Sequence record: DRR723986_647
Length of the DNA: 64,000 nucleotides
Reading direction: 5' to 3' (one strand)
Every line of letters starts with the position of its first letter. The first letter of the stretch is position 1. Made by a program: the position numbers and the translations under genes. The notes below the pieces were generated by a model. That model was not told the origin of the DNA. It searched no databases and saw nothing but the letters and a program-made list of their open reading frames with translations. Shown one piece after another: positions 1 to 64,000 of the stretch.

Positions 1-1
1 G

Positions 2-436
2 TTTACCATATGCAGAAACCGGTACAACGGCGTCTATGGCCTCGTCCGCCATCGCAAGGTGAGCATGGTGTGGTAGCATTTCCCAACTATCTGAATCTAC
101 ATCCGACAAAACTGGTGCGAAACCAGCATTAATCACCGCAGTTGCCGTCGCTGGAAACGTCAACGTGGGGATTAGAACACGAGCCCCTTCCCGCAACCCA
201 ATAGAACGCAGCGCAGCTTCCAACGCAGTAGTCGCAGATGTGAATGTCACAACATTCAAATGGGAGCCACCATCGCCTTCCGTTATAAAAGACTTCATTG
301 CCTCTTCAAAACGCACATTTAATGGGCCAAAATTAGAATACCAGCGTGCCGTATGCATTTCTTCCAGATACGGCAAGATGTCCTTTGGCTCAGGTAGGTC
401 TGGTACAAGGCACTGAATTTTATACGATTTACTCAA
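2..436 (-). CDS. DegT/DnrJ/EryC1/StrS-family sugar aminotransferase, N-terminal part (runs off window start)
   Basis: Hand translation from TTG 436 gives MSKSYKIQCLVPDLPEPKDILPYLEEMHTARWYSNFGPLN...FTSATTALEAAL...VLIPTLTFPATATAVINAGFAPVLSDVD, a typical DegT N-terminus. The frame is open to the window edge. Confidence 0.85.
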   Translation of the reverse strand, partial: MSKSYKIQCLVPDLPEPKDILPYLEEMHTARWYSNFGPLNVRFEEAMKSFITEGDGGSHLNVVTFTSATTALEAALRSIGLREGARVLIPTLTFPATATAVINAGFAPVLSDVDSDSWEMLPHHAHLAMADEAIDAVVPVSAYGK

Positions 437-541
437 ATTAACCCGATCATGTCTTCGTGTTAGAAAAGTTACCCAACACTATAGCAAACAGTGTTCAGCT
501 TTTAGGCGAATGTATCAGCAGCATTGATTTCATTTATCCTA

Positions 542-2542
542 TCATTGCCTTACAATCACAACCATATCTGAACGAAAAAAGTCGTCACTGGTAATAATTT
601 TCCCCGGTGGCACTCCTTGAGCAGACAAACGAGATGCCATAACATCGTCGTCACATATAACGCGGTCTATAGCATGTTCATACGCCAACATTTTGGCAAA
701 AGACTCACCTTCTAAATTGCCCTCAAAGCACGGGTCTAGCCACACTGTTGTTTTAGGCCCAAACCCGCGAATTTCACCAAGCATTTCAAGTGACCCTGCT
801 CCGCCAATACAAACAACAGTGTCAGACATCCGTGCAAATGTAGAAACATCTGATTTTGAGGAAAGAGGCAAGCGCGCACTAATACGGCGCCCCAAATACA
901 TGCGAAACTCTTCGTGATTGCCACGTTGTAATAAAGGGAACACATCAGTAACGTTATCCGTCCAACCGGCAGCTTCAAGCCACTTGAGGCTAAAGTTTTG
1001 CTGATATTCCAGTATGATCGCTACTTCTACGCCTGATGCTATTGCTGATTCCATTAATCGTCCAACCTGCGCCAATGCCCTTGGGTCCGTAACAGTTGGC
1101 ATATCCATTGCCAGCACAAGCCGTGGCAGCGTGTGTCCAATTGGTACGGGCACTTGTTCGTCCGATGCACAAATTGGCTCCAGTAAATTAGCCCTTATTT
1201 CGCCGTGGTTAGGGCCCGCATACCGGCGGTGAATGTGTCGCACGCGGCTAAGATTGTCTTCAACAGACTGGCACAACTGAACGACCATTGAATACAGCAT
1301 ATCCGCCGTTTCAGCAGCAGTATTCACGACAAGAGCTTGCGGCGTTTCAACCATAACTTTCTGTGCAGCGGGCAAGTCGGAAATTGAATGTATCTTCTTA
1401 CCTTCGTCCAGCAATCCGCGCAAACCAGCCGCAGACAGACATAAAATATGATCAGAGACGTTTTTTGTTCCCCAAGGTCGCCCTTCAACCTTCATTCCTG
1501 CAGCCGCATCAAACATCAAGCTAAAAAAGTCAGCATTTTGCGACCGAATTTGCCAAAAGAACCAGCGCAGTATCAGTGGTTGCGCCTGAAGTTGAAGCCA
1601 TTGATCATGGGTTAATAACAGGACCTTCTCTGGGAAAAAATATTCACGGCCTGCATTATACCATTTACGCATATTTGTCTTAAAGTCACTTATTTTCAGT
1701 AACTTGGCGTCGATTTTCGGGTCAGTGAAAAGATAGGCTTCATCTGCATCAACACAAATAACGGCAAACGCTGGCGCTTCTTCATGCTCCAATGCCATCA
1801 GTTGTCTGGGCGCATACAAATCGGAATGCTTGTCGCGCATATATGCAATTAACGTATCTTCCAGCCGCCTACTGCCGGCCAACATGCTTTCTGGGCGTCT
1901 GCGATAAGAAAAACCGGCCTGATGAACGGGCACACCGGTGTATCCGGCATCCAGCATGCTGAGCCAAAACTCCCAATCTTCAAACCCGCTGCGCATTGTT
2001 TCATCGTAAAAGACACCGCGCCGGAAGGCATCCGCGCGCACCATAGACCCTGCCTCAGAAATGTTGCCGACAAGATGGATTAATTTGCTGTATTTTGGTG
2101 CCGTTTCACGTGTGTCAAAACCTTCCGCATTCCAGACTTGTCCAAAAAAACTGATGTCGGGATAAGCCCAACCAATAGCTGGGTCATCACCAAGAGCTTT
2201 GCGAAAAGCGTCAAGACTATAGGGTTCAATGCGGTTATCCGCATCCAAGAAATAAATCACATCCAGGGCTGGCTCGAGATTGAGCAAAAAGCGAACCCCA
2301 GTATTGCGCGCACCTGGAAGGCGGGTGTTAGGTTGGCGGGTATAATAAAGCTTATCAGGATATAACTCGATCAGAGATGCCACCACTTCCGAAGTTTCAA
2401 CAAACCGGCAACCGTCATCGACAACCACCACTTTAACTGGCGCACTACATTTTTGATTGCAGGCAGAATGAATTGCCTCTGCGAGAAATCGCGGGTGTCC
2501 ATAACCGGGAATCACAACACCTATTGCAGGGAGGTCTGGCAT
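542..2542 (-). CDS. GT2-family glycosyltransferase with long C-terminal extension
   Basis: VVIPGYG, VVVVDDG, GARNTG, FLDADN (DxD) and GFEDWEFW motifs. Confidence 0.85.
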   Translation of the reverse strand: MPDLPAIGVVIPGYGHPRFLAEAIHSACNQKCSAPVKVVVVDDGCRFVETSEVVASLIELYPDKLYYTRQPNTRLPGARNTGVRFLLNLEPALDVIYFLDADNRIEPYSLDAFRKALGDDPAIGWAYPDISFFGQVWNAEGFDTRETAPKYSKLIHLVGNISEAGSMVRADAFRRGVFYDETMRSGFEDWEFWLSMLDAGYTGVPVHQAGFSYRRRPESMLAGSRRLEDTLIAYMRDKHSDLYAPRQLMALEHEEAPAFAVICVDADEAYLFTDPKIDAKLLKISDFKTNMRKWYNAGREYFFPEKVLLLTHDQWLQLQAQPLILRWFFWQIRSQNADFFSLMFDAAAGMKVEGRPWGTKNVSDHILCLSAAGLRGLLDEGKKIHSISDLPAAQKVMVETPQALVVNTAAETADMLYSMVVQLCQSVEDNLSRVRHIHRRYAGPNHGEIRANLLEPICASDEQVPVPIGHTLPRLVLAMDMPTVTDPRALAQVGRLMESAIASGVEVAIILEYQQNFSLKWLEAAGWTDNVTDVFPLLQRGNHEEFRMYLGRRISARLPLSSKSDVSTFARMSDTVVCIGGAGSLEMLGEIRGFGPKTTVWLDPCFEGNLEGESFAKMLAYEHAIDRVICDDDVMASRLSAQGVPPGKIITSDDFFRSDMVVIVRQ

Positions 2543-2550
2543 AATTTCCT

Positions 2551-4746
2551 CTACTGCTCTGGCGATTCAAGTTTAAAGTGCGGATGTAAATCAACCACTG
2601 ATGCAACACTCAGCGATAACCATCGACACCAACCATAGCTGATAACATCGTGTACAGGCAAAGCCGCGACAATTATGTCATGGTCCTCCTTTAAAGGAGT
2701 ATTCAGATCGATTGAGACTGTGTCTGTCTTAAGTGCAGGTAAGCGCCGCGCGGAATAATGAATTTGTTGGTCGACATCATAGCCACGGGTCGCAGAAAAG
2801 TCCTTGCGCGCCAGGTCGTTGGCAAACTTCTGGAAAGTTTCATGCTTGTCTTCAGTGTCAGCCTTCATCAGCGCCAATATATATAGAAAATCAGGCGCAC
2901 GTTCGTGCGCTGTTTCAACTTCACAAGCAACAAGCGTTGTACCTGCGGCAGCACCAGATCGATATATGGCGGCTGAGACACCTTCCTTTATAGGATGGGT
3001 TTGCAGGCTGCCAAAATCATCCGGTACAATCATAGGAGAAAAGCCTAACTTATCAGCCAGTGCTTGCAACTCAGGGCGACCTGCCAGAAACTCTACTTGA
3101 TCCCCAATTTCAGGAAATTTAATCGACCGCATTCGCTGAATGGGTTCGTTTGTTTTGACCAACGAATGGATTACAGTAGAATGACCTTGCACTGTATCCA
3201 AAGCTACCGACACATCATGCCATCGACACCAACCATATTGAGTGCCCTCGGTTGTAGAAACAACGGCCATGCCTAAACTATGGGCTACTGAGTCACTTTC
3301 CAAACAAGAGAGATCAACCGATAATTGCTTCTGCTGGCCCGGCATTACCACTTGTGCATGCCATGAAACATTAGTATCGGCATCAAATGCAGCTGCAACC
3401 CCTTCGGATTGGGCCTTGTCTATCAATTTTCTTAAATACTCTTCTTGCATGACAGCACGACCACCAACTGCAACAAGATACACGCAACTTGGCGCAGAAG
3501 CATGTGCTGTTTCGCATGTAACCGTCAGGGTCCTCGCATCCGCTGGTACTAGTTCTTCGAATCTAAGCCCAACTGGCCCAGTTTTTTCCAGATGCGTTTG
3601 CACCCAACCATCCGCTGGATCTATGCTGACGATTGAATTCGCTGGCTCTGAATATGAAAGCACATTGGCAGCATCCATAAGTTTGCCTATTGGAATGCGC
3701 CGATGTTCCATAGGTGCATAATTGTGGCTTTCCGCTAATTCGCCGGGGTCGAAACCAGACCAAATTTTCATAGCAGGCAATGCATCACCTGCGATTTCCC
3801 GAGTGTCCATGGCATCTGAAAGAACACCACACCGGTTTAGGGCCGCGTCGGTCAGGCTAGCCTCAGGAATTGCACCTTTTGTAGTAACCTGCCACTCCAA
3901 GACTAATTCTGCATCGCCAAACGAACGCACTAAGCCGCGCTCAAGCGCCAAATAAGCCCATCCACCTTTGATTTCAGAAAACGGCAATTTCGCACGGCCC
4001 AAAACAAGCGCATCAACGGACCTGAGCATCCGCACGGCAAGAAATCCGTTAGCGCGCTGACCTTCAGGAACAACAAAGTGCAAACTAATGCCCTGCACGC
4101 CTGCCGCGTCGGTTGGCAAACCAAAGCGTGCAACAAACGGGCTCAACACGCTTGAAGACTTGTCTGGCCCAACAGTCTTGGTCCCGACCGGTACCGAAAC
4201 TGTTGAATAACGGGTATCAAAACCAACGCCGCGAATTAGTCGGCGCGCCTTCTCAAGGTTTATCAAGGATCGTTCGAAATCGCGGCGCAGAACTGCAAGG
4301 TCAGTCTGAATACCTGCTGACGCCTTGCTGTTTTTGTCTGCATCTACCAAAATCAATGCCATAATTGATTGCAGAGCAACGACTTTGTTTTTTCGAACTG
4401 TGCCCACCGGTGGGGCAGCGCGCCCTGATTGATCAGCACACCAATCTGACCATTGATTTGCACATTCAGTTATTCGGCGGTCAACGGTAAACCCGAGCAA
4501 TCCAACTGGCGCGCCAATGGGTTGCATAAATCTACAGCTGGAATTTATCTTATCGCCGGGCTGAAAAATCTTGCCACTTTTATCAAGCAACAAAATGTCG
4601 AGCGTTTCTGGCAGACTGTCAGACAGTGTCTTATATATGGCTACCGAAAGCACAATAAAACGAGCAGACCCATAAAACCGATTAAAAGCACGTTTTGTTA
4701 GCATCAGCTTTTGCATCGAATTTTGGTCCTGCTTAATCTTTGCCAA
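2551..4746 (-). CDS. Polysaccharide-locus protein, DUF6212 / ExpA1(WgaA)-like
   Basis: 731 aa. Short coiled coil followed by twice-repeated QTH(P)...CE(V)ETAH..AP...YGWCRW units. Lies between the T1SS MFP and GT2 genes. Confidence 0.55.
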   Translation of the reverse strand: MAKIKQDQNSMQKLMLTKRAFNRFYGSARFIVLSVAIYKTLSDSLPETLDILLLDKSGKIFQPGDKINSSCRFMQPIGAPVGLLGFTVDRRITECANQWSDWCADQSGRAAPPVGTVRKNKVVALQSIMALILVDADKNSKASAGIQTDLAVLRRDFERSLINLEKARRLIRGVGFDTRYSTVSVPVGTKTVGPDKSSSVLSPFVARFGLPTDAAGVQGISLHFVVPEGQRANGFLAVRMLRSVDALVLGRAKLPFSEIKGGWAYLALERGLVRSFGDAELVLEWQVTTKGAIPEASLTDAALNRCGVLSDAMDTREIAGDALPAMKIWSGFDPGELAESHNYAPMEHRRIPIGKLMDAANVLSYSEPANSIVSIDPADGWVQTHLEKTGPVGLRFEELVPADARTLTVTCETAHASAPSCVYLVAVGGRAVMQEEYLRKLIDKAQSEGVAAAFDADTNVSWHAQVVMPGQQKQLSVDLSCLESDSVAHSLGMAVVSTTEGTQYGWCRWHDVSVALDTVQGHSTVIHSLVKTNEPIQRMRSIKFPEIGDQVEFLAGRPELQALADKLGFSPMIVPDDFGSLQTHPIKEGVSAAIYRSGAAAGTTLVACEVETAHERAPDFLYILALMKADTEDKHETFQKFANDLARKDFSATRGYDVDQQIHYSARRLPALKTDTVSIDLNTPLKEDHDIIVAALPVHDVISYGWCRWLSLSVASVVDLHPHFKLESPEQ

Positions 4747-4748
4747 GA

Positions 4749-6119
4749 TTAACCCTTAAAAGATTTGAACATAAACCGAGTGAAAGGTTCTGAAACAATT
4801 TGTAGGAATGTTTTTGGGTCAGTTTGAATATAAACTTCCGCCAAATTACCCGGCAACATATTCGCTTGTGGCTGGTCAACGTTCAGGCTTACATGGGCGA
4901 TGTAATTTCCCGTTGGGTTAGTCTCTGTCACGACGGCATCAGACGAAAGATATGTTAGCTTACCTTCCACAGGCACGCCGCGATTTGCCCGATCAGTCGG
5001 GAAAATGACTTTGACGTCCTGACCCTCCTCAACGCGCTCAATATCTTTTATTTGCACCATTGCTTCAATTTCAAGTGGATCATCGCTTGGGAAAATCGCC
5101 ATTATTGTATCGCCCGGCTTGATGACTTCCCCGATGGCACGCTTGGCTATTTGAAACACCCGTCCATCAACGGGTGATTTGATTGCACCACGTGCCGCCA
5201 TATCAGTGAAACGATCAATCCGCCCACCCAGTTGATTCAATTGTTGTTGAATTTCAACGACAGCATTATTTGCTGTGTTCAGATATGATAGCTGTTCTTG
5301 CTCAATTTGATTTTTCAGGCTTTCAATATTATTCAGCGATTTCTCGATCGCGATTTTTGAATTGGCGATATTGGCATCAATTTGAGCAATTTGCCGTTCC
5401 GTCGCATTCACCCGAATTTGCGTAACATGGCCTTGCTCCAGAAGAACGAGAAAGTCTTCCAATTCTTCGCGAAAGAGACCCACCTGTTTTTCATAGGCGA
5501 CCAGAAGTTCTTTTTGACCTTCAATATCTTTTTGCTGGCCAATAATACTGTTGCGCAAGCTATCCACTTTCGCCGCACCATACTCACGAAGCGATTGAAA
5601 CTCTTCCCGTTGGCTTTCAATTCCCTCCAACAGGCGCGGATCAGATGCCACACGCGGATCAAAGTCGGTTGGAAAGTCGATAGTATCCGAAAGTGTTACC
5701 TCAGCACGACGGCGTGCTAATTGCGCCCGAAAAATTGCTCGCTGCAATAGGTCGGCATCCAACTGCGCATTCAACTGAGTATCGTCAAGCCGCGCAAGCA
5801 CTTGCCCTTCTTTAACCTCGTCACCCTCGCGTACCAAAAGCTCAGCAAGAATACCGCCCTCAAGATGCTGTATCAAGCGGTTGCGGTCTTCTGCAATCAC
5901 GCGACCACTGGCAATCACTGCGCCGCCCAGTGGCACAGTTGCGGCCCAAATGCCGCCGAACCCAAACACGGCGATAAGAATATAACGCGCCATCCTCAAA
6001 ACTTTGCTTCGGTCCGTGTCGATACTACGACCCCAAAGGCTCAAGTCTGAGCGATCAAATTTTTCGTCAATAACGATAGAAGCAGTTTTAGTTTCATTTT
6101 CAGGCGTTTGCTCAGTCAT
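4749..6119 (-). CDS. Type I secretion membrane fusion protein (HlyD/PrtE family)
   Basis: N-terminal TM, IQHLEGGILAELLVREGD lipoyl half-motif, long coiled coil, IKSPVDG. Confidence 0.95.
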   Translation of the reverse strand: MTEQTPENETKTASIVIDEKFDRSDLSLWGRSIDTDRSKVLRMARYILIAVFGFGGIWAATVPLGGAVIASGRVIAEDRNRLIQHLEGGILAELLVREGDEVKEGQVLARLDDTQLNAQLDADLLQRAIFRAQLARRRAEVTLSDTIDFPTDFDPRVASDPRLLEGIESQREEFQSLREYGAAKVDSLRNSIIGQQKDIEGQKELLVAYEKQVGLFREELEDFLVLLEQGHVTQIRVNATERQIAQIDANIANSKIAIEKSLNNIESLKNQIEQEQLSYLNTANNAVVEIQQQLNQLGGRIDRFTDMAARGAIKSPVDGRVFQIAKRAIGEVIKPGDTIMAIFPSDDPLEIEAMVQIKDIERVEEGQDVKVIFPTDRANRGVPVEGKLTYLSSDAVVTETNPTGNYIAHVSLNVDQPQANMLPGNLAEVYIQTDPKTFLQIVSEPFTRFMFKSFKG

Positions 6120-6120
6120 C

Positions 6121-7860
6121 TCACGCCTCCTTTGCAGTGGTTTGGCGAGCAGCTTTTACATTTTTTTCCTGTTCATTTTTCTTACCACTGGCGACAGCTT
6201 TCACCGCACCCGACCCCATCACTTTTTCTTTTGGCCCAAAGTCTTTTACGACGCCGTCTGTCATCAACATTACCTTGTCAACAAACTGAAGAACGCTAGG
6301 GCGTTGGCTCACAACCAATGTCGTAATAGCTTTCGCCTTTGCCGTCTGCAAAGATCGGTGGAAAAGTTGCTCGCCGTTGCTATCAAGCGCAGCATTCGGT
6401 TCGTCGAGAACAAGAACCGCAGGATTCCCATAAAAAGCACGTGCAAGCGCAAGTAGCTGGGACTGACCACCAGAGGGCATAAACTGGCCACGTTTAATTA
6501 CGGTGTCATAGCCTTGTGGCATATTAAGAATGATGTCATGCACACCGGCTGTTTTGGCTGCTTCCAGTGCCCATTCTTCTGGGTCATCGACGCGCAATCG
6601 GGCTATATTCTCGCGTACTGTTGCCCCGTCAAAGAAACTGACTTGCTGCGGCATATAGCCAACATGAATGCCGCGTGCCACCGGGTCCCACGCCTGCAAA
6701 TTTTGACCGTCAAGCGTAATTTTCCCGGCATTCGGCACAAGATAACCAACCAGTAATTTTGCCAGCGTTGACTTGCCAGCACCAGACGGCCCGATGATAG
6801 CAACAACATCGCCAGCATCAATATTCACCGCTATGCCACGAATAATTGGCGGCACACCAGGGCCCGGCGCATAAGCAATACGTTCGATACCGATTGCCCC
6901 TTTGGGCCGAGGTAATTTGGTGCGATTTTCAGGCAAGGACAGTTCTGCAAGTCGCTTCAAAAGCCGTTTGCGCGTTTCCCAGGCACCTTTAAGTGATCGC
7001 CAACCACCGACAACCTGTTCAACAGGCGCAAGTGCGCGACCACCAATGATAGCTGTACCAAAAATCACGCCCGCAGTCGCAAGATCCGCCAGCACCAAAA
7101 GTGCGCCAGAACCGATCATCAAAATCTGTACAATTTGACGCATGGACTTAGACGTTGCTGCGAACTTTGATGTTAGCCCAAAACTGCTGGTAAAGCGCGA
7201 CAACTGTGTGGCGTGATGTTGGCCCCAGTTCTGAACGGCTTCGCGGTACATTCCCTGACCGCGTATATATTCTTGCGCGCTCATGTGCATTTCGAGTGTT
7301 CTATGGGATGCGATCATCGCTTCACTATGTTGTTCATTCAACCCTGCGGTGGACCTGTCTGCCCATACTCCAATTCCAAAAAGCACGGCCGCACCCAAGG
7401 TTACCACCAAGCCTAGAATTGGATGGAGAAGAAATATCAAGAATAAAAACAGCGGCGTTAGCGCCAAATCAAACAATGCATAAAGGGGAGGCGAGGCAAG
7501 TACTTGACGTATCGCCCCAAGATCACGAACCGTTTGGGCAGCGCCGTCTGATGGACGAGATAACTCGCCAGCCATAATCAACCCAGCCATATTCGCTTCA
7601 AAGCGGAGTGCCGCCTTGGCAGCCAATATTTGACGCACATGGTCAAAGACACCATACACAATCAAAATAATCAAAGCGAAAAGAAACAAGCCAGTAAGTG
7701 TAGGAAGGCTGCGCGAAATTAGGACATTATCGTAAACTTGGAACATGAAAAGCGGCATGCCAAGCATGCACACGCCTGAAAGTAGCGAATATACACCCAC
7801 CGACTTCATGGCTTTGAAAAGCTTTTCTTCTTCAGTCTTATAATCGTCCAATAGGGACAT
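6121..7860 (-). CDS. Type I secretion ABC permease/ATPase (PrtD/AprD family)
   Basis: PLFMFQVYDNVL..RSLPTL TMD, Walker A GPSGAGKS, signature PSGGQ, Walker B LVLDEPNAALD. Confidence 0.95.
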   Translation of the reverse strand: MSLLDDYKTEEEKLFKAMKSVGVYSLLSGVCMLGMPLFMFQVYDNVLISRSLPTLTGLFLFALIILIVYGVFDHVRQILAAKAALRFEANMAGLIMAGELSRPSDGAAQTVRDLGAIRQVLASPPLYALFDLALTPLFLFLIFLLHPILGLVVTLGAAVLFGIGVWADRSTAGLNEQHSEAMIASHRTLEMHMSAQEYIRGQGMYREAVQNWGQHHATQLSRFTSSFGLTSKFAATSKSMRQIVQILMIGSGALLVLADLATAGVIFGTAIIGGRALAPVEQVVGGWRSLKGAWETRKRLLKRLAELSLPENRTKLPRPKGAIGIERIAYAPGPGVPPIIRGIAVNIDAGDVVAIIGPSGAGKSTLAKLLVGYLVPNAGKITLDGQNLQAWDPVARGIHVGYMPQQVSFFDGATVRENIARLRVDDPEEWALEAAKTAGVHDIILNMPQGYDTVIKRGQFMPSGGQSQLLALARAFYGNPAVLVLDEPNAALDSNGEQLFHRSLQTAKAKAITTLVVSQRPSVLQFVDKVMLMTDGVVKDFGPKEKVMGSGAVKAVASGKKNEQEKNVKAARQTTAKEA

Positions 7861-7985
7861 ACGTTAGGCTTCCTTTAAACACATGTACTTAAATATTTTA
7901 TGCTTTTTACAGGATTACTGGCAAAATTGGAAAACAAAAGTAAAGCAAACGAACGCATCAACCGCATTCCAAGCATAACACATAC

Positions 7986-8014
7986 GAAAAAGGCGGCCCA
8001 AAGGCCGCCTTTTC
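7986..8014 (-). terminator. Intrinsic terminator after the RTX gene (bidirectional-type hairpin)
   Basis: GAAAAAGGCGGCC-CAA-AGGCCGCCTTTTC inverted repeat, 25 bp downstream of the RTX stop. Confidence 0.85.
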
Positions 8015-8039
8015 ATAATATCTATAAGTTACAGGCTTA

Positions 8040-10448
8040 TTAGGTGATGCCTGTAGTGCTTGCTGTAGCAAGGTCACCGAGTGAAACACCTTGCAGGAAG
8101 ATTGTTCCGCCGCCGTTGATGTCAATCAAGACACCAGATACGCCGCCCTGAGTTGTTTCATCTGCTGAACCAACCAAGTCAGCACCACTTGCAACATCTA
8201 CAGTCAAAATGTCAGAAGACACATCGAAATCGGTAATAACGTTAGCACCACTATTTGCGCCAAAGGTAAAGGTATCAGCACCGTCACCACCGGTAAGTGT
8301 ATCGTTACCAAGACCGCCGTTCAAGGAGTCTACACCAGCACCGCCATCAAGAGAGTCGTTACCGGCACCGCCATCAAGGTCGTCATTAGCGTCGCCACCA
8401 TTGAGAACATCGTTACCAGCATCGCCGTTCAGATCATCCTCACCAGCACCACCGTTCAAGGTGTCGTTAGCGTCACCGCCGTTAAGCTCATCGTCGTTTG
8501 CACCGCCGTTAAGCTCATCGTCGTTAGCACCACCGTTGAGGGTATCATCATCAGCGCCACCATAAAGAGTGTCGTTGCCTGCATCGCCAGCGAGTACATC
8601 GTCACCACTACCGCCCCAGATTTCGTCGTTACCAGCACCACCGACAACAGCAACATCAGCACCACCACCAGCAAAGATCAGATCATTGCCGGCACCGCCA
8701 TCAATGTCGTCAGCGTCGTTGTTTGCGCTACCGAAAATGGTATCATCACCACCATTACCGTTAAGCTCATCAGCACCAGTACCACCACCGAGAATATCGT
8801 TACCGGCAGCACCTACTAACAAGTCATCACCGCTACCGCCATACAATGTATTGGCGTCTGTCGCTGTAGTAGTTTCTTCGTTAGCGTCGTAAACGCCGTC
8901 GTCATCACCACTGTTGTCGTCCCAGCCACCAGCAAGAAGTGTATCGTTACCGGCACCACCAAACAGTTGGTTGTTACCAGACGCATCACCCAGCGTGCTA
9001 CTTGTAAAGAAGCCTGTGAAGTTAACACTTCCAGTAACGTCAGCACCACCACCTACGAGAAGGTCGTTACCGCCACCACCGAAGAGTGTGTCATCACCGG
9101 CATCACCGATAAAGGTATCCGCACCAGTACCGACAAGCTGTCCAGTTGGACCATCTGTAGAGCCAGCGAAGAAGATGTCGTTACCAGAACCACCAGAAGC
9201 ACGATCATCGTCATTGCCGCCGTTTACAGTATCGTTACCGGCACCACCAAGCATTGAGTCGTTACCAACGTTACCGATGAGACGGTCATCGCCAGCACCA
9301 CCAGTAATTTGCTCATTGCTTGCGTCTCCAACAAGACTTTGGCCAGTTGACGCATTAGCCGTTATGGTCGTTCCCTGATCTGTATTCAGAGTAACAGTGA
9401 TAGTGAGCTCTGCGCCAGTTGTGTCGTTGCGAACAACAACGTCAACAGTATCAGTGTCACGCGCGGCTGTAAGGTCGTAAGAAGCAGCACCGTTGAACTC
9501 AAGGCCCGCAGCACCAGCACCAGCTGAATCGTCTACACTTCTGTTTTCAACTGTAACAGTCGTACCAGAAGCCAAAGTTACTGTTTGACCATCAGCAGAA
9601 ATCGCTGTGCCGTCAACAGAAACAATTGTGTAGGTGTTCGTGGCCACTGCATTAGAAGTTGAAGCAGATGCATCATAAAGAATGATGTTGTCCAAAAGCC
9701 CGAAGTCTACAGAAGCAGTAGTTGAACCATCAGCATTGGTCACAGTCCGACCAGACGTAAACACCTGATCAGTTCCAACAGTAAGCGTTACGTTGGTAGC
9801 TTCAATGGTCTCAATGCCAGCAAGCATGTCATTACCGTTAGCAGAAAGATCAATTTCTCCGCCACCACCATCAGTCAGCTCACCAACGGCGATCTCTGTA
9901 CCAACAACAAATGTATCAGATGTACCTGTTTGAGTACCACCGTCCACATCATCGTCACCGGCGCCGCCCTCAATGCGGTCACTACCGTTACCACCGTTCA
10001 GAACGTCGTTACCAGCGCCACCATCGATTGTGTCATCGCCGTTGCTACCATCAATGCTATCGTCACCGTTACCACCAGAGAGGTTATCGTCGCCGGTACC
10101 GCCATCAATGCTATCGTCTGCAACATTCGCAGTCGTGCCGCTACCACCGGTAATCGTATCGTTACCAGCGCCACCATTAAGCGTATCGTTGTCAGTTGTT
10201 GTAGCAGAACCAGTGATAGAGTCATCACCAGCGCCACCGTTAACTGTTTGAGCACCACCAGTACCACCAGTGATCGTGTCGTTGCCGTCACCACCCTCGG
10301 AGAGAGTACCAGCACCACCACCAGAAATTAAATCATTACCGGGACCACCAGAAAGCTGATCATCACCGCCAGTGCCGCCATCGATAGTATCGTCATCGAC
10401 CGTACCCTGAATAATATCGTTCTGACTAGAACCAAAAAACGTTGCCAT
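8040..10448 (-). CDS. RTX Ca2+-binding T1SS substrate, S-layer/adhesin-like (802 aa)
   Basis: Dozens of GGxGxDxLx repeats and a C-terminal ITDF...D.L...TIFLQGV secretion-signal-like tail. AGGAGG SD precedes ATG 10448, so the track start of 10478 is probably too long. Confidence 0.9.
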   Translation of the reverse strand: MATFFGSSQNDIIQGTVDDDTIDGGTGGDDQLSGGPGNDLISGGGAGTLSEGGDGNDTITGGTGGAQTVNGGAGDDSITGSATTTDNDTLNGGAGNDTITGGSGTTANVADDSIDGGTGDDNLSGGNGDDSIDGSNGDDTIDGGAGNDVLNGGNGSDRIEGGAGDDDVDGGTQTGTSDTFVVGTEIAVGELTDGGGGEIDLSANGNDMLAGIETIEATNVTLTVGTDQVFTSGRTVTNADGSTTASVDFGLLDNIILYDASASTSNAVATNTYTIVSVDGTAISADGQTVTLASGTTVTVENRSVDDSAGAGAAGLEFNGAASYDLTAARDTDTVDVVVRNDTTGAELTITVTLNTDQGTTITANASTGQSLVGDASNEQITGGAGDDRLIGNVGNDSMLGGAGNDTVNGGNDDDRASGGSGNDIFFAGSTDGPTGQLVGTGADTFIGDAGDDTLFGGGGNDLLVGGGADVTGSVNFTGFFTSSTLGDASGNNQLFGGAGNDTLLAGGWDDNSGDDDGVYDANEETTTATDANTLYGGSGDDLLVGAAGNDILGGGTGADELNGNGGDDTIFGSANNDADDIDGGAGNDLIFAGGGADVAVVGGAGNDEIWGGSGDDVLAGDAGNDTLYGGADDDTLNGGANDDELNGGANDDELNGGDANDTLNGGAGEDDLNGDAGNDVLNGGDANDDLDGGAGNDSLDGGAGVDSLNGGLGNDTLTGGDGADTFTFGANSGANVITDFDVSSDILTVDVASGADLVGSADETTQGGVSGVLIDINGGGTIFLQGVSLGDLATASTTGIT
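8474..8525. repeat. 27-bp-period tandem duplication within RTX repeats (NDDELNGG x2)
   Basis: CACCGCCGTTAAGCTCATCGTCGTT is identical at 8474-8498 and 8501-8525. Confidence 0.85.
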
Positions 10449-10677
10449 AGTTTCCTCCTGAAAGAGCAACAAAATCATATAGAGGCGCGAACGTAAGGTT
10501 TTTAGCCCCCTACACCTCTACTACCGAGAGAGTACCAACGATGTCAACTGCTTAATTGCACTAAAAAGCAGATTGATACTCAAAATAAATATCCATCAGT
10601 AGCTCACTTATGAAGACACAACACCATCTTACCGCCCGTAATTCAACAATCAGTTTGCTTTGGTGTCCATTCGGACC

Positions 10678-11904
10678 TTAAACATTCGCCGTTTGTGACC
10701 CGTTTGCAACACTTTGGATTAGCTTCCAATAGCGCGGTAGTAAGTCTTTAGTATCGTATGCGCTTAAAATAGTACGTCGTGCCTCATCGCGCAGCGGTTG
10801 ATAATCAGCCTTATTGTCCAGAATGTGGCAAAGTTTGGCAACTTGCGCATCTACGTCAAAGAAATCTACCAACAGGCCGTTGTGGCCATCAGTTATCATC
10901 TCCTTAACAGGGTCTGTATCTGAGCCAACAATCAACGCGCCCGCGCTCATGGCCTCCATCAAAGACCAGGACAATACAAAGGGCACGGTTAGATACACAT
11001 GAGCCGATGTTATGCGCATCATGTCTCGGAAGGTCTCCAGTGGCTGCAAACCCGGCATATGCAAACGGCTCATGTCCAAGTCAAATTCCTCGAGCGCCCA
11101 TTCTTTATAGGTTTTGCCGTCGGGCCGCGTTGCACCGTAGGCTACCCTGTCATTACCAAGTACAACCACATTCATATTCGGGCGTAGCTTTTGTAATTTG
11201 GCAACCAGTTCCATAAACTGCGGAAACCCACGATATGGCTCCATACCACGCGCTACATAGGTAATAACTTCGTCATCGGCCGTGAGTGTAACGTCCCCTA
11301 TGGTTACGGACGCGTTATGATTCGGAGAGAAAAACCTTGTGTCGACACCATCATGAAGCACGCTGATACGAGTTTGGAAGGCAACTGGCAATTTACTGTG
11401 TTGGAATTTGGTAGGGCTTTGGCCCCAATCCATTGCAGCCAAATCTTGAAGGATCGGTGTGTTCTTCATCCGAATCCGTATTTGTCCATTAGCATCGTAA
11501 GTATTTTCAGCTAAAAAATCGCCATCCGAATTTTTACTGTAATAATACCATTCAAAGTAAGTCAGAAGTTTGCTGTCTGGGAACAAATCTTTCAAAAACA
11601 TATTCGCGCCCCATCCAGAGTGGGCCATTATGATATCTGGACGAAAGCCATTTTTTTGAGACGGCAAAAGCGCTTTATAGGCTGCTTGCCCCATTAAAGT
11701 GGCGCGTTCGGTCGCAATTAACGCTGGATGAGTAGTTTCATGCGGCTCTCGGTGTGGCTTATAATTGACACGCTTTTGTGGAAACTGTTGTTTGTTGGTT
11801 TCCAGAGTGGCTGCAAACATCTTCACTTTCTTCTTGGGCTTAAGAAATTTAGTGATCCGTCGATATTGTCCCGGAAAATTATTATGCATAAAAAGTATTT
11901 GCAT
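10678..11904 (-). CDS. GT4 glycosyltransferase (ExpC/WgcA-like)
   Basis: ILFMHNNFPGQY, AHSGWG, YVARGMEPYRGF and YLTVPFVLSWSLMEAMS motifs. Confidence 0.9.
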   Translation of the reverse strand: MQILFMHNNFPGQYRRITKFLKPKKKVKMFAATLETNKQQFPQKRVNYKPHREPHETTHPALIATERATLMGQAAYKALLPSQKNGFRPDIIMAHSGWGANMFLKDLFPDSKLLTYFEWYYYSKNSDGDFLAENTYDANGQIRIRMKNTPILQDLAAMDWGQSPTKFQHSKLPVAFQTRISVLHDGVDTRFFSPNHNASVTIGDVTLTADDEVITYVARGMEPYRGFPQFMELVAKLQKLRPNMNVVVLGNDRVAYGATRPDGKTYKEWALEEFDLDMSRLHMPGLQPLETFRDMMRITSAHVYLTVPFVLSWSLMEAMSAGALIVGSDTDPVKEMITDGHNGLLVDFFDVDAQVAKLCHILDNKADYQPLRDEARRTILSAYDTKDLLPRYWKLIQSVANGSQTANV

Positions 11905-12037
11905 CGAGTTACCCAGCCTACGATTCGATTAATGGCCCTACGTTCCTGCAGCAGAACACATGCAGCACCTAATCAATATTCGTCGATTTTGCAACGGTCT
12001 TGATATAGAAACCAGATAAACTCAACTAGAACTATTG

Positions 12038-12092
12038 TGGCAAGCATTATGCCCAGCAAAACGGTTGACAGCCACATGCCAATGACTAGGGT
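12038..12092 (+). promoter_or_regulatory. Candidate promoter elements for the galE operon
   Basis: TGGCAAGCATTATGC (GG-N10-GC, sigma54-like) at 12038-12052, and TTGACA at 12065 with TAGGGT 16 bp later. Confidence 0.3.
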
Positions 12093-12164
12093 CACAGAAA
12101 TTCGCGGTTCGTGTCACTTCGTGGCATGTGCCGTTACTTTAATACGGCTGCATTTGAGAAGTTC

Positions 12165-13157
12165 ATGGCAAATATTCTGGTAGCGGGAGGCGCTGGTTTT
12201 ATCGGCTCGCACACTCTTTTAGCGCTCGCAAAAGCGGGGCACTCTCTTGTTACATTGGACAACTTAAGCAACGGTCATGCGGACAGTGTTCTGCACGGTG
12301 AGTTCATTGAGGGCGATATTCACGACGCAGCACTTCTTGATGAAATATTTTCCAACAACAATATTGACGCTGTTATTCATTTTGCTGCCTTCATTGAAGC
12401 TGGCGAGAGCGTCATAAGTCCGATGGCCTTCTACAAAAATAATGTTGCGGGCAGTTTGAGCCTAATCCAAACAATGGTCCGCAACAAAGTGCGGAAAATC
12501 GTATTTTCGTCAACCGCTGCTGTTTACGGACAACAAAATGGTGTTGACCTGCTGTCGGAAACGCTACCCAAGCAGCCAATCAACCCATACGGCCACAGCA
12601 AATGGGCAGTTGAATGTATGCTGCGCGACGTCGCCGCAACCGGAAAGCTTGAGGCGATCGCCCTGCGGTATTTTAATGCCACAGGCAGTGACCCTGAAGG
12701 CAGGGTGGGCGAACGGCATGACCCGGAAACCCATCTAATTCCTCTTGTTCTTGATGCTGCGCGCGGTAAGCGGCCAGACATTAAAATATTTGGCACAGAC
12801 TATGCCACCCCGGACGGCACATGCATTCGTGATTATATCCATGTTAGCGATTTAGCCACTGCACATGTTATGGCGGCCGAATCACTTTTGACGTGCGGCG
12901 AAAACAAAACAGGGTTTTATAATGCGATGAATCTGGGCACAAGCAATGGCCACTCTGTGCGTGAAGTGATAGAAATGGCAAAAGCGGTTACCGGCATTGA
13001 CTTCAACGTGGTTGAACAATCCCGCCGACCCGGCGATCCAGCAAAGCTAGTGGCCGATGCAACACGAGCCAAAAGTGTTTTAGGTTGGCGGCCAAAGCGA
13101 TCAGACCTTAAAACAATGATTGAAGATACTTGGCGATTTCGCCGAAACCTGAATTAA
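12165..13157 (+). CDS. galE: UDP-glucose 4-epimerase
   Basis: GGAGFIGSH, HFAA, FSSTAAVYG, YGHSK (YxxxK), LRYFN, PETHLIP, DGTCIRDYIHV. Confidence 0.95.
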   Translation: MANILVAGGAGFIGSHTLLALAKAGHSLVTLDNLSNGHADSVLHGEFIEGDIHDAALLDEIFSNNNIDAVIHFAAFIEAGESVISPMAFYKNNVAGSLSLIQTMVRNKVRKIVFSSTAAVYGQQNGVDLLSETLPKQPINPYGHSKWAVECMLRDVAATGKLEAIALRYFNATGSDPEGRVGERHDPETHLIPLVLDAARGKRPDIKIFGTDYATPDGTCIRDYIHVSDLATAHVMAAESLLTCGENKTGFYNAMNLGTSNGHSVREVIEMAKAVTGIDFNVVEQSRRPGDPAKLVADATRAKSVLGWRPKRSDLKTMIEDTWRFRRNLN

Positions 13158-13208
13158 TACAGTCTAACTACACGGTCTTGAAGTCTTGATCGTGCGCAGA
13201 GAAAAATT

Positions 13209-14042
13209 ATGAACTCTACAGCTCGAACCGCACAACAAAAGATATTCATCGGCGGCTATACCAAAAGCGGCACCACATTCGTTGGACGCGCATTCGGTTT
13301 GTTTAACGGGGTTTACGCCAAAGGCGAGCAAGACTATTTTCGACTGTTCACCGAAGGTATGCGGAAGATGGTGGTCAAGTATAACGAAAACATAAACCTC
13401 GTGAACAAAGAGGTTTATGATGGTCAAGGTACTCTCGAGCCACTTTCGGCTGACAGCTTTCGTGAGATACACGACAAGATTTTCAAGCATATCTTTTTTT
13501 CCGGACAACCCGTACCGAACGACTGTACAACTATTGTAGAAAAGTCGCCGCGCAATATTTATTTTGTTGAGGATATTGAGGCCATTTTCCCAGAAGCAAT
13601 AAATGTTTGTGTTTATAGGGAACCGCTAGCAGTTTTTCGGTCCTTGATGCGCCATATGGCTGATCACCGCGATGCAAATTACGCAAAAGCAGATTTCGCA
13701 CCGCGTATAGACATGCTGAAAGAATTCTTTAGGTACTGGGACCGCTACATCAAAACCATTGAGAAAAAGCGACAAATTCTAAAAGTTATCCAATATGACA
13801 AAGCAAGCGGTAATCACAAAGATCTCGTAGATTACATTGAGAAAGAAATCCTACGCCATTCGCCCGGCCTGAAAGCACCAATTGAAACGCTTAGCAAAGA
13901 GCATTACCTTCAATCTTTGCCGGAAGAAGCACGCGCAAAAAGTTTGGTACAAACAGGCCCTTACAAGATCAAACTGGCTAAAGGCGAAATCAAGAAGATC
14001 AAGAAACTATGTCGTGCACCCCAAATAACCTTTGACTTTTAA
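13209..14042 (+). CDS. PAPS-dependent sulfotransferase
   Basis: 5'-PSB loop GYTKSGTT, VEKSPRN, 3'-PB YREPLAVFRS. Confidence 0.8.
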   Translation: MNSTARTAQQKIFIGGYTKSGTTFVGRAFGLFNGVYAKGEQDYFRLFTEGMRKMVVKYNENINLVNKEVYDGQGTLEPLSADSFREIHDKIFKHIFFSGQPVPNDCTTIVEKSPRNIYFVEDIEAIFPEAINVCVYREPLAVFRSLMRHMADHRDANYAKADFAPRIDMLKEFFRYWDRYIKTIEKKRQILKVIQYDKASGNHKDLVDYIEKEILRHSPGLKAPIETLSKEHYLQSLPEEARAKSLVQTGPYKIKLAKGEIKKIKKLCRAPQITFDF

Positions 14043-14063
14043 CCAGGGCGCGGCAACCACCTC

Positions 14064-15242
14064 ATGCACATTCTTGTCACCAGCCCCATTCCATCGCATC
14101 CGCAAAACCACGGCAACCGGGCTCGCATAACTGCACTGTGCAAAGCACTGCAAGTCAAAGGCGCTGATATTCATTATGTGTATGGCGGCCTTGAACAGCT
14201 GCCGACTGCGCAAGAACTAGCTATGCGAGAAACCTGGGACCATGTTCACATCCTTCCGCCATACAGAATAGAAGACCGCAAACAGTCCCACCGTAACCAT
14301 CACTTGCTTGATGATTGGTATGTGGACGCTGTAACCAACCTGACAAACAAAATACTTGATACCTGGACCATTGACTATTGCATTGCCAATTATGTTTGGT
14401 TTTCAAAGTGGCTTGAGGCAGTGCCAGCTGACATTCCTAAATACATTGATACCCATGATTTATTTGGCGGTCGTCACCAGCGCTTGCGTGCAGACGGCCT
14501 GCCAGAAAACTGGTTCTCCACCTCGAAAAAAGAAGAAGCAAAGGGGTTTGCCCGCGCTGACACCGTTATTGCCATTCAGTCGCAAGAAGCAGCAACAATG
14601 CGCGCCATGACCAAAACGCCTGTAGTAACATTAGGACATTTTATCACGCCCGATTTTCTACCGCCTTCAAAAGCAAAAAAAACTTCTGATTCAGGCAGCA
14701 AAATAACTGTTGGTTATATGGCGAGCGATAATCCGATCAATCAGCAAAGCCTTGTTCAAATGAACGCCGCCCTGCAAAACCGGCCAGACATTTTGAATAG
14801 GTTTACCTTCAAGCTTGCGGGGGGCATTTGTGCCTCGGATGCGGCCGCTGAAACGCCGTTCGAAAAACTTGGCTTTGTGCCAAATGCCCGCGCCTTCCAT
14901 GCGGAGTGCGATCTGATCATCAACCCCAATATTGGTGGCACCGGTTTAAAGATAAAATCCATTGAAGCGGCGGCCTACGGCAAGGCGCTTGTAGCAACAT
15001 CAGATGCCATGGCCGGCATAAAAACTGCGTCGCCCGCACATAGTCTGGCAGATGCCAACGCCATTGTGGACTATTTAGCCGCAATGAACCCGGAAACCGA
15101 CATTGCCCAAGGCGAAAAAGCCTCCCGCTTACTGCTGGAAGACTATATGGCGGAACAAACAGCCGCCATGCGGTTATTGTTTCCCAAATTATTTGGCGCT
15201 GATTCGCCGGGTGCTACCAAAACAAGCACAGCACACTCATGA
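14064..15242 (+). CDS. GT4-like glycosyltransferase
   Basis: HGNRARI, IDTHD, INPNIGGTGLKIKSIEAAAYGK. Confidence 0.85.
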   Translation: MHILVTSPIPSHPQNHGNRARITALCKALQVKGADIHYVYGGLEQLPTAQELAMRETWDHVHILPPYRIEDRKQSHRNHHLLDDWYVDAVTNLTNKILDTWTIDYCIANYVWFSKWLEAVPADIPKYIDTHDLFGGRHQRLRADGLPENWFSTSKKEEAKGFARADTVIAIQSQEAATMRAMTKTPVVTLGHFITPDFLPPSKAKKTSDSGSKITVGYMASDNPINQQSLVQMNAALQNRPDILNRFTFKLAGGICASDAAAETPFEKLGFVPNARAFHAECDLIINPNIGGTGLKIKSIEAAAYGKALVATSDAMAGIKTASPAHSLADANAIVDYLAAMNPETDIAQGEKASRLLLEDYMAEQTAAMRLLFPKLFGADSPGATKTSTAHS

Positions 15243-17161
15243 GCGAGGGCAAGAAAAAAAATAAACAGCTTCTGCTGATCGGCTCTCTGCCGCCAACCCG
15301 GTCTCATGCCGCTTTGTTAACCCAGGCACTGGCAGTCGCTGCATCAGAAAACGGTATAGAGGTTATTTGCCTGATCGACGCACTCGCACCGCCCCCCTAT
15401 GAAGGCTTGCCCTTCCGTGTTGTTCGACCTTTTGACCCCTTTATCCAATCAGGCGCTGCTGACAATTGGCCCCGACTATTTGTGGCAGGCTCAGAGGGCG
15501 ATAGCTTACCAGTTATTGAGGCTCTGCACGCTGCACCGGGTGCGGTCATTTCGGCAACGCATTCGCTGTTTAATTTAGCCCTTCCCTGGCTGCAAACATC
15601 GCCTGATTTTCCGGTAGATTCTCCGATAAATTTCCCGGAAAATTTCAACGAATGGCTAGCGGCCAAATACGGCGATGCAGGGTCGGTGATTGCAGAAGGT
15701 TTCATAAAGCATCGCAGACTTGCTAAAGAAATGACGGGCCTGATACCTGCATTGGATTTACTACTGGCACCGGCAACATGCCATTTGTCGCTTGGGCAAT
15801 ACCAATCTGGGGCGCTGGAAGATGCAGGGTTTACGCCCACTCTCCTTGATATGCCGCCTGCAAAAAGAAGCAACAGCCAGCCCTCAAAATCGCATGGCCA
15901 TATCGTTGTGGTAGGCGCCAGCCCAGCAACAGAAAATGCTGTGGTTGACGCGCAAACATCCGGCGTCTTTCCAAACGCCCTGACAGTCACCTTTTATGAC
16001 CGATATAGCGAAGCCCTCTCCCAAGAAATTTCGACCGCAAAAGCAGTGGTTATTTTGGATGGCCATCAGGCTACTTTCTGCCCACATTTCGGGCAAGCAG
16101 CCACACAAATAAGCCCTGTCATCACAGCCGAACAGAGGTGGGCGCAGGCTTTACCCGAAGGCGCGCATTACAGTCTCGAACACCCTGCCTCACCCAGCAG
16201 CGTAGTGCATGCAATTGCAGCGCTGGGCCAGGTCGAAGGCATGGCGGATGGCGTTAAGGCAAACATGGAAAAATGGAACACCAAAAAGCAACAAACGGCT
16301 GATTGGGCGGCGGATATTTTGGCGGCGGCCACCACCGCACCACCAGCAAAATTATCCGCCCTTGGCCCGCCAGCAACAGGCACTAAAATTGATACAAAGA
16401 AACCAGTTGATAAACAGGCAACAAACATAACGCCGGCACATAGCATACTGGCTCTTGTCGGCGCGGTCCCGACTGGTCCGCTTTTGCAGCACCAATACCC
16501 AACACTCAACACAGAAAAATGCCCTCGGTTTATGACCCCAACCACAGCACATGCAGTGGCCGCCTTTATGGGTTTACCTGCCGCGCAGATGCTAGACAAT
16601 ATGGGCTTCGAAGCGCCGTTGATTGCAGACACATCATCCAGCGAATTACCCCCGGCTTTAGCCAATAAAACGCGGGCATGGAAAACCATTCAACCGGGAC
16701 TACGCCATGCCAAAACTGCGCTGACTTTTGGGTGCGATGTTGATGGTTCAATACGGAGTGCCGAGATAGGCAAAAACAGTGACACTGTAAGCTGGCAGTT
16801 CATCATACCGCCGGAAATTTTTGATACACTGGGAACGCCAAAAGAAATACGCGCTGCCTATGATGTAGAAGCTGGCATATACTGGGTCTATGACCCGGTT
16901 CGCAGCTCTCTTAAATGCGCATTGCTTACAGGCGGCTCCGGCGTTTTGAAATTTAAAGGCCCTGCAGCTCATTCTTTTGTCGTGACAGACTTGGCATCGA
17001 CAAAAACAACAACGCGTGCGGCAAGCTGCGCGTTCAATATCAGTAATCACGGACTAGCGCTTTTCAAAGTCGCAGCGTTGCCAACTGCTGATAATAATAG
17101 CCCTAGCCTGATGAAAATACTTGCTCAGGACGGCCTGCATCTGGAATGGTCATTGCTGTGA
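15239..17161 (+). CDS. Hypothetical protein, degenerate GT4-like N-terminus
   Basis: 640 aa with ATGA coupling. The N-terminal GSLPPTRSHAA resembles the PLPP.RSGIA motif of a GT4 subfamily. Confidence 0.6.
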   Translation: MSEGKKKNKQLLLIGSLPPTRSHAALLTQALAVAASENGIEVICLIDALAPPPYEGLPFRVVRPFDPFIQSGAADNWPRLFVAGSEGDSLPVIEALHAAPGAVISATHSLFNLALPWLQTSPDFPVDSPINFPENFNEWLAAKYGDAGSVIAEGFIKHRRLAKEMTGLIPALDLLLAPATCHLSLGQYQSGALEDAGFTPTLLDMPPAKRSNSQPSKSHGHIVVVGASPATENAVVDAQTSGVFPNALTVTFYDRYSEALSQEISTAKAVVILDGHQATFCPHFGQAATQISPVITAEQRWAQALPEGAHYSLEHPASPSSVVHAIAALGQVEGMADGVKANMEKWNTKKQQTADWAADILAAATTAPPAKLSALGPPATGTKIDTKKPVDKQATNITPAHSILALVGAVPTGPLLQHQYPTLNTEKCPRFMTPTTAHAVAAFMGLPAAQMLDNMGFEAPLIADTSSSELPPALANKTRAWKTIQPGLRHAKTALTFGCDVDGSIRSAEIGKNSDTVSWQFIIPPEIFDTLGTPKEIRAAYDVEAGIYWVYDPVRSSLKCALLTGGSGVLKFKGPAAHSFVVTDLASTKTTTRAASCAFNISNHGLALFKVAALPTADNNSPSLMKILAQDGLHLEWSLL

Positions 17162-17757
17162 GCAAAAAAACCGACATAAAATCAGGCGCGCCTGCCAGCC
17201 AGACACAAAAATCACGCTTCCCAAAAGCGGCGGTAGATTACGTTGATGCGTTGCTGGAGATACAACAACTTCGGTTTGACCGCGAGCAAGCGCTAATTGA
17301 GGCTAGACCTTCCGCACAATCAACAAGTCTCCGCGCCCATATTGCACACGCCAAATCAGCGCATTTTCTGGCCGAAGGAGATAATTTCACAGGCACCGGC
17401 TGGAGCGAGCTTGGCCACCGGCGCGACGGCACAAAATATCGCTGGATGGCACGCTTGGGCACCTTGCTTTTGCCGCTGGATCTAACTGCCGGCGGTACCA
17501 TAACCATCAATGGGTGCGGCTATACAAAAAAGAAGTTTCTCAGCGACCTAACCATTTGGGTAGACGACCAGCCAGTAGAAGGCAGCGTGGCCCGCAAAGG
17601 CTTCAACCGCTGGATTTTCACAGGGACAATACCGCCGGTGCAATGGCGGCCTTATATCATATTAAAAATACAATCCTCAGGGCTTGCGAGGCTGGCGGTT
17701 GGTGTGGATAAATTTACCAGTGTGGCAGTGAGCGATATTCAGATTGATGCAAACTAA
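17158..17757 (+). CDS. Hypothetical protein, possible beta-sandwich carbohydrate-binding domain
   Basis: GTGA overlap with the upstream stop. GTGWS...DGTKYRWM motif of a kind seen in glycan loci. Confidence 0.6.
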   Translation: MSKKTDIKSGAPASQTQKSRFPKAAVDYVDALLEIQQLRFDREQALIEARPSAQSTSLRAHIAHAKSAHFLAEGDNFTGTGWSELGHRRDGTKYRWMARLGTLLLPLDLTAGGTITINGCGYTKKKFLSDLTIWVDDQPVEGSVARKGFNRWIFTGTIPPVQWRPYIILKIQSSGLARLAVGVDKFTSVAVSDIQIDAN

Positions 17758-17763
17758 GGCGCG

Positions 17764-18861
17764 TTAGCTGGACCGAATTTGCTCAGTTTTGGTTTGGTAA
17801 GAACCCAACTTGTTTTTAGACAGGCCCAAAAATTTCACCATATTCTGTTTATACTGCGCCCGGAAACTGTCCTTCCAAGGCGCCTTCAATTGAACCGTCT
17901 CAGGATCAATAACGGAGACATGACGTAATGATTTTTGCTGGAAAAAAGACGACAGCATCTTCATCACTTCAACCGGGCTTTCGGACAGTTCTTCAAAAGT
18001 TATTGTACGAAAGCCGCGCAACTCAACAAACAGGGTTTCATAGCGCGCTTCAGCAGCAATCAATTTTAATGCTGCCGGTAATAAGGCCTGTGCATCGGGT
18101 TCTGGTAAATTAATTTCTACCCGTCCCTGCGTCTGTTCCTGCATATGCCCTTGCGCCTGCATCAAGGCAATTTGGTCTGCGCGGTTGCGCCGCGTCATGA
18201 AAATTACCCGGGCGTCCACCGCCGCCGTGAAGGACATGAATTTCCTGAAGGGCAATTGTCCGTTACTGCGTACATGATCAATCAGATCAAGGCCCAGTTG
18301 AGCAACAACATGGCCCTGTTTCCCGTGCAGTTTACCGGCCAAAGCGCGCACCAGATCAAAGTCGTGCTTGCAGGTTGCCCATGCAATTTCCGCGGGTGTA
18401 AGGCTAAGGCTATCAGCAGCCATTTTATTGGCCTTTATGAGGCTTTCCAAATAGTCCGCGCCACTACAAGGCGAGGAGATCACTGCTGTTAACTCCATCC
18501 CCTGTGCCGTTATAGCGGCTAAGTCCACCGCGCTGCCGTTCGGGCCATATGACACCGAGACAACCGTCACCTTAGGGTGCTGTTTTTGCAGCGCGCGCAC
18601 AGAGGCCAATTCGCCGGAAAGCCGCATAACAAAAACACGACCTGCGGCATTTAGAGCTTTAGGCTCGAAGTCGGCTGGCACCACAAGTTGAGTTTTTCGT
18701 TTACCCTTAAGACCTGCAAGAATGTCCATAAGCGCTGGGTCCGCAACCAATGTGTCAGCATCGCCGATATCAAGTGCCAAGAAGGGCCATTGTTCAGCTG
18801 ACGCCGCCAAGCCAAGCTCGGCAATGCGGGTTTTATCATGCTGCTGTGCGTCGTGCGCCAT
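17764..18861 (-). CDS. Stf0-like sulfotransferase-fold protein (degenerate)
   Basis: ISSPCSGADYL at the PSB position, VIFMTRRNRADQIA, ITFEELSESP. Paralogous to 38205-39425. Confidence 0.55.
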   Translation of the reverse strand: MAHDAQQHDKTRIAELGLAASAEQWPFLALDIGDADTLVADPALMDILAGLKGKRKTQLVVPADFEPKALNAAGRVFVMRLSGELASVRALQKQHPKVTVVSVSYGPNGSAVDLAAITAQGMELTAVISSPCSGADYLESLIKANKMAADSLSLTPAEIAWATCKHDFDLVRALAGKLHGKQGHVVAQLGLDLIDHVRSNGQLPFRKFMSFTAAVDARVIFMTRRNRADQIALMQAQGHMQEQTQGRVEINLPEPDAQALLPAALKLIAAEARYETLFVELRGFRTITFEELSESPVEVMKMLSSFFQQKSLRHVSVIDPETVQLKAPWKDSFRAQYKQNMVKFLGLSKNKLGSYQTKTEQIRSS

Positions 18862-18862
18862 T

Positions 18863-19852
18863 TCAAAGAATTTCCTGCACTTGAGACACATCCTGATCAT
18901 CGCAGTTTTGTCGAATACCCTCTGCGGCAACTATAGCCCTGCTCTGCTGGGGAAAGTCAATTTTCAGGGTGTTTTCATTGCCCGGATACGCATTGTGCCA
19001 TGCATGAAATGCCTTATGATAATCAGCCCTGTCGCCAGAGAGTTCGCGCCGGAAACTGTTGCCGTCCGCCTGCCAGCTAAAGCCAGAACCCTCACCGCGC
19101 GTTAGAGACCCATCGCGCAACAATCCGGTGTATAGGTGGTGCCTTAAATGGCGCACATTATGTTTACCAAATACATGCTCAAGGCGGGTAATAAACTCAG
19201 TATCAGCAGAGATACGGACACTGTCGTAATACCCGGTTTTCTCAAGCACCATTCGGCGGCGAAACATTAGGCTGATTGCTGCCATACGCTCGCTTTTACC
19301 GTCAATCTCAAGTTCTTCGCCCTGCGTGTTCACCCGCCGCCAGCGCACCGTACAAGCTGCAGCTTTGGGTCGCTCCATCAGCGCCCCCAGTTGCATTTGC
19401 AAGCGCCTAGGGGCTGATGTGTCATCACTGTCATGGGTGGCAATAAAGTCACCTGTGGCATTTTGAATGGCCCAGTTCTTTGACCAATATGTGCCGTGAT
19501 TGCTGGGTGAGTGGAACAGCCGAATGCGTTCGTCGGTTTTCTTTAGCGCCTTCAAGCGCTCTAGCGTGTCATCGGTAGAGGCATCGTCAATTACCATAAG
19601 CTCAATATTCTTATGGCTTTGGTTCAACACCGACTGAACGGCGTCTTCCACCAATGCACCAGTATTATAGGCCGTCATAACAACTGAGATTTTTATATCT
19701 TTGTGCTTTTCACCCAGCTCCTTGAACCGTCGCGTTTGACGAATGAACATACGTTCACCCGCTTTCCATAATGGTTTCTTGTCAGAATCCAGAAAGAAAG
19801 CGAGCGGGTCGCGGTAAAGTTTTCTAGCTTTTCTGTACATTGGTTTGCCCAC
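18863..19852 (-). CDS. GT2 glycosyltransferase (KfiC-like)
   Basis: ISVVMTAYN, IDDASTD, NHGTYWSKN, HDSDD, RISADTEF. Confidence 0.9.
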   Translation of the reverse strand: MGKPMYRKARKLYRDPLAFFLDSDKKPLWKAGERMFIRQTRRFKELGEKHKDIKISVVMTAYNTGALVEDAVQSVLNQSHKNIELMVIDDASTDDTLERLKALKKTDERIRLFHSPSNHGTYWSKNWAIQNATGDFIATHDSDDTSAPRRLQMQLGALMERPKAAACTVRWRRVNTQGEELEIDGKSERMAAISLMFRRRMVLEKTGYYDSVRISADTEFITRLEHVFGKHNVRHLRHHLYTGLLRDGSLTRGEGSGFSWQADGNSFRRELSGDRADYHKAFHAWHNAYPGNENTLKIDFPQQSRAIVAAEGIRQNCDDQDVSQVQEIL

Positions 19853-19864
19853 GTCCCGTTACCT

Positions 19865-21544
19865 TTAAAGGCGCAGAACAACCCCTGCTGACAAGGCCAA
19901 CTGGTAGAATATTGTGATAATATCCTGCGCAAGCTGGAAGCTCTTGGTTTGAACGCGCGGCAGCACGAAAATTTCGTCGCCAGGATAGAGGGTAATACCT
20001 CTGCCTTTCAGCTGACGCTTGGATACTTTATCAAAGCTGCCATCCCGGTGCAAAATCAACACGTTTGAGGCACTACGGCTTTGGGTAAAGCCACCAGCCT
20101 GCTCGATATATTCTTCAATGGTACTGCCGTTTTGATATGCCATAGCGCTTGGGAACAAGACATCACCGTGCACCATCACCAAATTACTGGTTCTGGGAAT
20201 GCGGATAATATCGCCCTGCTCCAGCAGAATTTCATCAACCGAAGACGCACTGCCCAAGGACACTTGGCCTTTGGGCTCCACTTGGCGAGCACGTTCAACC
20301 CACTGCAAAATAAGCTCTGCTTCGCGCTGACGCAGCTCTGCCTCGGCCGAGGTTTTGGACCGCGCAGTAAGCACGCTTGCTTCCAGCGCCCGCAACTGAG
20401 CGTCTAGCGTTTCTTTCTGGCGTTCTTTCACACTGTTACGCAGCAATTGCACTGCATCGCGCTGGGCATTGGGCCCAAAGCGAACCTGCGACAACAGCTG
20501 CCCTAACGTAGCACCATAAGGCATGATAAATTCTTGTGCGCTATTGTGTTCGCCTTCTACCCGCACCGAAATTGTGCCCTGCAGCTTATCAGAAACAACT
20601 TCCAAAACGTCACCCGGATAAATTGTCTCTGCCCGAGCGGCATCAATTTCAATATATTCAACTTCGGTTTTTGTCCGGTTATTCCGGCTGATGCGCACAT
20701 GGGTGGCTTGCGGCCTAGGCCGCGCCAGGTCCAACAATTTGGCGACGGTGGTTTGCTGGTCAGCAAACTCAAAAGCATTCTGATTTTGTACATCACCCAG
20801 CACCGCCGCGCGTGACAGCACGGGTCGTACTACGATGGTGTCGCCGTCAGCAATCTGAAAGGATGGCAACGCCCCGGTCAGGATAAAGTCATACAGATTT
20901 ACTGACTGGTACTCGCGGCCACCGCGTAGCACTTTCACATCCAAAAATGAACCACGCTGCGGGTCAATACCGCCAGCAGCGTCAAGAAAAAACAATACCG
21001 AGTCAGATGAATGCCCGGCGAACAATCCGGCCTGATTAACAAAACCCGTGACAAACACTTTCACCGGTTCAGCCCCGCCAAGACTTGCGTAGACGCCCAC
21101 GTTTTTGCGGAAAACTGTTTTTACAGCGTCGGAAACCACAGCGTTCAAGTCCTGGTTTTTAACACTTTGAACCGCAACCGGGCCAACTTTTGGAATGAAG
21201 ATATTCCCTTGTGCATCTACGGTGACATCACCGGTGAACTCAAAACCACCCCACATTTGCAGTGATATTTTGTCCCCCACAGCAATTTCATAGCTGGGGT
21301 TAAACCCGATGAAGGACTGGTTGGCAAATTCCCCACCAAAAATTGACGCCCCAAAAGCAGCCCCTGCGGCAACCGTGGGGTTGGCTTCTGCGTTGCTGGT
21401 CTGGCCGTCTTGCGCTATGGGCACAACCTGACTATGCGATGGCACTGTTATCACCCCGGCAAGCGACACAATCATGGCGCTTTTTACCAAAGTCTCACAT
21501 GCATTTTTCACGGCCTTCACAGCCATGCGAAATACCTTAGACAT
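19865..21544 (-). CDS. kpsD: Capsule export OPX protein KpsD
   Basis: FGASIF, Y.IAVGD.I.LQMWG, VDAQGNIFIPKVGP (Poly_export) and SLBB repeats. Follows kpsMTE. Confidence 0.85.
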   Translation of the reverse strand: MSKVFRMAVKAVKNACETLVKSAMIVSLAGVITVPSHSQVVPIAQDGQTSNAEANPTVAAGAAFGASIFGGEFANQSFIGFNPSYEIAVGDKISLQMWGGFEFTGDVTVDAQGNIFIPKVGPVAVQSVKNQDLNAVVSDAVKTVFRKNVGVYASLGGAEPVKVFVTGFVNQAGLFAGHSSDSVLFFLDAAGGIDPQRGSFLDVKVLRGGREYQSVNLYDFILTGALPSFQIADGDTIVVRPVLSRAAVLGDVQNQNAFEFADQQTTVAKLLDLARPRPQATHVRISRNNRTKTEVEYIEIDAARAETIYPGDVLEVVSDKLQGTISVRVEGEHNSAQEFIMPYGATLGQLLSQVRFGPNAQRDAVQLLRNSVKERQKETLDAQLRALEASVLTARSKTSAEAELRQREAELILQWVERARQVEPKGQVSLGSASSVDEILLEQGDIIRIPRTSNLVMVHGDVLFPSAMAYQNGSTIEEYIEQAGGFTQSRSASNVLILHRDGSFDKVSKRQLKGRGITLYPGDEIFVLPRVQTKSFQLAQDIITIFYQLALSAGVVLRL

Positions 21545-22709
21545 CTCTATGCTCCCGGATTGTAGCAATAACCATCGCGGTGATTCCAAATATTAGGTTG
21601 AGAATAACAAAAAGCGTTATGAGATTATACAATTTACGCGGCAACACAGCGGCATCAGGTGTTTGCGGTGATTGAACGATAACCAAATGCTTTAATTTTC
21701 GGTAGCTTTCCACGCGCGCCTGTTCAAGCGTTTGCAACGTGCCTGTGTATATGTCAGTGGCGAATTCCAGAGAAAAGCGCAGTTCAGCAAAGCGTGCATT
21801 TACCTGATTGAGCGAGTCGGTTCCCTGCCCCGCAAATTTGTCGCGTTCCTGCTCAAGCTGGTCGCGAATGCCTTTGATGCGGTCGCGTACAGCCACCAAC
21901 TCAGCAGCATCACCTTGCAGGTAACTGGTCAGCACTTTTTCCTCGGCTTCAAGACGCACCAATTCACCTTCCATGGTGTTGACAACAGCCTGCACCGCTG
22001 CGCCCGTTGCAACCGGGTCCAAAAGCTCGTTCTCAGTCTGAAAGGCAAGAACGGCGTTGCGCGCTTCATCTACCGCGCCGCGTGCTCGTTCTAATTCTTG
22101 CTCAACAAAGGCAATTTCCTGCAAAGCAATTTTCTGGCTAACGCTGTTGATATAAGCCTCTGCCTGCTCCAGCACAGTAGCAGCTATGGCTTGAGAAAAT
22201 TCGCGCGTAAAGCCCTGACTTCTGATGGTGAGGATGTTTGATTCCGCCTCAATCGCGATCGACAGATGCTCGCGGTAAAAACCGAGGAACCCCTCATCCG
22301 GGGCACCAGCTGACATACGAGAAAAATAATCCCACTGGCTGTCACTATAATGAGCCCGCAGGTCCAACTTGGCATCCAATGCGGCCAGCATATCTGCGGA
22401 ATGAATATAACTTTGCAACAAAAGCGCATCCTGAGACGCGCCGCCAAGGCCGCCAGGCACCAAAGGTATAGTTGGCATAACGGCGACAGTTTCGTTAGTG
22501 GACTTCACATAAACACTGGTAATCGTGACATAGCGGTCCGATACCCAAAACAGGTTGTAGAAAACAAAGGCGGCAAATATGACCAACACCCATCGATAGC
22601 TGATGAGGCGAGCGCGTGTACCTACAGACACACTGTACGTCCCTTTCGCCCCTTTGCCTGGCATTCGGTCGGCGACCGCAGCCCTGAATTTCGTCAATGT
22701 TTGTTTCAT
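21537..22709 (-). CDS. kpsE: Capsule export inner-membrane PCP-3 protein KpsE
   Basis: Two TMs flanking a coiled coil; SDRYV, YIHSADML..LD, P..PD...PRK. Confidence 0.85.
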   Translation of the reverse strand: MKQTLTKFRAAVADRMPGKGAKGTYSVSVGTRARLISYRWVLVIFAAFVFYNLFWVSDRYVTITSVYVKSTNETVAVMPTIPLVPGGLGGASQDALLLQSYIHSADMLAALDAKLDLRAHYSDSQWDYFSRMSAGAPDEGFLGFYREHLSIAIEAESNILTIRSQGFTREFSQAIAATVLEQAEAYINSVSQKIALQEIAFVEQELERARGAVDEARNAVLAFQTENELLDPVATGAAVQAVVNTMEGELVRLEAEEKVLTSYLQGDAAELVAVRDRIKGIRDQLEQERDKFAGQGTDSLNQVNARFAELRFSLEFATDIYTGTLQTLEQARVESYRKLKHLVIVQSPQTPDAAVLPRKLYNLITLFVILNLIFGITAMVIATIREHRDV

Positions 22710-22733
22710 AAAACCCCGTCACACGTCCGCTAT

Positions 22734-23384
22734 CTATAGGCTTTTATAGCGGAAAATCGCTTGATCCACACTTTCGTAGAAGTCCGCTCGGCCATATGCA
22801 AGCAAAATAGCGGCATTACACTGTCTTCGAATCAAGGCCATATTGTGCGAAACCAGAATAATGTTGGCATTTTCTCGCTTGTTGCTGATGGCATTTTCAC
22901 ATTTCTTTTTGAAACCGGCATCGCCAACAGACATAATTTCGTCCATCAGGTAGGTATCAAAATCAAACCCCATTGAGACAGCAAATGAATATTTTGATTT
23001 CATGCCTGATGAATAGCTGCGCACGGGCAGTTCAAAATTGTCGCCCAGCTCGGAAAACTCTTTGACATATTCTTCTGTTTCACGGTTTGCTCTCACACCG
23101 TGGATGCGGCATATGAAACGCACATTCTCGCGCCCGGTTAGCGAAGACTGCAACCCACTGGAAAGGGCGAGGGGCCACGATATAAAGCGGTCAGACACAA
23201 TCTTGCCCTCTGAAGGGAAATCAATGCCGCCAACCAGCCGCAGCAGAGTGGATTTACCTGCCCCGTTGGTGCCTAAAATAGCAACATCACGGTCATCAGG
23301 TATTTCAAGGTTTAGGTTTTTCAGCACATAACGCGGCCCAAAGCGGGTTGGGAAATATTTGCTGACGTTAGAGAATTTGATCAT
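22734..23384 (-). CDS. kpsT: Capsule ABC transporter ATPase
   Basis: GTNGAGKS, ISWPLA, LTGREN, YSSGM, YLMDE..SVGDAGFKKK. Confidence 0.93.
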   Translation of the reverse strand: MIKFSNVSKYFPTRFGPRYVLKNLNLEIPDDRDVAILGTNGAGKSTLLRLVGGIDFPSEGKIVSDRFISWPLALSSGLQSSLTGRENVRFICRIHGVRANRETEEYVKEFSELGDNFELPVRSYSSGMKSKYSFAVSMGFDFDTYLMDEIMSVGDAGFKKKCENAISNKRENANIILVSHNMALIRRQCNAAILLAYGRADFYESVDQAIFRYKSL

Positions 23385-24163
23385 TTCGCCACAATCCTGC
23401 GCCAAGTAAGTCTGTATGACGACATGGCAAATGCCAGCATAATAACCATAGCAGAAACCAAATAATTAAAGTCCGCAACCGGGCTGATATAATTCTCAAA
23501 CCAAGCTTCCCGGATCAATTCCATTGCGTGCAATATGGGGTTCCAGGTCAGATACACCCAATATTGTTTGGGAACGATGCTCATAGGGAAAAACACCGCC
23601 GACATAAACATAATTGGCATTGTCATCATGGAAACCAGCTTTTCAATCTCACGGGCAATGCTGCCCACCATGCACGCGAGCATGCCAAAAGACGCAGCCA
23701 TCAACCACAGGGTTATGCAATAGCCAAGCGTGAGAAGTAAGTCTCTTGGCCAAGGGTCATAGTCTAACCACATCATGCCAAGGCCCAGAATAAGCCCCAC
23801 AACAATGAACAGGCCACCTTCAATGAAGGTACGTGCCATGAAAACATCAAACAACCTGACTTGACGGTATTCAAGCAGCCCCTTTGCCCCACCGCGCGCG
23901 CTAACACATTGGCGCATGGTCGCGGTCCAAAGAATACGGAAAGGCAAAAAAGCCGCGAAAATAAACACTGGCGCCTCAACGAAACCGTAGGCCCCGCGGC
24001 CCCTGGCGCCAAAGATCAACATGAATAAAATCATCATCAACAGCGGCTCAAGCACCACCCATATGTTGCCGAGCGTGTAGCTGGAGAATCGGGAAATCAT
24101 TTCGCGAACAAAAATCGCAAAAACCACATCTCGTTGTATCGAAAATGCCGACCGAGCTTTCAT
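23381..24163 (-). CDS. kpsM: Capsule ABC transporter permease
   Basis: VVFAIFVREM..RF, LG.IW.VLEP, WNPILHAMELIR (ABC-2 type). Confidence 0.92.
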   Translation of the reverse strand: MKARSAFSIQRDVVFAIFVREMISRFSSYTLGNIWVVLEPLLMMILFMLIFGARGRGAYGFVEAPVFIFAAFLPFRILWTATMRQCVSARGGAKGLLEYRQVRLFDVFMARTFIEGGLFIVVGLILGLGMMWLDYDPWPRDLLLTLGYCITLWLMAASFGMLACMVGSIAREIEKLVSMMTMPIMFMSAVFFPMSIVPKQYWVYLTWNPILHAMELIREAWFENYISPVADFNYLVSAMVIMLAFAMSSYRLTWRRIVAK

Positions 24164-24276
24164 GACAGCAAAACGCCCTCAAAACTATGAGGGCGAATAT
24201 TTAGCAATTGTTTGATTAAACAGCAAGTTACGATGTTAAGAGCCCTTCATTGAACCGGTGTCAAATTAGCACCGGG

Positions 24277-25332
24277 CTAGACTTCATCGTGCTTGTAAAC
24301 ACCGGCGAATGTACCGTCTTTTTCTACCGCAACCAAGAACTTAACTTCGTCTGAGCGCATCATGGTTTCTGCTTCATCCACAATGACATCACGTTGAATT
24401 ACAGAGAAATCCTTGCTCATACATTGTTGCGCTGTCACTTCGCGCACGCGGCGCGTAACCCTGAGCGCAACGCCAAGCTGGCCTTTGGTCACAATGCCTA
24501 TGGGCTTGTTCGCCGTATCAACCACCACAGCAATACCCGCTGGGCCACCAGCCATTTCAGCGGCCAGTTCCAACAGCACCATACCCGGAGCAACCACCGG
24601 CACAGATGCTGTGTGCATTAGATCTTCCACTTTCATCAATAACCTGCGCCCGAGGGAGCCACCCGGATGATAGCGAGCAAAGTCCTGCGCGTGGAAATTG
24701 CGCAATGTCATTAATGAAATAGCAAGCGCATCACCAATGGCAATTGTTTGAACAATCGATGTGGTTGGTGCCAGATTAATCGGGCAAACTTCTTCAGCCA
24801 CCGGAATTTCAAGCACGACATCAGCAGCGCGGCCAATGGTGGATGATTTAGCACCAGTAATGGCGATGATCCGATTGCCAAAAGTTTTAAGCGACGGCAC
24901 CAATTGAACAATTTCCTGCGTTTCACCGGAATAAGAGATCAACAACAACGTATCTCCTTCGGTCACCATGCCCAAGTCGCCGTGAGACGCTTCCGCAGGG
25001 TGTAGGAAAAAACTGGGTGTACCGGTTGATGCCATGGTCGCAGAAATTTTACGCGCCACATGGCCCGACTTGCCCATGCCAATAACAATTAAATGCCCGG
25101 TGGTCTGCATTGCCAGCATAATTGCCTGACGATAGCATTCCTGGTCATATGTTTGTGAAAGGCGCTCTAGCGCCTGACCCTGCTTGAGGAAACTCTGCCC
25201 AATATCGGTAAGTGTTTCACTAAGATCCGCCTTCAGGCTGCTCGGCAGTTCCAGAACATTTTCCGGTGCTCCGCCTTCATCCGTAGAGCCTTTCATAAAA
25301 TTCCCCGATAGTTTGTCTTCTATTTTACCCAT
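24277..25332 (-). CDS. kpsF: Arabinose-5-phosphate isomerase (KpsF/KdsD; SIS + CBS domains)
   Basis: GMGKSGHVARK, STGTPSFFLHPAEASHGDLG, LAPTTS, FARYHPGGSLGRRL. Confidence 0.92.
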   Translation of the reverse strand: MGKIEDKLSGNFMKGSTDEGGAPENVLELPSSLKADLSETLTDIGQSFLKQGQALERLSQTYDQECYRQAIMLAMQTTGHLIVIGMGKSGHVARKISATMASTGTPSFFLHPAEASHGDLGMVTEGDTLLLISYSGETQEIVQLVPSLKTFGNRIIAITGAKSSTIGRAADVVLEIPVAEEVCPINLAPTTSIVQTIAIGDALAISLMTLRNFHAQDFARYHPGGSLGRRLLMKVEDLMHTASVPVVAPGMVLLELAAEMAGGPAGIAVVVDTANKPIGIVTKGQLGVALRVTRRVREVTAQQCMSKDFSVIQRDVIVDEAETMMRSDEVKFLVAVEKDGTFAGVYKHDEV

Positions 25333-25846
25333 TCATCAGCATAAGGTTCTGATTACCAACACCAAATGCTAAATCCCCAATTTTAAATAGCCTGACCCCA
25401 AAAAATTTTCGGCACGCTATCATAGCCGTCACACTTTCTCAACTAAACTGTAATAATTGAGACAATTACTCTCAATCACAGGCCGCTGATAATGCGTATT
25501 TCGTTATCCACCTTGCACCCTGAACACTAGATGAATAGTGACTTGTCACCCTGTCTTTCTGTCATTCCGCACTGGCTCGTAATATAAATACGCTCTTAGT
25601 GCTACGAATATTCCATCGCTGTCCTTCGCCGACATAAGAAAAACCAACAAAGTCTAGCTTGCCCATGAATAACCTTCCACAGTCGGGTAAGCTTCAGTAT
25701 AAGTCTTTGAAGCCTATGTCAAATTTAAGGCAGGTTTGTCAAACTCCTGCCATAGTCGCAAATTTGTCACATAATAAGACAGTTTAATGCACCGATTAGA
25801 AATACCGGGGATGAAAAACGACTTTTTACACTATGCAAACAATAGA

Positions 25847-27052
25847 TCAGGCAATGATCTGAAGAATCTTTCGGGCACACCCCTTTGCCGCCACATGTCT
25901 GTCTCTGTAATAGGACCCCGGCACCTGTGTTTCGGCAACCAAATGACGGCGAAATTTCGTCACTGCTGCACCATCAACCGCACCTGGTGTTGTCCAGAAA
26001 GCGTCAAGGTTTGTTGCCGGGGCAATACCCGCTGCATGAGCCATGCTTTTGCCCATCATAATAGCAGGAACCCCCAGTTCCAATGCCTGGAACCCCACAG
26101 TGGAATTCACTGTAACACAGCCTGCAGCGTGCTTGAGCACAGCTTCAAGGTCCAAATCAAAGGCATAGGTTACCCTGTCTGTGCACCCCTGCTTGCGGCA
26201 CAAAGCCCGTATATAACCACCATAATGCTGAAAGCCTCGGTCCATCGGGTGGTGTTTAATAACCAAATGGGCGTTTTTCGGCGCATGAGCAGCAAAAGAC
26301 CGGATGGTTTCTTCAATAAACTGACGCACATTCTCATAGTTGGAATGGCAGATAATCTGCATATCTGCCGCCACCTGCAACGGTACAAGAAACATTCTGC
26401 CGCTATGCTGTGCAATCAAGCGATCTAGCAACTTGGCCTCTCGCCAGCGGGTAATAAACTGCTTGCGCATAAACCCGCGCAACCATGCCAGCATCTCCAA
26501 CACGCCGTTACCTTTACGGTGGTGCTGGTAATGCCGAAAGCCAGTCAGCCGCCAGTCTTTCACAACATAATAGAGAAAAGCGAACCAGAACTGGAAGCGA
26601 AAATGGTTGGCAATCTGCGCAGGCTGGGACGTTTCAGCACCGCTGACTTGTCCGGCCTTAAATTTCTCGGGAAAGGGGCTGTTCGCGTTGTTGCCGTCTT
26701 GCTCCAATGTTACAAAACCGGGCCGTACATATCCCTCCTCTAGCGCAATAAAAGGTATCCCTTTTTCATCGCACACGGCTTTTGCCTGCATGTGATACGA
26801 ACGACAATCGCCGTAACAACACACGGCATTCACCTTGTGGCCACGCAAATAGTCTCCAAACCATGCGGGCCAATGGTGTAAGGGCTGAACAAAATCAACC
26901 ACATGGTCCGCTTGGGCAAAATGATGATCACCTCGGTTGAAACATATACGGTGCACCACGGCCCCGTGCTCATTTAAGGCATCAGACAAGTCTGTAAAAA
27001 AAGGTCCAAGTGGCCCTTGCAGCAGTAAAATTGTTGGTTGGTTTGTTGTCAC
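25847..27052 (-). CDS. kpsS: Capsule Kdo-linker transferase KpsS
   Basis: LLLQGPLGPFF, EEGYVRP, LVPLQV..D.QI, KHHPMDRG, TVNSTVG. Start placed at GTG 27052. Confidence 0.9.
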   Translation of the reverse strand: MTTNQPTILLLQGPLGPFFTDLSDALNEHGAVVHRICFNRGDHHFAQADHVVDFVQPLHHWPAWFGDYLRGHKVNAVCCYGDCRSYHMQAKAVCDEKGIPFIALEEGYVRPGFVTLEQDGNNANSPFPEKFKAGQVSGAETSQPAQIANHFRFQFWFAFLYYVVKDWRLTGFRHYQHHRKGNGVLEMLAWLRGFMRKQFITRWREAKLLDRLIAQHSGRMFLVPLQVAADMQIICHSNYENVRQFIEETIRSFAAHAPKNAHLVIKHHPMDRGFQHYGGYIRALCRKQGCTDRVTYAFDLDLEAVLKHAAGCVTVNSTVGFQALELGVPAIMMGKSMAHAAGIAPATNLDAFWTTPGAVDGAAVTKFRRHLVAETQVPGSYYRDRHVAAKGCARKILQIIA

Positions 27053-27156
27053 ACCGCAGGTGCCCGCCTGGAGATTTGCCCAAAGCCCGAATACCGAGCT
27101 TGCTTCCAAACATGCTAGCCCGCAAAACGAATATCGCAAGCCCAAACCGGTTTTTC

Positions 27157-27810
27157 CTACTGCGGTTTAGGGTTTCGCATATTAAATGCAGGGCCGCCTT
27201 TAACCGCACGGTGATAGATAATATCAAAAAATTTTGTTTTTGGCCCTGTCTCCGACTCGCGTTGTTGCTCGCCCCAGTTATGGATGGTGCCGTCATCTTG
27301 TGGGTCCCAGTACAACAGGGTGCGCACCTTCACCATGCCATCGTCTTTTGACGGCACTTTAATCCAATCTGACTTAAGCGTCATAACCCCCTTTTCATCC
27401 AACCCGCCAGTTAACAGCAAATTGCCGCCAGAATTGTCAGCCCAAAGTTGTCGCCAATGGCCCGTAGCATCCACCCCCGTTAAGCTGGTGCCGCGCAGCC
27501 GAACAGGCGCATCAGGGCTTGTGAATAAATCATCCATCTGATGCCACTCCTGCAGCATCACGCAACCATTGTGGATCATCTCAATTTTGTCGTAGCCGCG
27601 CAATTCGCCGCTGTCGGCGGCCACCACCTGCCATTCGCCTACCCAGAAGTCAAAGTCCTCGTATGTGGTGTTGGATTCAACAAACGTAAATTTACCGGCG
27701 CAGGCATCATACGACGCGTCTGTAGGCGCTGCATTGGCGTACAGATGGCCAGATAAAAGGGCTGAAGCCAAAAGGCTAGTCACTGTCGTGGATATAATAG
27801 TTTTTTTCAT
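27157..27810 (-). CDS. Exported hypothetical protein (FDFWVGEW beta-barrel family)
   Basis: Signal peptide MKKTIIS...LYANA with GAGG SD; FDFWVGEW.V and WRQLWADN motifs. Confidence 0.7.
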   Translation of the reverse strand: MKKTIISTTVTSLLASALLSGHLYANAAPTDASYDACAGKFTFVESNTTYEDFDFWVGEWQVVAADSGELRGYDKIEMIHNGCVMLQEWHQMDDLFTSPDAPVRLRGTSLTGVDATGHWRQLWADNSGGNLLLTGGLDEKGVMTLKSDWIKVPSKDDGMVKVRTLLYWDPQDDGTIHNWGEQQRESETGPKTKFFDIIYHRAVKGGPAFNMRNPKPQ

Positions 27811-27986
27811 GGAAACCTCTGTTGTTGTGTCATTTAACACCGACATTTGAAACGCGCCGATCAGATAACAACAGAAGGAGGACGAAAAATTGTGACCAAC
27901 CTTGTCAAAAACGGGATAAAATAACCGGCTTGCAAAGGCCACGCTCATCAACCCGCCTTCAGCCGAAGCCCTTTTATATCAAAGGT

Positions 27987-28700
27987 TTATTTCTCCAAAA
28001 GACTCGCTTGCACAGCCGCCCGGTAGTTTGCACCCACTGGCACTTGTCGGTCACCCTCAAGCCGAAGCTGGCTCAACACGCCGTTTTTGCGCACCAGTGT
28101 TTTCACATGGCTTTTCTTCACGATGTAAGAGCGATGACAGCGCAAGTAACCAAGTGGTTCCATGTCTTTTTCAATTTCCGAGATGGTGGCCCGGTGTAAA
28201 AACTCCCGGTCTTCGCAAACAAGAGCCACATAATTGCGCTCGGACTTGCCGAAAATCACGTCTTCCATATTCACGATGTCTGTTCGGCCAAATGACTTGA
28301 TGACAAAACGCGGCACAACGCTTGCCACTTCAGGGCTGGCGCATTTTTCTTCAATCCGGCTGCATGCATCCGCAAGCACACTGCGCGACAAAGGCTTAAC
28401 AATATAATCCACTGCAGAAAGGCGAAAGGCTTCTGCCGCATGCTGCGGATAGGCGGTTGAAAAGATAATATGCATATCCGGATAACGCTGTTTAACTTCA
28501 GCGGCAAATGTCATGCCGTCACAGCCGGGCATTTCAATGTCCAAAAACAGTACATCAATTCGGTCCACGCTTAGTTGCTCGCGTGCATCGTCAACTGATG
28601 TAACCGCTTGTGCATGCCAGCACGGTCGCGCATTCAATTGGTGGGCAATATCTGCGGCAATAATCGCCTCATCATCTAAAACCAGGGCGTGTATGGTCAT
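27987..28700 (-). CDS. LytTR-family response regulator
   Basis: LVLDDE, FLDIEMP, TAY..HA.EAF, DYIVKP, RCHRSYIV. Confidence 0.93.
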   Translation of the reverse strand: MTIHALVLDDEAIIAADIAHQLNARPCWHAQAVTSVDDAREQLSVDRIDVLFLDIEMPGCDGMTFAAEVKQRYPDMHIIFSTAYPQHAAEAFRLSAVDYIVKPLSRSVLADACSRIEEKCASPEVASVVPRFVIKSFGRTDIVNMEDVIFGKSERNYVALVCEDREFLHRATISEIEKDMEPLGYLRCHRSYIVKKSHVKTLVRKNGVLSQLRLEGDRQVPVGANYRAAVQASLLEK

Positions 28701-29884
28701 TGCCTGCCTCCTTTAAAGGCCGTCGGCGCTTTCGGTGCTTCAATGGCTGGAGCCGTAACAACCACCTCATACCAGGCCTTGGCTTTTTGGCGTTCTACAG
28801 CACATTCTTGTCCAAAAATATTCTCAAGCCTTAGCTTGGTTAATTGCAGGCCTTCGCCTTCGCTAACAGTGTCTGCTGCATTGGCCTCACAATTGTTACA
28901 CACTGAAATACAGAGCTTTCCGTCAACGATAGCTGCTTTTAGTCGAATGATAACGCGCTGCGCATTTGGGCCGTGTTTAAAGATATTTTCCAGCAATGGC
29001 TGCAAAAATTGTCGGGGTAAACTTTGACCCTCAGCAGCAGGGGAAATGTCATACTCAACCTGCAGGTCCGGGTAGCGAATTTGCTGAAAAGCCAAGTATT
29101 TCTGAGCGTCTGCAACACATTCTGCCACACTGACACATTCCTCTCCGGCCCCAGAAACTGTGCCAGACTCTGTCGTTGCATTGGGGCCACCGCCCATCAT
29201 GCTACGCAGGATATCACTTAATAAAATAGTGGCTTCTTCTGCTTGGTCCACCCGACCCAAACGCATAAGCCCTACCAGATTGCTCAACGCATTCATTACA
29301 AAATGGCTGCCAAGCCGACCGCGCAAAAACTCGGCTTCGCGCGCACTCAAGTCTGCCTTTTGCTCTGCAAGTTGGCGCTCAAGCTTTATCGCGGTTCGGT
29401 CTGCCGCTCGGGCGCGGCGCTGGGTACCCACCAAATAGCCGGCCAGTGCAATAATGACGAACAGCAGCATGTCCCCAATCCAACTGCCTAAACTCAAGCC
29501 CTCCAGACCGGAAAACAGCTCTCCGCCCCACACCAACGAAGCGAACAGGCCTACATATAAATATATACCGGCAAAAGAGACCACGAACACCAACACCAGC
29601 ATAAGGCTGCGTTTGCCAAACCCTGCATCCAGAAACTGGTCAGAACCGAAAAACCGAAACACCATTGGCGACAGCAACAGCCACTGACCCAAGCCTGCTG
29701 CGAAGTCTTTTATAATATCCAGTTCGGAATAGTCCCTGCCCGAGCGCGAGGCATCAACAATAGCCGCCGTGACATAAATGGTTACAAGTGCCAGCCAAAA
29801 CAGCAAAGTACCCCGCACAAGTGACCCATAGCGTTTCCGAAATGTTGCTTTGTCTGTATCTGGCGTCATATTCGTTGGTTTCAT
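28697..29884 (-). CDS. LytS/YehU-type membrane sensor histidine kinase
   Basis: About 4 TMs, LGSHFVMNAL (H-box), LQPLLENIFKHG (N-box), GEGL. Confidence 0.88.
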   Translation of the reverse strand: MKPTNMTPDTDKATFRKRYGSLVRGTLLFWLALVTIYVTAAIVDASRSGRDYSELDIIKDFAAGLGQWLLLSPMVFRFFGSDQFLDAGFGKRSLMLVLVFVVSFAGIYLYVGLFASLVWGGELFSGLEGLSLGSWIGDMLLFVIIALAGYLVGTQRRARAADRTAIKLERQLAEQKADLSAREAEFLRGRLGSHFVMNALSNLVGLMRLGRVDQAEEATILLSDILRSMMGGGPNATTESGTVSGAGEECVSVAECVADAQKYLAFQQIRYPDLQVEYDISPAAEGQSLPRQFLQPLLENIFKHGPNAQRVIIRLKAAIVDGKLCISVCNNCEANAADTVSEGEGLQLTKLRLENIFGQECAVERQKAKAWYEVVVTAPAIEAPKAPTAFKGGRQ

Positions 29885-30092
29885 TGCCCTGTAGGTTCCG
29901 GTGATATCCCTGCATATGGTGCGTTGGGCGCGCGCTGCTCATCATAGGTTAGATGCCCTAACCCGCGTTGCCGGTTGTGATAAACCTTTGAGGGACAGAG
30001 CACAATAAACCAAGGACCAATTGCGGGCTACCCGCGACAAGCTGCGCATTAATGGCACCCGGCGGCGATTTCACCCCACTGCAAAAGGTGAA

Positions 30093-31652
30093 TTAAGCGT
30101 TGGCCTCCGCCGCCTTTTCGCTTTGCTTATAGGTCCATCGCCCATAGATATACAGGCCAATGGCTGCGGCAATGCCCGCCGTTGAGAAGGCAAAAAACAC
30201 ATTGCCCACATTATGCTCCAAATATAATTGGTTGGTCAGTGCTTCTGGTGCCTTGCCAGTAAACACAACAAGCCTGTCAAAGGCTTCACCAACAGGAATG
30301 GCGGCAATTGTAGCGGACAGCATACCTGCCGTCTCCAGCGCTTGACGGGCCACGGTTTCCTTGGCGGCATATTCACCGTAAAAATGCAGGCCAACCTTGC
30401 CGCCCACCGCAGAGCCAATAGCGAAGGGTAAATTATAGAATCCCAAATACATGGCCTTTTTATCATCAGGCGCAATATTGCCCAAAAACTCCAGGCTTTT
30501 CGGGCTGGCCAGCATTTCACCGATGGAGAACATCACAATCGCCAAAACCATAACCCAGGCAAAATTACTGCCACCGATGAGCAAAAATGCGGAAACGGCA
30601 AACAGCGTGCCTATGGCCATAGAGTTGGCAGCCTTCAGTTTTGCGCTAAAGCCTGCCACTGCAAAGCAAAACAGCATGATCATGATGGAATTAATGTTAA
30701 TCAGGCCCTCGGGCATAATGCGGGTGCCTGCAAGGTCCATCACCCAAAAACGGCGGGCAAACTCGCCCGGCGTGCCGTCGCCCCATATGGTTTGTACAAG
30801 CACACTGGTGTCCACCCAGTCACGGAAATAAATCGGCCCCAAGTTCCAGTACAGGAACATCATGAACCACCAGCCGGAGAATAAAATCATGTACCACATC
30901 AGGGTTGGTTTGGTGAATTCGCGCCAACTGGTTGAAATTAGGTTGGCCTGCTTAACTTCGCCGGACTTAATTTTCTTGTTCCGCTCAAGCCGTTCTTTCC
31001 GCCCCACTTCCTTGTAGGTAAGCAGCAAAATGAAATTCAGCGAGATAATCGCGGCGCAGGCGAGGAAAACATAACTCCAGGACAGTTGGCGCAAATAGCC
31101 CGCCATCACCGGCCCCAAAAAGCCGCCCACATTCACTGTCTGGTAGAAAATACCCCACGCAACCGAGCTGTTCTTACGGTTTGACGCCAGCGCAATGGTG
31201 CCCTGAATGCCGGGCTTGAAAATACCGGTGCCGGTGGCCAGAACAATAGCGCCAGCGAAAAAGCCCCAGAATGTGGGGAAGAAGGCCATGATCAGGTAGC
31301 CGCAAATTTTCACCACCGTTGAAAGGGCGATGGTTTCCTTGTAGCCAAACCTGTCTGACAGGCCACCAGTGAACACGGGCAGCAAACCTTGCAGCATCAA
31401 CCAATAGAAGAAAATGGTACCCATCTCACCGCTGGTGATACCAAGCCCACCGTTAATGGCGGCATCGGTGCCGTACAAGGTAGCCAGCGAGTAAACGCCG
31501 TAATAGGCAAGCCGTTCCACCATTTCCATGCCGCCGCATATCCAGAAAACATAGGACAAGCTGGCAATGGCCGCGAAGGTGCCCAGCTGTTCAACGTCTT
31601 TCACCGAATTTGTACGGATTTCACCTGTTGTGGTGTTTTCTTCCTGCGCCAT
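30093..31652 (-). CDS. MFS transporter, POT/PTR peptide-transporter-like
   Basis: EMVERLAYYG (ExxERxxYY), GTGIFKP, FYQTVNVGG; 12 or more TMs. Confidence 0.88.
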   Translation of the reverse strand: MAQEENTTTGEIRTNSVKDVEQLGTFAAIASLSYVFWICGGMEMVERLAYYGVYSLATLYGTDAAINGGLGITSGEMGTIFFYWLMLQGLLPVFTGGLSDRFGYKETIALSTVVKICGYLIMAFFPTFWGFFAGAIVLATGTGIFKPGIQGTIALASNRKNSSVAWGIFYQTVNVGGFLGPVMAGYLRQLSWSYVFLACAAIISLNFILLLTYKEVGRKERLERNKKIKSGEVKQANLISTSWREFTKPTLMWYMILFSGWWFMMFLYWNLGPIYFRDWVDTSVLVQTIWGDGTPGEFARRFWVMDLAGTRIMPEGLININSIMIMLFCFAVAGFSAKLKAANSMAIGTLFAVSAFLLIGGSNFAWVMVLAIVMFSIGEMLASPKSLEFLGNIAPDDKKAMYLGFYNLPFAIGSAVGGKVGLHFYGEYAAKETVARQALETAGMLSATIAAIPVGEAFDRLVVFTGKAPEALTNQLYLEHNVGNVFFAFSTAGIAAAIGLYIYGRWTYKQSEKAAEANA

Positions 31653-31802
31653 GAAGCAGTCCCCCTGATTTGATACTGGTACTAAGGCACCTCCCCAGAT
31701 GCCTGTACTGTAAACAGGCAACAGCCTTAACCGGTGGCAAGCGCAGTGTCACCCGGAAAGTCGATTAGCTGATGTTTTTAGGCGTTGGGTAGACATCAAA
31801 AT

Positions 31803-31830
31803 AAAAAGGCTGGGAACATCCCAGCCTTTT
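31803..31830 (-). terminator. Intrinsic terminator after the peroxiredoxin-like gene
   Basis: AAAAAGGCTGGGA-ACA-TCCCAGCCTTTT. Confidence 0.85.
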
Positions 31831-31856
31831 CGTGTTTTGGGGTTCTAATGTTTTAG

Positions 31857-32510
31857 TTATCCTTTTAAGGTAGCAATCACGTCTTGCGGGTCAAGGCGTT
31901 TGGTATAGTCCACATCCACATGGTGCAGGATGATCTTGCCAGATGCATCAATCACATAGGCCGCAGGAATGGGCAGTCGCCATGCATCGTCGCCGTTCAC
32001 CTCCGGCACATTCAGGCCAAAGCCGTCATACACCTTCACCAATTCTGGTGGAAACTCGAATGTAAGGCCGAATTTGTCTGAAACATTAAGGCCTGTGTCG
32101 CTCAAGACATCAAACGAAAGCTCGTTTTTTTCTGCCGTGGAGAGGCTGTTGTCTGGCGCTTCGGGGGTTATTGCAATAAGGCTTGCACCCAGCGCCGTGA
32201 GGGTTTCAAGCTCGGCTTGGTATGCACGCAGTTCCATATTGCAGTATGGACACCAGCCGCCTCGGTAAAACAAGACAACAACGGGGCCGTCAGCAAGGCG
32301 GGCTGCCAAGGAAACCGCGTCGCCTTTGGCGTTTTTCAAGGTGAAATCAGGGGCGGTATCACCGGTTTTCAGGGCGCTGGCTTCAATACCGGTGGCAATA
32401 ATTTGCTGGTTAGCATTTAGCATAACCTCGCGCACTTCGGCGGGAATGCGGCTGGCAGATTGCTGAACCGCATTGGCGAGGGTTTCTGTAAGGGTGGTGG
32501 TATGGGTCAT
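31857..32510 (-). CDS. Peroxiredoxin-like AhpC/TSA family protein
   Basis: GDTAPDFTL, FYRGGWCPYC, LPIPAAYVID, DYTKRLDP. Confidence 0.92.
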   Translation of the reverse strand: MTHTTTLTETLANAVQQSASRIPAEVREVMLNANQQIIATGIEASALKTGDTAPDFTLKNAKGDAVSLAARLADGPVVVLFYRGGWCPYCNMELRAYQAELETLTALGASLIAITPEAPDNSLSTAEKNELSFDVLSDTGLNVSDKFGLTFEFPPELVKVYDGFGLNVPEVNGDDAWRLPIPAAYVIDASGKIILHHVDVDYTKRLDPQDVIATLKG

Positions 32511-32631
32511 GGTTTAGGCTCCAAAAATTATGTCTGCCTCTAATGTGGGGTTGGCGAGCGCGCATTAAATTCACGCTTTGGTGAACCCCGCTGCACCACA
32601 CCCCCGCATTTTTGCACCACAATCTGGCCAC

Positions 32632-32663
32632 AAAAAAAGGCCGGGAACATCCCAGCCTTTTTT
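32632..32663 (-). terminator. Intrinsic terminator after cysNC
   Basis: AAAAAAAGGCCGGGA-ACA-TCCCAGCCTTTTTT. Confidence 0.85.
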
Positions 32664-32692
32664 GGTGAATTTATCAAGTGTTTGCTGAACAA

Positions 32693-34618
32693 TTAATCGG
32701 CGCTTGCGGTTCCGCGCGCGTTCAAATAGCCGTTTTCTTCCAGATACGTGATGATCACATCAGCGCACTGGTCGGCGCTTAGTTTGTCGGTGCTTACATG
32801 AATATCGGCGCGCTCTGGCGGCTCGTAGGGGCTGTCGTAGCCGGTGAAGTTTTTAATTTCGCCCGCCATCGCCTTTTTATACAGGCCCTTGGGGTCACGC
32901 TCGGCGCACACCTCAAACGGGGTGTCCACATAAACCTCAATAAACTCGCCGTCTTCCATCAGGTCATGCACCATGCGGCGCTCGGCCCGGAAGGGGCTGA
33001 TGAAGCTGGTCATAACCATCAGGCCGCTATCAACCATCAGCTTGGCAACCTCGCCTACCCGGCGAATGTTTTCCACCCGGTCAGCATCAGTAAATCCAAG
33101 GTCCTGGTTTAGGCCGTGGCGTACATTGTCACCGTCCAGAATATAGGTATGGCGGCCACGAGCGAACAGGCGCTGCTCAACGATATTGGCGATGGTAGAT
33201 TTGCCCGATCCTGAAAGCCCGGTGAACCACAACATGGCGGGGCGCTGTAGTTTCATCTCGGCGCGGGCGGCTTTGTCTACGTCCAACGCCTGCCAATGAA
33301 TATTGGAAGCGCGCCTAAGGGCAAAGTCAATCATACCAACGCCGACTGTGGTGTTGGAAATGCGGTCAATGATAATGAAAGCGCCGGTGTCTTTATTATC
33401 GCCGTAAGCATCGAACGCGATACGGCTATCAAGGCCGATGTTGCACACACCAATTTCGTTCAGCGCCAGGTTTTTCGCCGCCGTATGCTCCATGGTGTTT
33501 ACATTCACCTTGTGCTTCAGGTCGGTTACCAAACCCGGAATGGTTTTATTCGCGGTTTTAAACAGATACGGCCTGCCCGGTAGCATGGGTTCGTCGTGCA
33601 TCCATATAATTTTGGCTTCAAACTGGTCTGCCACCTCTGGCGGGTTTTCTTTACCGGCAATAATGTCGCCGCGGGAAATATCGATTTCGTCATTAAGGGT
33701 AAGCGTGATTGCCTCGCCTGCAACGGCTTCGTCCAAGTCACCATCATAGGTCACGATAGATTTAACCGTGCTTTCCTGCGCCGATGGCAGCACCTTGATC
33801 GGGTCACCAACCTTGATGGTGCCAGAAGAAACCGTGCCAGAGAAACCGCGGAAGTCAAGGTTCGGGCGGTTCACCCACTGCACTGGCAAGCGGAAGGTTG
33901 CCGCTTGGCGTGCGTCGCCGACCGGCACGGTTTCCAGATAATGCAACAAGGACGGGCCGGTGTACCAAGGCGTGTTTTCAGACTCCTCAAGGATATTGTC
34001 GCCTTTAAGGGCAGACAGCGGAATGGACGTAATTTCGGTAAAGCCAAAGTCTTTGGCGAATTCGCGGTACTCAGCCTCAACGTCTGTGACCACTTGCTCG
34101 CTATAGTCAACCAAATCCATTTTATTGATCGCAAGCACAATGCGCTTGATGCCTAGAAGCGAACAAATGAAGCTATGGCGGCGGGTTTGTGTGAGCATAC
34201 CCTTGCGCGCATCAATCAGCATAATGGCGACATCGGCGGTAGACGCACCGGTTGCCATATTGCGGGTGTATTGTTCGTGACCGGGCGTGTCAGCCACAAT
34301 AAACTTGCGCTTGTCGGTTGAGAAGAAACGGTAAGCCACATCTATGGTGATGCCCTGCTCGCGCTCGGCAGCTAAGCCGTCTACCAAAAGCGCAAAGTCT
34401 ATTTCCTGGCCCTGGGTGCCAACGCGCTTGCTGTCGGCTTCCAGCGCATTGAGCTGGTCTTCAAAAATAAGCTTACTGTCATATAAAAGCCGCCCGATGA
34501 GGGTGGACTTGCCGTCATCAACGCTGCCGCAGGTGATGAAGCGCAGCATGGATTTCTCTTCCTGCGCTTTCAGGTAAGCGGATATATCTTCTGCAATAAG
34601 GTCAGATTGGTGGGACAT
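32693..34618 (-). CDS. cysNC: Bifunctional sulfate adenylyltransferase subunit 1 / APS kinase (CysNC, NodQ-type)
   Basis: [31 protein letters not shown]-terminal [12 protein letters not shown] and [10 protein letters not shown]. Confidence 0.97.
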
Positions 34619-35523
34619 TAAAAATACCCCTCTTGCTTTTTCTTTTCCATACTGGCGGCTTCATCATGGTCGATCACCCGGCCCTGACGCTCGCTTGATG
34701 TGGTGAGCAGCATTTCCTGAATGACATCCTCGAGAGTGTCGGCTTCGCTTTCAACAGCACCGGTTAGCGGGTAGCAACCCAGCGTGCGGAAGCGCACAGA
34801 TTTCATCATGGGCTTTTCGCCCGGCTTCAGCGGCATGCGGTCGTCGTCGACCATAAACAGTTGGCCGTCGCGCTCCACCACCGGGCGTTTTTTCGCCAAA
34901 TACAAATCAGGGATCGGAATATCTTCAATGTGGATATATTGCCAAATGTCCAGCTCGGTCCAGTTCGAGATCGGGAACACGCGGATGCTTTCACCCTTGT
35001 TCTTGCGGGTGTTATAAAGCGACCACAACTCCGGGCGCTGATTCTTGGGGTCCCAGCGGTGCTGAGCCGAGCGAAACGAGAAGATACGCTCCTTAGCGCG
35101 CGACTTTTCCTCATCGCGGCGGGCGCCGCCAAAAGCAGCATCAAAACCATGTTTGGTCAGCGCGGTTTTCAGCGCCTGGGTTTTCATAATATCGGTATGA
35201 ACCTGACTGCCATGTGTGAAGGGGCCAACGCCGTCTTTCACACCCTGCTCATTGATATGAACAATCAGGTCAAGGCCCAAGTCTTTGGTATGGTTGTTGC
35301 GAAACTCAATCATCTCGCGGAATTTCCATGTGGTGTCTACATGCATCATGGGAAACGGTGGTTTTGAGGGGTAGAATGCTTTCATCGCCAAATGCAGCAT
35401 TACCGCACTGTCTTTACCAACAGAATAGAGCATCACCGGGTTTTCCGCTTCTGCGGCAACCTCGCGCATGATCTGCATGCTTTCGGCTTCAAGCCGTTTA
35501 AGATGGGTTAGCGTTTTTGTCAT
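34618..35523 (-). CDS. cysD: Sulfate adenylyltransferase subunit 2
   Basis: [45 protein letters not shown]. Confidence 0.97.
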
Positions 35524-35675
35524 GGAGCGTTACATCCGTTTACCGTTAACTATACACAAGAAAATTGGCAAAATCTTATTGATTGCTAGATATGGTCGCG
35601 ATCTAGCGCATGTAAAAGCCATAAGAGAAATTATTTTTTCTAAAACCGGAAATAGGCAAGCTTTCTTAGAATATA

Positions 35676-37625
35676 TTACCACTCAAATGTTGGATCAGGC
35701 GTTTGCCAACCTTTGCCGTAGCGGGCTTCGCACACGGCTGCAGGGTTTGCTGGCGCATCAAATACTTCGCCTTTGAACTCAATCTCACCGGTTGGCAGGA
35801 AAATATCCGCGCGCTCAGGCACAACCTTAAGGGCGGTATGTGGCCAATAAACCGTGTCACCAACATGGCCTAAAATGAAAATATCATAGGTTACAGGCCC
35901 ACGGTGACAATGGATAAGCGGCGAATGCCGCGCGCCGCGATTTGCCTTCACACCGTTTTCATTCAGTAGCTCAATGAACTTATCGCACTCTTCATTAACA
36001 GTGTCCGGTCCCACACCAGACATAATGATCGCCAGGTCAACATCGTCGTCGTGGGGAATGAAATCCTTTTCCCGAATAGCACCCAACAGCGTACCGTACA
36101 TAAAGAGTGGCTTATGACCCAGCGCGCGGACTTTATCACGCATCTCTATAAGCTCGCTCATTATCACCTTTTCATCGCGGTAACCAATTGGCACCCGCAA
36201 GCCATGCTTGCCCAACCGCAAAGGGGCTGCATATTTGGTATGCGGCCAAATCTCGTCTGACCCTTTGAATACAGCTTCATTGAGCGCCTCTCTGTGCCTG
36301 ACAAGCCGTGCGAGCGGCGTCATTAAACGCTTGCGTCGGTACATACTAAACAGCTTGCTGATAAATCCGGCATATTCCGGGGACCAATCAGCCCTAATAA
36401 GATAATTGATAACTTTTAGTATATTCCGGGAGTTTCGGTATGTTTGGCCGTGGTCATAAACTACTTCCCAAGGCTGAGCTTCATCTACACGCACAGCAAC
36501 CTCAAGAAACAGTGTGTTAGCAGCATGCTGTCGGTTGAGGTTCCATATACGAAGTTTATTTACGGAGCAGCTTGCTCCCATATCAACGCGCCGCGACTGG
36601 ACATTTGTATATAAGTCCGCACCGAACGATTTAGGCTCATTAAGTGCTGAAAAATTATACCGAAATTTAAGATCAGCTTTATCAAAAGATTTGACAGGCT
36701 GATCATGCTTACCTGAATAAACCTCAAGGCCGCCAAAGCCTGCAGGCGTCTCGCCGTATGCCCGCAACCTGATATGGCGAGCATTCACACCCGGGAGATT
36801 GATCTCTAACGCTTCTTTTGGCGATAAACCAAAATCTTTGGCACCGCCTATTGAAAGCATCAAAGCCTGAAGCAAATTATGCGCTGCCTTTGCCCTATCT
36901 TTACCAGTGAGAGACGGTAATTTTGCATGAGTAGTGTAATGGTCCAGCCAACCATTAATTTGGGCCAAGCCTTTAGACACCAACTGATTATATTGCTCGA
37001 GTGTGTCGCCGCTTAATGTATCGCGCTGATCCACAAGTGCCTTAATGGCCGTGGTAAGTGCTTCTATATTTTCCGCACGCCCCAGCTCAACATTTGCCGG
37101 ATAATGTAAAATGGTCTCGTCACCATTTTGCGAAAAGCCAGAAATGCGTAAGTTCTGCTCGTGGATAATTGTCCAATCCGAACGCCGATAAAAGAATATA
37201 TGCCTTACGCGCACATTACTGGGAAATGCGGCTTCCCACCAAGGGTTAACTTCCTTGTTTGTATGTATATTGTTGCTGAAAATGCCCCCATTAACACCTG
37301 CCGCTGCACTGGAAGACTTCGCATGCTGGGAGCTTATTTGAAATTCACCAAGCGCGGATACATCTTTCACAGTATCGTCGCCGTCTATCGTTCCAGCAAA
37401 AATAATTTTTGAAAAGCATAGAGAAACGGGCCCATCAAGGCCTGCCATCACGCGGAATCTTGTCAGTGGTTTTTTGACACGCATATGCGTCGGAAAAAAA
37501 CACTCTCCGGGAGAAACAATATGCCCAGGGAAAACGCTTGCCATTTCTGCTGGTGACGCATTATTGGCGAAATGCGTTATTTTCTCGCCAAATTCAGAAA
37601 GTATATTTGCAGTTTCGTCAGACAT
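35676..37625 (-). CDS. LicD-family phosphotransferase with N-terminal discoidin/F-type-lectin-like domains
   Basis: C-terminal YGTLLGAIRE.DFIPHDDDVD and YGKGWQTP; N-terminal HT..E.NPWW...YRRSD. Confidence 0.85.
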   Translation of the reverse strand: MSDETANILSEFGEKITHFANNASPAEMASVFPGHIVSPGECFFPTHMRVKKPLTRFRVMAGLDGPVSLCFSKIIFAGTIDGDDTVKDVSALGEFQISSQHAKSSSAAAGVNGGIFSNNIHTNKEVNPWWEAAFPSNVRVRHIFFYRRSDWTIIHEQNLRISGFSQNGDETILHYPANVELGRAENIEALTTAIKALVDQRDTLSGDTLEQYNQLVSKGLAQINGWLDHYTTHAKLPSLTGKDRAKAAHNLLQALMLSIGGAKDFGLSPKEALEINLPGVNARHIRLRAYGETPAGFGGLEVYSGKHDQPVKSFDKADLKFRYNFSALNEPKSFGADLYTNVQSRRVDMGASCSVNKLRIWNLNRQHAANTLFLEVAVRVDEAQPWEVVYDHGQTYRNSRNILKVINYLIRADWSPEYAGFISKLFSMYRRKRLMTPLARLVRHREALNEAVFKGSDEIWPHTKYAAPLRLGKHGLRVPIGYRDEKVIMSELIEMRDKVRALGHKPLFMYGTLLGAIREKDFIPHDDDVDLAIIMSGVGPDTVNEECDKFIELLNENGVKANRGARHSPLIHCHRGPVTYDIFILGHVGDTVYWPHTALKVVPERADIFLPTGEIEFKGEVFDAPANPAAVCEARYGKGWQTPDPTFEW

Positions 37626-37759
37626 ATTACAAATCTAATTTTAGGGTTACAATTTAGCCAATCTAAAGGGCTGATAAGCCGTCTTGCTTTACAATTTTAT
37701 TTCGAGCGTATATTGCATGCCGCACAAGACCTGTAAATTCATTAGTGAAAAAGAAAACA

Positions 37760-38173
37760 ATGAAAAAAGTAATCACCTTTGGCACATACGACCTCCTGCA
37801 TATTGGCCACGTGCGCATTCTTGAGCGCGCCGCAGCGCTGGGGGATCATTTAACTGTCGGTGTTTCATGCAGTGAATTGAACCGGTCCAAAAAAGGCCGG
37901 GCACCGGTTTATACCACAGAGGACCGCATGGCGATTATCGGCGCGCTTTCCTGCGTTGATGAGGTTTTTGTTGAAAAATCACTGGAAGCCAAAGGCGACT
38001 ATATCAAACAATACGGCGCTGATATTTTGGTGATGGGCGATGATTGGGAAGGCCGCTTCGACGAATTTAAATCCATATGTTCGGTTGTCTACTTACCGCG
38101 GACCACGGGCATTTCAACCTCTAAGCTTATCGCTGACATTTCGGATATTAACCCAACCCCCGATAGCCACTAA
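37760..38173 (+). CDS. tagD: Glycerol-3-phosphate (polyol-phosphate) cytidylyltransferase, TagD-like
   Basis: ITFGTYDLLHIGH (HxGH), MGDDW.G.FD, YLPRTTGISTS. Confidence 0.85.
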   Translation: MKKVITFGTYDLLHIGHVRILERAAALGDHLTVGVSCSELNRSKKGRAPVYTTEDRMAIIGALSCVDEVFVEKSLEAKGDYIKQYGADILVMGDDWEGRFDEFKSICSVVYLPRTTGISTSKLIADISDINPTPDSH

Positions 38174-38204
38174 TAGTATCTGGCCTTTGGCTTTTCTGCC
38201 TCGC

Positions 38205-39425
38205 CTAAAGTATATGCAGGCCAGCTTTATCAATCATGGCGCGCTTGAAGGTGGCTGCGCCGGGCAAAATATCAGGCGCATTTTCATAGGCTGAAAAGTA
38301 ATCAAGCAAATTTGCGGGCTGCGGCAGGTTCATGCCAAGAAAGTCGGCAATTTTCCGCAAACTGTCTGCTTGATTTTCAATAAAACCTTCCAGCGTTAAT
38401 GCATGCACATTTAGGTCGGAAGCGGCAATCTGATCTAGCATGGCATCGTCTTCTGCAGTGCTCGCATAGCGGTCAAGGCAGTGCTCCACATCATCAGCCT
38501 GAAAAACTGTCCCCAGTTTTTTCTTCGGCTTATTGGTCCACACTGACCGTTCCGCCGTGCGGTCTAAAAGCTGGGCGGTGACCACCTGCATGATCTTGTC
38601 TTCTCGGCGAACCACAATCACTTTGGCCTCGATTTTTTTCAGGTATTGTAATAGCCGGCTGAGGCTAAAGTTGGTATTTTCAAAAACACTTCTAAGCACG
38701 TCAGTTTGCAGCAGGGTTGGCAACTGTCCGTCTATACCAAATGTTTGCAGCGCCGTGTCAAAAAAGCGGCTAACTTGAAAGTTCTTGTGATGCTTCAACC
38801 ACAAGGCAAAGGGCCTGCCCAAATACTCGTGGCAATGGGGTAACGTATTTTCTGCCATGCTCTGCGCAATAAATTCTGCGTCGGCATAAGGCGAAGACAG
38901 AAGAACCACTTGCCCTGACTTTACAGCCGATTTAGGCGCCTGATAAGGCAACAGCTTTGGCATTCTAGTGGCATTGGTTACGGCGAAACCATATGTGCCT
39001 GACGTAACCGTAACATGCGGGTATTTACGCTGTAGCGCCCGCACCAAATGCAACTCGCCCACTTGGCAAAATACCAATATTTTCTTGATTTCATCCGTTA
39101 TTGCCGTTTCGCAACCCGTAACCGGAGAGGTTTTGATTGCCAGTGGCTTTTCCCGCGCGCCGTGAAGACGATCAAGAAAAAAGTCATCCGCAATGAGCAA
39201 ATGCTTATCACTGAACTGATACAAGCGGTGCACCCAAGACCAATGGCTCAGGTGCCGCATAAATCGATCAAGTTCAGCACCTTTTACCAGCATATTTTTT
39301 GGCCTGAGTTTAACTGCCCTAACATCTTCATCGCTTCTATGCCTTTCCCGCCTAGTCGTGTCAACGATCACAGCACACCTGAAGGCGCTATTTGCGGCCA
39401 GAAGATAGTCTGTATTGGCAAGCAT
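38205..39425 (-). CDS. Stf0-like sulfotransferase-fold protein (degenerate)
   Basis: LSSPYADAEFI, HEYL, VIVVRREDKIMQVV, LTLEGFIEN...IADFLG. Confidence 0.55.
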   Translation of the reverse strand: MLANTDYLLAANSAFRCAVIVDTTRRERHRSDEDVRAVKLRPKNMLVKGAELDRFMRHLSHWSWVHRLYQFSDKHLLIADDFFLDRLHGAREKPLAIKTSPVTGCETAITDEIKKILVFCQVGELHLVRALQRKYPHVTVTSGTYGFAVTNATRMPKLLPYQAPKSAVKSGQVVLLSSPYADAEFIAQSMAENTLPHCHEYLGRPFALWLKHHKNFQVSRFFDTALQTFGIDGQLPTLLQTDVLRSVFENTNFSLSRLLQYLKKIEAKVIVVRREDKIMQVVTAQLLDRTAERSVWTNKPKKKLGTVFQADDVEHCLDRYASTAEDDAMLDQIAASDLNVHALTLEGFIENQADSLRKIADFLGMNLPQPANLLDYFSAYENAPDILPGAATFKRAMIDKAGLHIL

Positions 39426-39481
39426 AGAGACAGTATGCTAAACCGCGCTCAATAGCACGCGCACACTTGCAGAGATAGTTT

Positions 39482-40537
39482 ATGGCTCGGTTCATGTCTT
39501 TCGTCAGACCCCGCAATTCTACAGGAAAAAAGCTGTTTATTCACGCGGGAACGCACAAAACCGGCACCAGTTTTTTTCAACATGCCGCCTACCTGAACAC
39601 CGAAGGCCTGCGCGAAGCTGGCATTTTGTATCCGGAAACGGGGCTTGGTATAAAAACCAACCACAACCGCTATGCTCACAGGGTTTTGGGCATTGATATC
39701 GCGGCAGGCAAGAAAAACCGTTTCCCACAAATTATTGACGACCTAAAGGCAAACGCCGCCCTAACAACAGCGCTTGTAAGTTATGAAGGCTTTAGCCACC
39801 CCGAGACAATAAGAAAACTTAGCGCGCAAAAGGCCGTTTTTAATGCTGTGGACTTACATATAATTCTTGTGTTTCGTCCCCATATAGACCTGATGATTTC
39901 TCTGTACCGAGAGATGTGCCAACATGTGTCTTTTCAGGGGTCATTGCTTGACCTGATGCACCCAAAAACCGCCCGGGCAAAGCATTGGGGGCAATGTTTG
40001 CATTACCGCGAGACACTGAAAACCTGGCGTAAGATTGTGGGCAAGAAGAACATCCACGTCTTCTCTTATAGAGATCTTGGGAAGGATATTATAGGTACGC
40101 TGATGCCGGTTATTGGCTATAACGGGGCGATAAAACTGCCAGAAAACCCTACAAGCAACCGCACCCTGTCGGCCCCTTTTGCTGGACTGATGCGGCTGAT
40201 CAATCGGCAAGACCTGAACACAAAATTGCGCCACAAATTGGCCGAAGAAGTAGCATTGTTAGACACGGGGTTCCCGGAATTTGCGCGCTACTGCGAAATC
40301 TCTCATGCAACAGCCGTGAGCCTTGAGGCTCGTTTTTCCAGAGACCGAAAAGCGCTAAGCCGATACGGCCTAGACCCCATTGCTGACCTAACAATTGATG
40401 GAAAATGGCGCTGGGGGGATGAGACTAATATGGCAGAAGCGATGCAGCGCGCCCATGAAGCACTTGTGGAACACATGCGCAGCATAGGTGACAAAGACCT
40501 ATTAAACGTGGTGCAGGCCGCAGCGGCAGAATTCTAA
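39482..40537 (+). CDS. Sulfotransferase-like P-loop protein
   Basis: LFIHAGTHKTGTSFFQ, L..AGILYP, LVSYEGF, VFRP...SLY. Confidence 0.65.
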   Translation: MARFMSFVRPRNSTGKKLFIHAGTHKTGTSFFQHAAYLNTEGLREAGILYPETGLGIKTNHNRYAHRVLGIDIAAGKKNRFPQIIDDLKANAALTTALVSYEGFSHPETIRKLSAQKAVFNAVDLHIILVFRPHIDLMISLYREMCQHVSFQGSLLDLMHPKTARAKHWGQCLHYRETLKTWRKIVGKKNIHVFSYRDLGKDIIGTLMPVIGYNGAIKLPENPTSNRTLSAPFAGLMRLINRQDLNTKLRHKLAEEVALLDTGFPEFARYCEISHATAVSLEARFSRDRKALSRYGLDPIADLTIDGKWRWGDETNMAEAMQRAHEALVEHMRSIGDKDLLNVVQAAAAEF

Positions 40538-40546
40538 CGTCATTCC

Positions 40547-42607
40547 CTACCGCACCAGTGCTTGCGTTAAATAAACTGCTTTTCTACCCCAACGCTGCGC
40601 CACACCAAGAGGGCCGCTTTTGCCCAAACTACGTGAGGACGCGCTGCCGGATATTTGCTGCACCAGCTCCTCCGGCCCACAGCTTTTGCCCTCGGGCCAT
40701 GCAACATAGCGGGCATATACACACAACACACCGTATACCAGTGCATCAACCGACAAGCGCGCCGTCCGGCGCTCAACGGGTAAATTATCGGTAGTAAGGC
40801 CCCAACCTGCATAAAACGGTTGGCCGTAGGTTGTCACCGGCACACCACGCATCACCGCTTCAAAGCCGGTTAAACTGGTCATGGTGTGCACACCGTCTGC
40901 CGCTTCAAGACAATCAATAATGTCGGCATCAATAACCGTTTCATCAGTGCAGCGCGCTAAAATATCAGCTGACACATCGCCTTCACGGTTGCCGGACACC
41001 ACATCCGGGTGAGGTTTATAAACTATATAAGCATTGGGCTCTGCGGCGCGCACTGCGGCCAAAAGATCTGCGTTTTTAGAAACGTTAGGCGAGCCAAACT
41101 GCAAGCTGGCATCTCCCTCAACCTGGCCTGGCACCAGCAACACAGGTTTGCCGCCTGCTTTTGCCCGAAAGTCTAACTCGCCTTGATTACCAACATTATA
41201 TTTAGACACGCGGGATGCCAGCACCTGTTCTTTCAGCGCGCAGCCGCGGGAAATATCGCTTTCGTCAAAGTCATGAGTATTCAGGAATTTCTCAAGGTCA
41301 CTTTCTGTACCGCCGTCATAATAAATGCCGCACCGGTCCATCACCAGCGATGAGGGCCGCCTGAGGTCCGAGCCTAACCCGACTGAGCGCAAAAAACCGT
41401 CCTCCATGCGCCATACAGGCACATGGGCAGGCACAGTGGCGGCGGCCTCATCGTTAGCACGGCCCCACACAACCACAATATCACCTGGCTGATAGTCATA
41501 TTCCTCAAGCGAACAGGGTGTGGTAAACTGTGTCTTTCCAAAGCCGGGACCAAAAAATTCAGGTAAAAAACCACGTTTCCACAAGGAAAAGCCTGCGGCA
41601 ACTACACGGTTGCCCGTGGGACGGGTCATTTGCCGTTCCGCCACCAAAATATCTAAGGTCTTTTCCAGTGTTGAGGGCTGCAATGTGAAGGGGTTTATGT
41701 AGCGCGTATAGAGAATGAATGCGGCAGCAAACAGCTCTTCCATGCTGCGGTTGGCAATACGATTTTCGCACAATTGTTTGTCATGGGTTAAGCCCCATCC
41801 GGCATAAAACGGCACGCCGAAACAGGTTACTTTTTTGCCTGCGAGCAACCCCTCAAAGCCCAACTGGCTGGTTACCACATAAACATGGTCAACCTTCTCC
41901 ATCAGAGCATAGGGGTTGCAGTCTTCTGCAACAAACAAAACCCGGTCATTGTCGCGAGTGGTTTCCTCGCGCACATCATAGTGGCCCTGTTTGGTCCCCA
42001 CCAGCACGTCCGGGTGCACTTTTGCAATAATTAGCGATGTGGGGTTTTCCTCAAGTGCGGCCTCCAGCATGTCTTTGAACATACTGTCAGTACCCATGCC
42101 GTTGGCAATGGACTTATCGCCGAAGGTTTGGTCAACCACCAACACTTTTGGGCCTTTGAAAGCCGACAATTGCGCCGCCAAGTCATCAGATAAATTGAAG
42201 GCAGACTGATTATATTTTGAAATGCGCCACTTCACCATGCGCGCCATAGCTGTGCGGGCGCGTTTGGTTAGGTCTTCGGTTATCCAATCGTCTGAATTGA
42301 GCAGCTTTTCCAAATCACTGGAACTATGGGCATCATAATATATGCCGCTTTTGTCTACGATCAGCGAAAGGCGGCGATTGTCTATGGCAGGATGGCTGAG
42401 ATAGCCGATAAACCCGTCTTCCAGCCGCCAATATTCCAGCCGGTTCTTATGGGCATAAGCCCTTGCTTTTTCAGTATTTTCTTTCTCGCCCCAACCAAGA
42501 ACGACATCGCCTTCCTTGGTATTTAGGCCGTGGCTTACCGGGCAATCCAGCAGCACAGAAACTGCAGGGTCACGGGCAATACCGCGTGAGGACGTTACCG
42601 CCTTCAC
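40547..42607 (-). CDS. kpsC: Capsule poly-Kdo linker polymerase KpsC
   Basis: Two tandem GT107-like modules (EDGF, SKYN, K.HPDV, TS..GFE, G.PFYAGWGLT each twice). Confidence 0.95.
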   Translation of the reverse strand: MKAVTSSRGIARDPAVSVLLDCPVSHGLNTKEGDVVLGWGEKENTEKARAYAHKNRLEYWRLEDGFIGYLSHPAIDNRRLSLIVDKSGIYYDAHSSSDLEKLLNSDDWITEDLTKRARTAMARMVKWRISKYNQSAFNLSDDLAAQLSAFKGPKVLVVDQTFGDKSIANGMGTDSMFKDMLEAALEENPTSLIIAKVHPDVLVGTKQGHYDVREETTRDNDRVLFVAEDCNPYALMEKVDHVYVVTSQLGFEGLLAGKKVTCFGVPFYAGWGLTHDKQLCENRIANRSMEELFAAAFILYTRYINPFTLQPSTLEKTLDILVAERQMTRPTGNRVVAAGFSLWKRGFLPEFFGPGFGKTQFTTPCSLEEYDYQPGDIVVVWGRANDEAAATVPAHVPVWRMEDGFLRSVGLGSDLRRPSSLVMDRCGIYYDGGTESDLEKFLNTHDFDESDISRGCALKEQVLASRVSKYNVGNQGELDFRAKAGGKPVLLVPGQVEGDASLQFGSPNVSKNADLLAAVRAAEPNAYIVYKPHPDVVSGNREGDVSADILARCTDETVIDADIIDCLEAADGVHTMTSLTGFEAVMRGVPVTTYGQPFYAGWGLTTDNLPVERRTARLSVDALVYGVLCVYARYVAWPEGKSCGPEELVQQISGSASSRSLGKSGPLGVAQRWGRKAVYLTQALVR

Positions 42608-43368
42608 TGGGTTTGCCCCTTCGTGGCTTTGGCAAGAATAGCCTCCACAAGGGCGATATCACCCGGCACATCAACCCCGATTGACGGCACGCCTTCATAA
42701 GCGGCCACATAAATTTTAATGCCGTGCCATAGAGCGCGTAATTGTTCCAGTTTCTCGGCCTCTTCGGTAGGGGCAGGCTTGTTTGTGGCCAAAAACCTGA
42801 GCGTACCTGCACGGTAGGCATAAATACCAATATGCCGAGCATAGGGGTAAACTGATAAGGGCGCGCCGCCGTCGCGGTTATAGGGTACTGCTGCGCGGGA
42901 AAAATACTGGGCAAAACCCTTGCTGTCGGTAACAACCTTAACAATGCCGGGGTCATGAAGGGCCTGTTCGTCTTCAATTTTATCCGCTGCTGTCGCTATA
43001 CCCGCATCGGGCTGGTCGGCCAGCGCCTGCCCCACAAGGCGAATAAGGGCTGGGTCAATCAGGGGTTCGTCCCCCTGCACATTGACGACAATTTCATCGT
43101 CGGGCAAAGCCAAGGCATCCGCCAGTTCGGCCAAACGCTCGGTGCCGTTTTCATGGTCAGCCCGGGTCATAAGCGGCGTGCCACCAAAGCCCGCCACCGC
43201 ATCCGCTATGCGCTGGTCATCGGTTGCGACAATAACATCTGGCGGGTTATCTGTAGCACGCACTGCCTGCTGCCACACATGCTGTATCATCGGCTTGCCC
43301 GCTATCAGCGCAAGCGGCTTGCCCGGAAACCGGCTGGAGTCATAACGTGCTGGTATGGCAATCTTCAT
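42604..43368 (-). CDS. kdsB: CMP-Kdo synthetase (KdsB/KpsU)
   Basis: IPARYDSSRFPGKPL, VNVQGDEP, HIGIYAY, EKLEQLRAL. Confidence 0.96.
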   Translation of the reverse strand: MKIAIPARYDSSRFPGKPLALIAGKPMIQHVWQQAVRATDNPPDVIVATDDQRIADAVAGFGGTPLMTRADHENGTERLAELADALALPDDEIVVNVQGDEPLIDPALIRLVGQALADQPDAGIATAADKIEDEQALHDPGIVKVVTDSKGFAQYFSRAAVPYNRDGGAPLSVYPYARHIGIYAYRAGTLRFLATNKPAPTEEAEKLEQLRALWHGIKIYVAAYEGVPSIGVDVPGDIALVEAILAKATKGQTQ

Positions 43369-43374
43369 GAAATG

Positions 43375-43890
43375 TCAGACATATTCTTTGGGGTGAACTA
43401 GGTCCACAAGCGCCACGCCGTTTTTTTCGGCGATATGCTCACACGCTTCGCGTACCGCGCCTTGCCCGCCCTCATTCACACATACCCAGTGTGCTATTTC
43501 TTTCACATCATTAACCGCATTTTGGGGCGCAATGGCATAGCCAGCCCGGCGCATAACATCCATGTCGATCCAGTCGTCGCCCATGAAAGCGCAATCAGCA
43601 AGCGTCAGGCCCAGCTCGTCACAGATATCATTGAGTGCTGAGGTTTTATCAGAACATTTCAATCGGCGACGGCGAATGCCAAGGTCGTCCAAACGGCGCT
43701 CAAGCGGCGCACTTTGACGGCCAGAAATGACCACAACTTCCACACCCGATTTACGTAAATATTTCATGCCAAGGCCGTCTTGGGCGTTAAACGCTTTCAA
43801 GTCTTCGCCGTTTGCTGTGTATAAAATGGTGCCGTCTGTCATCACACCGTCAACATCAAGGGCAAGCAATTTAATGGTCTTAGCGGTCAT
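43375..43890 (-). CDS. kdsC: Kdo 8-phosphate phosphatase
   Basis: LDVDGVMTDG, FNAQDGLG, MGDDWID, GGQGAVRE. Confidence 0.93.
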   Translation of the reverse strand: MTAKTIKLLALDVDGVMTDGTILYTANGEDLKAFNAQDGLGMKYLRKSGVEVVVISGRQSAPLERRLDDLGIRRRRLKCSDKTSALNDICDELGLTLADCAFMGDDWIDMDVMRRAGYAIAPQNAVNDVKEIAHWVCVNEGGQGAVREACEHIAEKNGVALVDLVHPKEYV

Positions 43891-43893
43891 GTT

Positions 43894-44736
43894 CTACTCC
43901 GTCACCAAGTGGTCGAAGCTTTTCACTAAATCATCAATAGATTTCACTTGCTCAAGATATGGCTTCAGCTGTTTTAATGGCAACGCACACGGCCCGTCGC
44001 ACAGCGCTTCATCGGGGTTCGGGTGTGCCTCCAGAAACAGGCCGGCCAAGCCAAGCGCCATACCCGACCGCGTAAGCGCTGCAGCTTGCGACCGTCTGCC
44101 ATCTGCGCTGTCACTGCGGCCGCCCGGTTGTTGCAAGGCGTGGGTGGCATCAAATATAACCGGCGCAAAGCGTTTCATAATATCCATGCCCAGCATATCA
44201 ACCACAAGGTTGTTATAGCCAAAGCTGGTGCCGCGTTCGCAGCACATCACGTCTTTTTTGCCGCTTTCTTCAAACTTCTTTAGAATATGCTTCATTTCCT
44301 GCGGCGCAAGAAACTGGGGCTTTTTCACATTGACCGCGGCCTTGGTTGCAGCCATGGCAGCAACCAGATCGGTCTGGCGGGCAAGAAAAGCTGGCAGCTG
44401 AATTACGTCTGCAACGTCTGCTACTGCGCTGGCCTGGTGGGGCTCATGCACATCGGTCAATATTGGCACATCCATATCGCGGCGGATGTCAGCCAGAATT
44501 TGCAAACCTGCGTCAAGGCCTGGCCCGCGAAATGAATGAATAGAAGACCGGTTCGCCTTGTCGAAACTGGCTTTAAAAACATAAGGTATGTCAAGTTCGG
44601 TGGTTACCTCTTTAAAAGTGCCGGCAATGTCGAACGCCATATCCCGACTTTCAAGCACATTCATGCCGCCAAACAACACGAAAGGCAGGTCGTTCGCCAC
44701 ATTAATTTTGTTCGCAATTAAAAGGCTGCGCCCCAT
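43894..44736 (-). CDS. kdsA: Kdo 8-phosphate synthase (metal-independent type, GMN)
   Basis: [45 protein letters not shown]. Confidence 0.96.
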
Positions 44737-44837
44737 AGCCGACCCTTTCAAGAAATATCCTTAAATATATACCAACTTGGCTACCGCGCTGACGCAAAAA
44801 GCGCAAGCATACAAATGTAGACTTTTTGCCATATCCC

Positions 44838-45578
44838 CTAGTCGCCAGAGATGTTTTCAAGTGAACTGGGCCTATATTCAGGCCGTTTAATATCGCAGTC
44901 TAGGGTAAAGGTGGCATTTCGTTCGCAAACGCATCCAATCGCCAACTCAAACTCGGGCAGAAAATGAAAAAAAATTGTTAAGTCTGACCGGCCACCTGGG
45001 GTTGGAGACACCAATACAAATTGACCATCTCTAAACTCGATTTCAATGCCGCGCAGGTACGGCATGAGTGTACCGTCTTCCATTTTCACGCAGGACTCCT
45101 TGATCGCCCAATAGGTGAAGAACAATATACGCCCTTCATTTTCAGGCATGGCGTCCAGTAGCTTCCACTCCTTCTCGGGGAAGCGGCGCTGCGCAACTCT
45201 TTTCCAATCAATATGATGGTCTACCTGCTGAATATCGATACCAATGCGCGTGGTTTCCGCAACTGCTACAGCGGCGATACCCGCCTCGGCAGAACCAGTG
45301 TGCGAAACCGAATAAAAAGGCGCTTCATCGTCCTTGAAACCTTCAATGAAAATACGCCCTGCTGCTTCCTGAACCAGCGGCACTGCCGAGCCCCTAAGCC
45401 CCATGAATTTACCCAGCTCGCGCCGCAACATAGCCCGCGCTGTAACAAAAGAAGGGCGCGCGCCTTCATGCATGCCAGCGAGACGGTCATGCTCGGCATC
45501 AGACAAAATATCCTGATCGCTAAGTGCTGGATCAGCGGCTCTGATTTTTAGCGTTATAGTTTCTGGTTGGAGGCTCAT
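44838..45578 (-). CDS. Sfp-type 4'-phosphopantetheinyl transferase
   Basis: YSVSHT, IGIDIQ, FF.YWAIKES..K. Confidence 0.85.
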   Translation of the reverse strand: MSLQPETITLKIRAADPALSDQDILSDAEHDRLAGMHEGARPSFVTARAMLRRELGKFMGLRGSAVPLVQEAAGRIFIEGFKDDEAPFYSVSHTGSAEAGIAAVAVAETTRIGIDIQQVDHHIDWKRVAQRRFPEKEWKLLDAMPENEGRILFFTYWAIKESCVKMEDGTLMPYLRGIEIEFRDGQFVLVSPTPGGRSDLTIFFHFLPEFELAIGCVCERNATFTLDCDIKRPEYRPSSLENISGD

Positions 45579-45751
45579 GAGCAGCTCATTAGGTTAACGA
45601 AAGTTAACTATAATACATTGACCGACAAAGAACACCTGGATTTTCAGCATGCAAGTTGCCCATGCAAAACACAAATGGAATGTTAGGACAAGAAGGAGAG
45701 AGCGTAGGAAAGTGACAGAAAATAGGGAGGGGATATAAAGCGGAGGGAGGG

Positions 45752-45789
45752 AGAAAGAGAAAGCCCCAGCAACATGCGCCAGGGCTTTC
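45752..45789 (-). terminator. Intrinsic terminator after the large RTX gene
   Basis: Minus-strand GAAAGCCCTGGCG-CATGT-TGCTGGGGCTTTC stem (with G-U pairs) followed by TCTTTCT. Confidence 0.7.
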
Positions 45790-45815
45790 GTAGTGTTTAA
45801 ATTAAGTCAATTACA

Positions 45816-48800
45816 CTAGAATACAAAATGATCAACGGTAAGATCATCAAGTGTTATATTTGACAGGAACACCGTCGAATTACTTCCCAAATTAATCAAT
45901 ACGCCGTCCACCCCATCTCGAGAGGTTTCGATAGACGCTTCTTTTACATCGAAAAGGTTTGTAAAGTCTGTTGGCGTCGCGTTGACGTTGAGAATATCAT
46001 CGTTCACGTTAAAATCGACTACAGTATTAGTAGCGTTAGTCGCTGCGTCAAAAATAAATGTATCATCGCCGTCACCGCCCCGGAACAAATTGGTGCCGCC
46101 ACTACCTGTTAGGGTATCATCACCAGCACCACCACGCACAGAATCGTTCCCGGCACCACCGTTAACGACATCGTTGCCTGAACCGCCGAACAACACATCA
46201 TTTCCGGCATCACCAATTACACTGTCGTTACCGGTTCCGCCAAACACTGTATCATTGCCAGTACCACCATCGAGCGTGTCATCAGCATTGTTGCTGCCTT
46301 TACCGCCGTAAATTATGTCGTTACCTTCAAAGCCTGTGACATCATCACACCCTTCACCGCCGCCAAGCACGTCATTACCGCCAGCACCGTAAACTGTATC
46401 GTTACCTGTACCTGCATATAATACGTTGTGAGCATCGTTGGCCGCGTGGCTCACTTCAGCTTCTTCAACATTGTTGTCGCCATCATCATCCCAGGAGCCA
46501 CCGACAAGAACGTCGTTGCCCGAGCCACCAAAAATAACGTCTGTGCCATCACCAGCTGTCGTATCTCCGCCACCAAAACTTGTTGCGTCAGTACCACCAC
46601 CGATGAGAATATCATCGTTCATACCGCCAGCTATGGTATCGTTACCAGCGTCACCTCTGATTAAGTCGTCACCATTCGCATTGGAACCACCGGCAAATAT
46701 TTGGTCATTACCGTCACCGGCTCGAACAAGATCATCACCACAACCACCCGTGATCAGATCATTACCGCCATCGCCGTCAATCGTGTCGTCGCCGCCGTTA
46801 CCGCGAATAACATCTCGGGATACACCTCCGTCAAAGTCTTCACCCGCTTCGCCGCCCGTTAGTGTATCCCCTTCAGGATCCGCTGTTATTGTACCAAGCG
46901 GAGTCACAGTAAGGATAACATCCACTGTAACAGTTTCATCAGTGCCAGAGTTAAACAGGGTTACTTCCACTGTTTGGGTCGAATTGGATGTGATTGTACT
47001 AAGAGAAGCATTTGCAGCAAATGTAAGCGTATCAGCCGCAGTATCCACAGTTAGTCTACCATCTGTGGTTTGGATCACACTACCGTTGGAAACCGTTGTG
47101 CCGTCAACTTTTGTAATGACCCAATCAGCCGCATTTGCAGCCGTTAGAGGGGTTGCATTAGCTGGTACCCAATTGAAGATTTGAGTGGTTGCAATGCTTG
47201 CCGCAGCAGTATTGTTACCGGCAGTAGTGCTAATTGTTAAATCAGTCACAACAGTTTGGTCAGACCCGGTGGTCAGTGTCACATTATCAAATTTAAGCGT
47301 TTCAGCACCAGTAACTGTGTCTGTTCCCTCAACCCCAATAATATAATCACCGTTAACACCACCATCAGTAATGTCTGCGGCGGCATCGAGATTACCACTG
47401 AAAACAGCCGTGTCGGCACCGTCGCCGCCGGTAACACTATCATTGCCTGCGCCACCTGTCAGGCTATCGTCGCCGCGCGCGCCATCAAGCGTGTCATTCC
47501 CAGCGCCACCAATAAGGGTGTCATTCTGAATATCGAACTGAGTATCCCCCAGAAGACTATCGTCTCCGTTACCGCCGTCCAGTATGTCCGCACCGCCTTC
47601 ACCGCGCAGGGTATCATTGTCGTTACCACCCAGCAGACTGTCATTGCCAGTACCGCCTTCGAGGGTATCGTCACCGTTGCCACCGCTAATGGTGTCGTTA
47701 CCGCCGAGTCCATCAATCAAATCTGCACTAGTTGTGCCAGACAGATTATCATTCCCTGCAGTACCCTCAATACCTGTATCTGCGTTGACTGTGACAACAA
47801 GGGGTACAGTAACCGTTTCGCTAGTCGCCACATTTGTCAGGGTGATAGTTACATTTTCGGTTTGCACATTCGGGTCGTTTGCTTCATCAGAACCGGCATT
47901 AAATACGATCGTATCTACCGTTCCACCAACGTTTGTAACTGTAATTGAGCCCAAACTGATAGTCACCGAGGAACCCGCCGAAACGTTCGAACCGTTAATA
48001 CGCGTAATATTCCACTCAGCAGCTGTTGACGCAGCAAGCACATCTGTTGCGCTTGACGGAACCCACTCCAAAACCGAAGTTCCAGGCGTGTTGGTCGCAC
48101 TTGCCGTACCGGCATCTGCCGAGAGGCCAATATTTAGACCGATGTCCTCGTTAGCTGTAGATGACAATGTTACGTTGCTGAACTGTATCGACTCGTATCC
48201 GGTCGAGATAGTGTCTGTTCCTTCAACGCCAACCGTTAAGTTGCCGCCTGTTACACCGTTGATATCAGCAGCGTCATCCACGTTTCCTGTGATAATGATA
48301 ACATCCGTACCGTCACCACTGGTATATGTGTCATTACCCGCGCCGCCGGTAAGCGTATCATTACCGTCACCACCAATAAGTGTGTCATCCCCATTATTTG
48401 AGGTTAAGCTGTCATTACCAGCGCCGCCATCTAGGCTGTCGTTGCTTGAGCCAGCACCGTCATCGTCTGAAATCGTGTCATTATTATTGCCACCCAACAA
48501 CGTATCTTGCCCGGTACCACCAGCAATAGTGTCATTCCCATCATTACCAGTAATGCTGTCATCACCCGCGTCACCCGTGAATGTTTCATTGTCACCATCA
48601 CCGGTTAGGGTGTCATTCCCGGTCGTACCGGTAAATGTGGTGTCGGCAGTAACAGTTATGTTTAGCGTGATATCAGCAACAGACGTACCACCATTTTCCT
48701 GTACCCGAATAACAACTGTCTCTGTCTGATCTGCCGCAAGGTTAGCGGCCGCGGCAGATGGTGTGAAACGCACTGTCTCTTCAACACCGTCGCCGTCGGT

Positions 48801-50048
48801 GTCCAAGAATTGCAAGTTACCAATTGTGCCAACCGCAACATTAGTTGCCGGGTTAACCGCTGTGAAGACACCCGAATTACCAGATGGATCACCGCCGGCA
48901 ACTGTACCGTTAATATCCCAATCATTATTGGTGGAGGAGTTGGACAGAACATCGCTTGCACTTGGGCGCCACGACAAAACCGAACCAAATATCGTATTAT
49001 TGGTTGTCGTCGTTCCGTTTGTTGAAATGTTCAATTCTTGGCCAAAGTCATCATTGGCTGTACTTGAAAGTGTGAGGCTGTTGTTAAAAGCAATATTTTC
49101 TACGTTGCGAACAGTGTCGGAACCTTCAACATTTACATTAAGGCCACCGGCTAGCGTTCCTGTAATATCATTAACGCTATCAATATTTCCATCGATCGTA
49201 AGCGTATCTGTGCCCGCACCACCGTCGACAATGTCGTTACCAAGACCGCCAGTGATAGCATCATTACCTGCACCACCATCAATGCTGTCATTGTCATTGC
49301 CGCCAGCAATGGTATCGTTACCAGAACCACCCAAAAGCGTGTCACGCCCGATGCCACCAATTAGGCTGTCATTATCAGCACCACCGTCAAAACGGTCATC
49401 ACCGTTACCGCCCTCAATTGTGTCAAGGCCGTCATTACCAGCAAGGCTGTCATTGCCGTCGTCACCGAACAGGCTGTCATTGCCTGTGCCACCGTTCAAT
49501 GTATCATTGCCCGCTTCACCGCGCAGCACATCGTTGCCGGCATCACCAAAGCCTTGGTCATTACCAGCACCGCCAAGAATGCTATCTACACCGTCGCCGC
49601 CAACAAGGTTATCGTTATCAGCGTTACCACCAATGGTGTCATCGCCTGCCCCGCCATCGATCTGGTCTGCGCCCGCGCCGCCGTCGAGGCTATCCCCTGC
49701 TGCGTCACCAAAAATAGTGTCATTGCCAGCGCCACCGTCTACGGTGTCAACATCATCGCAACCAAACACTTGGTCATTGCCGTCGCCACCGCTAATACTG
49801 TCTGTACCTGCGTTACCAACCAACACATCGTTACCAGCATCGCCGTTCAGCGTATCGTTGCCCGTGCCGCCAGAGATGTTATCAACGCCGTTGCCACCGC
49901 TAATGCTATCATTATCCTCGTTACCGAAGATAGTTTCATCGCCGGTGCCACCGTTAATGGTGTCGTTACCGGCCAAACCGTTGATAGTGTTATCGTCTGC
50001 GTTACCCGCAATGAGGTCGCCGCCCGCTGTACCGTCGATAGTTGCCAT
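45816..50048 (-). CDS. Large RTX Ca2+-binding T1SS substrate / adhesin (1410 aa)
   Basis: Four blocks of GGxGxD repeats separated by three homologous ~170-190 aa beta-rich units; C-terminal VVDF...DIL...VFL.NI.L.DL...F.F signal. Confidence 0.9.
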   Translation of the reverse strand: MATIDGTAGGDLIAGNADDNTINGLAGNDTINGGTGDETIFGNEDNDSISGGNGVDNISGGTGNDTLNGDAGNDVLVGNAGTDSISGGDGNDQVFGCDDVDTVDGGAGNDTIFGDAAGDSLDGGAGADQIDGGAGDDTIGGNADNDNLVGGDGVDSILGGAGNDQGFGDAGNDVLRGEAGNDTLNGGTGNDSLFGDDGNDSLAGNDGLDTIEGGNGDDRFDGGADNDSLIGGIGRDTLLGGSGNDTIAGGNDNDSIDGGAGNDAITGGLGNDIVDGGAGTDTLTIDGNIDSVNDITGTLAGGLNVNVEGSDTVRNVENIAFNNSLTLSSTANDDFGQELNISTNGTTTTNNTIFGSVLSWRPSASDVLSNSSTNNDWDINGTVAGGDPSGNSGVFTAVNPATNVAVGTIGNLQFLDTDGDGVEETVRFTPSAAAANLAADQTETVVIRVQENGGTSVADITLNITVTADTTFTGTTGNDTLTGDGDNETFTGDAGDDSITGNDGNDTIAGGTGQDTLLGGNNNDTISDDDGAGSSNDSLDGGAGNDSLTSNNGDDTLIGGDGNDTLTGGAGNDTYTSGDGTDVIIITGNVDDAADINGVTGGNLTVGVEGTDTISTGYESIQFSNVTLSSTANEDIGLNIGLSADAGTASATNTPGTSVLEWVPSSATDVLAASTAAEWNITRINGSNVSAGSSVTISLGSITVTNVGGTVDTIVFNAGSDEANDPNVQTENVTITLTNVATSETVTVPLVVTVNADTGIEGTAGNDNLSGTTSADLIDGLGGNDTISGGNGDDTLEGGTGNDSLLGGNDNDTLRGEGGADILDGGNGDDSLLGDTQFDIQNDTLIGGAGNDTLDGARGDDSLTGGAGNDSVTGGDGADTAVFSGNLDAAADITDGGVNGDYIIGVEGTDTVTGAETLKFDNVTLTTGSDQTVVTDLTISTTAGNNTAAASIATTQIFNWVPANATPLTAANAADWVITKVDGTTVSNGSVIQTTDGRLTVDTAADTLTFAANASLSTITSNSTQTVEVTLFNSGTDETVTVDVILTVTPLGTITADPEGDTLTGGEAGEDFDGGVSRDVIRGNGGDDTIDGDGGNDLITGGCGDDLVRAGDGNDQIFAGGSNANGDDLIRGDAGNDTIAGGMNDDILIGGGTDATSFGGGDTTAGDGTDVIFGGSGNDVLVGGSWDDDGDNNVEEAEVSHAANDAHNVLYAGTGNDTVYGAGGNDVLGGGEGCDDVTGFEGNDIIYGGKGSNNADDTLDGGTGNDTVFGGTGNDSVIGDAGNDVLFGGSGNDVVNGGAGNDSVRGGAGDDTLTGSGGTNLFRGGDGDDTFIFDAATNATNTVVDFNVNDDILNVNATPTDFTNLFDVKEASIETSRDGVDGVLINLGSNSTVFLSNITLDDLTVDHFVF

Positions 50049-50220
50049 AGTAGAGCCCCAACATATTTACTGAGAAAACAAATTTTCGGCAGGCTACCAG
50101 CAACATTCGCGTGCGTCAAACGTAACTGTAGGGTGATATGCAGGTTTTTAGCTGTGGAATCTGCAGTTTAGCACATTTTTGCAACAGTCAGAGTCGGTTA
50201 GGTAAATTGAGGCAAATCGA

Positions 50221-51969
50221 CTAAGAAACCGCAACTTCTGGGAGAAATGCTCTAGCAAGCGCGTAATACTGCTTTTCTGCTTCGCCGCCGTCAATGTCAG
50301 CTTCAAATATATTAGTATAATTATAGCTGATTTCAGGGGCAAATGCGATTTTGATTTTACCAGATGCTTCAGGCTTTATCGAACATTCTAGTTGAACCGG
50401 TCCAAAATCCACTTTTGCGATCGGTAAGGTCCCCAATTGCTTGTTGATTTTATTCTGCCCCCTTCTTTTCGCAGCCGTAGACTTTTCACCTTGTTTTAAA
50501 AATTTCCCGGTTTCAGAATCCACTTGCAAATCAAGCACGTTGCGCTCTTCAGAAAAGCTTGCTTTGGCTCGGCCTACTTTAGACTTTAAATCTTCAGGTA
50601 GGTCCTCAATGTTCATATTTTGCAACACCTCAAGTGACTTATCATCCACGTCAAATGAAGCGCCATAGACTTCATCTGGAATGCCAAACCACTCGAAGTC
50701 CGGAAATTTTGTTTTACCCGAACCAAAGGTAAAAGCCAGATAAAAAGGCCCTAAAGAAATTGATTTTTCAAAGCCTGACCTGATATCTCCGATGTCGCGC
50801 AAGCTATCAATACGTTGTTTGAGCACTTCTATTTCCCCGCTGACACCTCCACCAATTCTACCTCCTGCCCCTACTTCAAAATTAAAATAGATATACTCTT
50901 TGTTCGTATTTGGATCCAAAAGAAGGCCAATTTTCAACTGAGCACCAACGATAAAATAGAGCTCTATAGATACCGAAATTAATATAAGCGCTGTTGCTTT
51001 GCGCTTGTTATTTTTTTGCTGCTTCAGTCGCTCAGCGTAGGCTTTGGAGAATAGCTCATGATATTTCTTTTGTGGAAACAACGCATCCAATGCAGTCAAA
51101 GAGGAAAACATCTGCTTAACTTCAAATTGTGAGATTTTGCTGAGATTAAACTCTCTATCAGTCTGTTCGGTTCGGCTCTGTCTTTTCCGCAATGGCCTAA
51201 TAAGCGCAGCCACGAATTGCTTCTCGTATAAGTTTACGAAAGAATTAGGCAAACTATTGGTTTTAGTGAAAAGAAATTTATCAGCCGGCAACAATTTTAA
51301 AGGAGGCCTAAAAAAATATTGCTTGTCAGACTTAAACGTAATTTTACCACCCTTCGTTTCAACAAAGGGCCAATTTTTCAATATTCGGCGATAATTTCGA
51401 GCAACCTGTGAACTAAATTGAAGGGAAAACCCATTAACAAACTTATTATTGTATTTTTCATAAAACTTGGCTTTTGGCGATAAAGTAACCTTAAATTGAC
51501 CAGTACTATTAATTTCAATATTGACCACTTTCACATCGACCGACCATAGCTGAATTTCTTTGATAAGTTGTTGGTAAAGATCGGTTGGCACTGGCAAATC
51601 ATGAAGCGTTGGAGTGTTTTGTCGTTGATGCCGTTGATTGGTATCAACAATAATAGTCTCTTCATGATTGTAACTAAAAGCGCGAAGGTTCGAATGCTTA
51701 AACTTTGATAACGTCTTTAATTTCTGAAAGGTTAAACTGTTAGGTTTAACTATACCTTTTTCCTGTAATCCTGACTTCGTATTTAATAAACCAACATCAG
51801 ACTGAAAATCAAAAATGTGAGCTTTAAGCTCTTCCCCACCTAGCCCATCAACATTGTATGGATAATAGGCCCTTCCCGTAGCTTGATTTTTTAACATAAC
51901 TTGGATGAGAGCAATATCCGTACGCTTATTTACACCTCCAACACCAACACTCGCGCTAATTGTAGTCAT
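50221..51969 (-). CDS. AT-rich hypothetical protein with N-terminal peptidoglycan-binding-like domain
   Basis: ISASVG.GG.N...DI..IQ.ML...I.DFQ...G.V.P...T...L pattern; ATGA overlap with the holin stop; visibly AT-rich. Confidence 0.7.
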   Translation of the reverse strand: MTTISASVGVGGVNKRTDIALIQVMLKNQATGRAYYPYNVDGLGGEELKAHIFDFQSDVGLLNTKSGLQEKGIVKPNSLTFQKLKTLSKFKHSNLRAFSYNHEETIIVDTNQRHQRQNTPTLHDLPVPTDLYQQLIKEIQLWSVDVKVVNIEINSTGQFKVTLSPKAKFYEKYNNKFVNGFSLQFSSQVARNYRRILKNWPFVETKGGKITFKSDKQYFFRPPLKLLPADKFLFTKTNSLPNSFVNLYEKQFVAALIRPLRKRQSRTEQTDREFNLSKISQFEVKQMFSSLTALDALFPQKKYHELFSKAYAERLKQQKNNKRKATALILISVSIELYFIVGAQLKIGLLLDPNTNKEYIYFNFEVGAGGRIGGGVSGEIEVLKQRIDSLRDIGDIRSGFEKSISLGPFYLAFTFGSGKTKFPDFEWFGIPDEVYGASFDVDDKSLEVLQNMNIEDLPEDLKSKVGRAKASFSEERNVLDLQVDSETGKFLKQGEKSTAAKRRGQNKINKQLGTLPIAKVDFGPVQLECSIKPEASGKIKIAFAPEISYNYTNIFEADIDGGEAEKQYYALARAFLPEVAVS

Positions 51970-52406
51970 CTATTATCTACTTTTGATTGCCGACGTTCGC
52001 GCCACCCATCGCGGCCAACGCCTTTTAGTTTTTCAACGGTGCGAAGGCCGCCAAGGCCCAGCATAGCCATTAAAACCGTTATCAATGTTTCGGTACCGTT
52101 CAATGCAGGCGGCTCGGGCATGTCAGCGAAGAAGGCAAGCCGCAACCAATTCAGCAAATCATAACCAATGAAGTGCCAAGCCAAAGACAGGCCGCAAACC
52201 CAGCCCACAAAAGGCCGCCACCCGGCAACGAAAACCGAAGGATGTTGCGCCTCCGCCTTGTTAATTTCCAGTTGCGCGAGCCCGGCGCGCAGCATTTCCA
52301 TTTCCAGCTCGTGGTTGAACTTTTGGCGGGCGTTTTTGTCAGGTATCAGCTTATCAAGCGGGCTTTTGATCGCATCCAGAATGGTACCAATAATGGGTAT
52401 GCTCAC
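51966..52406 (-). CDS. Holin, 3TM GTA-release family
   Basis: LDKLIPD, INKAEAQHPSVFVAGWRPFVGWVCG, MLGLGGLRTVEK.KGV; GGAGG SD before GTG 52406. Confidence 0.9.
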   Translation of the reverse strand: MSIPIIGTILDAIKSPLDKLIPDKNARQKFNHELEMEMLRAGLAQLEINKAEAQHPSVFVAGWRPFVGWVCGLSLAWHFIGYDLLNWLRLAFFADMPEPPALNGTETLITVLMAMLGLGGLRTVEKLKGVGRDGWRERRQSKVDNR

Positions 52407-52501
52407 TGCACCCTCCAATTCAATATGGCGTCAAACAGCATGATCAACACGAATGCCGAGGCCGCGCTGAAGGCAAAGTCCTGCAGAAAGTCACGCAGCA
52501 T
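52403..52501 (-). CDS. 32-aa hydrophobic micropeptide between endolysin and holin (not in ORF track)
   Basis: MLRDFLQDFAFSAASAFVLIMLFDAILNWRVQ*; GGAGG 5 nt before ATG; its TGA overlaps the holin GTG (GTGA). Confidence 0.65.
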   Translation of the reverse strand: MLRDFLQDFAFSAASAFVLIMLFDAILNWRVQ

Positions 52502-53093
52502 GCCCGCCTCCTTTACCAACTTCGACATTGGCATCGGCACTGGCATGGATGCCCGCTTGGGTCGTACGGTCATTATCACTGCGTATAATGGTCAAGGTTT
52601 CGCGCCGGTTTTCGCCCAGCCGCTTGTGCGAAATATGCAACCACTCCGTCCGGCTGTCTTCGCGCTGACGCACTTCGTAAATAAGCTGATCGAAGGGAAT
52701 ATCGCTGGCCTTAATCGCCATGGCTGCATCAAAACACGGAACCCCGCGCACGATAATATCTACGGCCTCGCCTAGCAGATGCTGGCTGGTGGGTACGCCC
52801 CCAACCAATCGGTTCAGTGTACTGCACCGAAACCCGGACGTTACAATAACATATTTCCCAAACAGCGCGCGAACCGGCTCCAGCACATTGGTTGCCAGCG
52901 CACGCAAGTTGGCCACCTCTGCCTCTTCCCGCGGGATATTATACAGCTGGAACTTTTCTGCTGTTTGGCTTTTGGTAAATTCACTCAGGCGAAAATGCGG
53001 GCTCAGCATCATGCGCTCGTCAATTAATGACGGCACCGATTGCGGCAAGCTATAGCTGTGCGCACCATGGGGCTTTGCTGGCTTATAGGTCAT
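52491..53093 (-). CDS. Endolysin, peptidase M15A (Zn D-Ala-D-Ala peptidase fold)
   Basis: LSPHFRLSEF..S.TA, LEPVR, TSGFRC..LN..VGG..TSQH..GEAVD, FDQLIYE, WLHIS. Confidence 0.9.
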   Translation of the reverse strand: MTYKPAKPHGAHSYSLPQSVPSLIDERMMLSPHFRLSEFTKSQTAEKFQLYNIPREEAEVANLRALATNVLEPVRALFGKYVIVTSGFRCSTLNRLVGGVPTSQHLLGEAVDIIVRGVPCFDAAMAIKASDIPFDQLIYEVRQREDSRTEWLHISHKRLGENRRETLTIIRSDNDRTTQAGIHASADANVEVGKGGGHAA

Positions 53094-53341
53094 GCCAGCC
53101 ACCCCAATTTTTCGGCCAGCAAAAAGCCAAAAAGCGTGCCTATTTGCGCCAACACCAATAGCATCAGCTTAATAACGATGGACCACCGCTTGCTGCATTC
53201 AATCTCGTGGCGTTCAATTCGGTCAAAGGCCAAGGTGGCTTTCAGCAAGGCTGAATTGGCGTTTGTGCTACCATCCATGCCAAGGCTCACCGCATCCCCA
53301 AAACCGGCATCATATTCCTGCTTCGCACCAATAATGGTCAT
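53090..53341 (-). CDS. Small phage membrane protein (coiled coil + C-terminal TM), lysis cassette
   Basis: ATGA overlaps on both sides; RIERHEIEC..RW followed by a hydrophobic segment. Confidence 0.7.
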   Translation of the reverse strand: MTIIGAKQEYDAGFGDAVSLGMDGSTNANSALLKATLAFDRIERHEIECSKRWSIVIKLMLLVLAQIGTLFGFLLAEKLGWLA

Positions 53342-53706
53342 AGCTGCACCGTTAGGGCTAATGTGGCGACCCACCCCGCTAGCAACGCCGCAAGGCCTGC
53401 AAAAAAGCGCTTTTTCTCAAGCCCATGCCAGCGCCAAAAGGCAAAGGCCCCAAGGGGCGGCAGTGAGAAAATATCGTCCCACTCAACAGCGGCACGCTCT
53501 GCCCCCATACCCCACAACAGGGCGGTCAGCATTAAGGCCCAAATACCGCCCACAATCATGGATCCGCAGAAAACGACGGCCCCAAGGGGTGGCAGGCAGT
53601 AAACCACCAAAACCAAGCCCGCGCGTTTCAAAGCCGGGCGGGTATAAAAAAAGCGACCCAGGCTTGCGCTCAGGGCCGCTTTCGCGTTCACGATGTAATG
53701 TTTCAT
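53338..53706 (-). CDS. Phage multi-pass membrane protein
   Basis: 3-4 hydrophobic segments; AGGAG upstream; stop coupled to the next gene. Confidence 0.65.
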   Translation of the reverse strand: MKHYIVNAKAALSASLGRFFYTRPALKRAGLVLVVYCLPPLGAVVFCGSMIVGGIWALMLTALLWGMGAERAAVEWDDIFSLPPLGAFAFWRWHGLEKKRFFAGLAALLAGWVATLALTVQL

Positions 53707-53780
53707 AAAATGGGAATACTCCTGATTCAATCAGCTATTGGTCTGAAATTATTGTGCTGCCACTATTGCTAAAGCGCGCG

Positions 53781-56444
53781 CTACGGTGCTTGCAGGTCTC
53801 CGTTTTCATCCACATATTGCTGGATAACCGCCATAATGAAGGCTGTATCTGCATTTGCACCGGCTGACCCAGGTGGCCCCGCCGGTCCTGCCGGCCCCTG
53901 AGGGCCCGTTGGCCCCATCGGGCCTGCCGGGCCAGGCGCACCGTCGGCACCGTCTTGACCATCTTGGCCGTCAACACCGTTCTGTCCCGGCGCACCATCA
54001 TTGCCCTGTTCGCCGACAATGCGCTGAGCGATTGACCAACTGCCGCCAGAAAGCCGTTGGCGCATGTATAGGTCACCAGTTTGAAAGGTTGTGTGCCAAT
54101 TGTTTGATCCATCAATTGAATATTCAACTTCAAGGCCTGTGCCGCCCACACCTTGTGGTGTCGACCATGTTCCAATCAGAGTATTCTCGGCGCTTTTCAG
54201 GCCTTTGATCATCCATAGCTGAGTGCCGTCTTCGGCCGGTGGTCCGTCAGACCAGCCCACAGGTGTGTCACCGGTTGGTGTTGAGGGTTGGCTCGCCGAC
54301 CTTCTGAACATAATGTCGAAAAAGCCACCATTAGTACCCGCGGCACCGTCGGCACCAACACTGGCGAGCAATTCCCAGTAAGTTGGGTTTGTTAGTGCTG
54401 TGCCAGAAGCAGGAATTGCCGAAATAAACACATAGGACGACCCCTCTGACGTGACAATATCGCCGCGCATATACTCAGTACTGGCGCTGTACGCCCCTTT
54501 AAACTCCGTGCGGGTGGCGCCGTCTTCAATGGTGTCCAGTTTGCTTATGGTGGTCACCGTCAGGTCAACCGGGTCTGCAACTGCTTCAATGGAACGTTGC
54601 AGCAGCCGTGTTACATAACGCACCACAACCCTGTATTGGCGGTCGTCCACCAAGTCTGGAATGCGGCAAGCGGTTGCCTCATTATCTAGAATAAGCGTGC
54701 CTTGATAGTCATCGCTGGCGGCAAGCTCAGTATCGGCCTTGTCTCGCCATTTCACTTCAATGCGCTCAACCGGAATGTTCGAAGTTGGTGCGTCCCACGA
54801 CAGATAAATACCACTGATCACGCTGCCATCGGCTTTTGCGGTATGATATTCCGCAGCGGTTAAGTTGGTAACGGCGTTAGGGTCGGTCCAGACATCCGGG
54901 TTGTCGTCATTGGGCGAAAGCGGCTCTGGGGTCGGTGTTTCAGCACCGTAAACCGTGGCATCATAACGCTGTAAGTCCACCGATACATCAAGCGTGCTGC
55001 CAACGGTCACCGTTTCCACAATGAACCACGCTGATGCAGCACTGTAACCTTTGTCGGGGAACTCCAGCGCGATAACATCACCCGGCTCCAGCAACATGGC
55101 TTGCGGCGCTACCTTTAGCCCTCGGATGCGCTCGCCCACCCGGCTTTTACGCACCATAAATTCAGCATAGGCTTTGGCACGGTAAAAGTCTGTCACCGAT
55201 GGCAGGCTGTCATCCGCGTGAAGGTCCCGCCCGCCGTCTTCATCGAGGAATGCGGTATGAATAGACGAACCGCGCTCAGGCCAGGAAACGGTGTCGTCTT
55301 CATGGCTTTTGTTGGCATTGGGGAACGTAACCGTGAAACGATTGTACCGGTCAGACCGTCTGCCGTGCTCGATAGACCAACCACCCAGAATGGTGTCTGC
55401 GTCAAAGGTCATAACAGGTGCTGCCACTTCATCTTCAATCACCAGTCGATGCCGACCATTAGACCAAGACAGTGACCAACCAAACTCCTTAAGCAATAAG
55501 CGAATGTTATCAACCACGCCGGTTTTTGGGTCCAAAACCGCGTCAGCCTGATAGCGCCTTTGGCTTGTTCCCACCTGATCTGGCCGGTATTCGGGGTAAT
55601 AGTCATCGATATCAATATCAATGCGTTCGCCAGTGAAGGGGTTATACCACTGGGGTTGAACGGCACCAGTTTGATTGGTTTGCCGTGCAGGGATGGTAAC
55701 TGTTTCGTCGCACACATTCGCAGCAATAATAAAACTGTCTATATCCAACTCATCGGCAGGAGCACCAAACCCAAACGCCCCCATCATGTAATTCAAAACC
55801 GCCAGCGCGCGGTTGTTGCCGAAGCTCCACGTAGAAGGGTCATCAAAGCTTTGCCCGCCTGATGCGCCGTAGGCCGGGTCTTGGCGCGGGTCATACAGGC
55901 GAAGGCCGCGCACATCGGCCTTTAACTGTGGCTCGCCCCTAAACTGCGGATGTTTGGTTGAATTGAAAAACCGAGTCCAGGAGTAGGCAACACCTGCCCC
56001 CTTGTGTGCGCTGCTCCATCCAAGGGCCGCAACTGTTAGGCCCGTCATGGCGCTTTGGCTGTCAGCACCCAACAATGTTGCCGCCCGAAAATAGGGTCGT
56101 TTGGATTGAAAACGCTTGTGGCCGTCGGCGTCGCCGTCAATCCAGAAGCGTTCAACCGCATCAATTGGCCCCTGCCCCCAAACATCTATGCGGTGCAACC
56201 AGTTGTTATGGTCCAGCGGGTCGTCCCGATTATCAATCCCCCTGCTTACAACTGTGGCGGAGCCGTTACCGATGGCAGACGCTTTCCTATTGGAAACCCG
56301 CTTCAAAACCGTAATGGCTTCTGCGCGCCGACGGCCATATATAATTGGCAGGCCAGCGGCTGTCGCTGATTTAGAAAGCTCAATTTTCTGGTTCGGCGCA
56401 CCGCTGAGGCCAAGGAATTTGCCAACAAAATTAAGTAAACCCAT
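53781..56444 (-). CDS. Tail tip / host-specificity protein (gpJ-like) with FN3-like region and C-terminal collagen repeats
   Basis: LPIIYGRRR, VRGLRLYDPR, LEPGDVI, LSWDAP; 18 Gly-X-Y triplets. Confidence 0.85.
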   Translation of the reverse strand: MGLLNFVGKFLGLSGAPNQKIELSKSATAAGLPIIYGRRRAEAITVLKRVSNRKASAIGNGSATVVSRGIDNRDDPLDHNNWLHRIDVWGQGPIDAVERFWIDGDADGHKRFQSKRPYFRAATLLGADSQSAMTGLTVAALGWSSAHKGAGVAYSWTRFFNSTKHPQFRGEPQLKADVRGLRLYDPRQDPAYGASGGQSFDDPSTWSFGNNRALAVLNYMMGAFGFGAPADELDIDSFIIAANVCDETVTIPARQTNQTGAVQPQWYNPFTGERIDIDIDDYYPEYRPDQVGTSQRRYQADAVLDPKTGVVDNIRLLLKEFGWSLSWSNGRHRLVIEDEVAAPVMTFDADTILGGWSIEHGRRSDRYNRFTVTFPNANKSHEDDTVSWPERGSSIHTAFLDEDGGRDLHADDSLPSVTDFYRAKAYAEFMVRKSRVGERIRGLKVAPQAMLLEPGDVIALEFPDKGYSAASAWFIVETVTVGSTLDVSVDLQRYDATVYGAETPTPEPLSPNDDNPDVWTDPNAVTNLTAAEYHTAKADGSVISGIYLSWDAPTSNIPVERIEVKWRDKADTELAASDDYQGTLILDNEATACRIPDLVDDRQYRVVVRYVTRLLQRSIEAVADPVDLTVTTISKLDTIEDGATRTEFKGAYSASTEYMRGDIVTSEGSSYVFISAIPASGTALTNPTYWELLASVGADGAAGTNGGFFDIMFRRSASQPSTPTGDTPVGWSDGPPAEDGTQLWMIKGLKSAENTLIGTWSTPQGVGGTGLEVEYSIDGSNNWHTTFQTGDLYMRQRLSGGSWSIAQRIVGEQGNDGAPGQNGVDGQDGQDGADGAPGPAGPMGPTGPQGPAGPAGPPGSAGANADTAFIMAVIQQYVDENGDLQAP
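53853..54014 (-). repeat. Collagen-like (Gly-X-Y)18 repeat
   Basis: GEQ GND GAP GQN GVD GQD GQD GAD GAP GPA GPM GPT GPQ GPA GPA GPP GSA GAN. Confidence 0.95.
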
Positions 56445-57016
56445 TAGGCGTCTGCTCCCCACCCGATGGTGTTTTTCTCTTCGTGAGCAAATTCAAAGAA
56501 TTTGTCACCGGGGTAATTATCATTTTGGTTATGGTCGCTGGTGGCGCGCCCGGCGGTCAGATTTGGTTTGGCCCACGGGCTGGTTATTTTAACAGCGATG
56601 GTCGAGCGCGACCCGCTGTCTTGTTCGGTCCAGCTATCAAAAGCACCTTTATAGAGACTAATGGCTTGGCCATCGATTACTGCTCCGCCCGCATCAAGGA
56701 ACACCAGCCGCACTTCACAGGCATCGCCCACACGGTCAACCGGCGAGCCGTCTGTGTAGCTGTGGCGCATGGCATAGGCCATGCCCGCGTCAACGTTAGA
56801 GAAAGTAACCGTGTAGCTTTGCAGTTTAATCCGCCGCTCTCGCACGACGGAGCGCACGCCGAGCAGGTCGCCTTGGCTTCGGTATGTGTTGCCACCAAAA
56901 TTGATATCAAGCGAATGATTGGTGAAAAACAAATCATCACCCAATTGCAGCAACCAGGCATAGCTGAGGGTATCGGCACTAAGGGCCGCTTGAATTCCGT
57001 TTGAAACTGTCAGCAT
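56444..57016 (-). CDS. Baseplate hub / minor tail protein (DUF2163-like)
   Basis: FFTNH..DI.FGG.TY...G.LL and C-terminal YPGDKFFEF...IGWG; position before the tip gene. Confidence 0.75.
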   Translation of the reverse strand: MLTVSNGIQAALSADTLSYAWLLQLGDDLFFTNHSLDINFGGNTYRSQGDLLGVRSVVRERRIKLQSYTVTFSNVDAGMAYAMRHSYTDGSPVDRVGDACEVRLVFLDAGGAVIDGQAISLYKGAFDSWTEQDSGSRSTIAVKITSPWAKPNLTAGRATSDHNQNDNYPGDKFFEFAHEEKNTIGWGADA

Positions 57017-57017
57017 G

Positions 57018-57518
57018 TTAAAGCCTTTCAATCAGGTCGACACCAAGTCGGATCAAACCGTCTCTACCAATGGTGACTTCCTGCACGTCATTTTGCAGGG
57101 ATGCCCGCATGAAAACCTGATCGGTGAACATGGTTGCGCCGGTTAAACGCGGCGACGGGAACAACGTAGTAGTCGGGTCTGTGCCTGCAATCATGTGCAG
57201 CTTGGTATCATCGTCCACATTAGCAAAGTTGGCCGCCGTGTTGCCGGTGCTGACAGCCAAGCCAGTGATCTCCACTTTAAAAATGCTGTTGCGCCCTTGC
57301 CTTGATTGCAAAAAGGCAATCAGGTCTGCGGCATCGCTGCGTTTCATTGGGTTATAGCCAAGGGTCACCTGAAAAAGCTGGCCGCCATATGCCCGGCTTA
57401 AAATGCGACCACTTTCGGCTTGGCTGGTTTTAGTGCGCTGCTGCGACCGCACAAGCATTTCGGCTGGGGCCGGCAGCATTGGTAAGGCATCTAGCGATGA
57501 AAACATGGAGCTGGGCAT
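57018..57518 (-). CDS. Distal tail protein-like
   Basis: S.SGR...R..GGQ.F..TL.Y.PM...A..L.AFL....G....F; position after the TMP. Confidence 0.7.
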   Translation of the reverse strand: MPSSMFSSLDALPMLPAPAEMLVRSQQRTKTSQAESGRILSRAYGGQLFQVTLGYNPMKRSDAADLIAFLQSRQGRNSIFKVEITGLAVSTGNTAANFANVDDDTKLHMIAGTDPTTTLFPSPRLTGATMFTDQVFMRASLQNDVQEVTIGRDGLIRLGVDLIERL

Positions 57519-57580
57519 CAAGAAAGCTTTCCTGTTGGCAAGGTTTGCAGGGCATGAAGGTGTGCGGATTTGCGAAGCAG

Positions 57581-58522
57581 TTAGGCGCTGAAAGGCGAGG
57601 CCTGCGCATAGTCTGCATAAATTTCGCGGATCATGGTCTCAATGGCACCACGATTAGCAGATACTGCGTCTGGGCTGGCGTCACCGCCGATGGTTAAATT
57701 GATGGTGGGGTTAAAACTGTTGGTGCTAGTTGACCGGTTCAAATTGGAAATTGATCCGCCAGTACTGACGTCACTGGCACCGCCGCCACTGCCGACAATT
57801 CTACCCAAAAAGTCAGACAGATCTTGGTTCAGGCGTTTGCCAACAACCCGCTCACCTTTTTCAAGTAAATAGGTGCCTGAAGACGGCACTTTATCGAGGC
57901 CGTCATGCGCCTGACCCTTAATGGTGGAAATTTGCGTGGCAGCCTGTGCCGCCAGAGCGGCAGCAAGGGGTATGGCGGCAGGAAAGCCGTGCTCTTTAAA
58001 GGTTTTGGTTATGCCAACAGCGGCGTTAACCACCGCTGCACCGATGGCATAGGCTTTTCTGACCTTGGCTAACTTTTTTGACCCTGCAATAGCATTAGCT
58101 AGTTTAGACGCCCAAAGTTTTTTATCGCTTTCTGCCTGTTCTTTATCCGCCTCGGTTTGGGACTTTGACACATCGCTTGAAAGCGCTTTCACTTTTTCCG
58201 CATTATCAGCGTCATTAGCGCTGTTTTCGCCTGCTTTTTCTTTCTTTGCCCCATCAAACATGCCGCTTGCGACAAATTGATCAGTTAAAAAACCAGAGAA
58301 AGTTGTCGCTAATTTTGGCTCAGGCATTGGACCCGGACCACTTGCAACAAGATTAGACTGACCGCCGGTCACTGTGCCACCGCCCCCTGTACTTCGGTCA
58401 ATGTTTTGACCGATGGATGACAAGGTTTTGCCAGCCTTTTTGACGCCATCCACAATCTGGTTCAGCGGCCTCAAAATTTTGGAAGGATCTATTTTTGCGG
58501 CAATGTCGCTCTGAAAAACCAT
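57581..58522 (-). CDS. Short tail tape-measure protein (313 aa)
   Basis: Ala-rich helix and GQAHDGLD.VP..GTYLLEKGERVV TMP C-terminal motif; follows the TAC pair. Confidence 0.8.
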   Translation of the reverse strand: MVFQSDIAAKIDPSKILRPLNQIVDGVKKAGKTLSSIGQNIDRSTGGGGTVTGGQSNLVASGPGPMPEPKLATTFSGFLTDQFVASGMFDGAKKEKAGENSANDADNAEKVKALSSDVSKSQTEADKEQAESDKKLWASKLANAIAGSKKLAKVRKAYAIGAAVVNAAVGITKTFKEHGFPAAIPLAAALAAQAATQISTIKGQAHDGLDKVPSSGTYLLEKGERVVGKRLNQDLSDFLGRIVGSGGGASDVSTGGSISNLNRSTSTNSFNPTINLTIGGDASPDAVSANRGAIETMIREIYADYAQASPFSA

Positions 58523-58770
58523 CAACCATACCTTTCTTGCAATTCGTTCAACCGCGCCCGCGTCATGGGGGGCGGTGCGGGTTTAATGCCCTGCTCCCGT
58601 TGCCGACCGGCAATTGCCAACAACAGTTCTGGCAGCGTGGCCCGGTAAATTGTGCGGGGTGGCCACCCAAGTGTGGTGCCCGCATTCATCACATCGTGCC
58701 AATTTATGGTGTTTGGGTTTTGGTCGGCGTGGGCGTGCGGTGCCGCCGTGTCGCGGCTTAAAGCTTTCCC
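58522..58770 (-). CDS. Tail assembly chaperone C-terminal extension (gpGT-like, -1 frame; not in ORF track)
   Basis: Open -1 frame GKALSRD...INWHDVMNAGTTLGWPPRTIYRATLPELLLAIAG...MTRARLNELQERYG*; its TGA overlaps the TMP ATG. Confidence 0.8.
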   Translation of the reverse strand, partial: GKALSRDTAAPHAHADQNPNTINWHDVMNAGTTLGWPPRTIYRATLPELLLAIAGRQREQGIKPAPPPMTRARLNELQERYG

Positions 58771-59108
58771 GGCTTTTTTTGCTCCGATCCGGCGCGCTCA
58801 GAAGGCGGCGACAAAGTGAGCTCAAGGCACCTGGAAATTGCCGTTGCTGCCTCAGACATACCCGCCTTCACAATGGTCTCACCGGCGCGTTTTACCGCCG
58901 CCTCGTCCCCGAAATCCCCGCCGGTCATTGCCAAAAACAACACGGCCATGTCCCGCAGACGAAACTGGGGGAACCGATCCGTTAAAAACGGCACCAACCC
59001 CATACCAAAATGGTCCTCAAGGTCCATCATGGTGCCAATTGTAAGCCGCAAGCGCCGCTTGCGCCGCCCTACTTGCAAGCTTGTTTCGCCGCTTATCGCT
59101 CTAGCCAT
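58758..59108 (-). CDS. Tail assembly chaperone (GTA g10 / gpG-like)
   Basis: MARAISGE..L......LRLTIG.MMDLED.FG; ends at slippery site PGKL*. Confidence 0.8.
   Translation of the reverse strand: MARAISGETSLQVGRRKRRLRLTIGTMMDLEDHFGMGLVPFLTDRFPQFRLRDMAVLFLAMTGGDFGDEAAVKRAGETIVKAGMSEAATAISRCLELTLSPPSERAGSEQKKPGKL
58764..58779 (-). other. Tandem -1 ribosomal frameshift heptamers A AAA AAG and G GGA AAG
   Basis: Zero frame CAA AAA AAG CCG GGA AAG CTT TAA; both heptamers are in X XXY YYZ phase. Confidence 0.8.
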
Positions 59109-59121
59109 AGGTCAGCCCCAA

Positions 59122-59529
59122 TTAAACTGGTGTTGCCGTGATAGGCCCGGCAGAATCCAAATTGATATCGTAGGTTATGGCGTCTTCAGTGCCGCCGCTG
59201 ACACCCAGCGAAGATACAATAAACGGCCCCGTATAATTCATGAAGCCCGGCATCACGACCCGGCAGTTCAAGTGAGTTCCGGCCAGCACAGCGCTGTGCA
59301 CCGTGGCATAGGCGTCGCCGCTTACAAATATACCGTTACCAGACGTGTTAATCGACACTAAGCCACCACCATCAAGCATCTCTTTGAAACCGGCAGAGTC
59401 TTTCGTTGTAGCGTCAACAGCATTGCCATTGATTGTGAAACTATTGCTGGTAAACCCACCAACCGTTTCATAACCCCCTGCGCCGTCATCAACTTGTAAC
59501 AACAGCTCTTTTCCTTTTTGTGCAGACAT
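59122..59529 (-). CDS. Major tail tube protein (TP901-1 / RcGTA g9 family)
   Basis: MSAQKGKELLL, VDATTKDS.G..E.L.GGG, PGF..Y.GPF.V..L, Y.I.L.SAG.IT; AGGAGAGG SD. Confidence 0.9.
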   Translation of the reverse strand: MSAQKGKELLLQVDDGAGGYETVGGFTSNSFTINGNAVDATTKDSAGFKEMLDGGGLVSINTSGNGIFVSGDAYATVHSAVLAGTHLNCRVVMPGFMNYTGPFIVSSLGVSGGTEDAITYDINLDSAGPITATPV

Positions 59530-59689
59530 GCACCTCTCCTTTTGATTAAATTATTTGTGGTTAAATTACGTCATTAAAGTCAGCCGTATTAGGGCCACCA
59601 GATTTGGTGGTTTTTCCATTAAGCTTCATAGATTCAATGAGTTGAGCTTAGGTTTATCACCTTGAAGTACGGACACTTGTTCGCATTCG

Positions 59690-59705
59690 TTAGCAAATGG
59701 TTAAC
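59690..59705. promoter_or_regulatory. CtrA-like binding site
   Basis: TTAG-CAAATGG-TTAAC (one mismatch to TTAA-N7-TTAAC); the minus strand contains the TTAACCAT half-site. Confidence 0.5.
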
Positions 59706-59819
59706 TTTATTCTGCTTTCATACTGATCAACATTGTTATTGAGACGCGAAGATTTTTCTCGATTTATGAGCCTCGGTTGATTATGAAATTATTTCGATTG
59801 GGGTCTGTAGGAACAGACT

Positions 59820-60107
59820 ATGAATAAAGCAGACTATGCACTGGGACTATTACTTGCGCTCGCCATCGCACCAGTAGCGATATTCCCCGGTGCCCACTGG
59901 TCCGTTATTACCTGCCTAATTGCGGCGGCGGCAATTTTCATTCTTTTCGTCATTCCGGCCCCCAAAGAGCGCTGTAAAAGATGCGGCCATTACTTTAACC
60001 GCACAATATACAGCCGGTTCCTGAAGCGGGAAAAGGTCAAGAAATGCACTGATTGTCAGGCCGTGCCGCAAGCGAACAGCGCTGGACAAGACAGCCTGCC
60101 GGTTTAG
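59820..60107 (+). CDS. Small 2-TM protein with CxxC...CxxC zinc ribbon, antisense insert (moron-like)
   Basis: AGGA SD, two hydrophobic segments, CKRC and CTDC; stop overlaps the DUF3168 stop. Confidence 0.75.
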   Translation: MNKADYALGLLLALAIAPVAIFPGAHWSVITCLIAAAAIFILFVIPAPKERCKRCGHYFNRTIYSRFLKREKVKKCTDCQAVPQANSAGQDSLPV

Positions 60108-60520
60108 CTAACCACCTCATAAATTAATGCTGAGTATGTCACGCGGCCTCGATACAGGGCGCCTGCTTCGGTAAACTGGCGCACGACATTGGCACTGACA
60201 AGCCGAATTTCCACCAAGTCAAACCCATCCATATCCGGCCGGCTTTGGTGTAAAATTGTGTTCACATCTGACATCAATTCTTTTACTTCCATTTGGCTGG
60301 GTTCGCCTGACCAAACAGCAATGTCAAAGTTTACCCGCGTGCCGGACCTGTCTTTAAGGTCCGCTGGTTGAAGCGTGGTATCACCTAGAGAAATATAGGG
60401 GTATTGTGCATTTTGCGGTGGCTGGTCGTATATGCCTGTTAGCTTAAGCCCAAGCGTTGTGTCTGCGCTCAGCAGGGCGAAAACTGCTTCTTGCAGCTTA
60501 TGGCCAATGAATGCTGTCAT
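60104..60520 (-). CDS. Tail terminator protein (DUF3168)
   Basis: LQEAVFALL.AD..L, IYDQPP..A.YPYI.LG, .VWS, YRG. Confidence 0.88.
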   Translation of the reverse strand: MTAFIGHKLQEAVFALLSADTTLGLKLTGIYDQPPQNAQYPYISLGDTTLQPADLKDRSGTRVNFDIAVWSGEPSQMEVKELMSDVNTILHQSRPDMDGFDLVEIRLVSANVVRQFTEAGALYRGRVTYSALIYEVVS

Positions 60521-60556
60521 AAAAATGCCCTCAGTAGGGTAAGAGTGATGATGTGG

Positions 60557-60880
60557 TTAAATAAGAGTGGCCTGAAACTCAATTTTAGGCGTAAGCAGGC
60601 CCTTTTTCCGAGAGGACTGCACTTTGTAGCGATCTGGTCCAAACTCAATGGTGCGGGTGTTTTCATATTCCGGCTGGAACCATGTTTCAAAAGTAACAGA
60701 CCCGCGCAGGAATTGTTTACCGCTGCGTTCAAGTTTGCCTGACGACAGCTCGCCTATACTGGCCCAAACTTCGGCAATGATCGGCGAGGTTTGTGTCATG
60801 CGGCCACCTGCGCCCTGAGTGAAGGCTTCTGCCATAAGGGTAATGCGGTGGCGCATGGAGCCAGCATTTGCCGCCGTCAT
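60557..60880 (-). CDS. Head closure / head-tail joining protein
   Basis: AGSMRHRITL, GAGG, VWASI. Confidence 0.8.
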   Translation of the reverse strand: MTAANAGSMRHRITLMAEAFTQGAGGRMTQTSPIIAEVWASIGELSSGKLERSGKQFLRGSVTFETWFQPEYENTRTIEFGPDRYKVQSSRKKGLLTPKIEFQATLI

Positions 60881-61524
60881 AGCCGAACCCTTCGAAACGA
60901 ATGCAGCAAACCCGCAGCACCGCTTTCCTGAAGCAAATGGACTGAGGGCATGGCATCATCCCCGCGGCTAACATAAAGTTTAGCAGCAACCTTAATAATT
61001 GCTTGCTGAATTAGCTCTGGCACTGTGTTCCAGTCTGGCCCAAAGCCGACGGTTAAAGACATTTTTATCGCATCATAGGGGCGAGAAAGTTGTGGCCAAC
61101 TAGCGCCAGAAGCAAGCCGCACAGTGGAATCCAGGCCCGGTTGCAATGCATAGTTCTCTGCGGCCCATTCGGTTTCCTCGCCTGTTGCATCAAATAGTGT
61201 AATGGCATTTATGAGGCTAACAGGGCGCACGGGAAGCATAAGGAAAGCTGCTGTATGAAGGCCCGGCACTAAGGTATCCATCTTGTCTGCAACGGACAGA
61301 CCCGCCGAACCCTGCCCCGAAAGGTCTGGCCAGGCGTCTGCATAAACATCAATGTTTCTGCCTATCAGATATAAACCTGTTGCCGCTTCAACCACAGCCC
61401 TGGCCGCAGCGGTAAAGCCGGAAATTGCAGCGTCTTCAAGGTCACTGTCAATTCGTAAATAGGCTTTGACCTCTTCCAGTAAAACAGGCTCATGCGCTGG
61501 CTCAGATGTTTGGACAATTCTCAT
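60877..61524 (-). CDS. Head-tail connector (gp6/gp15-like adaptor)
   Basis: P..EPV.LEEVKAYLRID...ED, AAR..VE..TG, GFG.....VP..IQQAI....A.LY..R. Confidence 0.88.
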   Translation of the reverse strand: MRIVQTSEPAHEPVLLEEVKAYLRIDSDLEDAAISGFTAAARAVVEAATGLYLIGRNIDVYADAWPDLSGQGSAGLSVADKMDTLVPGLHTAAFLMLPVRPVSLINAITLFDATGEETEWAAENYALQPGLDSTVRLASGASWPQLSRPYDAIKMSLTVGFGPDWNTVPELIQQAIIKVAAKLYVSRGDDAMPSVHLLQESGAAGLLHSFRRVRL

Positions 61525-61526
61525 AC

Positions 61527-61808
61527 TTATCGCTCCGCAATTCGAATGATCAGGCTTCGGTCTACTGTGCGAGCACCATCGGTTTGGATACGGCACGTAA
61601 GCCGGTAGCGCTCTCCGGGTGTCCCACCAGCGACAAACACACTGCGAGTTGCCTCGGCTTCTGTTTCAACACCAAGGGTCGGCGCAGAGATTCCAGCAGG
61701 GTCAATTGACCAAGTTGTTGACGTGATAGATTCGCCTGCTGCCAGCCAACTGCTCCAGTCAAGGCTATAGTCCACGCTGCTTGCGGGGTCTTTGAGGTAA
61801 ATGGTCAT
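61527..61808 (-). CDS. Virion structural protein (KDP..DY..DW..WL family; fibre-adaptor-like)
   Basis: KDPASSVDYSLDWSSWL..GESI, GGTPG..Y..TCRI.T..R..DRS; AAGGAG SD. Confidence 0.75.
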   Translation of the reverse strand: MTIYLKDPASSVDYSLDWSSWLAAGESITSTTWSIDPAGISAPTLGVETEAEATRSVFVAGGTPGERYRLTCRIQTDGARTVDRSLIIRIAER

Positions 61809-61879
61809 ACCATCTCCTTGATTATACTGTGTTTTTTTGAGCTAAAGGGCTTAAATTTACCGCGCAAAAGCAGCCCATA

Positions 61880-62335
61880 TTACGGCTGCGAGAACGACAG
61901 CCAACCATTGGGGCCATGACTGAAAGCAAGCGCCCCTCGCATCACCTCGCGCTGACCATTGCCTTGAGGGGCAAGGTCACAGAATGCAATCAAATTTTTC
62001 GTATCAGCCTTTGCACCAGGCAACCCGGCTGCAAACAACAAATAGCGAAAGGGTGGTAATGAAATTGGGTCACCGAACAAAATAGAATCAGACACAAGCC
62101 GAACGGCATCGCCAGCTACGCTCACAGACACCCCTGTTAGCGGCTTTGGATTATAATCAAGCCCCACTATTTCCGCAGCATTGACATCTGAAAATACTGT
62201 ATCATTCGCGGCATCAGAGGTGAAAGCCGGGCTCATAAGATGGGCGGATATGCCCTGATGGATATAGCCAGGCAACACTCCGCTAACGACATTTTTGAGT
62301 GTCTGCTTGTAAGCAATCATCTCGCCGATCAACAT
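61880..62335 (-). CDS. Hypothetical phage structural protein
   Basis: 151 aa, beta-rich, GGAG SD, located within the structural operon. Confidence 0.65.
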   Translation of the reverse strand: MLIGEMIAYKQTLKNVVSGVLPGYIHQGISAHLMSPAFTSDAANDTVFSDVNAAEIVGLDYNPKPLTGVSVSVAGDAVRLVSDSILFGDPISLPPFRYLLFAAGLPGAKADTKNLIAFCDLAPQGNGQREVMRGALAFSHGPNGWLSFSQP

Positions 62336-62385
62336 GGCACAGCTCCATTTTTCAAAAAATAATAAGGCAAAAAAGCAAAAGTACT

Positions 62386-62628
62386 TTAAACGCCGGTTAG
62401 CTTTCGACGGCCTGACCTGGACCTCACAGCTCGAGACCTGACTTGCGGAGCTACACCCTGTTTTCGCCCGGCCACAAAAGCAGGCGTATCGTCAGCAAAC
62501 ATGGTCAGGGCAGACGAAGAAACTGTGATAATGCCAAAATTAAGCGAGAGCATTTCACTGCGTATTCTGATTGCAGCCATTGGTGCGGCCGCAATAGTTG
62601 ATCCTAAAAGGGTCATGAGAATATCCAC
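62386..62628 (-). CDS. Hypothetical phage protein
   Basis: 80-aa co-oriented ORF filling the gap; basic C-terminus. Confidence 0.5.
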   Translation of the reverse strand: MDILMTLLGSTIAAAPMAAIRIRSEMLSLNFGIITVSSSALTMFADDTPAFVAGRKQGVAPQVRSRAVRSRSGRRKLTGV

Positions 62629-62686
62629 ATATTGCTGTAGTATTGGAATGCGAGACAGACAGATAGCCTATCTCACAGTTTTTCCG

Positions 62687-62890
62687 CTATTGGGCCAGTG
62701 ATTTGACATCATCGTTTGCTACCGCTGCACTTTTTGGTGCCTCTTCAGAAATAATAGCGGAAAGACAATTGAAAATATCCACATAAACCGGCATTTCTGC
62801 GCCTTGCATTTGTGTGCGTTGCAGAAACTGCAAGATGGCTTTTGCTTGCTCAACTGAGATCATGTTTGGTTGATTTTGGGTGTTTGTCAT
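62687..62890 (-). CDS. Hypothetical phage protein (possible fibre chaperone)
   Basis: AAGGAG SD; 67-aa helical protein directly after the fibre-like gene. Confidence 0.65.
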   Translation of the reverse strand: MTNTQNQPNMISVEQAKAILQFLQRTQMQGAEMPVYVDIFNCLSAIISEEAPKSAAVANDDVKSLAQ

Positions 62891-63063
62891 TGGGTAAACT
62901 CCTTCTATAGGCAGTTGGGTCGCCGCCTCACCATGAGCACGACATTTGAATATTAGGACACAATTAGATGGCCCTAATCAGGTTACAGATTGTGGAAAGC
63001 TTAAAGCGTACGGCGCCGATTTACGACGAACCACACCGACTAAAAAACTGCAGCTTGGTTGTT

Positions 63064-63999
63064 TTATCCGTTGTTGGAACGTGACAGCTCAACCCACAAC
63101 CCGCTATCATGGATAAGCACAAGCATGTCGGTGGACAGGTCCATTGTGAAATCACCGTTCAAGGCAATCGTAGCGCTATCCTTAACAACAACAGTATTGC
63201 TATCCGTTGCTGCTCTGAGCACTAAAATATCTCCGTTGTTGCCGCCATTTATGGTGGTTAAGTCGTCCGTGCTGCCGCTTTCAACGGCGATACGGTGAAA
63301 GCTTTTAGAAACAGTTACAGCCCCACTAGATATAGTGAGCGTTTCAACGCCTCCTAAAGATAACTTACCTTCAAGGTTTAATGACTTGTCTTCCTTGATC
63401 TCCGCAGCAAGTGCAAGACCCTCTGAGACATTCCGCACCCAAAACTGCATATCTGCATCACTGGTGGAAGAGCCGTTAAGTACGTTGATACGGGCCATTA
63501 CGCTATCGGCATTGTTAGCAAATTCTACGTTCCCTAGACCACTTCCAGCGGAACCGGCGTTGTTACGCCTTATAGTTATCTTGGCTGCGTTGCTGGCCGC
63601 AGATACCTGTAGGTCAGATATGCGGATGGCGGATGTATTGTTAAAGTCCCAATAGTCCGCACTGTGGTCCCAATGCAACCTATCGGTGGAGCCTGTTCTT
63701 ATTAATATATCATTAGCTTGAATGCTGTGCGTACTTCCGTAGAGGATTATATTTGCCCCGGTGGTGTCAGTACCTGAGTAGATATCAAGAGCGCTAGAGT
63801 TACTATCCCCGTGTATGGCTGGGACTGTTGTGGTGCCACTGAACTCTACATTTCCGCTGTTATCGACACCAATAGCGGTCGTTGATCCTATCTTTAGGTT
63901 AAATAATCCATCGCCAGCGCTCTCGCTATTTGATGTGAACTCGATAGCCGCTGCAAGAGAGCTATTTTGATAATACCCTATTTTGAATAGATCGGGGTC
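63064..63999 (-). CDS. Fibre/spike-like virion protein, C-terminal part (5' end outside window)
   Basis: Frame is open from the window edge (DPDLFKIGYYQN...) through the tracked 204 aa; beta-rich with C-terminal TDDL.TI.GG..GD.LVL...W.ELSRS. Confidence 0.75.
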   Translation of the reverse strand, partial: DPDLFKIGYYQNSSLAAAIEFTSNSESAGDGLFNLKIGSTTAIGVDNSGNVEFSGTTTVPAIHGDSNSSALDIYSGTDTTGANIILYGSTHSIQANDILIRTGSTDRLHWDHSADYWDFNNTSAIRISDLQVSAASNAAKITIRRNNAGSAGSGLGNVEFANNADSVMARINVLNGSSTSDADMQFWVRNVSEGLALAAEIKEDKSLNLEGKLSLGGVETLTISSGAVTVSKSFHRIAVESGSTDDLTTINGGNNGDILVLRAATDSNTVVVKDSATIALNGDFTMDLSTDMLVLIHDSGLWVELSRSNNG

Positions 64000-64000
64000 T

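Follow-up and report, generated by a model that had tools for sequence, protein, structure and literature searches.

Does the run of phage-like genes at one end of this DNA belong to an ordinary prophage, to a tailocin, or to a domesticated gene transfer agent (GTA) related to RcGTA? The window, that is the whole 64-kb stretch analysed, was read here from position 50221 to 64000, where an operon occupies the minus strand and is transcribed from 64000 towards 50221. We consider it probable that this segment encodes the neck, tail and lysis functions of a vertically inherited, RcGTA-related variant gene transfer agent cluster and not of a live prophage. The window edge cuts the fibre gene, and therefore the head genes and the left boundary are known from relatives alone; the closest genomes compared with the window share only 74-80% identity in the tip protein. 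In the direction of transcription, the genes encode a fibre C-terminus, a Gp77 adaptor, a connector, a head closure protein, DUF3168, the tube and two chaperones, followed by a 314-aa tape measure, the distal tail, the hub, an 893-aa tip, two membrane proteins, an M15 endolysin, a 3TM GTA-type holin and a 582-aa low-GC gene:

63064..64000, minus strand: fibre/tailspike-like protein, C-terminal 311 aa (frame 63064-63999), cut by the window edge; candidate receptor-binding protein
62687..62890, minus strand: small conserved protein, 67 aa, 42-76% identity across 12 loci that carry it in this position; no family
61880..62335, minus strand: conserved protein between fibre and adaptor, 151 aa, 29-56% identity in 12 loci; no family
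61527..61808, minus strand: Gp77-like fibre-tail adaptor (PF23148, E 1e-24)
60877..61596, minus strand: head-tail connector of the RcGTA g6 type (PF05135, E 1e-6; TIGR02215, E 1.8e-31)
60557..60880, minus strand: head completion/closure protein in the g7 position (PF05521, E 1.8e-5, 25.7 bits against a cut-off of 25)
60104..60520, minus strand: tail completion protein gp17/DUF3168 in the g8 position (PF11367, E 6e-23)
59820..60107, plus strand: 95-aa membrane protein within the operon, with a C-terminal CxxC...CxxC motif; 33-70% identity
59122..59529, minus strand: tail tube of the TP901-1 family, g9 type (PF06199, E 3e-31; TIGR02126)
58758..59108, minus strand: tail assembly chaperone, g10 type (PF11836 'GTA-gp10', E 8e-9)
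58522..58692, minus strand: second tail assembly chaperone, g10.1 type (PF09550, E 3.5e-7)
57581..58525, minus strand: short tape measure, 314 aa, with a PHROG match only (phrog_13674, E 5e-21)
57018..57521, minus strand: distal tail protein (phrog_1302, E 2e-7), without DUF2460
56444..57031, minus strand: baseplate hub (phrog_2048, E 2e-19; PF09931, E 0.005, under cut-off)
53781..56462, minus strand: tail tip/host-specificity protein, 893 aa (PF13550 and collagen repeats above cut-off)
53338..53730, minus strand: multi-pass membrane protein, 130 aa, candidate lysis accessory; 43-67% identity in 16 loci, no family
53090..53374, minus strand: protein of 94 aa with a single hydrophobic segment in its C-terminal part, candidate lysis accessory; 51-78% in 15 loci, no family
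52491..53102, minus strand: endolysin, peptidase M15 (Peptidase_M15_3; PF08291, E 8e-18)
51966..52418, minus strand: holin, GTA_holin_3TM (PF11351, E 7.7e-17)
50221..51969, minus strand: post-holin protein, 582 aa, overlapping the holin stop in ATGA; GC 0.39

The first-pass annotation, made from the letters of the window, had described a connector-to-tip series of intact, coupled genes, and these are present where it placed them, tightly packed, with intact reading frames and overlaps at 8 of 19 junctions. The real start of the connector is probably the internal Met 25 of its frame. The 95-aa gene on the plus strand keeps its position and orientation in 8 loci. The same annotation equated the order with RcGTA g6-g15. 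This correspondence holds by family from g6 to g10.1 and is positional only for g12-g15, as neither DUF2460 nor GTA_TIM has a match in the window and GTA_megatron reaches 17.6 bits against a cut-off of 800. Judged by homology, genes of RcGTA type encode the head, neck and tube, and those for the tape measure, baseplate and lysis belong to a different phage type.

The annotation had proposed looking beyond position 64000 for head genes. In relatives, that region encodes a small terminase-like protein, a large terminase (Terminase_6N/6C), a portal, an S78 protease and an HK97 capsid. Homologues of the RcGTA genes g1-g10.1 are collinear with canonical RcGTA-type clusters at 24-59% identity, those of g6-g10.1 lying in the window and the rest coming from relatives. 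As in the large clusters of RcGTA-like elements, the small terminase, T4-type large terminase, HK97 portal, S78 protease and HK97 capsid are followed in the same order by the connector, head closure protein, DUF3168, TP901-1 tube and g10/g10.1 chaperones. Against 15 canonical clusters of the same order, all with DUF2460 lying 6-10 kb downstream of the capsid, collinear identities are 45-57% for the large terminase, 38-48% for the portal, 37-52% for the protease, 47-59% for the capsid and 31-39% for the tube. The tube is also 33% identical to a protein of Rhodobacter phage RcapNL annotated 'GTA orfg9-like'. A tailocin, with tail genes and no head, is rejected, contrary to part of the earlier suggestion: the connector and head closure genes are in the window, and head and packaging genes (capsid, portal, protease, terminases) lie upstream in relatives.

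Unlike that of RcGTA, the baseplate of the element is not the g12-g15 set. DUF2460 was found in 0 of 45 family genomes versus 65 of 121 in the order sample, with a positive Caulobacter control, and tblastn of the tape measure, distal tail, hub and tip of the element gave no match in the canonical clusters. The tip combines a conserved N-terminal 640 aa with a variable C-terminus, in addition to fn3 and CBM_5_12 matches that are both under cut-off. It has 52 homologues, and every named one is from Kordiimonas. A related distal module occurs in a prophage of genome G100 (contig C16), which is from the same order as the host of the element and outside its family. The two share, in the same order, Gp77 (41%), the tape measure C-terminus (38%), the distal tail (42%), the hub (41.5%), the tip (36%) and the M15 endolysin (43.5%). 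The G100 prophage differs in having a tyrosine integrase ~19 kb upstream and a 726-aa tape measure; its large terminase is from another family, and its capsid is only 31% identical. It may resemble what the donor of the distal module could have been.

The short tape measure noted earlier is confirmed at 314 aa, and the equivalents, taken as best-overlapping ORFs, have 286 aa in the IMG/VR contig L001 and 292 aa in G005. It aligns solely to the C-terminal portions of long tape measure profiles. RcGTA-like head-tail modules also occur in temperate and lytic phages, namely MW202777 (Caudoviricetes sp.) and Desulfofustis phage LS06-2018-MD02, which share with the element, in the same order, the genes for the large terminase (52% identity), the portal (38-42%), the capsid (44-47%) and the tube (34-35%). 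These complete phages are, however, 45-46 kb long and encode a DNA polymerase, helicases and a tape measure of ~699 aa, whereas the element has none of these and a tape measure of 286-314 aa. Both these phages and the integrase-bearing G100 prophage, which has the same baseplate type, carry the long form; the short tape measure of the element is GTA-like, as in the large RcGTA-like clusters. In the capsid tree, the family clade adjoins the canonical clusters, with three phages outside. An unrooted tree of terminase, portal and capsid separates family elements, canonical clusters and two true phages into three groups, so that a domestication shared with RcGTA is not established; no flanking genes common to the element and the canonical clusters were found.

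The lysis genes lie inside the cluster, whereas the parts of PMC5026251 that deal with RcGTA lysis place those genes at a separate locus. The holin belongs, as proposed, to the 3TM family named for the GTA holin, a likeness to RcGTA-type clusters, and is the most conserved gene of the cluster (70-98% identity across loci). The hydrophobic segments of the 130-aa protein were judged by reading its sequence. The gene at 50221-51969 is coupled to the holin by the ATGA overlap, and domain scans matched it to no lysis family. Its product has a peptidoglycan-binding-like N-terminus and a divergent body, and its first 45 aa alone align to a conserved post-holin family of ~490 aa (hhalign 80.6%, E 1.3e-5). 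A PG_binding_1 assignment for this protein (atlas score 0.85) is a lead only.

At the other end of the operon, fibre and lysis genes do share one transcription unit, as had been noted, but the fibre-like genes (61527-64000) are its promoter-proximal part, between capsid and connector, and do not sit at the tail end. The 311-aa fibre frame is just the final third of a gene whose homologues in relatives have 891-1176 aa and lie immediately downstream of the capsid gene; RcGTA has no such ~1000-aa fibre gene right after its capsid. No Pfam or PHROG family matched the 311 aa. Residues 213-310 have a predicted fold (pLDDT > 90) with structural matches to two proteins: a tailspike depolymerase, at its C-terminus (Z 10.2, rmsd 2.8, 90 aligned), and a capsid spike (Z 7.2). 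This depolymerase-like domain is the sole hint that the capsule may be the receptor. Homologues of the 151-aa protein are present in distant family members too, and 8 of the 15 canonical RcGTA-type clusters of the order have a Gp77 homologue (24-48%) in the place between capsid and connector.

The tip gene is carried by 19 genome loci and one viral contig. Of these 20 loci, 12 are long enough to show the full fibre-to-holin order, and all 12 are collinear. By sequence comparison, the window segment is the distal part of a phage-derived cluster of 24-31 kb at one chromosomal site of the Kordiimonadaceae, marine bacteria of Kordiimonas type, and its genes include those of a short, non-contractile tail. 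Six genomes, the two most divergent among them, keep the downstream flank PPTase-KdsA-KdsC-KdsB-KpsC/S, and the upstream flank is kept in 6 genomes. An HK97 capsid was found in 33 of 45 family genomes, with one gene per genome. Distances in the capsid, portal and large terminase correlate with those of RpoB (Mantel r 0.62, n=25; 0.84, n=19; and 0.81, n=16, respectively), and for each gene none of 2000 permutations reached the observed r. FastTree trees of the three genes have 9 of 22, 12 of 16 and 8 of 13 splits in common with the RpoB tree; with shuffled labels the shared splits averaged 0.3 and never exceeded 3. The element thus keeps a stable chromosomal position and descends with its host, as RcGTA-like clusters do.

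A temperate prophage would have a recombinase, att sites and a patchy, site-independent spread, and the element does not fit this description. The first-pass annotation saw no tRNA or integrase at this end. The whole window has no tRNA, the scanned ORFs contain no integrase domain, and in relatives no tyrosine recombinase (PF00589, 9 genomes checked) or serine recombinase (PF00239, 5 genomes checked) was found on the contig region of the element. Could an ordinary mobile temperate phage family instead have used an unrecognised mechanism to integrate repeatedly at the same conserved site next to the kds/kps genes? This would fit the upstream regulator and DUF1376 protein, the full head, tail and lysis sets, the related baseplate/lysis module of the G100 prophage and the viral classification of contig L001. 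However, with no recombinase near the element, a single copy at a single site in each genome, gene trees that follow RpoB and a tape measure less than half as long as that of the related true prophage, we regard such a family as very unlikely. The genomes without a capsid also speak against it. No capsid match was found in 11 of 45 family genomes and only a fragment in one more (G064), and two capsid-less genomes retain a match to the tip or the large terminase. In three capsid-less genomes the upstream regulator genes remain at the same site and now adjoin the final 71-73 aa of the holin, a small-terminase remnant persisting in two of these three. Regulator genes joined to a truncated holin point to internal deletion, not to excision leaving an empty attachment site. 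The capsid-less genomes that can be placed fall in at least 5 separate parts of the RpoB tree, which counts against a GTA-like reading.

Breakage or deletion, seen in the G136/G075/G104 clade, in G071 and, as the capsid fragment, in G064, would also suit a cryptic prophage remnant that makes no particles, its genes persisting by chance or for other uses. Against this, the genes for head, tail and lysis have dN/dS values of 0.02-0.21, with dS at 0.3-1.4 (G005 versus G081): 0.019 for the capsid, 0.053 for the tip, 0.063 for the tube, 0.069 for the holin, 0.087 for the portal and 0.14 for the terminase. In addition, the window and 12 collinear loci, which span RpoB distances up to about 0.3, have full-length frames. 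We therefore hold a remnant to be highly unlikely. The synteny and dN/dS comparisons that had been suggested thus favour a domesticated GTA over an ordinary prophage: in relatives, that half of the original proposal is supported by the head genes, the conserved flanks, the RpoB trees, the low dN/dS and the missing recombinase, and its tailocin half is not.

The operon had also been called self-contained. This holds only in part: before the head genes, most relatives carry a phage-like early module that encodes a regulator of the XRE type, which is conserved, together with a DUF1376 protein and a PAS_5 protein, and this module counts against a GTA-like reading. The regulator has a faint S24-like part and is transcribed divergently from the early genes; together with the DUF1376 protein it is upstream in 6 cluster-bearing genomes and in 3 with a remnant only. 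The canonical RcGTA clusters have no such module within the compared stretches. The element further differs from RcGTA in its size of 24-31 kb and in having, between protease and capsid, a variable island that is several kb to about 10 kb long.

This regulation brings to mind PBSX, a defective prophage of Bacillus with a fixed site, an Xre-type repressor, its own terminase, head, tail and lysis genes and no propagation, which also packages host DNA. A PBSX-like element, induced through the XRE-type regulator and kept chiefly for killing or altruistic lysis, its particles killing or lysing non-kin cells, with incidental DNA packaging, would account for the divergent regulator, the in-cluster lysis genes, the fixed site without an integrase, a regulator module that outlives deletion of the structural genes and the polymorphic protein after the holin. 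However, PBSX has a contractile tail, unrelated proteins and a Gram-positive host; the head, terminase and tube genes here are of RcGTA and not myovirus type, and no sheath gene was found among the window ORFs scanned. Killing and transfer look the same in sequence, and the two readings overlap, since PBSX itself packages host DNA. We consider a particle kept mainly for killing unlikely, and prefer the RcGTA-related gene transfer agent.

The gene after the holin is separated from the RTX gene by exactly 172 bp, on the same strand, as had been reported, and the adjacency to the capsule locus is real: kds/kps genes adjoin the cluster across much of the family. According to PMC5026251, the attachment genes of R. 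capsulatus likewise neighbour capsule genes.

Taken together, the locus is most likely an RcGTA-related particle cluster that has been domesticated, has exchanged its baseplate and holds its own lysis genes, with a putative capacity for DNA packaging and capsule binding. In such a system, the operon would be expressed in a subpopulation of cells, and small HK97-type heads would be assembled and filled by a T4-type headful terminase, largely with host DNA. The filled heads would be coupled to tails of ~45-50 nm, and the M15 endolysin and 3TM holin would lyse the cell. The long fibre and the variable tip protein may then attach the released particles to related cells. If this is true, the element would serve in the Kordiimonadaceae as a gene transfer agent (a 'viriform') and would not propagate itself as a prophage does.

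The listed cluster genes of 50221-64000 are all encoded on the minus strand and are therefore transcribed from the end of the window towards 50221. Families were called by Pfam, NCBIfam and PHROG searches, and 8 of the 19 gene junctions overlap.

Genes of the cluster in the window, in order of transcription
Minus strand, first: fibre-like protein, last 311 aa, no family
Minus strand, after the fibre: small conserved proteins of 67 aa and 151 aa
Minus strand, after the 67-aa and 151-aa genes: Gp77-type fibre adaptor (PF23148, E 1e-24)
Minus strand, after Gp77: head-tail connector, g6-type (PF05135, TIGR02215)
Minus strand, after the connector: head completion protein (PF05521)
Minus strand, after head completion: DUF3168/gp17 (PF11367)
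Minus strand, after DUF3168: tube, TP901-1-type (PF06199)
Minus strand, after the tube: chaperone pair (PF11836 'GTA-gp10' and PF09550)
Minus strand, after the chaperones: tape measure, 314 aa (PHROG only)
Minus strand, after the tape measure: distal tail protein, then hub (PHROGs only)
Minus strand, after the hub: tip protein, 893 aa (PF13550 and collagen repeats)
Minus strand, after the tip: two membrane proteins
Minus strand, after the membrane proteins: M15 endolysin, then 3TM holin of the GTA family (PF11351)
50221-51969, minus strand, last: 582-aa protein, no family

These searches confirm the gene order proposed in the first-pass annotation, with three corrections. The fibre genes belong at the promoter-proximal end of the operon. 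The match to g6-g15 of RcGTA holds by family from the g6-type connector to the chaperones, and the likeness to g12-g15 is positional only. Finally, the last gene, with its 582-aa product, is no recognised lysis gene. The 172 bp given as the distance from the cluster to the neighboring RTX gene is exact, and the 64-kb window holds no tRNA, in line with the earlier remark.

The window stops inside the fibre gene, and the head genes were therefore read in relatives (G numbers denote genomes, L numbers loci from them or from viral records). The tip protein has 52 homologues, and every named one is from Kordiimonas, a marine alphaproteobacterium. An alignment of 25 tip homologues (A1) drew 19 loci from Kordiimonas and Kordiimonadaceae genomes, and the IMG/VR contig L001 was found with the tip protein alone. 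The stretch from fibre to holin is complete in 12 of these 20 loci, and all 12 are collinear with the window, with protein identities of 26-98%. Five genomes have a single HK97 capsid gene each, and it sits immediately upstream of the locus. The complete chromosome of G005 shows what precedes the locus: PAS, AraC and TetR genes come first, followed by a small terminase-like gene, the T4-type large terminase (Terminase_6N/6C), the portal, the S78 protease, ~3 kb of variable sequence, a gene for 106 aa and the capsid. The check beyond 64000 that the first-pass annotation proposed, made in relatives, thus finds terminases, portal, protease and capsid upstream, with no tyrosine recombinase on the contig region in nine genomes and no serine recombinase near in five. 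Two carriers are type strains in culture, Kordiimonas aquimaris JCM 16665 (locus L010) and K. aestuarii JCM 17742 (locus L021), which makes particle production, DNA content and capsule dependence directly testable.

The island between protease and capsid varies in content by genome and carries ORFs on both strands, without Pfam families. It spans roughly 3 kb in L023 (13988-16733) and roughly 4.5 kb in L026 (13404-17893). In G090 the span is roughly 13 kb (contig C1, 985314 to 998141), portal and protease genes included. A reading of G090 and G033 as lacking terminase and portal was rejected, the terminase lying 13 kb or more upstream of the capsid.

DUF2460, the hallmark of g12, is found in 0 of the 45 Kordiimonadaceae genomes versus 65 of 121 sampled genomes of the same GTDB order; Caulobacter, the positive control for this search, was matched. 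In the DUF2460 genomes, the capsid genes that were cross-checked stand 6-10 kb upstream of DUF2460, and their products share 50-58% identity with the Kordiimonas capsid. We compared the element, that is, the particle gene cluster of the window and its relatives, with fifteen fetched canonical clusters, the RcGTA-type head-tail clusters of this order that carry DUF2460.

Protein identity between the element and the canonical clusters, and clusters matched
Small terminase-like protein: 31-36%, 3 of 15
Large terminase: 45-57%, 15 of 15
Portal: 38-48%, 15 of 15
Protease: 37-52%, 15 of 15
Capsid: 47-59%, 15 of 15
Gp77: 24-48%, 8 of 15
Connector: 24-30%, 8 of 15
DUF3168: 25-35%, 8 of 15
Tube: 31-39%, 13 of 15

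On this comparison, with genes collinear from head to tube, the head-to-tube module is of the RcGTA kind. For tape measure, distal tail, hub, tip and lysis genes, the element has no match in the 15 canonical clusters, and no flanking synteny was found between the element and these clusters. In the capsid tree, the genes of the family form one clade beside the canonical clusters, with the nearest cultured phages outside; the capsids of those phages are 45-50% identical, their portals 24%, and their terminase is of another family. MW202777 and a Desulfofustis phage, both complete with RcGTA-like modules, stand about as near to the element, at 52% for terminase, 38-42% for portal and 44-47% for capsid, and the unrooted concatenated tree to which they were added shows three groups. 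The trees of RpoB, element genes, capsid and concatenated proteins were all built with FastTree. A further viral record, L114 (MW091529.1, 'Bacteriophage sp. 103231, partial genome', 18 kb), has the layout of a canonical RcGTA-type cluster: its tape measure has 181 aa, and it further encodes a peptidase and a 'glycoside hydrolase' of 1272 aa, with two efflux genes behind. The record may represent a GTA region from a bacterium that was submitted as phage sequence.

For the distal genes, a possible origin is seen in G100, a genome of the same order outside the family, which carries a canonical RcGTA-type cluster on contig C14 and a prophage on contig C16 (120000-158000, loci L107/L108). A tyrosine integrase gene of the prophage lies at C16:110215, and its portal gene follows ~19 kb downstream. 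Its head is unlike that of the element, with a different terminase and a capsid just 31% identical. Kordiimonas-like proteins that it shares are Gp77 (41%), the tape measure end (38%), distal tail (42%), hub (41.5%), tip (36%) and M15 endolysin (43.5%). The distal module of the element may come from a phage source resembling this prophage. The first-pass annotation was right to flag the short tape measure: its ORF encodes 314 aa in the window and is of similar size in L001 (286 aa) and G005 (292 aa), against 726 aa in the G100 prophage and ~699 aa in MW202777 and the Desulfofustis phage. Such shortening, which implies a short tail, is common to the element and GTAs.

An ordinary prophage is the alternative to the domesticated particle first proposed, and the relatives bear on this choice in several ways. 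Tyrosine recombinases occur elsewhere in the relatives' genomes; none lies on the contig region of the element in G001-G005, G096, G018, G130 or G101, and no serine recombinase was found near it in five genomes. Downstream of the element stands a PPTase gene in G001, G002, G004 and G101, and also in the distant G096 and G018, where it is less similar in sequence. KdsA is found there too in G001, G002, G101, G096 and G018, the G004 locus showing PPTase only, and KdsC, KdsB and KpsC/S come next in G001, G002, G096 and G018, to the ends of those loci. In G130 and G003 the RTX gene is first downstream and the loci end there, and the G005/G081 group has a different downstream flank. On the upstream side, a conserved pair of genes adjoins the element in G001-G004, G096 and G018.

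The capsid is present in 33 of the 45 family genomes at 59-96% identity, as a single gene in each, and one further genome has a fragment only. The A1 tip alignment matches 22 of the 45 at E <1e-150, by row count, and 5 weakly. Divergence follows that of RpoB: for capsid (n=25), portal (n=19) and terminase (n=16), Mantel r is 0.62, 0.84 and 0.81, respectively, a value reached in 0 of 2000 permutations for each. The RpoB tree shares 9 of 22 splits with the capsid tree, 12 of 16 with portal and 8 of 13 with terminase, where shuffled labels gave a mean of 0.3 and a maximum of 3. Between G005 and G081 (dS 0.3-1.4), dN/dS spans 0.019-0.14 across six element genes (capsid 0.019, tip 0.053, tube 0.063, holin 0.069, portal 0.087, terminase 0.14) and is 0.075 for a flanking host gene.

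Placeable genomes without a capsid match fall in at least 5 places on the RpoB tree. Three deletion remnants, L088 (G136), L089 (G075) and L090 (G104), have the upstream genes fused to the last 71-73 residues of the holin. They run from the regulator through the DUF1376, DUF6362-like and PAS genes to the C-terminal half of the holin and then the RTX gene, with every structural gene gone; L089 and L090 keep a small-terminase fragment between the upstream genes and the holin end. In G071 the cluster breaks off inside the portal gene. In each case a resident element has been deleted from within and not excised. Together, the lack of a nearby recombinase, the flanks, co-divergence with RpoB, dN/dS and the internal deletions give the picture of a long-resident, selected, non-mobile element, which upholds domestication over an ordinary prophage.

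Upstream of the head genes, G003 has four genes with orthologues in G001, G002, G004, G096 and G018. One, divergently transcribed, encodes a regulator of 245 aa; the other three encode proteins of the DUF1376 (378 aa), DUF6362-like and PAS_5 kinds. These genes may control the cluster. The HTH_3 and Peptidase_S24 matches of the regulator are both just below cut-offs. A single-sequence search matched no solved structure, and the profile built from nine orthologues reached XRE proteins in the PDB only weakly (best E 9e-4). In one orthologue the GDDSL motif has a cysteine in place of the serine, and a conserved lysine partner was not seen. That the regulator might self-cleave in the SOS manner is a guess.

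The fibre gene, truncated here by the end of the window, encodes 891-1176 aa in eight relatives. The fragment found no relative in genome_contigs, and an exact 51-base word from the window's end had no match in metagenome_contigs. Only the last ~100 residues of the fragment fold confidently (residues 213-310, pLDDT >90). In the predicted structure, this C-terminal domain is similar to a capsid spike (Z 7.2) and, with a higher score, to the C-terminal end of a tailspike depolymerase (Z 10.2). A Pfam scan of nine full-length proteins at the fibre position in relatives returned no family. The fibre is therefore at most a candidate depolymerase.

The post-holin gene encodes ~490 aa in eight loci of relatives. 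The 582-aa version of the window has only the first ~45 residues in common with that family, a peptidoglycan-binding-like start; it is coupled to the holin, with a GC content of 0.39 versus 0.52 in the rest of the cluster. Its layout looks polymorphic, with a constant N-terminus and exchangeable bodies. Terminators and promoters around the holin and this gene are no more frequent than in shuffles. Within the 574-bp gap between the DUF3168 and tube genes, a 95-aa ORF (59820-60107, plus strand) encodes hydrophobic segments and a C-terminal CxxC...CxxC motif. It is kept at the same place and orientation in 8 related loci at 33-70% identity, and could be a regulator or an immunity-type gene.

The RTX gene beside the cluster (45816-50048, minus strand) encodes 1410 aa with 24 matched RTX nonapeptide stretches and sits between the cluster and the PPTase/kds genes. 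It occupies the same place in G130, G101, G003, G136, G075 and G104, and is absent in G001 and G002. The capsule region (34618-44751) encodes KdsA, KdsC, KdsB, a KpsC/S-type Capsule_synth protein, a sulfotransferase and a PAPS reductase. This gene content suggests a sulfated, Kdo-linked capsule.

RcGTA itself is described by Hynes et al. (2016; PMC5026251) as encoded at five or more loci, with the capsule as its receptor and with head-spike genes that adjoin capsule genes. Its lysis genes, rcc00555/556, lie apart from the structural cluster, whereas those of the element are within it. In GTA surveys, an RcGTA-like element is one with the full g1-g15 set, and such elements are assigned to five orders (PMC5721377). 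The string 'Kordii' is absent from the main texts of Shakya et al. 2017 (PMC5721377) and Kogay et al. 2024 (PMC10883770), whose supplements may list such genomes. Full-text searches gave no co-mention of 'gene transfer agent' with 'Kordiimonadales', and for 'Kordiimonas' with 'prophage' an unrelated co-mention only, with no prophage of its own described. Among the matches listed for 'Kordiimonas' with 'GTA', no title or abstract concerns a GTA. These searches thus brought up no paper that reports a GTA, or a prophage belonging to the group, for Kordiimonas, its family or its order, although the supplementary tables of the surveys may list such genomes. In the text available to us, the prophages with 12-14 RcGTA homologues of Xu et al. 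2024 (PMC11409702) are the nearest published parallel to a GTA/prophage intermediate.

Judged from the window and its relatives, this particle cluster is vertically inherited, selected, free of recombinases and related to RcGTA; its baseplate differs, it carries a lysis cassette of its own, and it is not an ordinary prophage. We consider it unlikely, at this stage, that the further model holds in full, namely a hybrid GTA of Kordiimonadaceae in which an RcGTA-type head and tube were combined with a short tail, baseplate and in-cluster lysis cassette of phage origin, and which has stood beside the kps locus since the origin of the family. The variable fibre (~1000 aa) and tip would then track capsule type, aiming DNA transfer (or killing) at cells of the same capsule. 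If this were true, the place of the cluster beside kps would be functional and no historical accident. A GTA-type head can persist over the lifetime of a family with another baseplate, its own lysis cassette and a phage-style regulator. The element blurs the boundary between GTA and defective prophage, and offers an intermediate form for the debate on the origin of GTAs from prophages.
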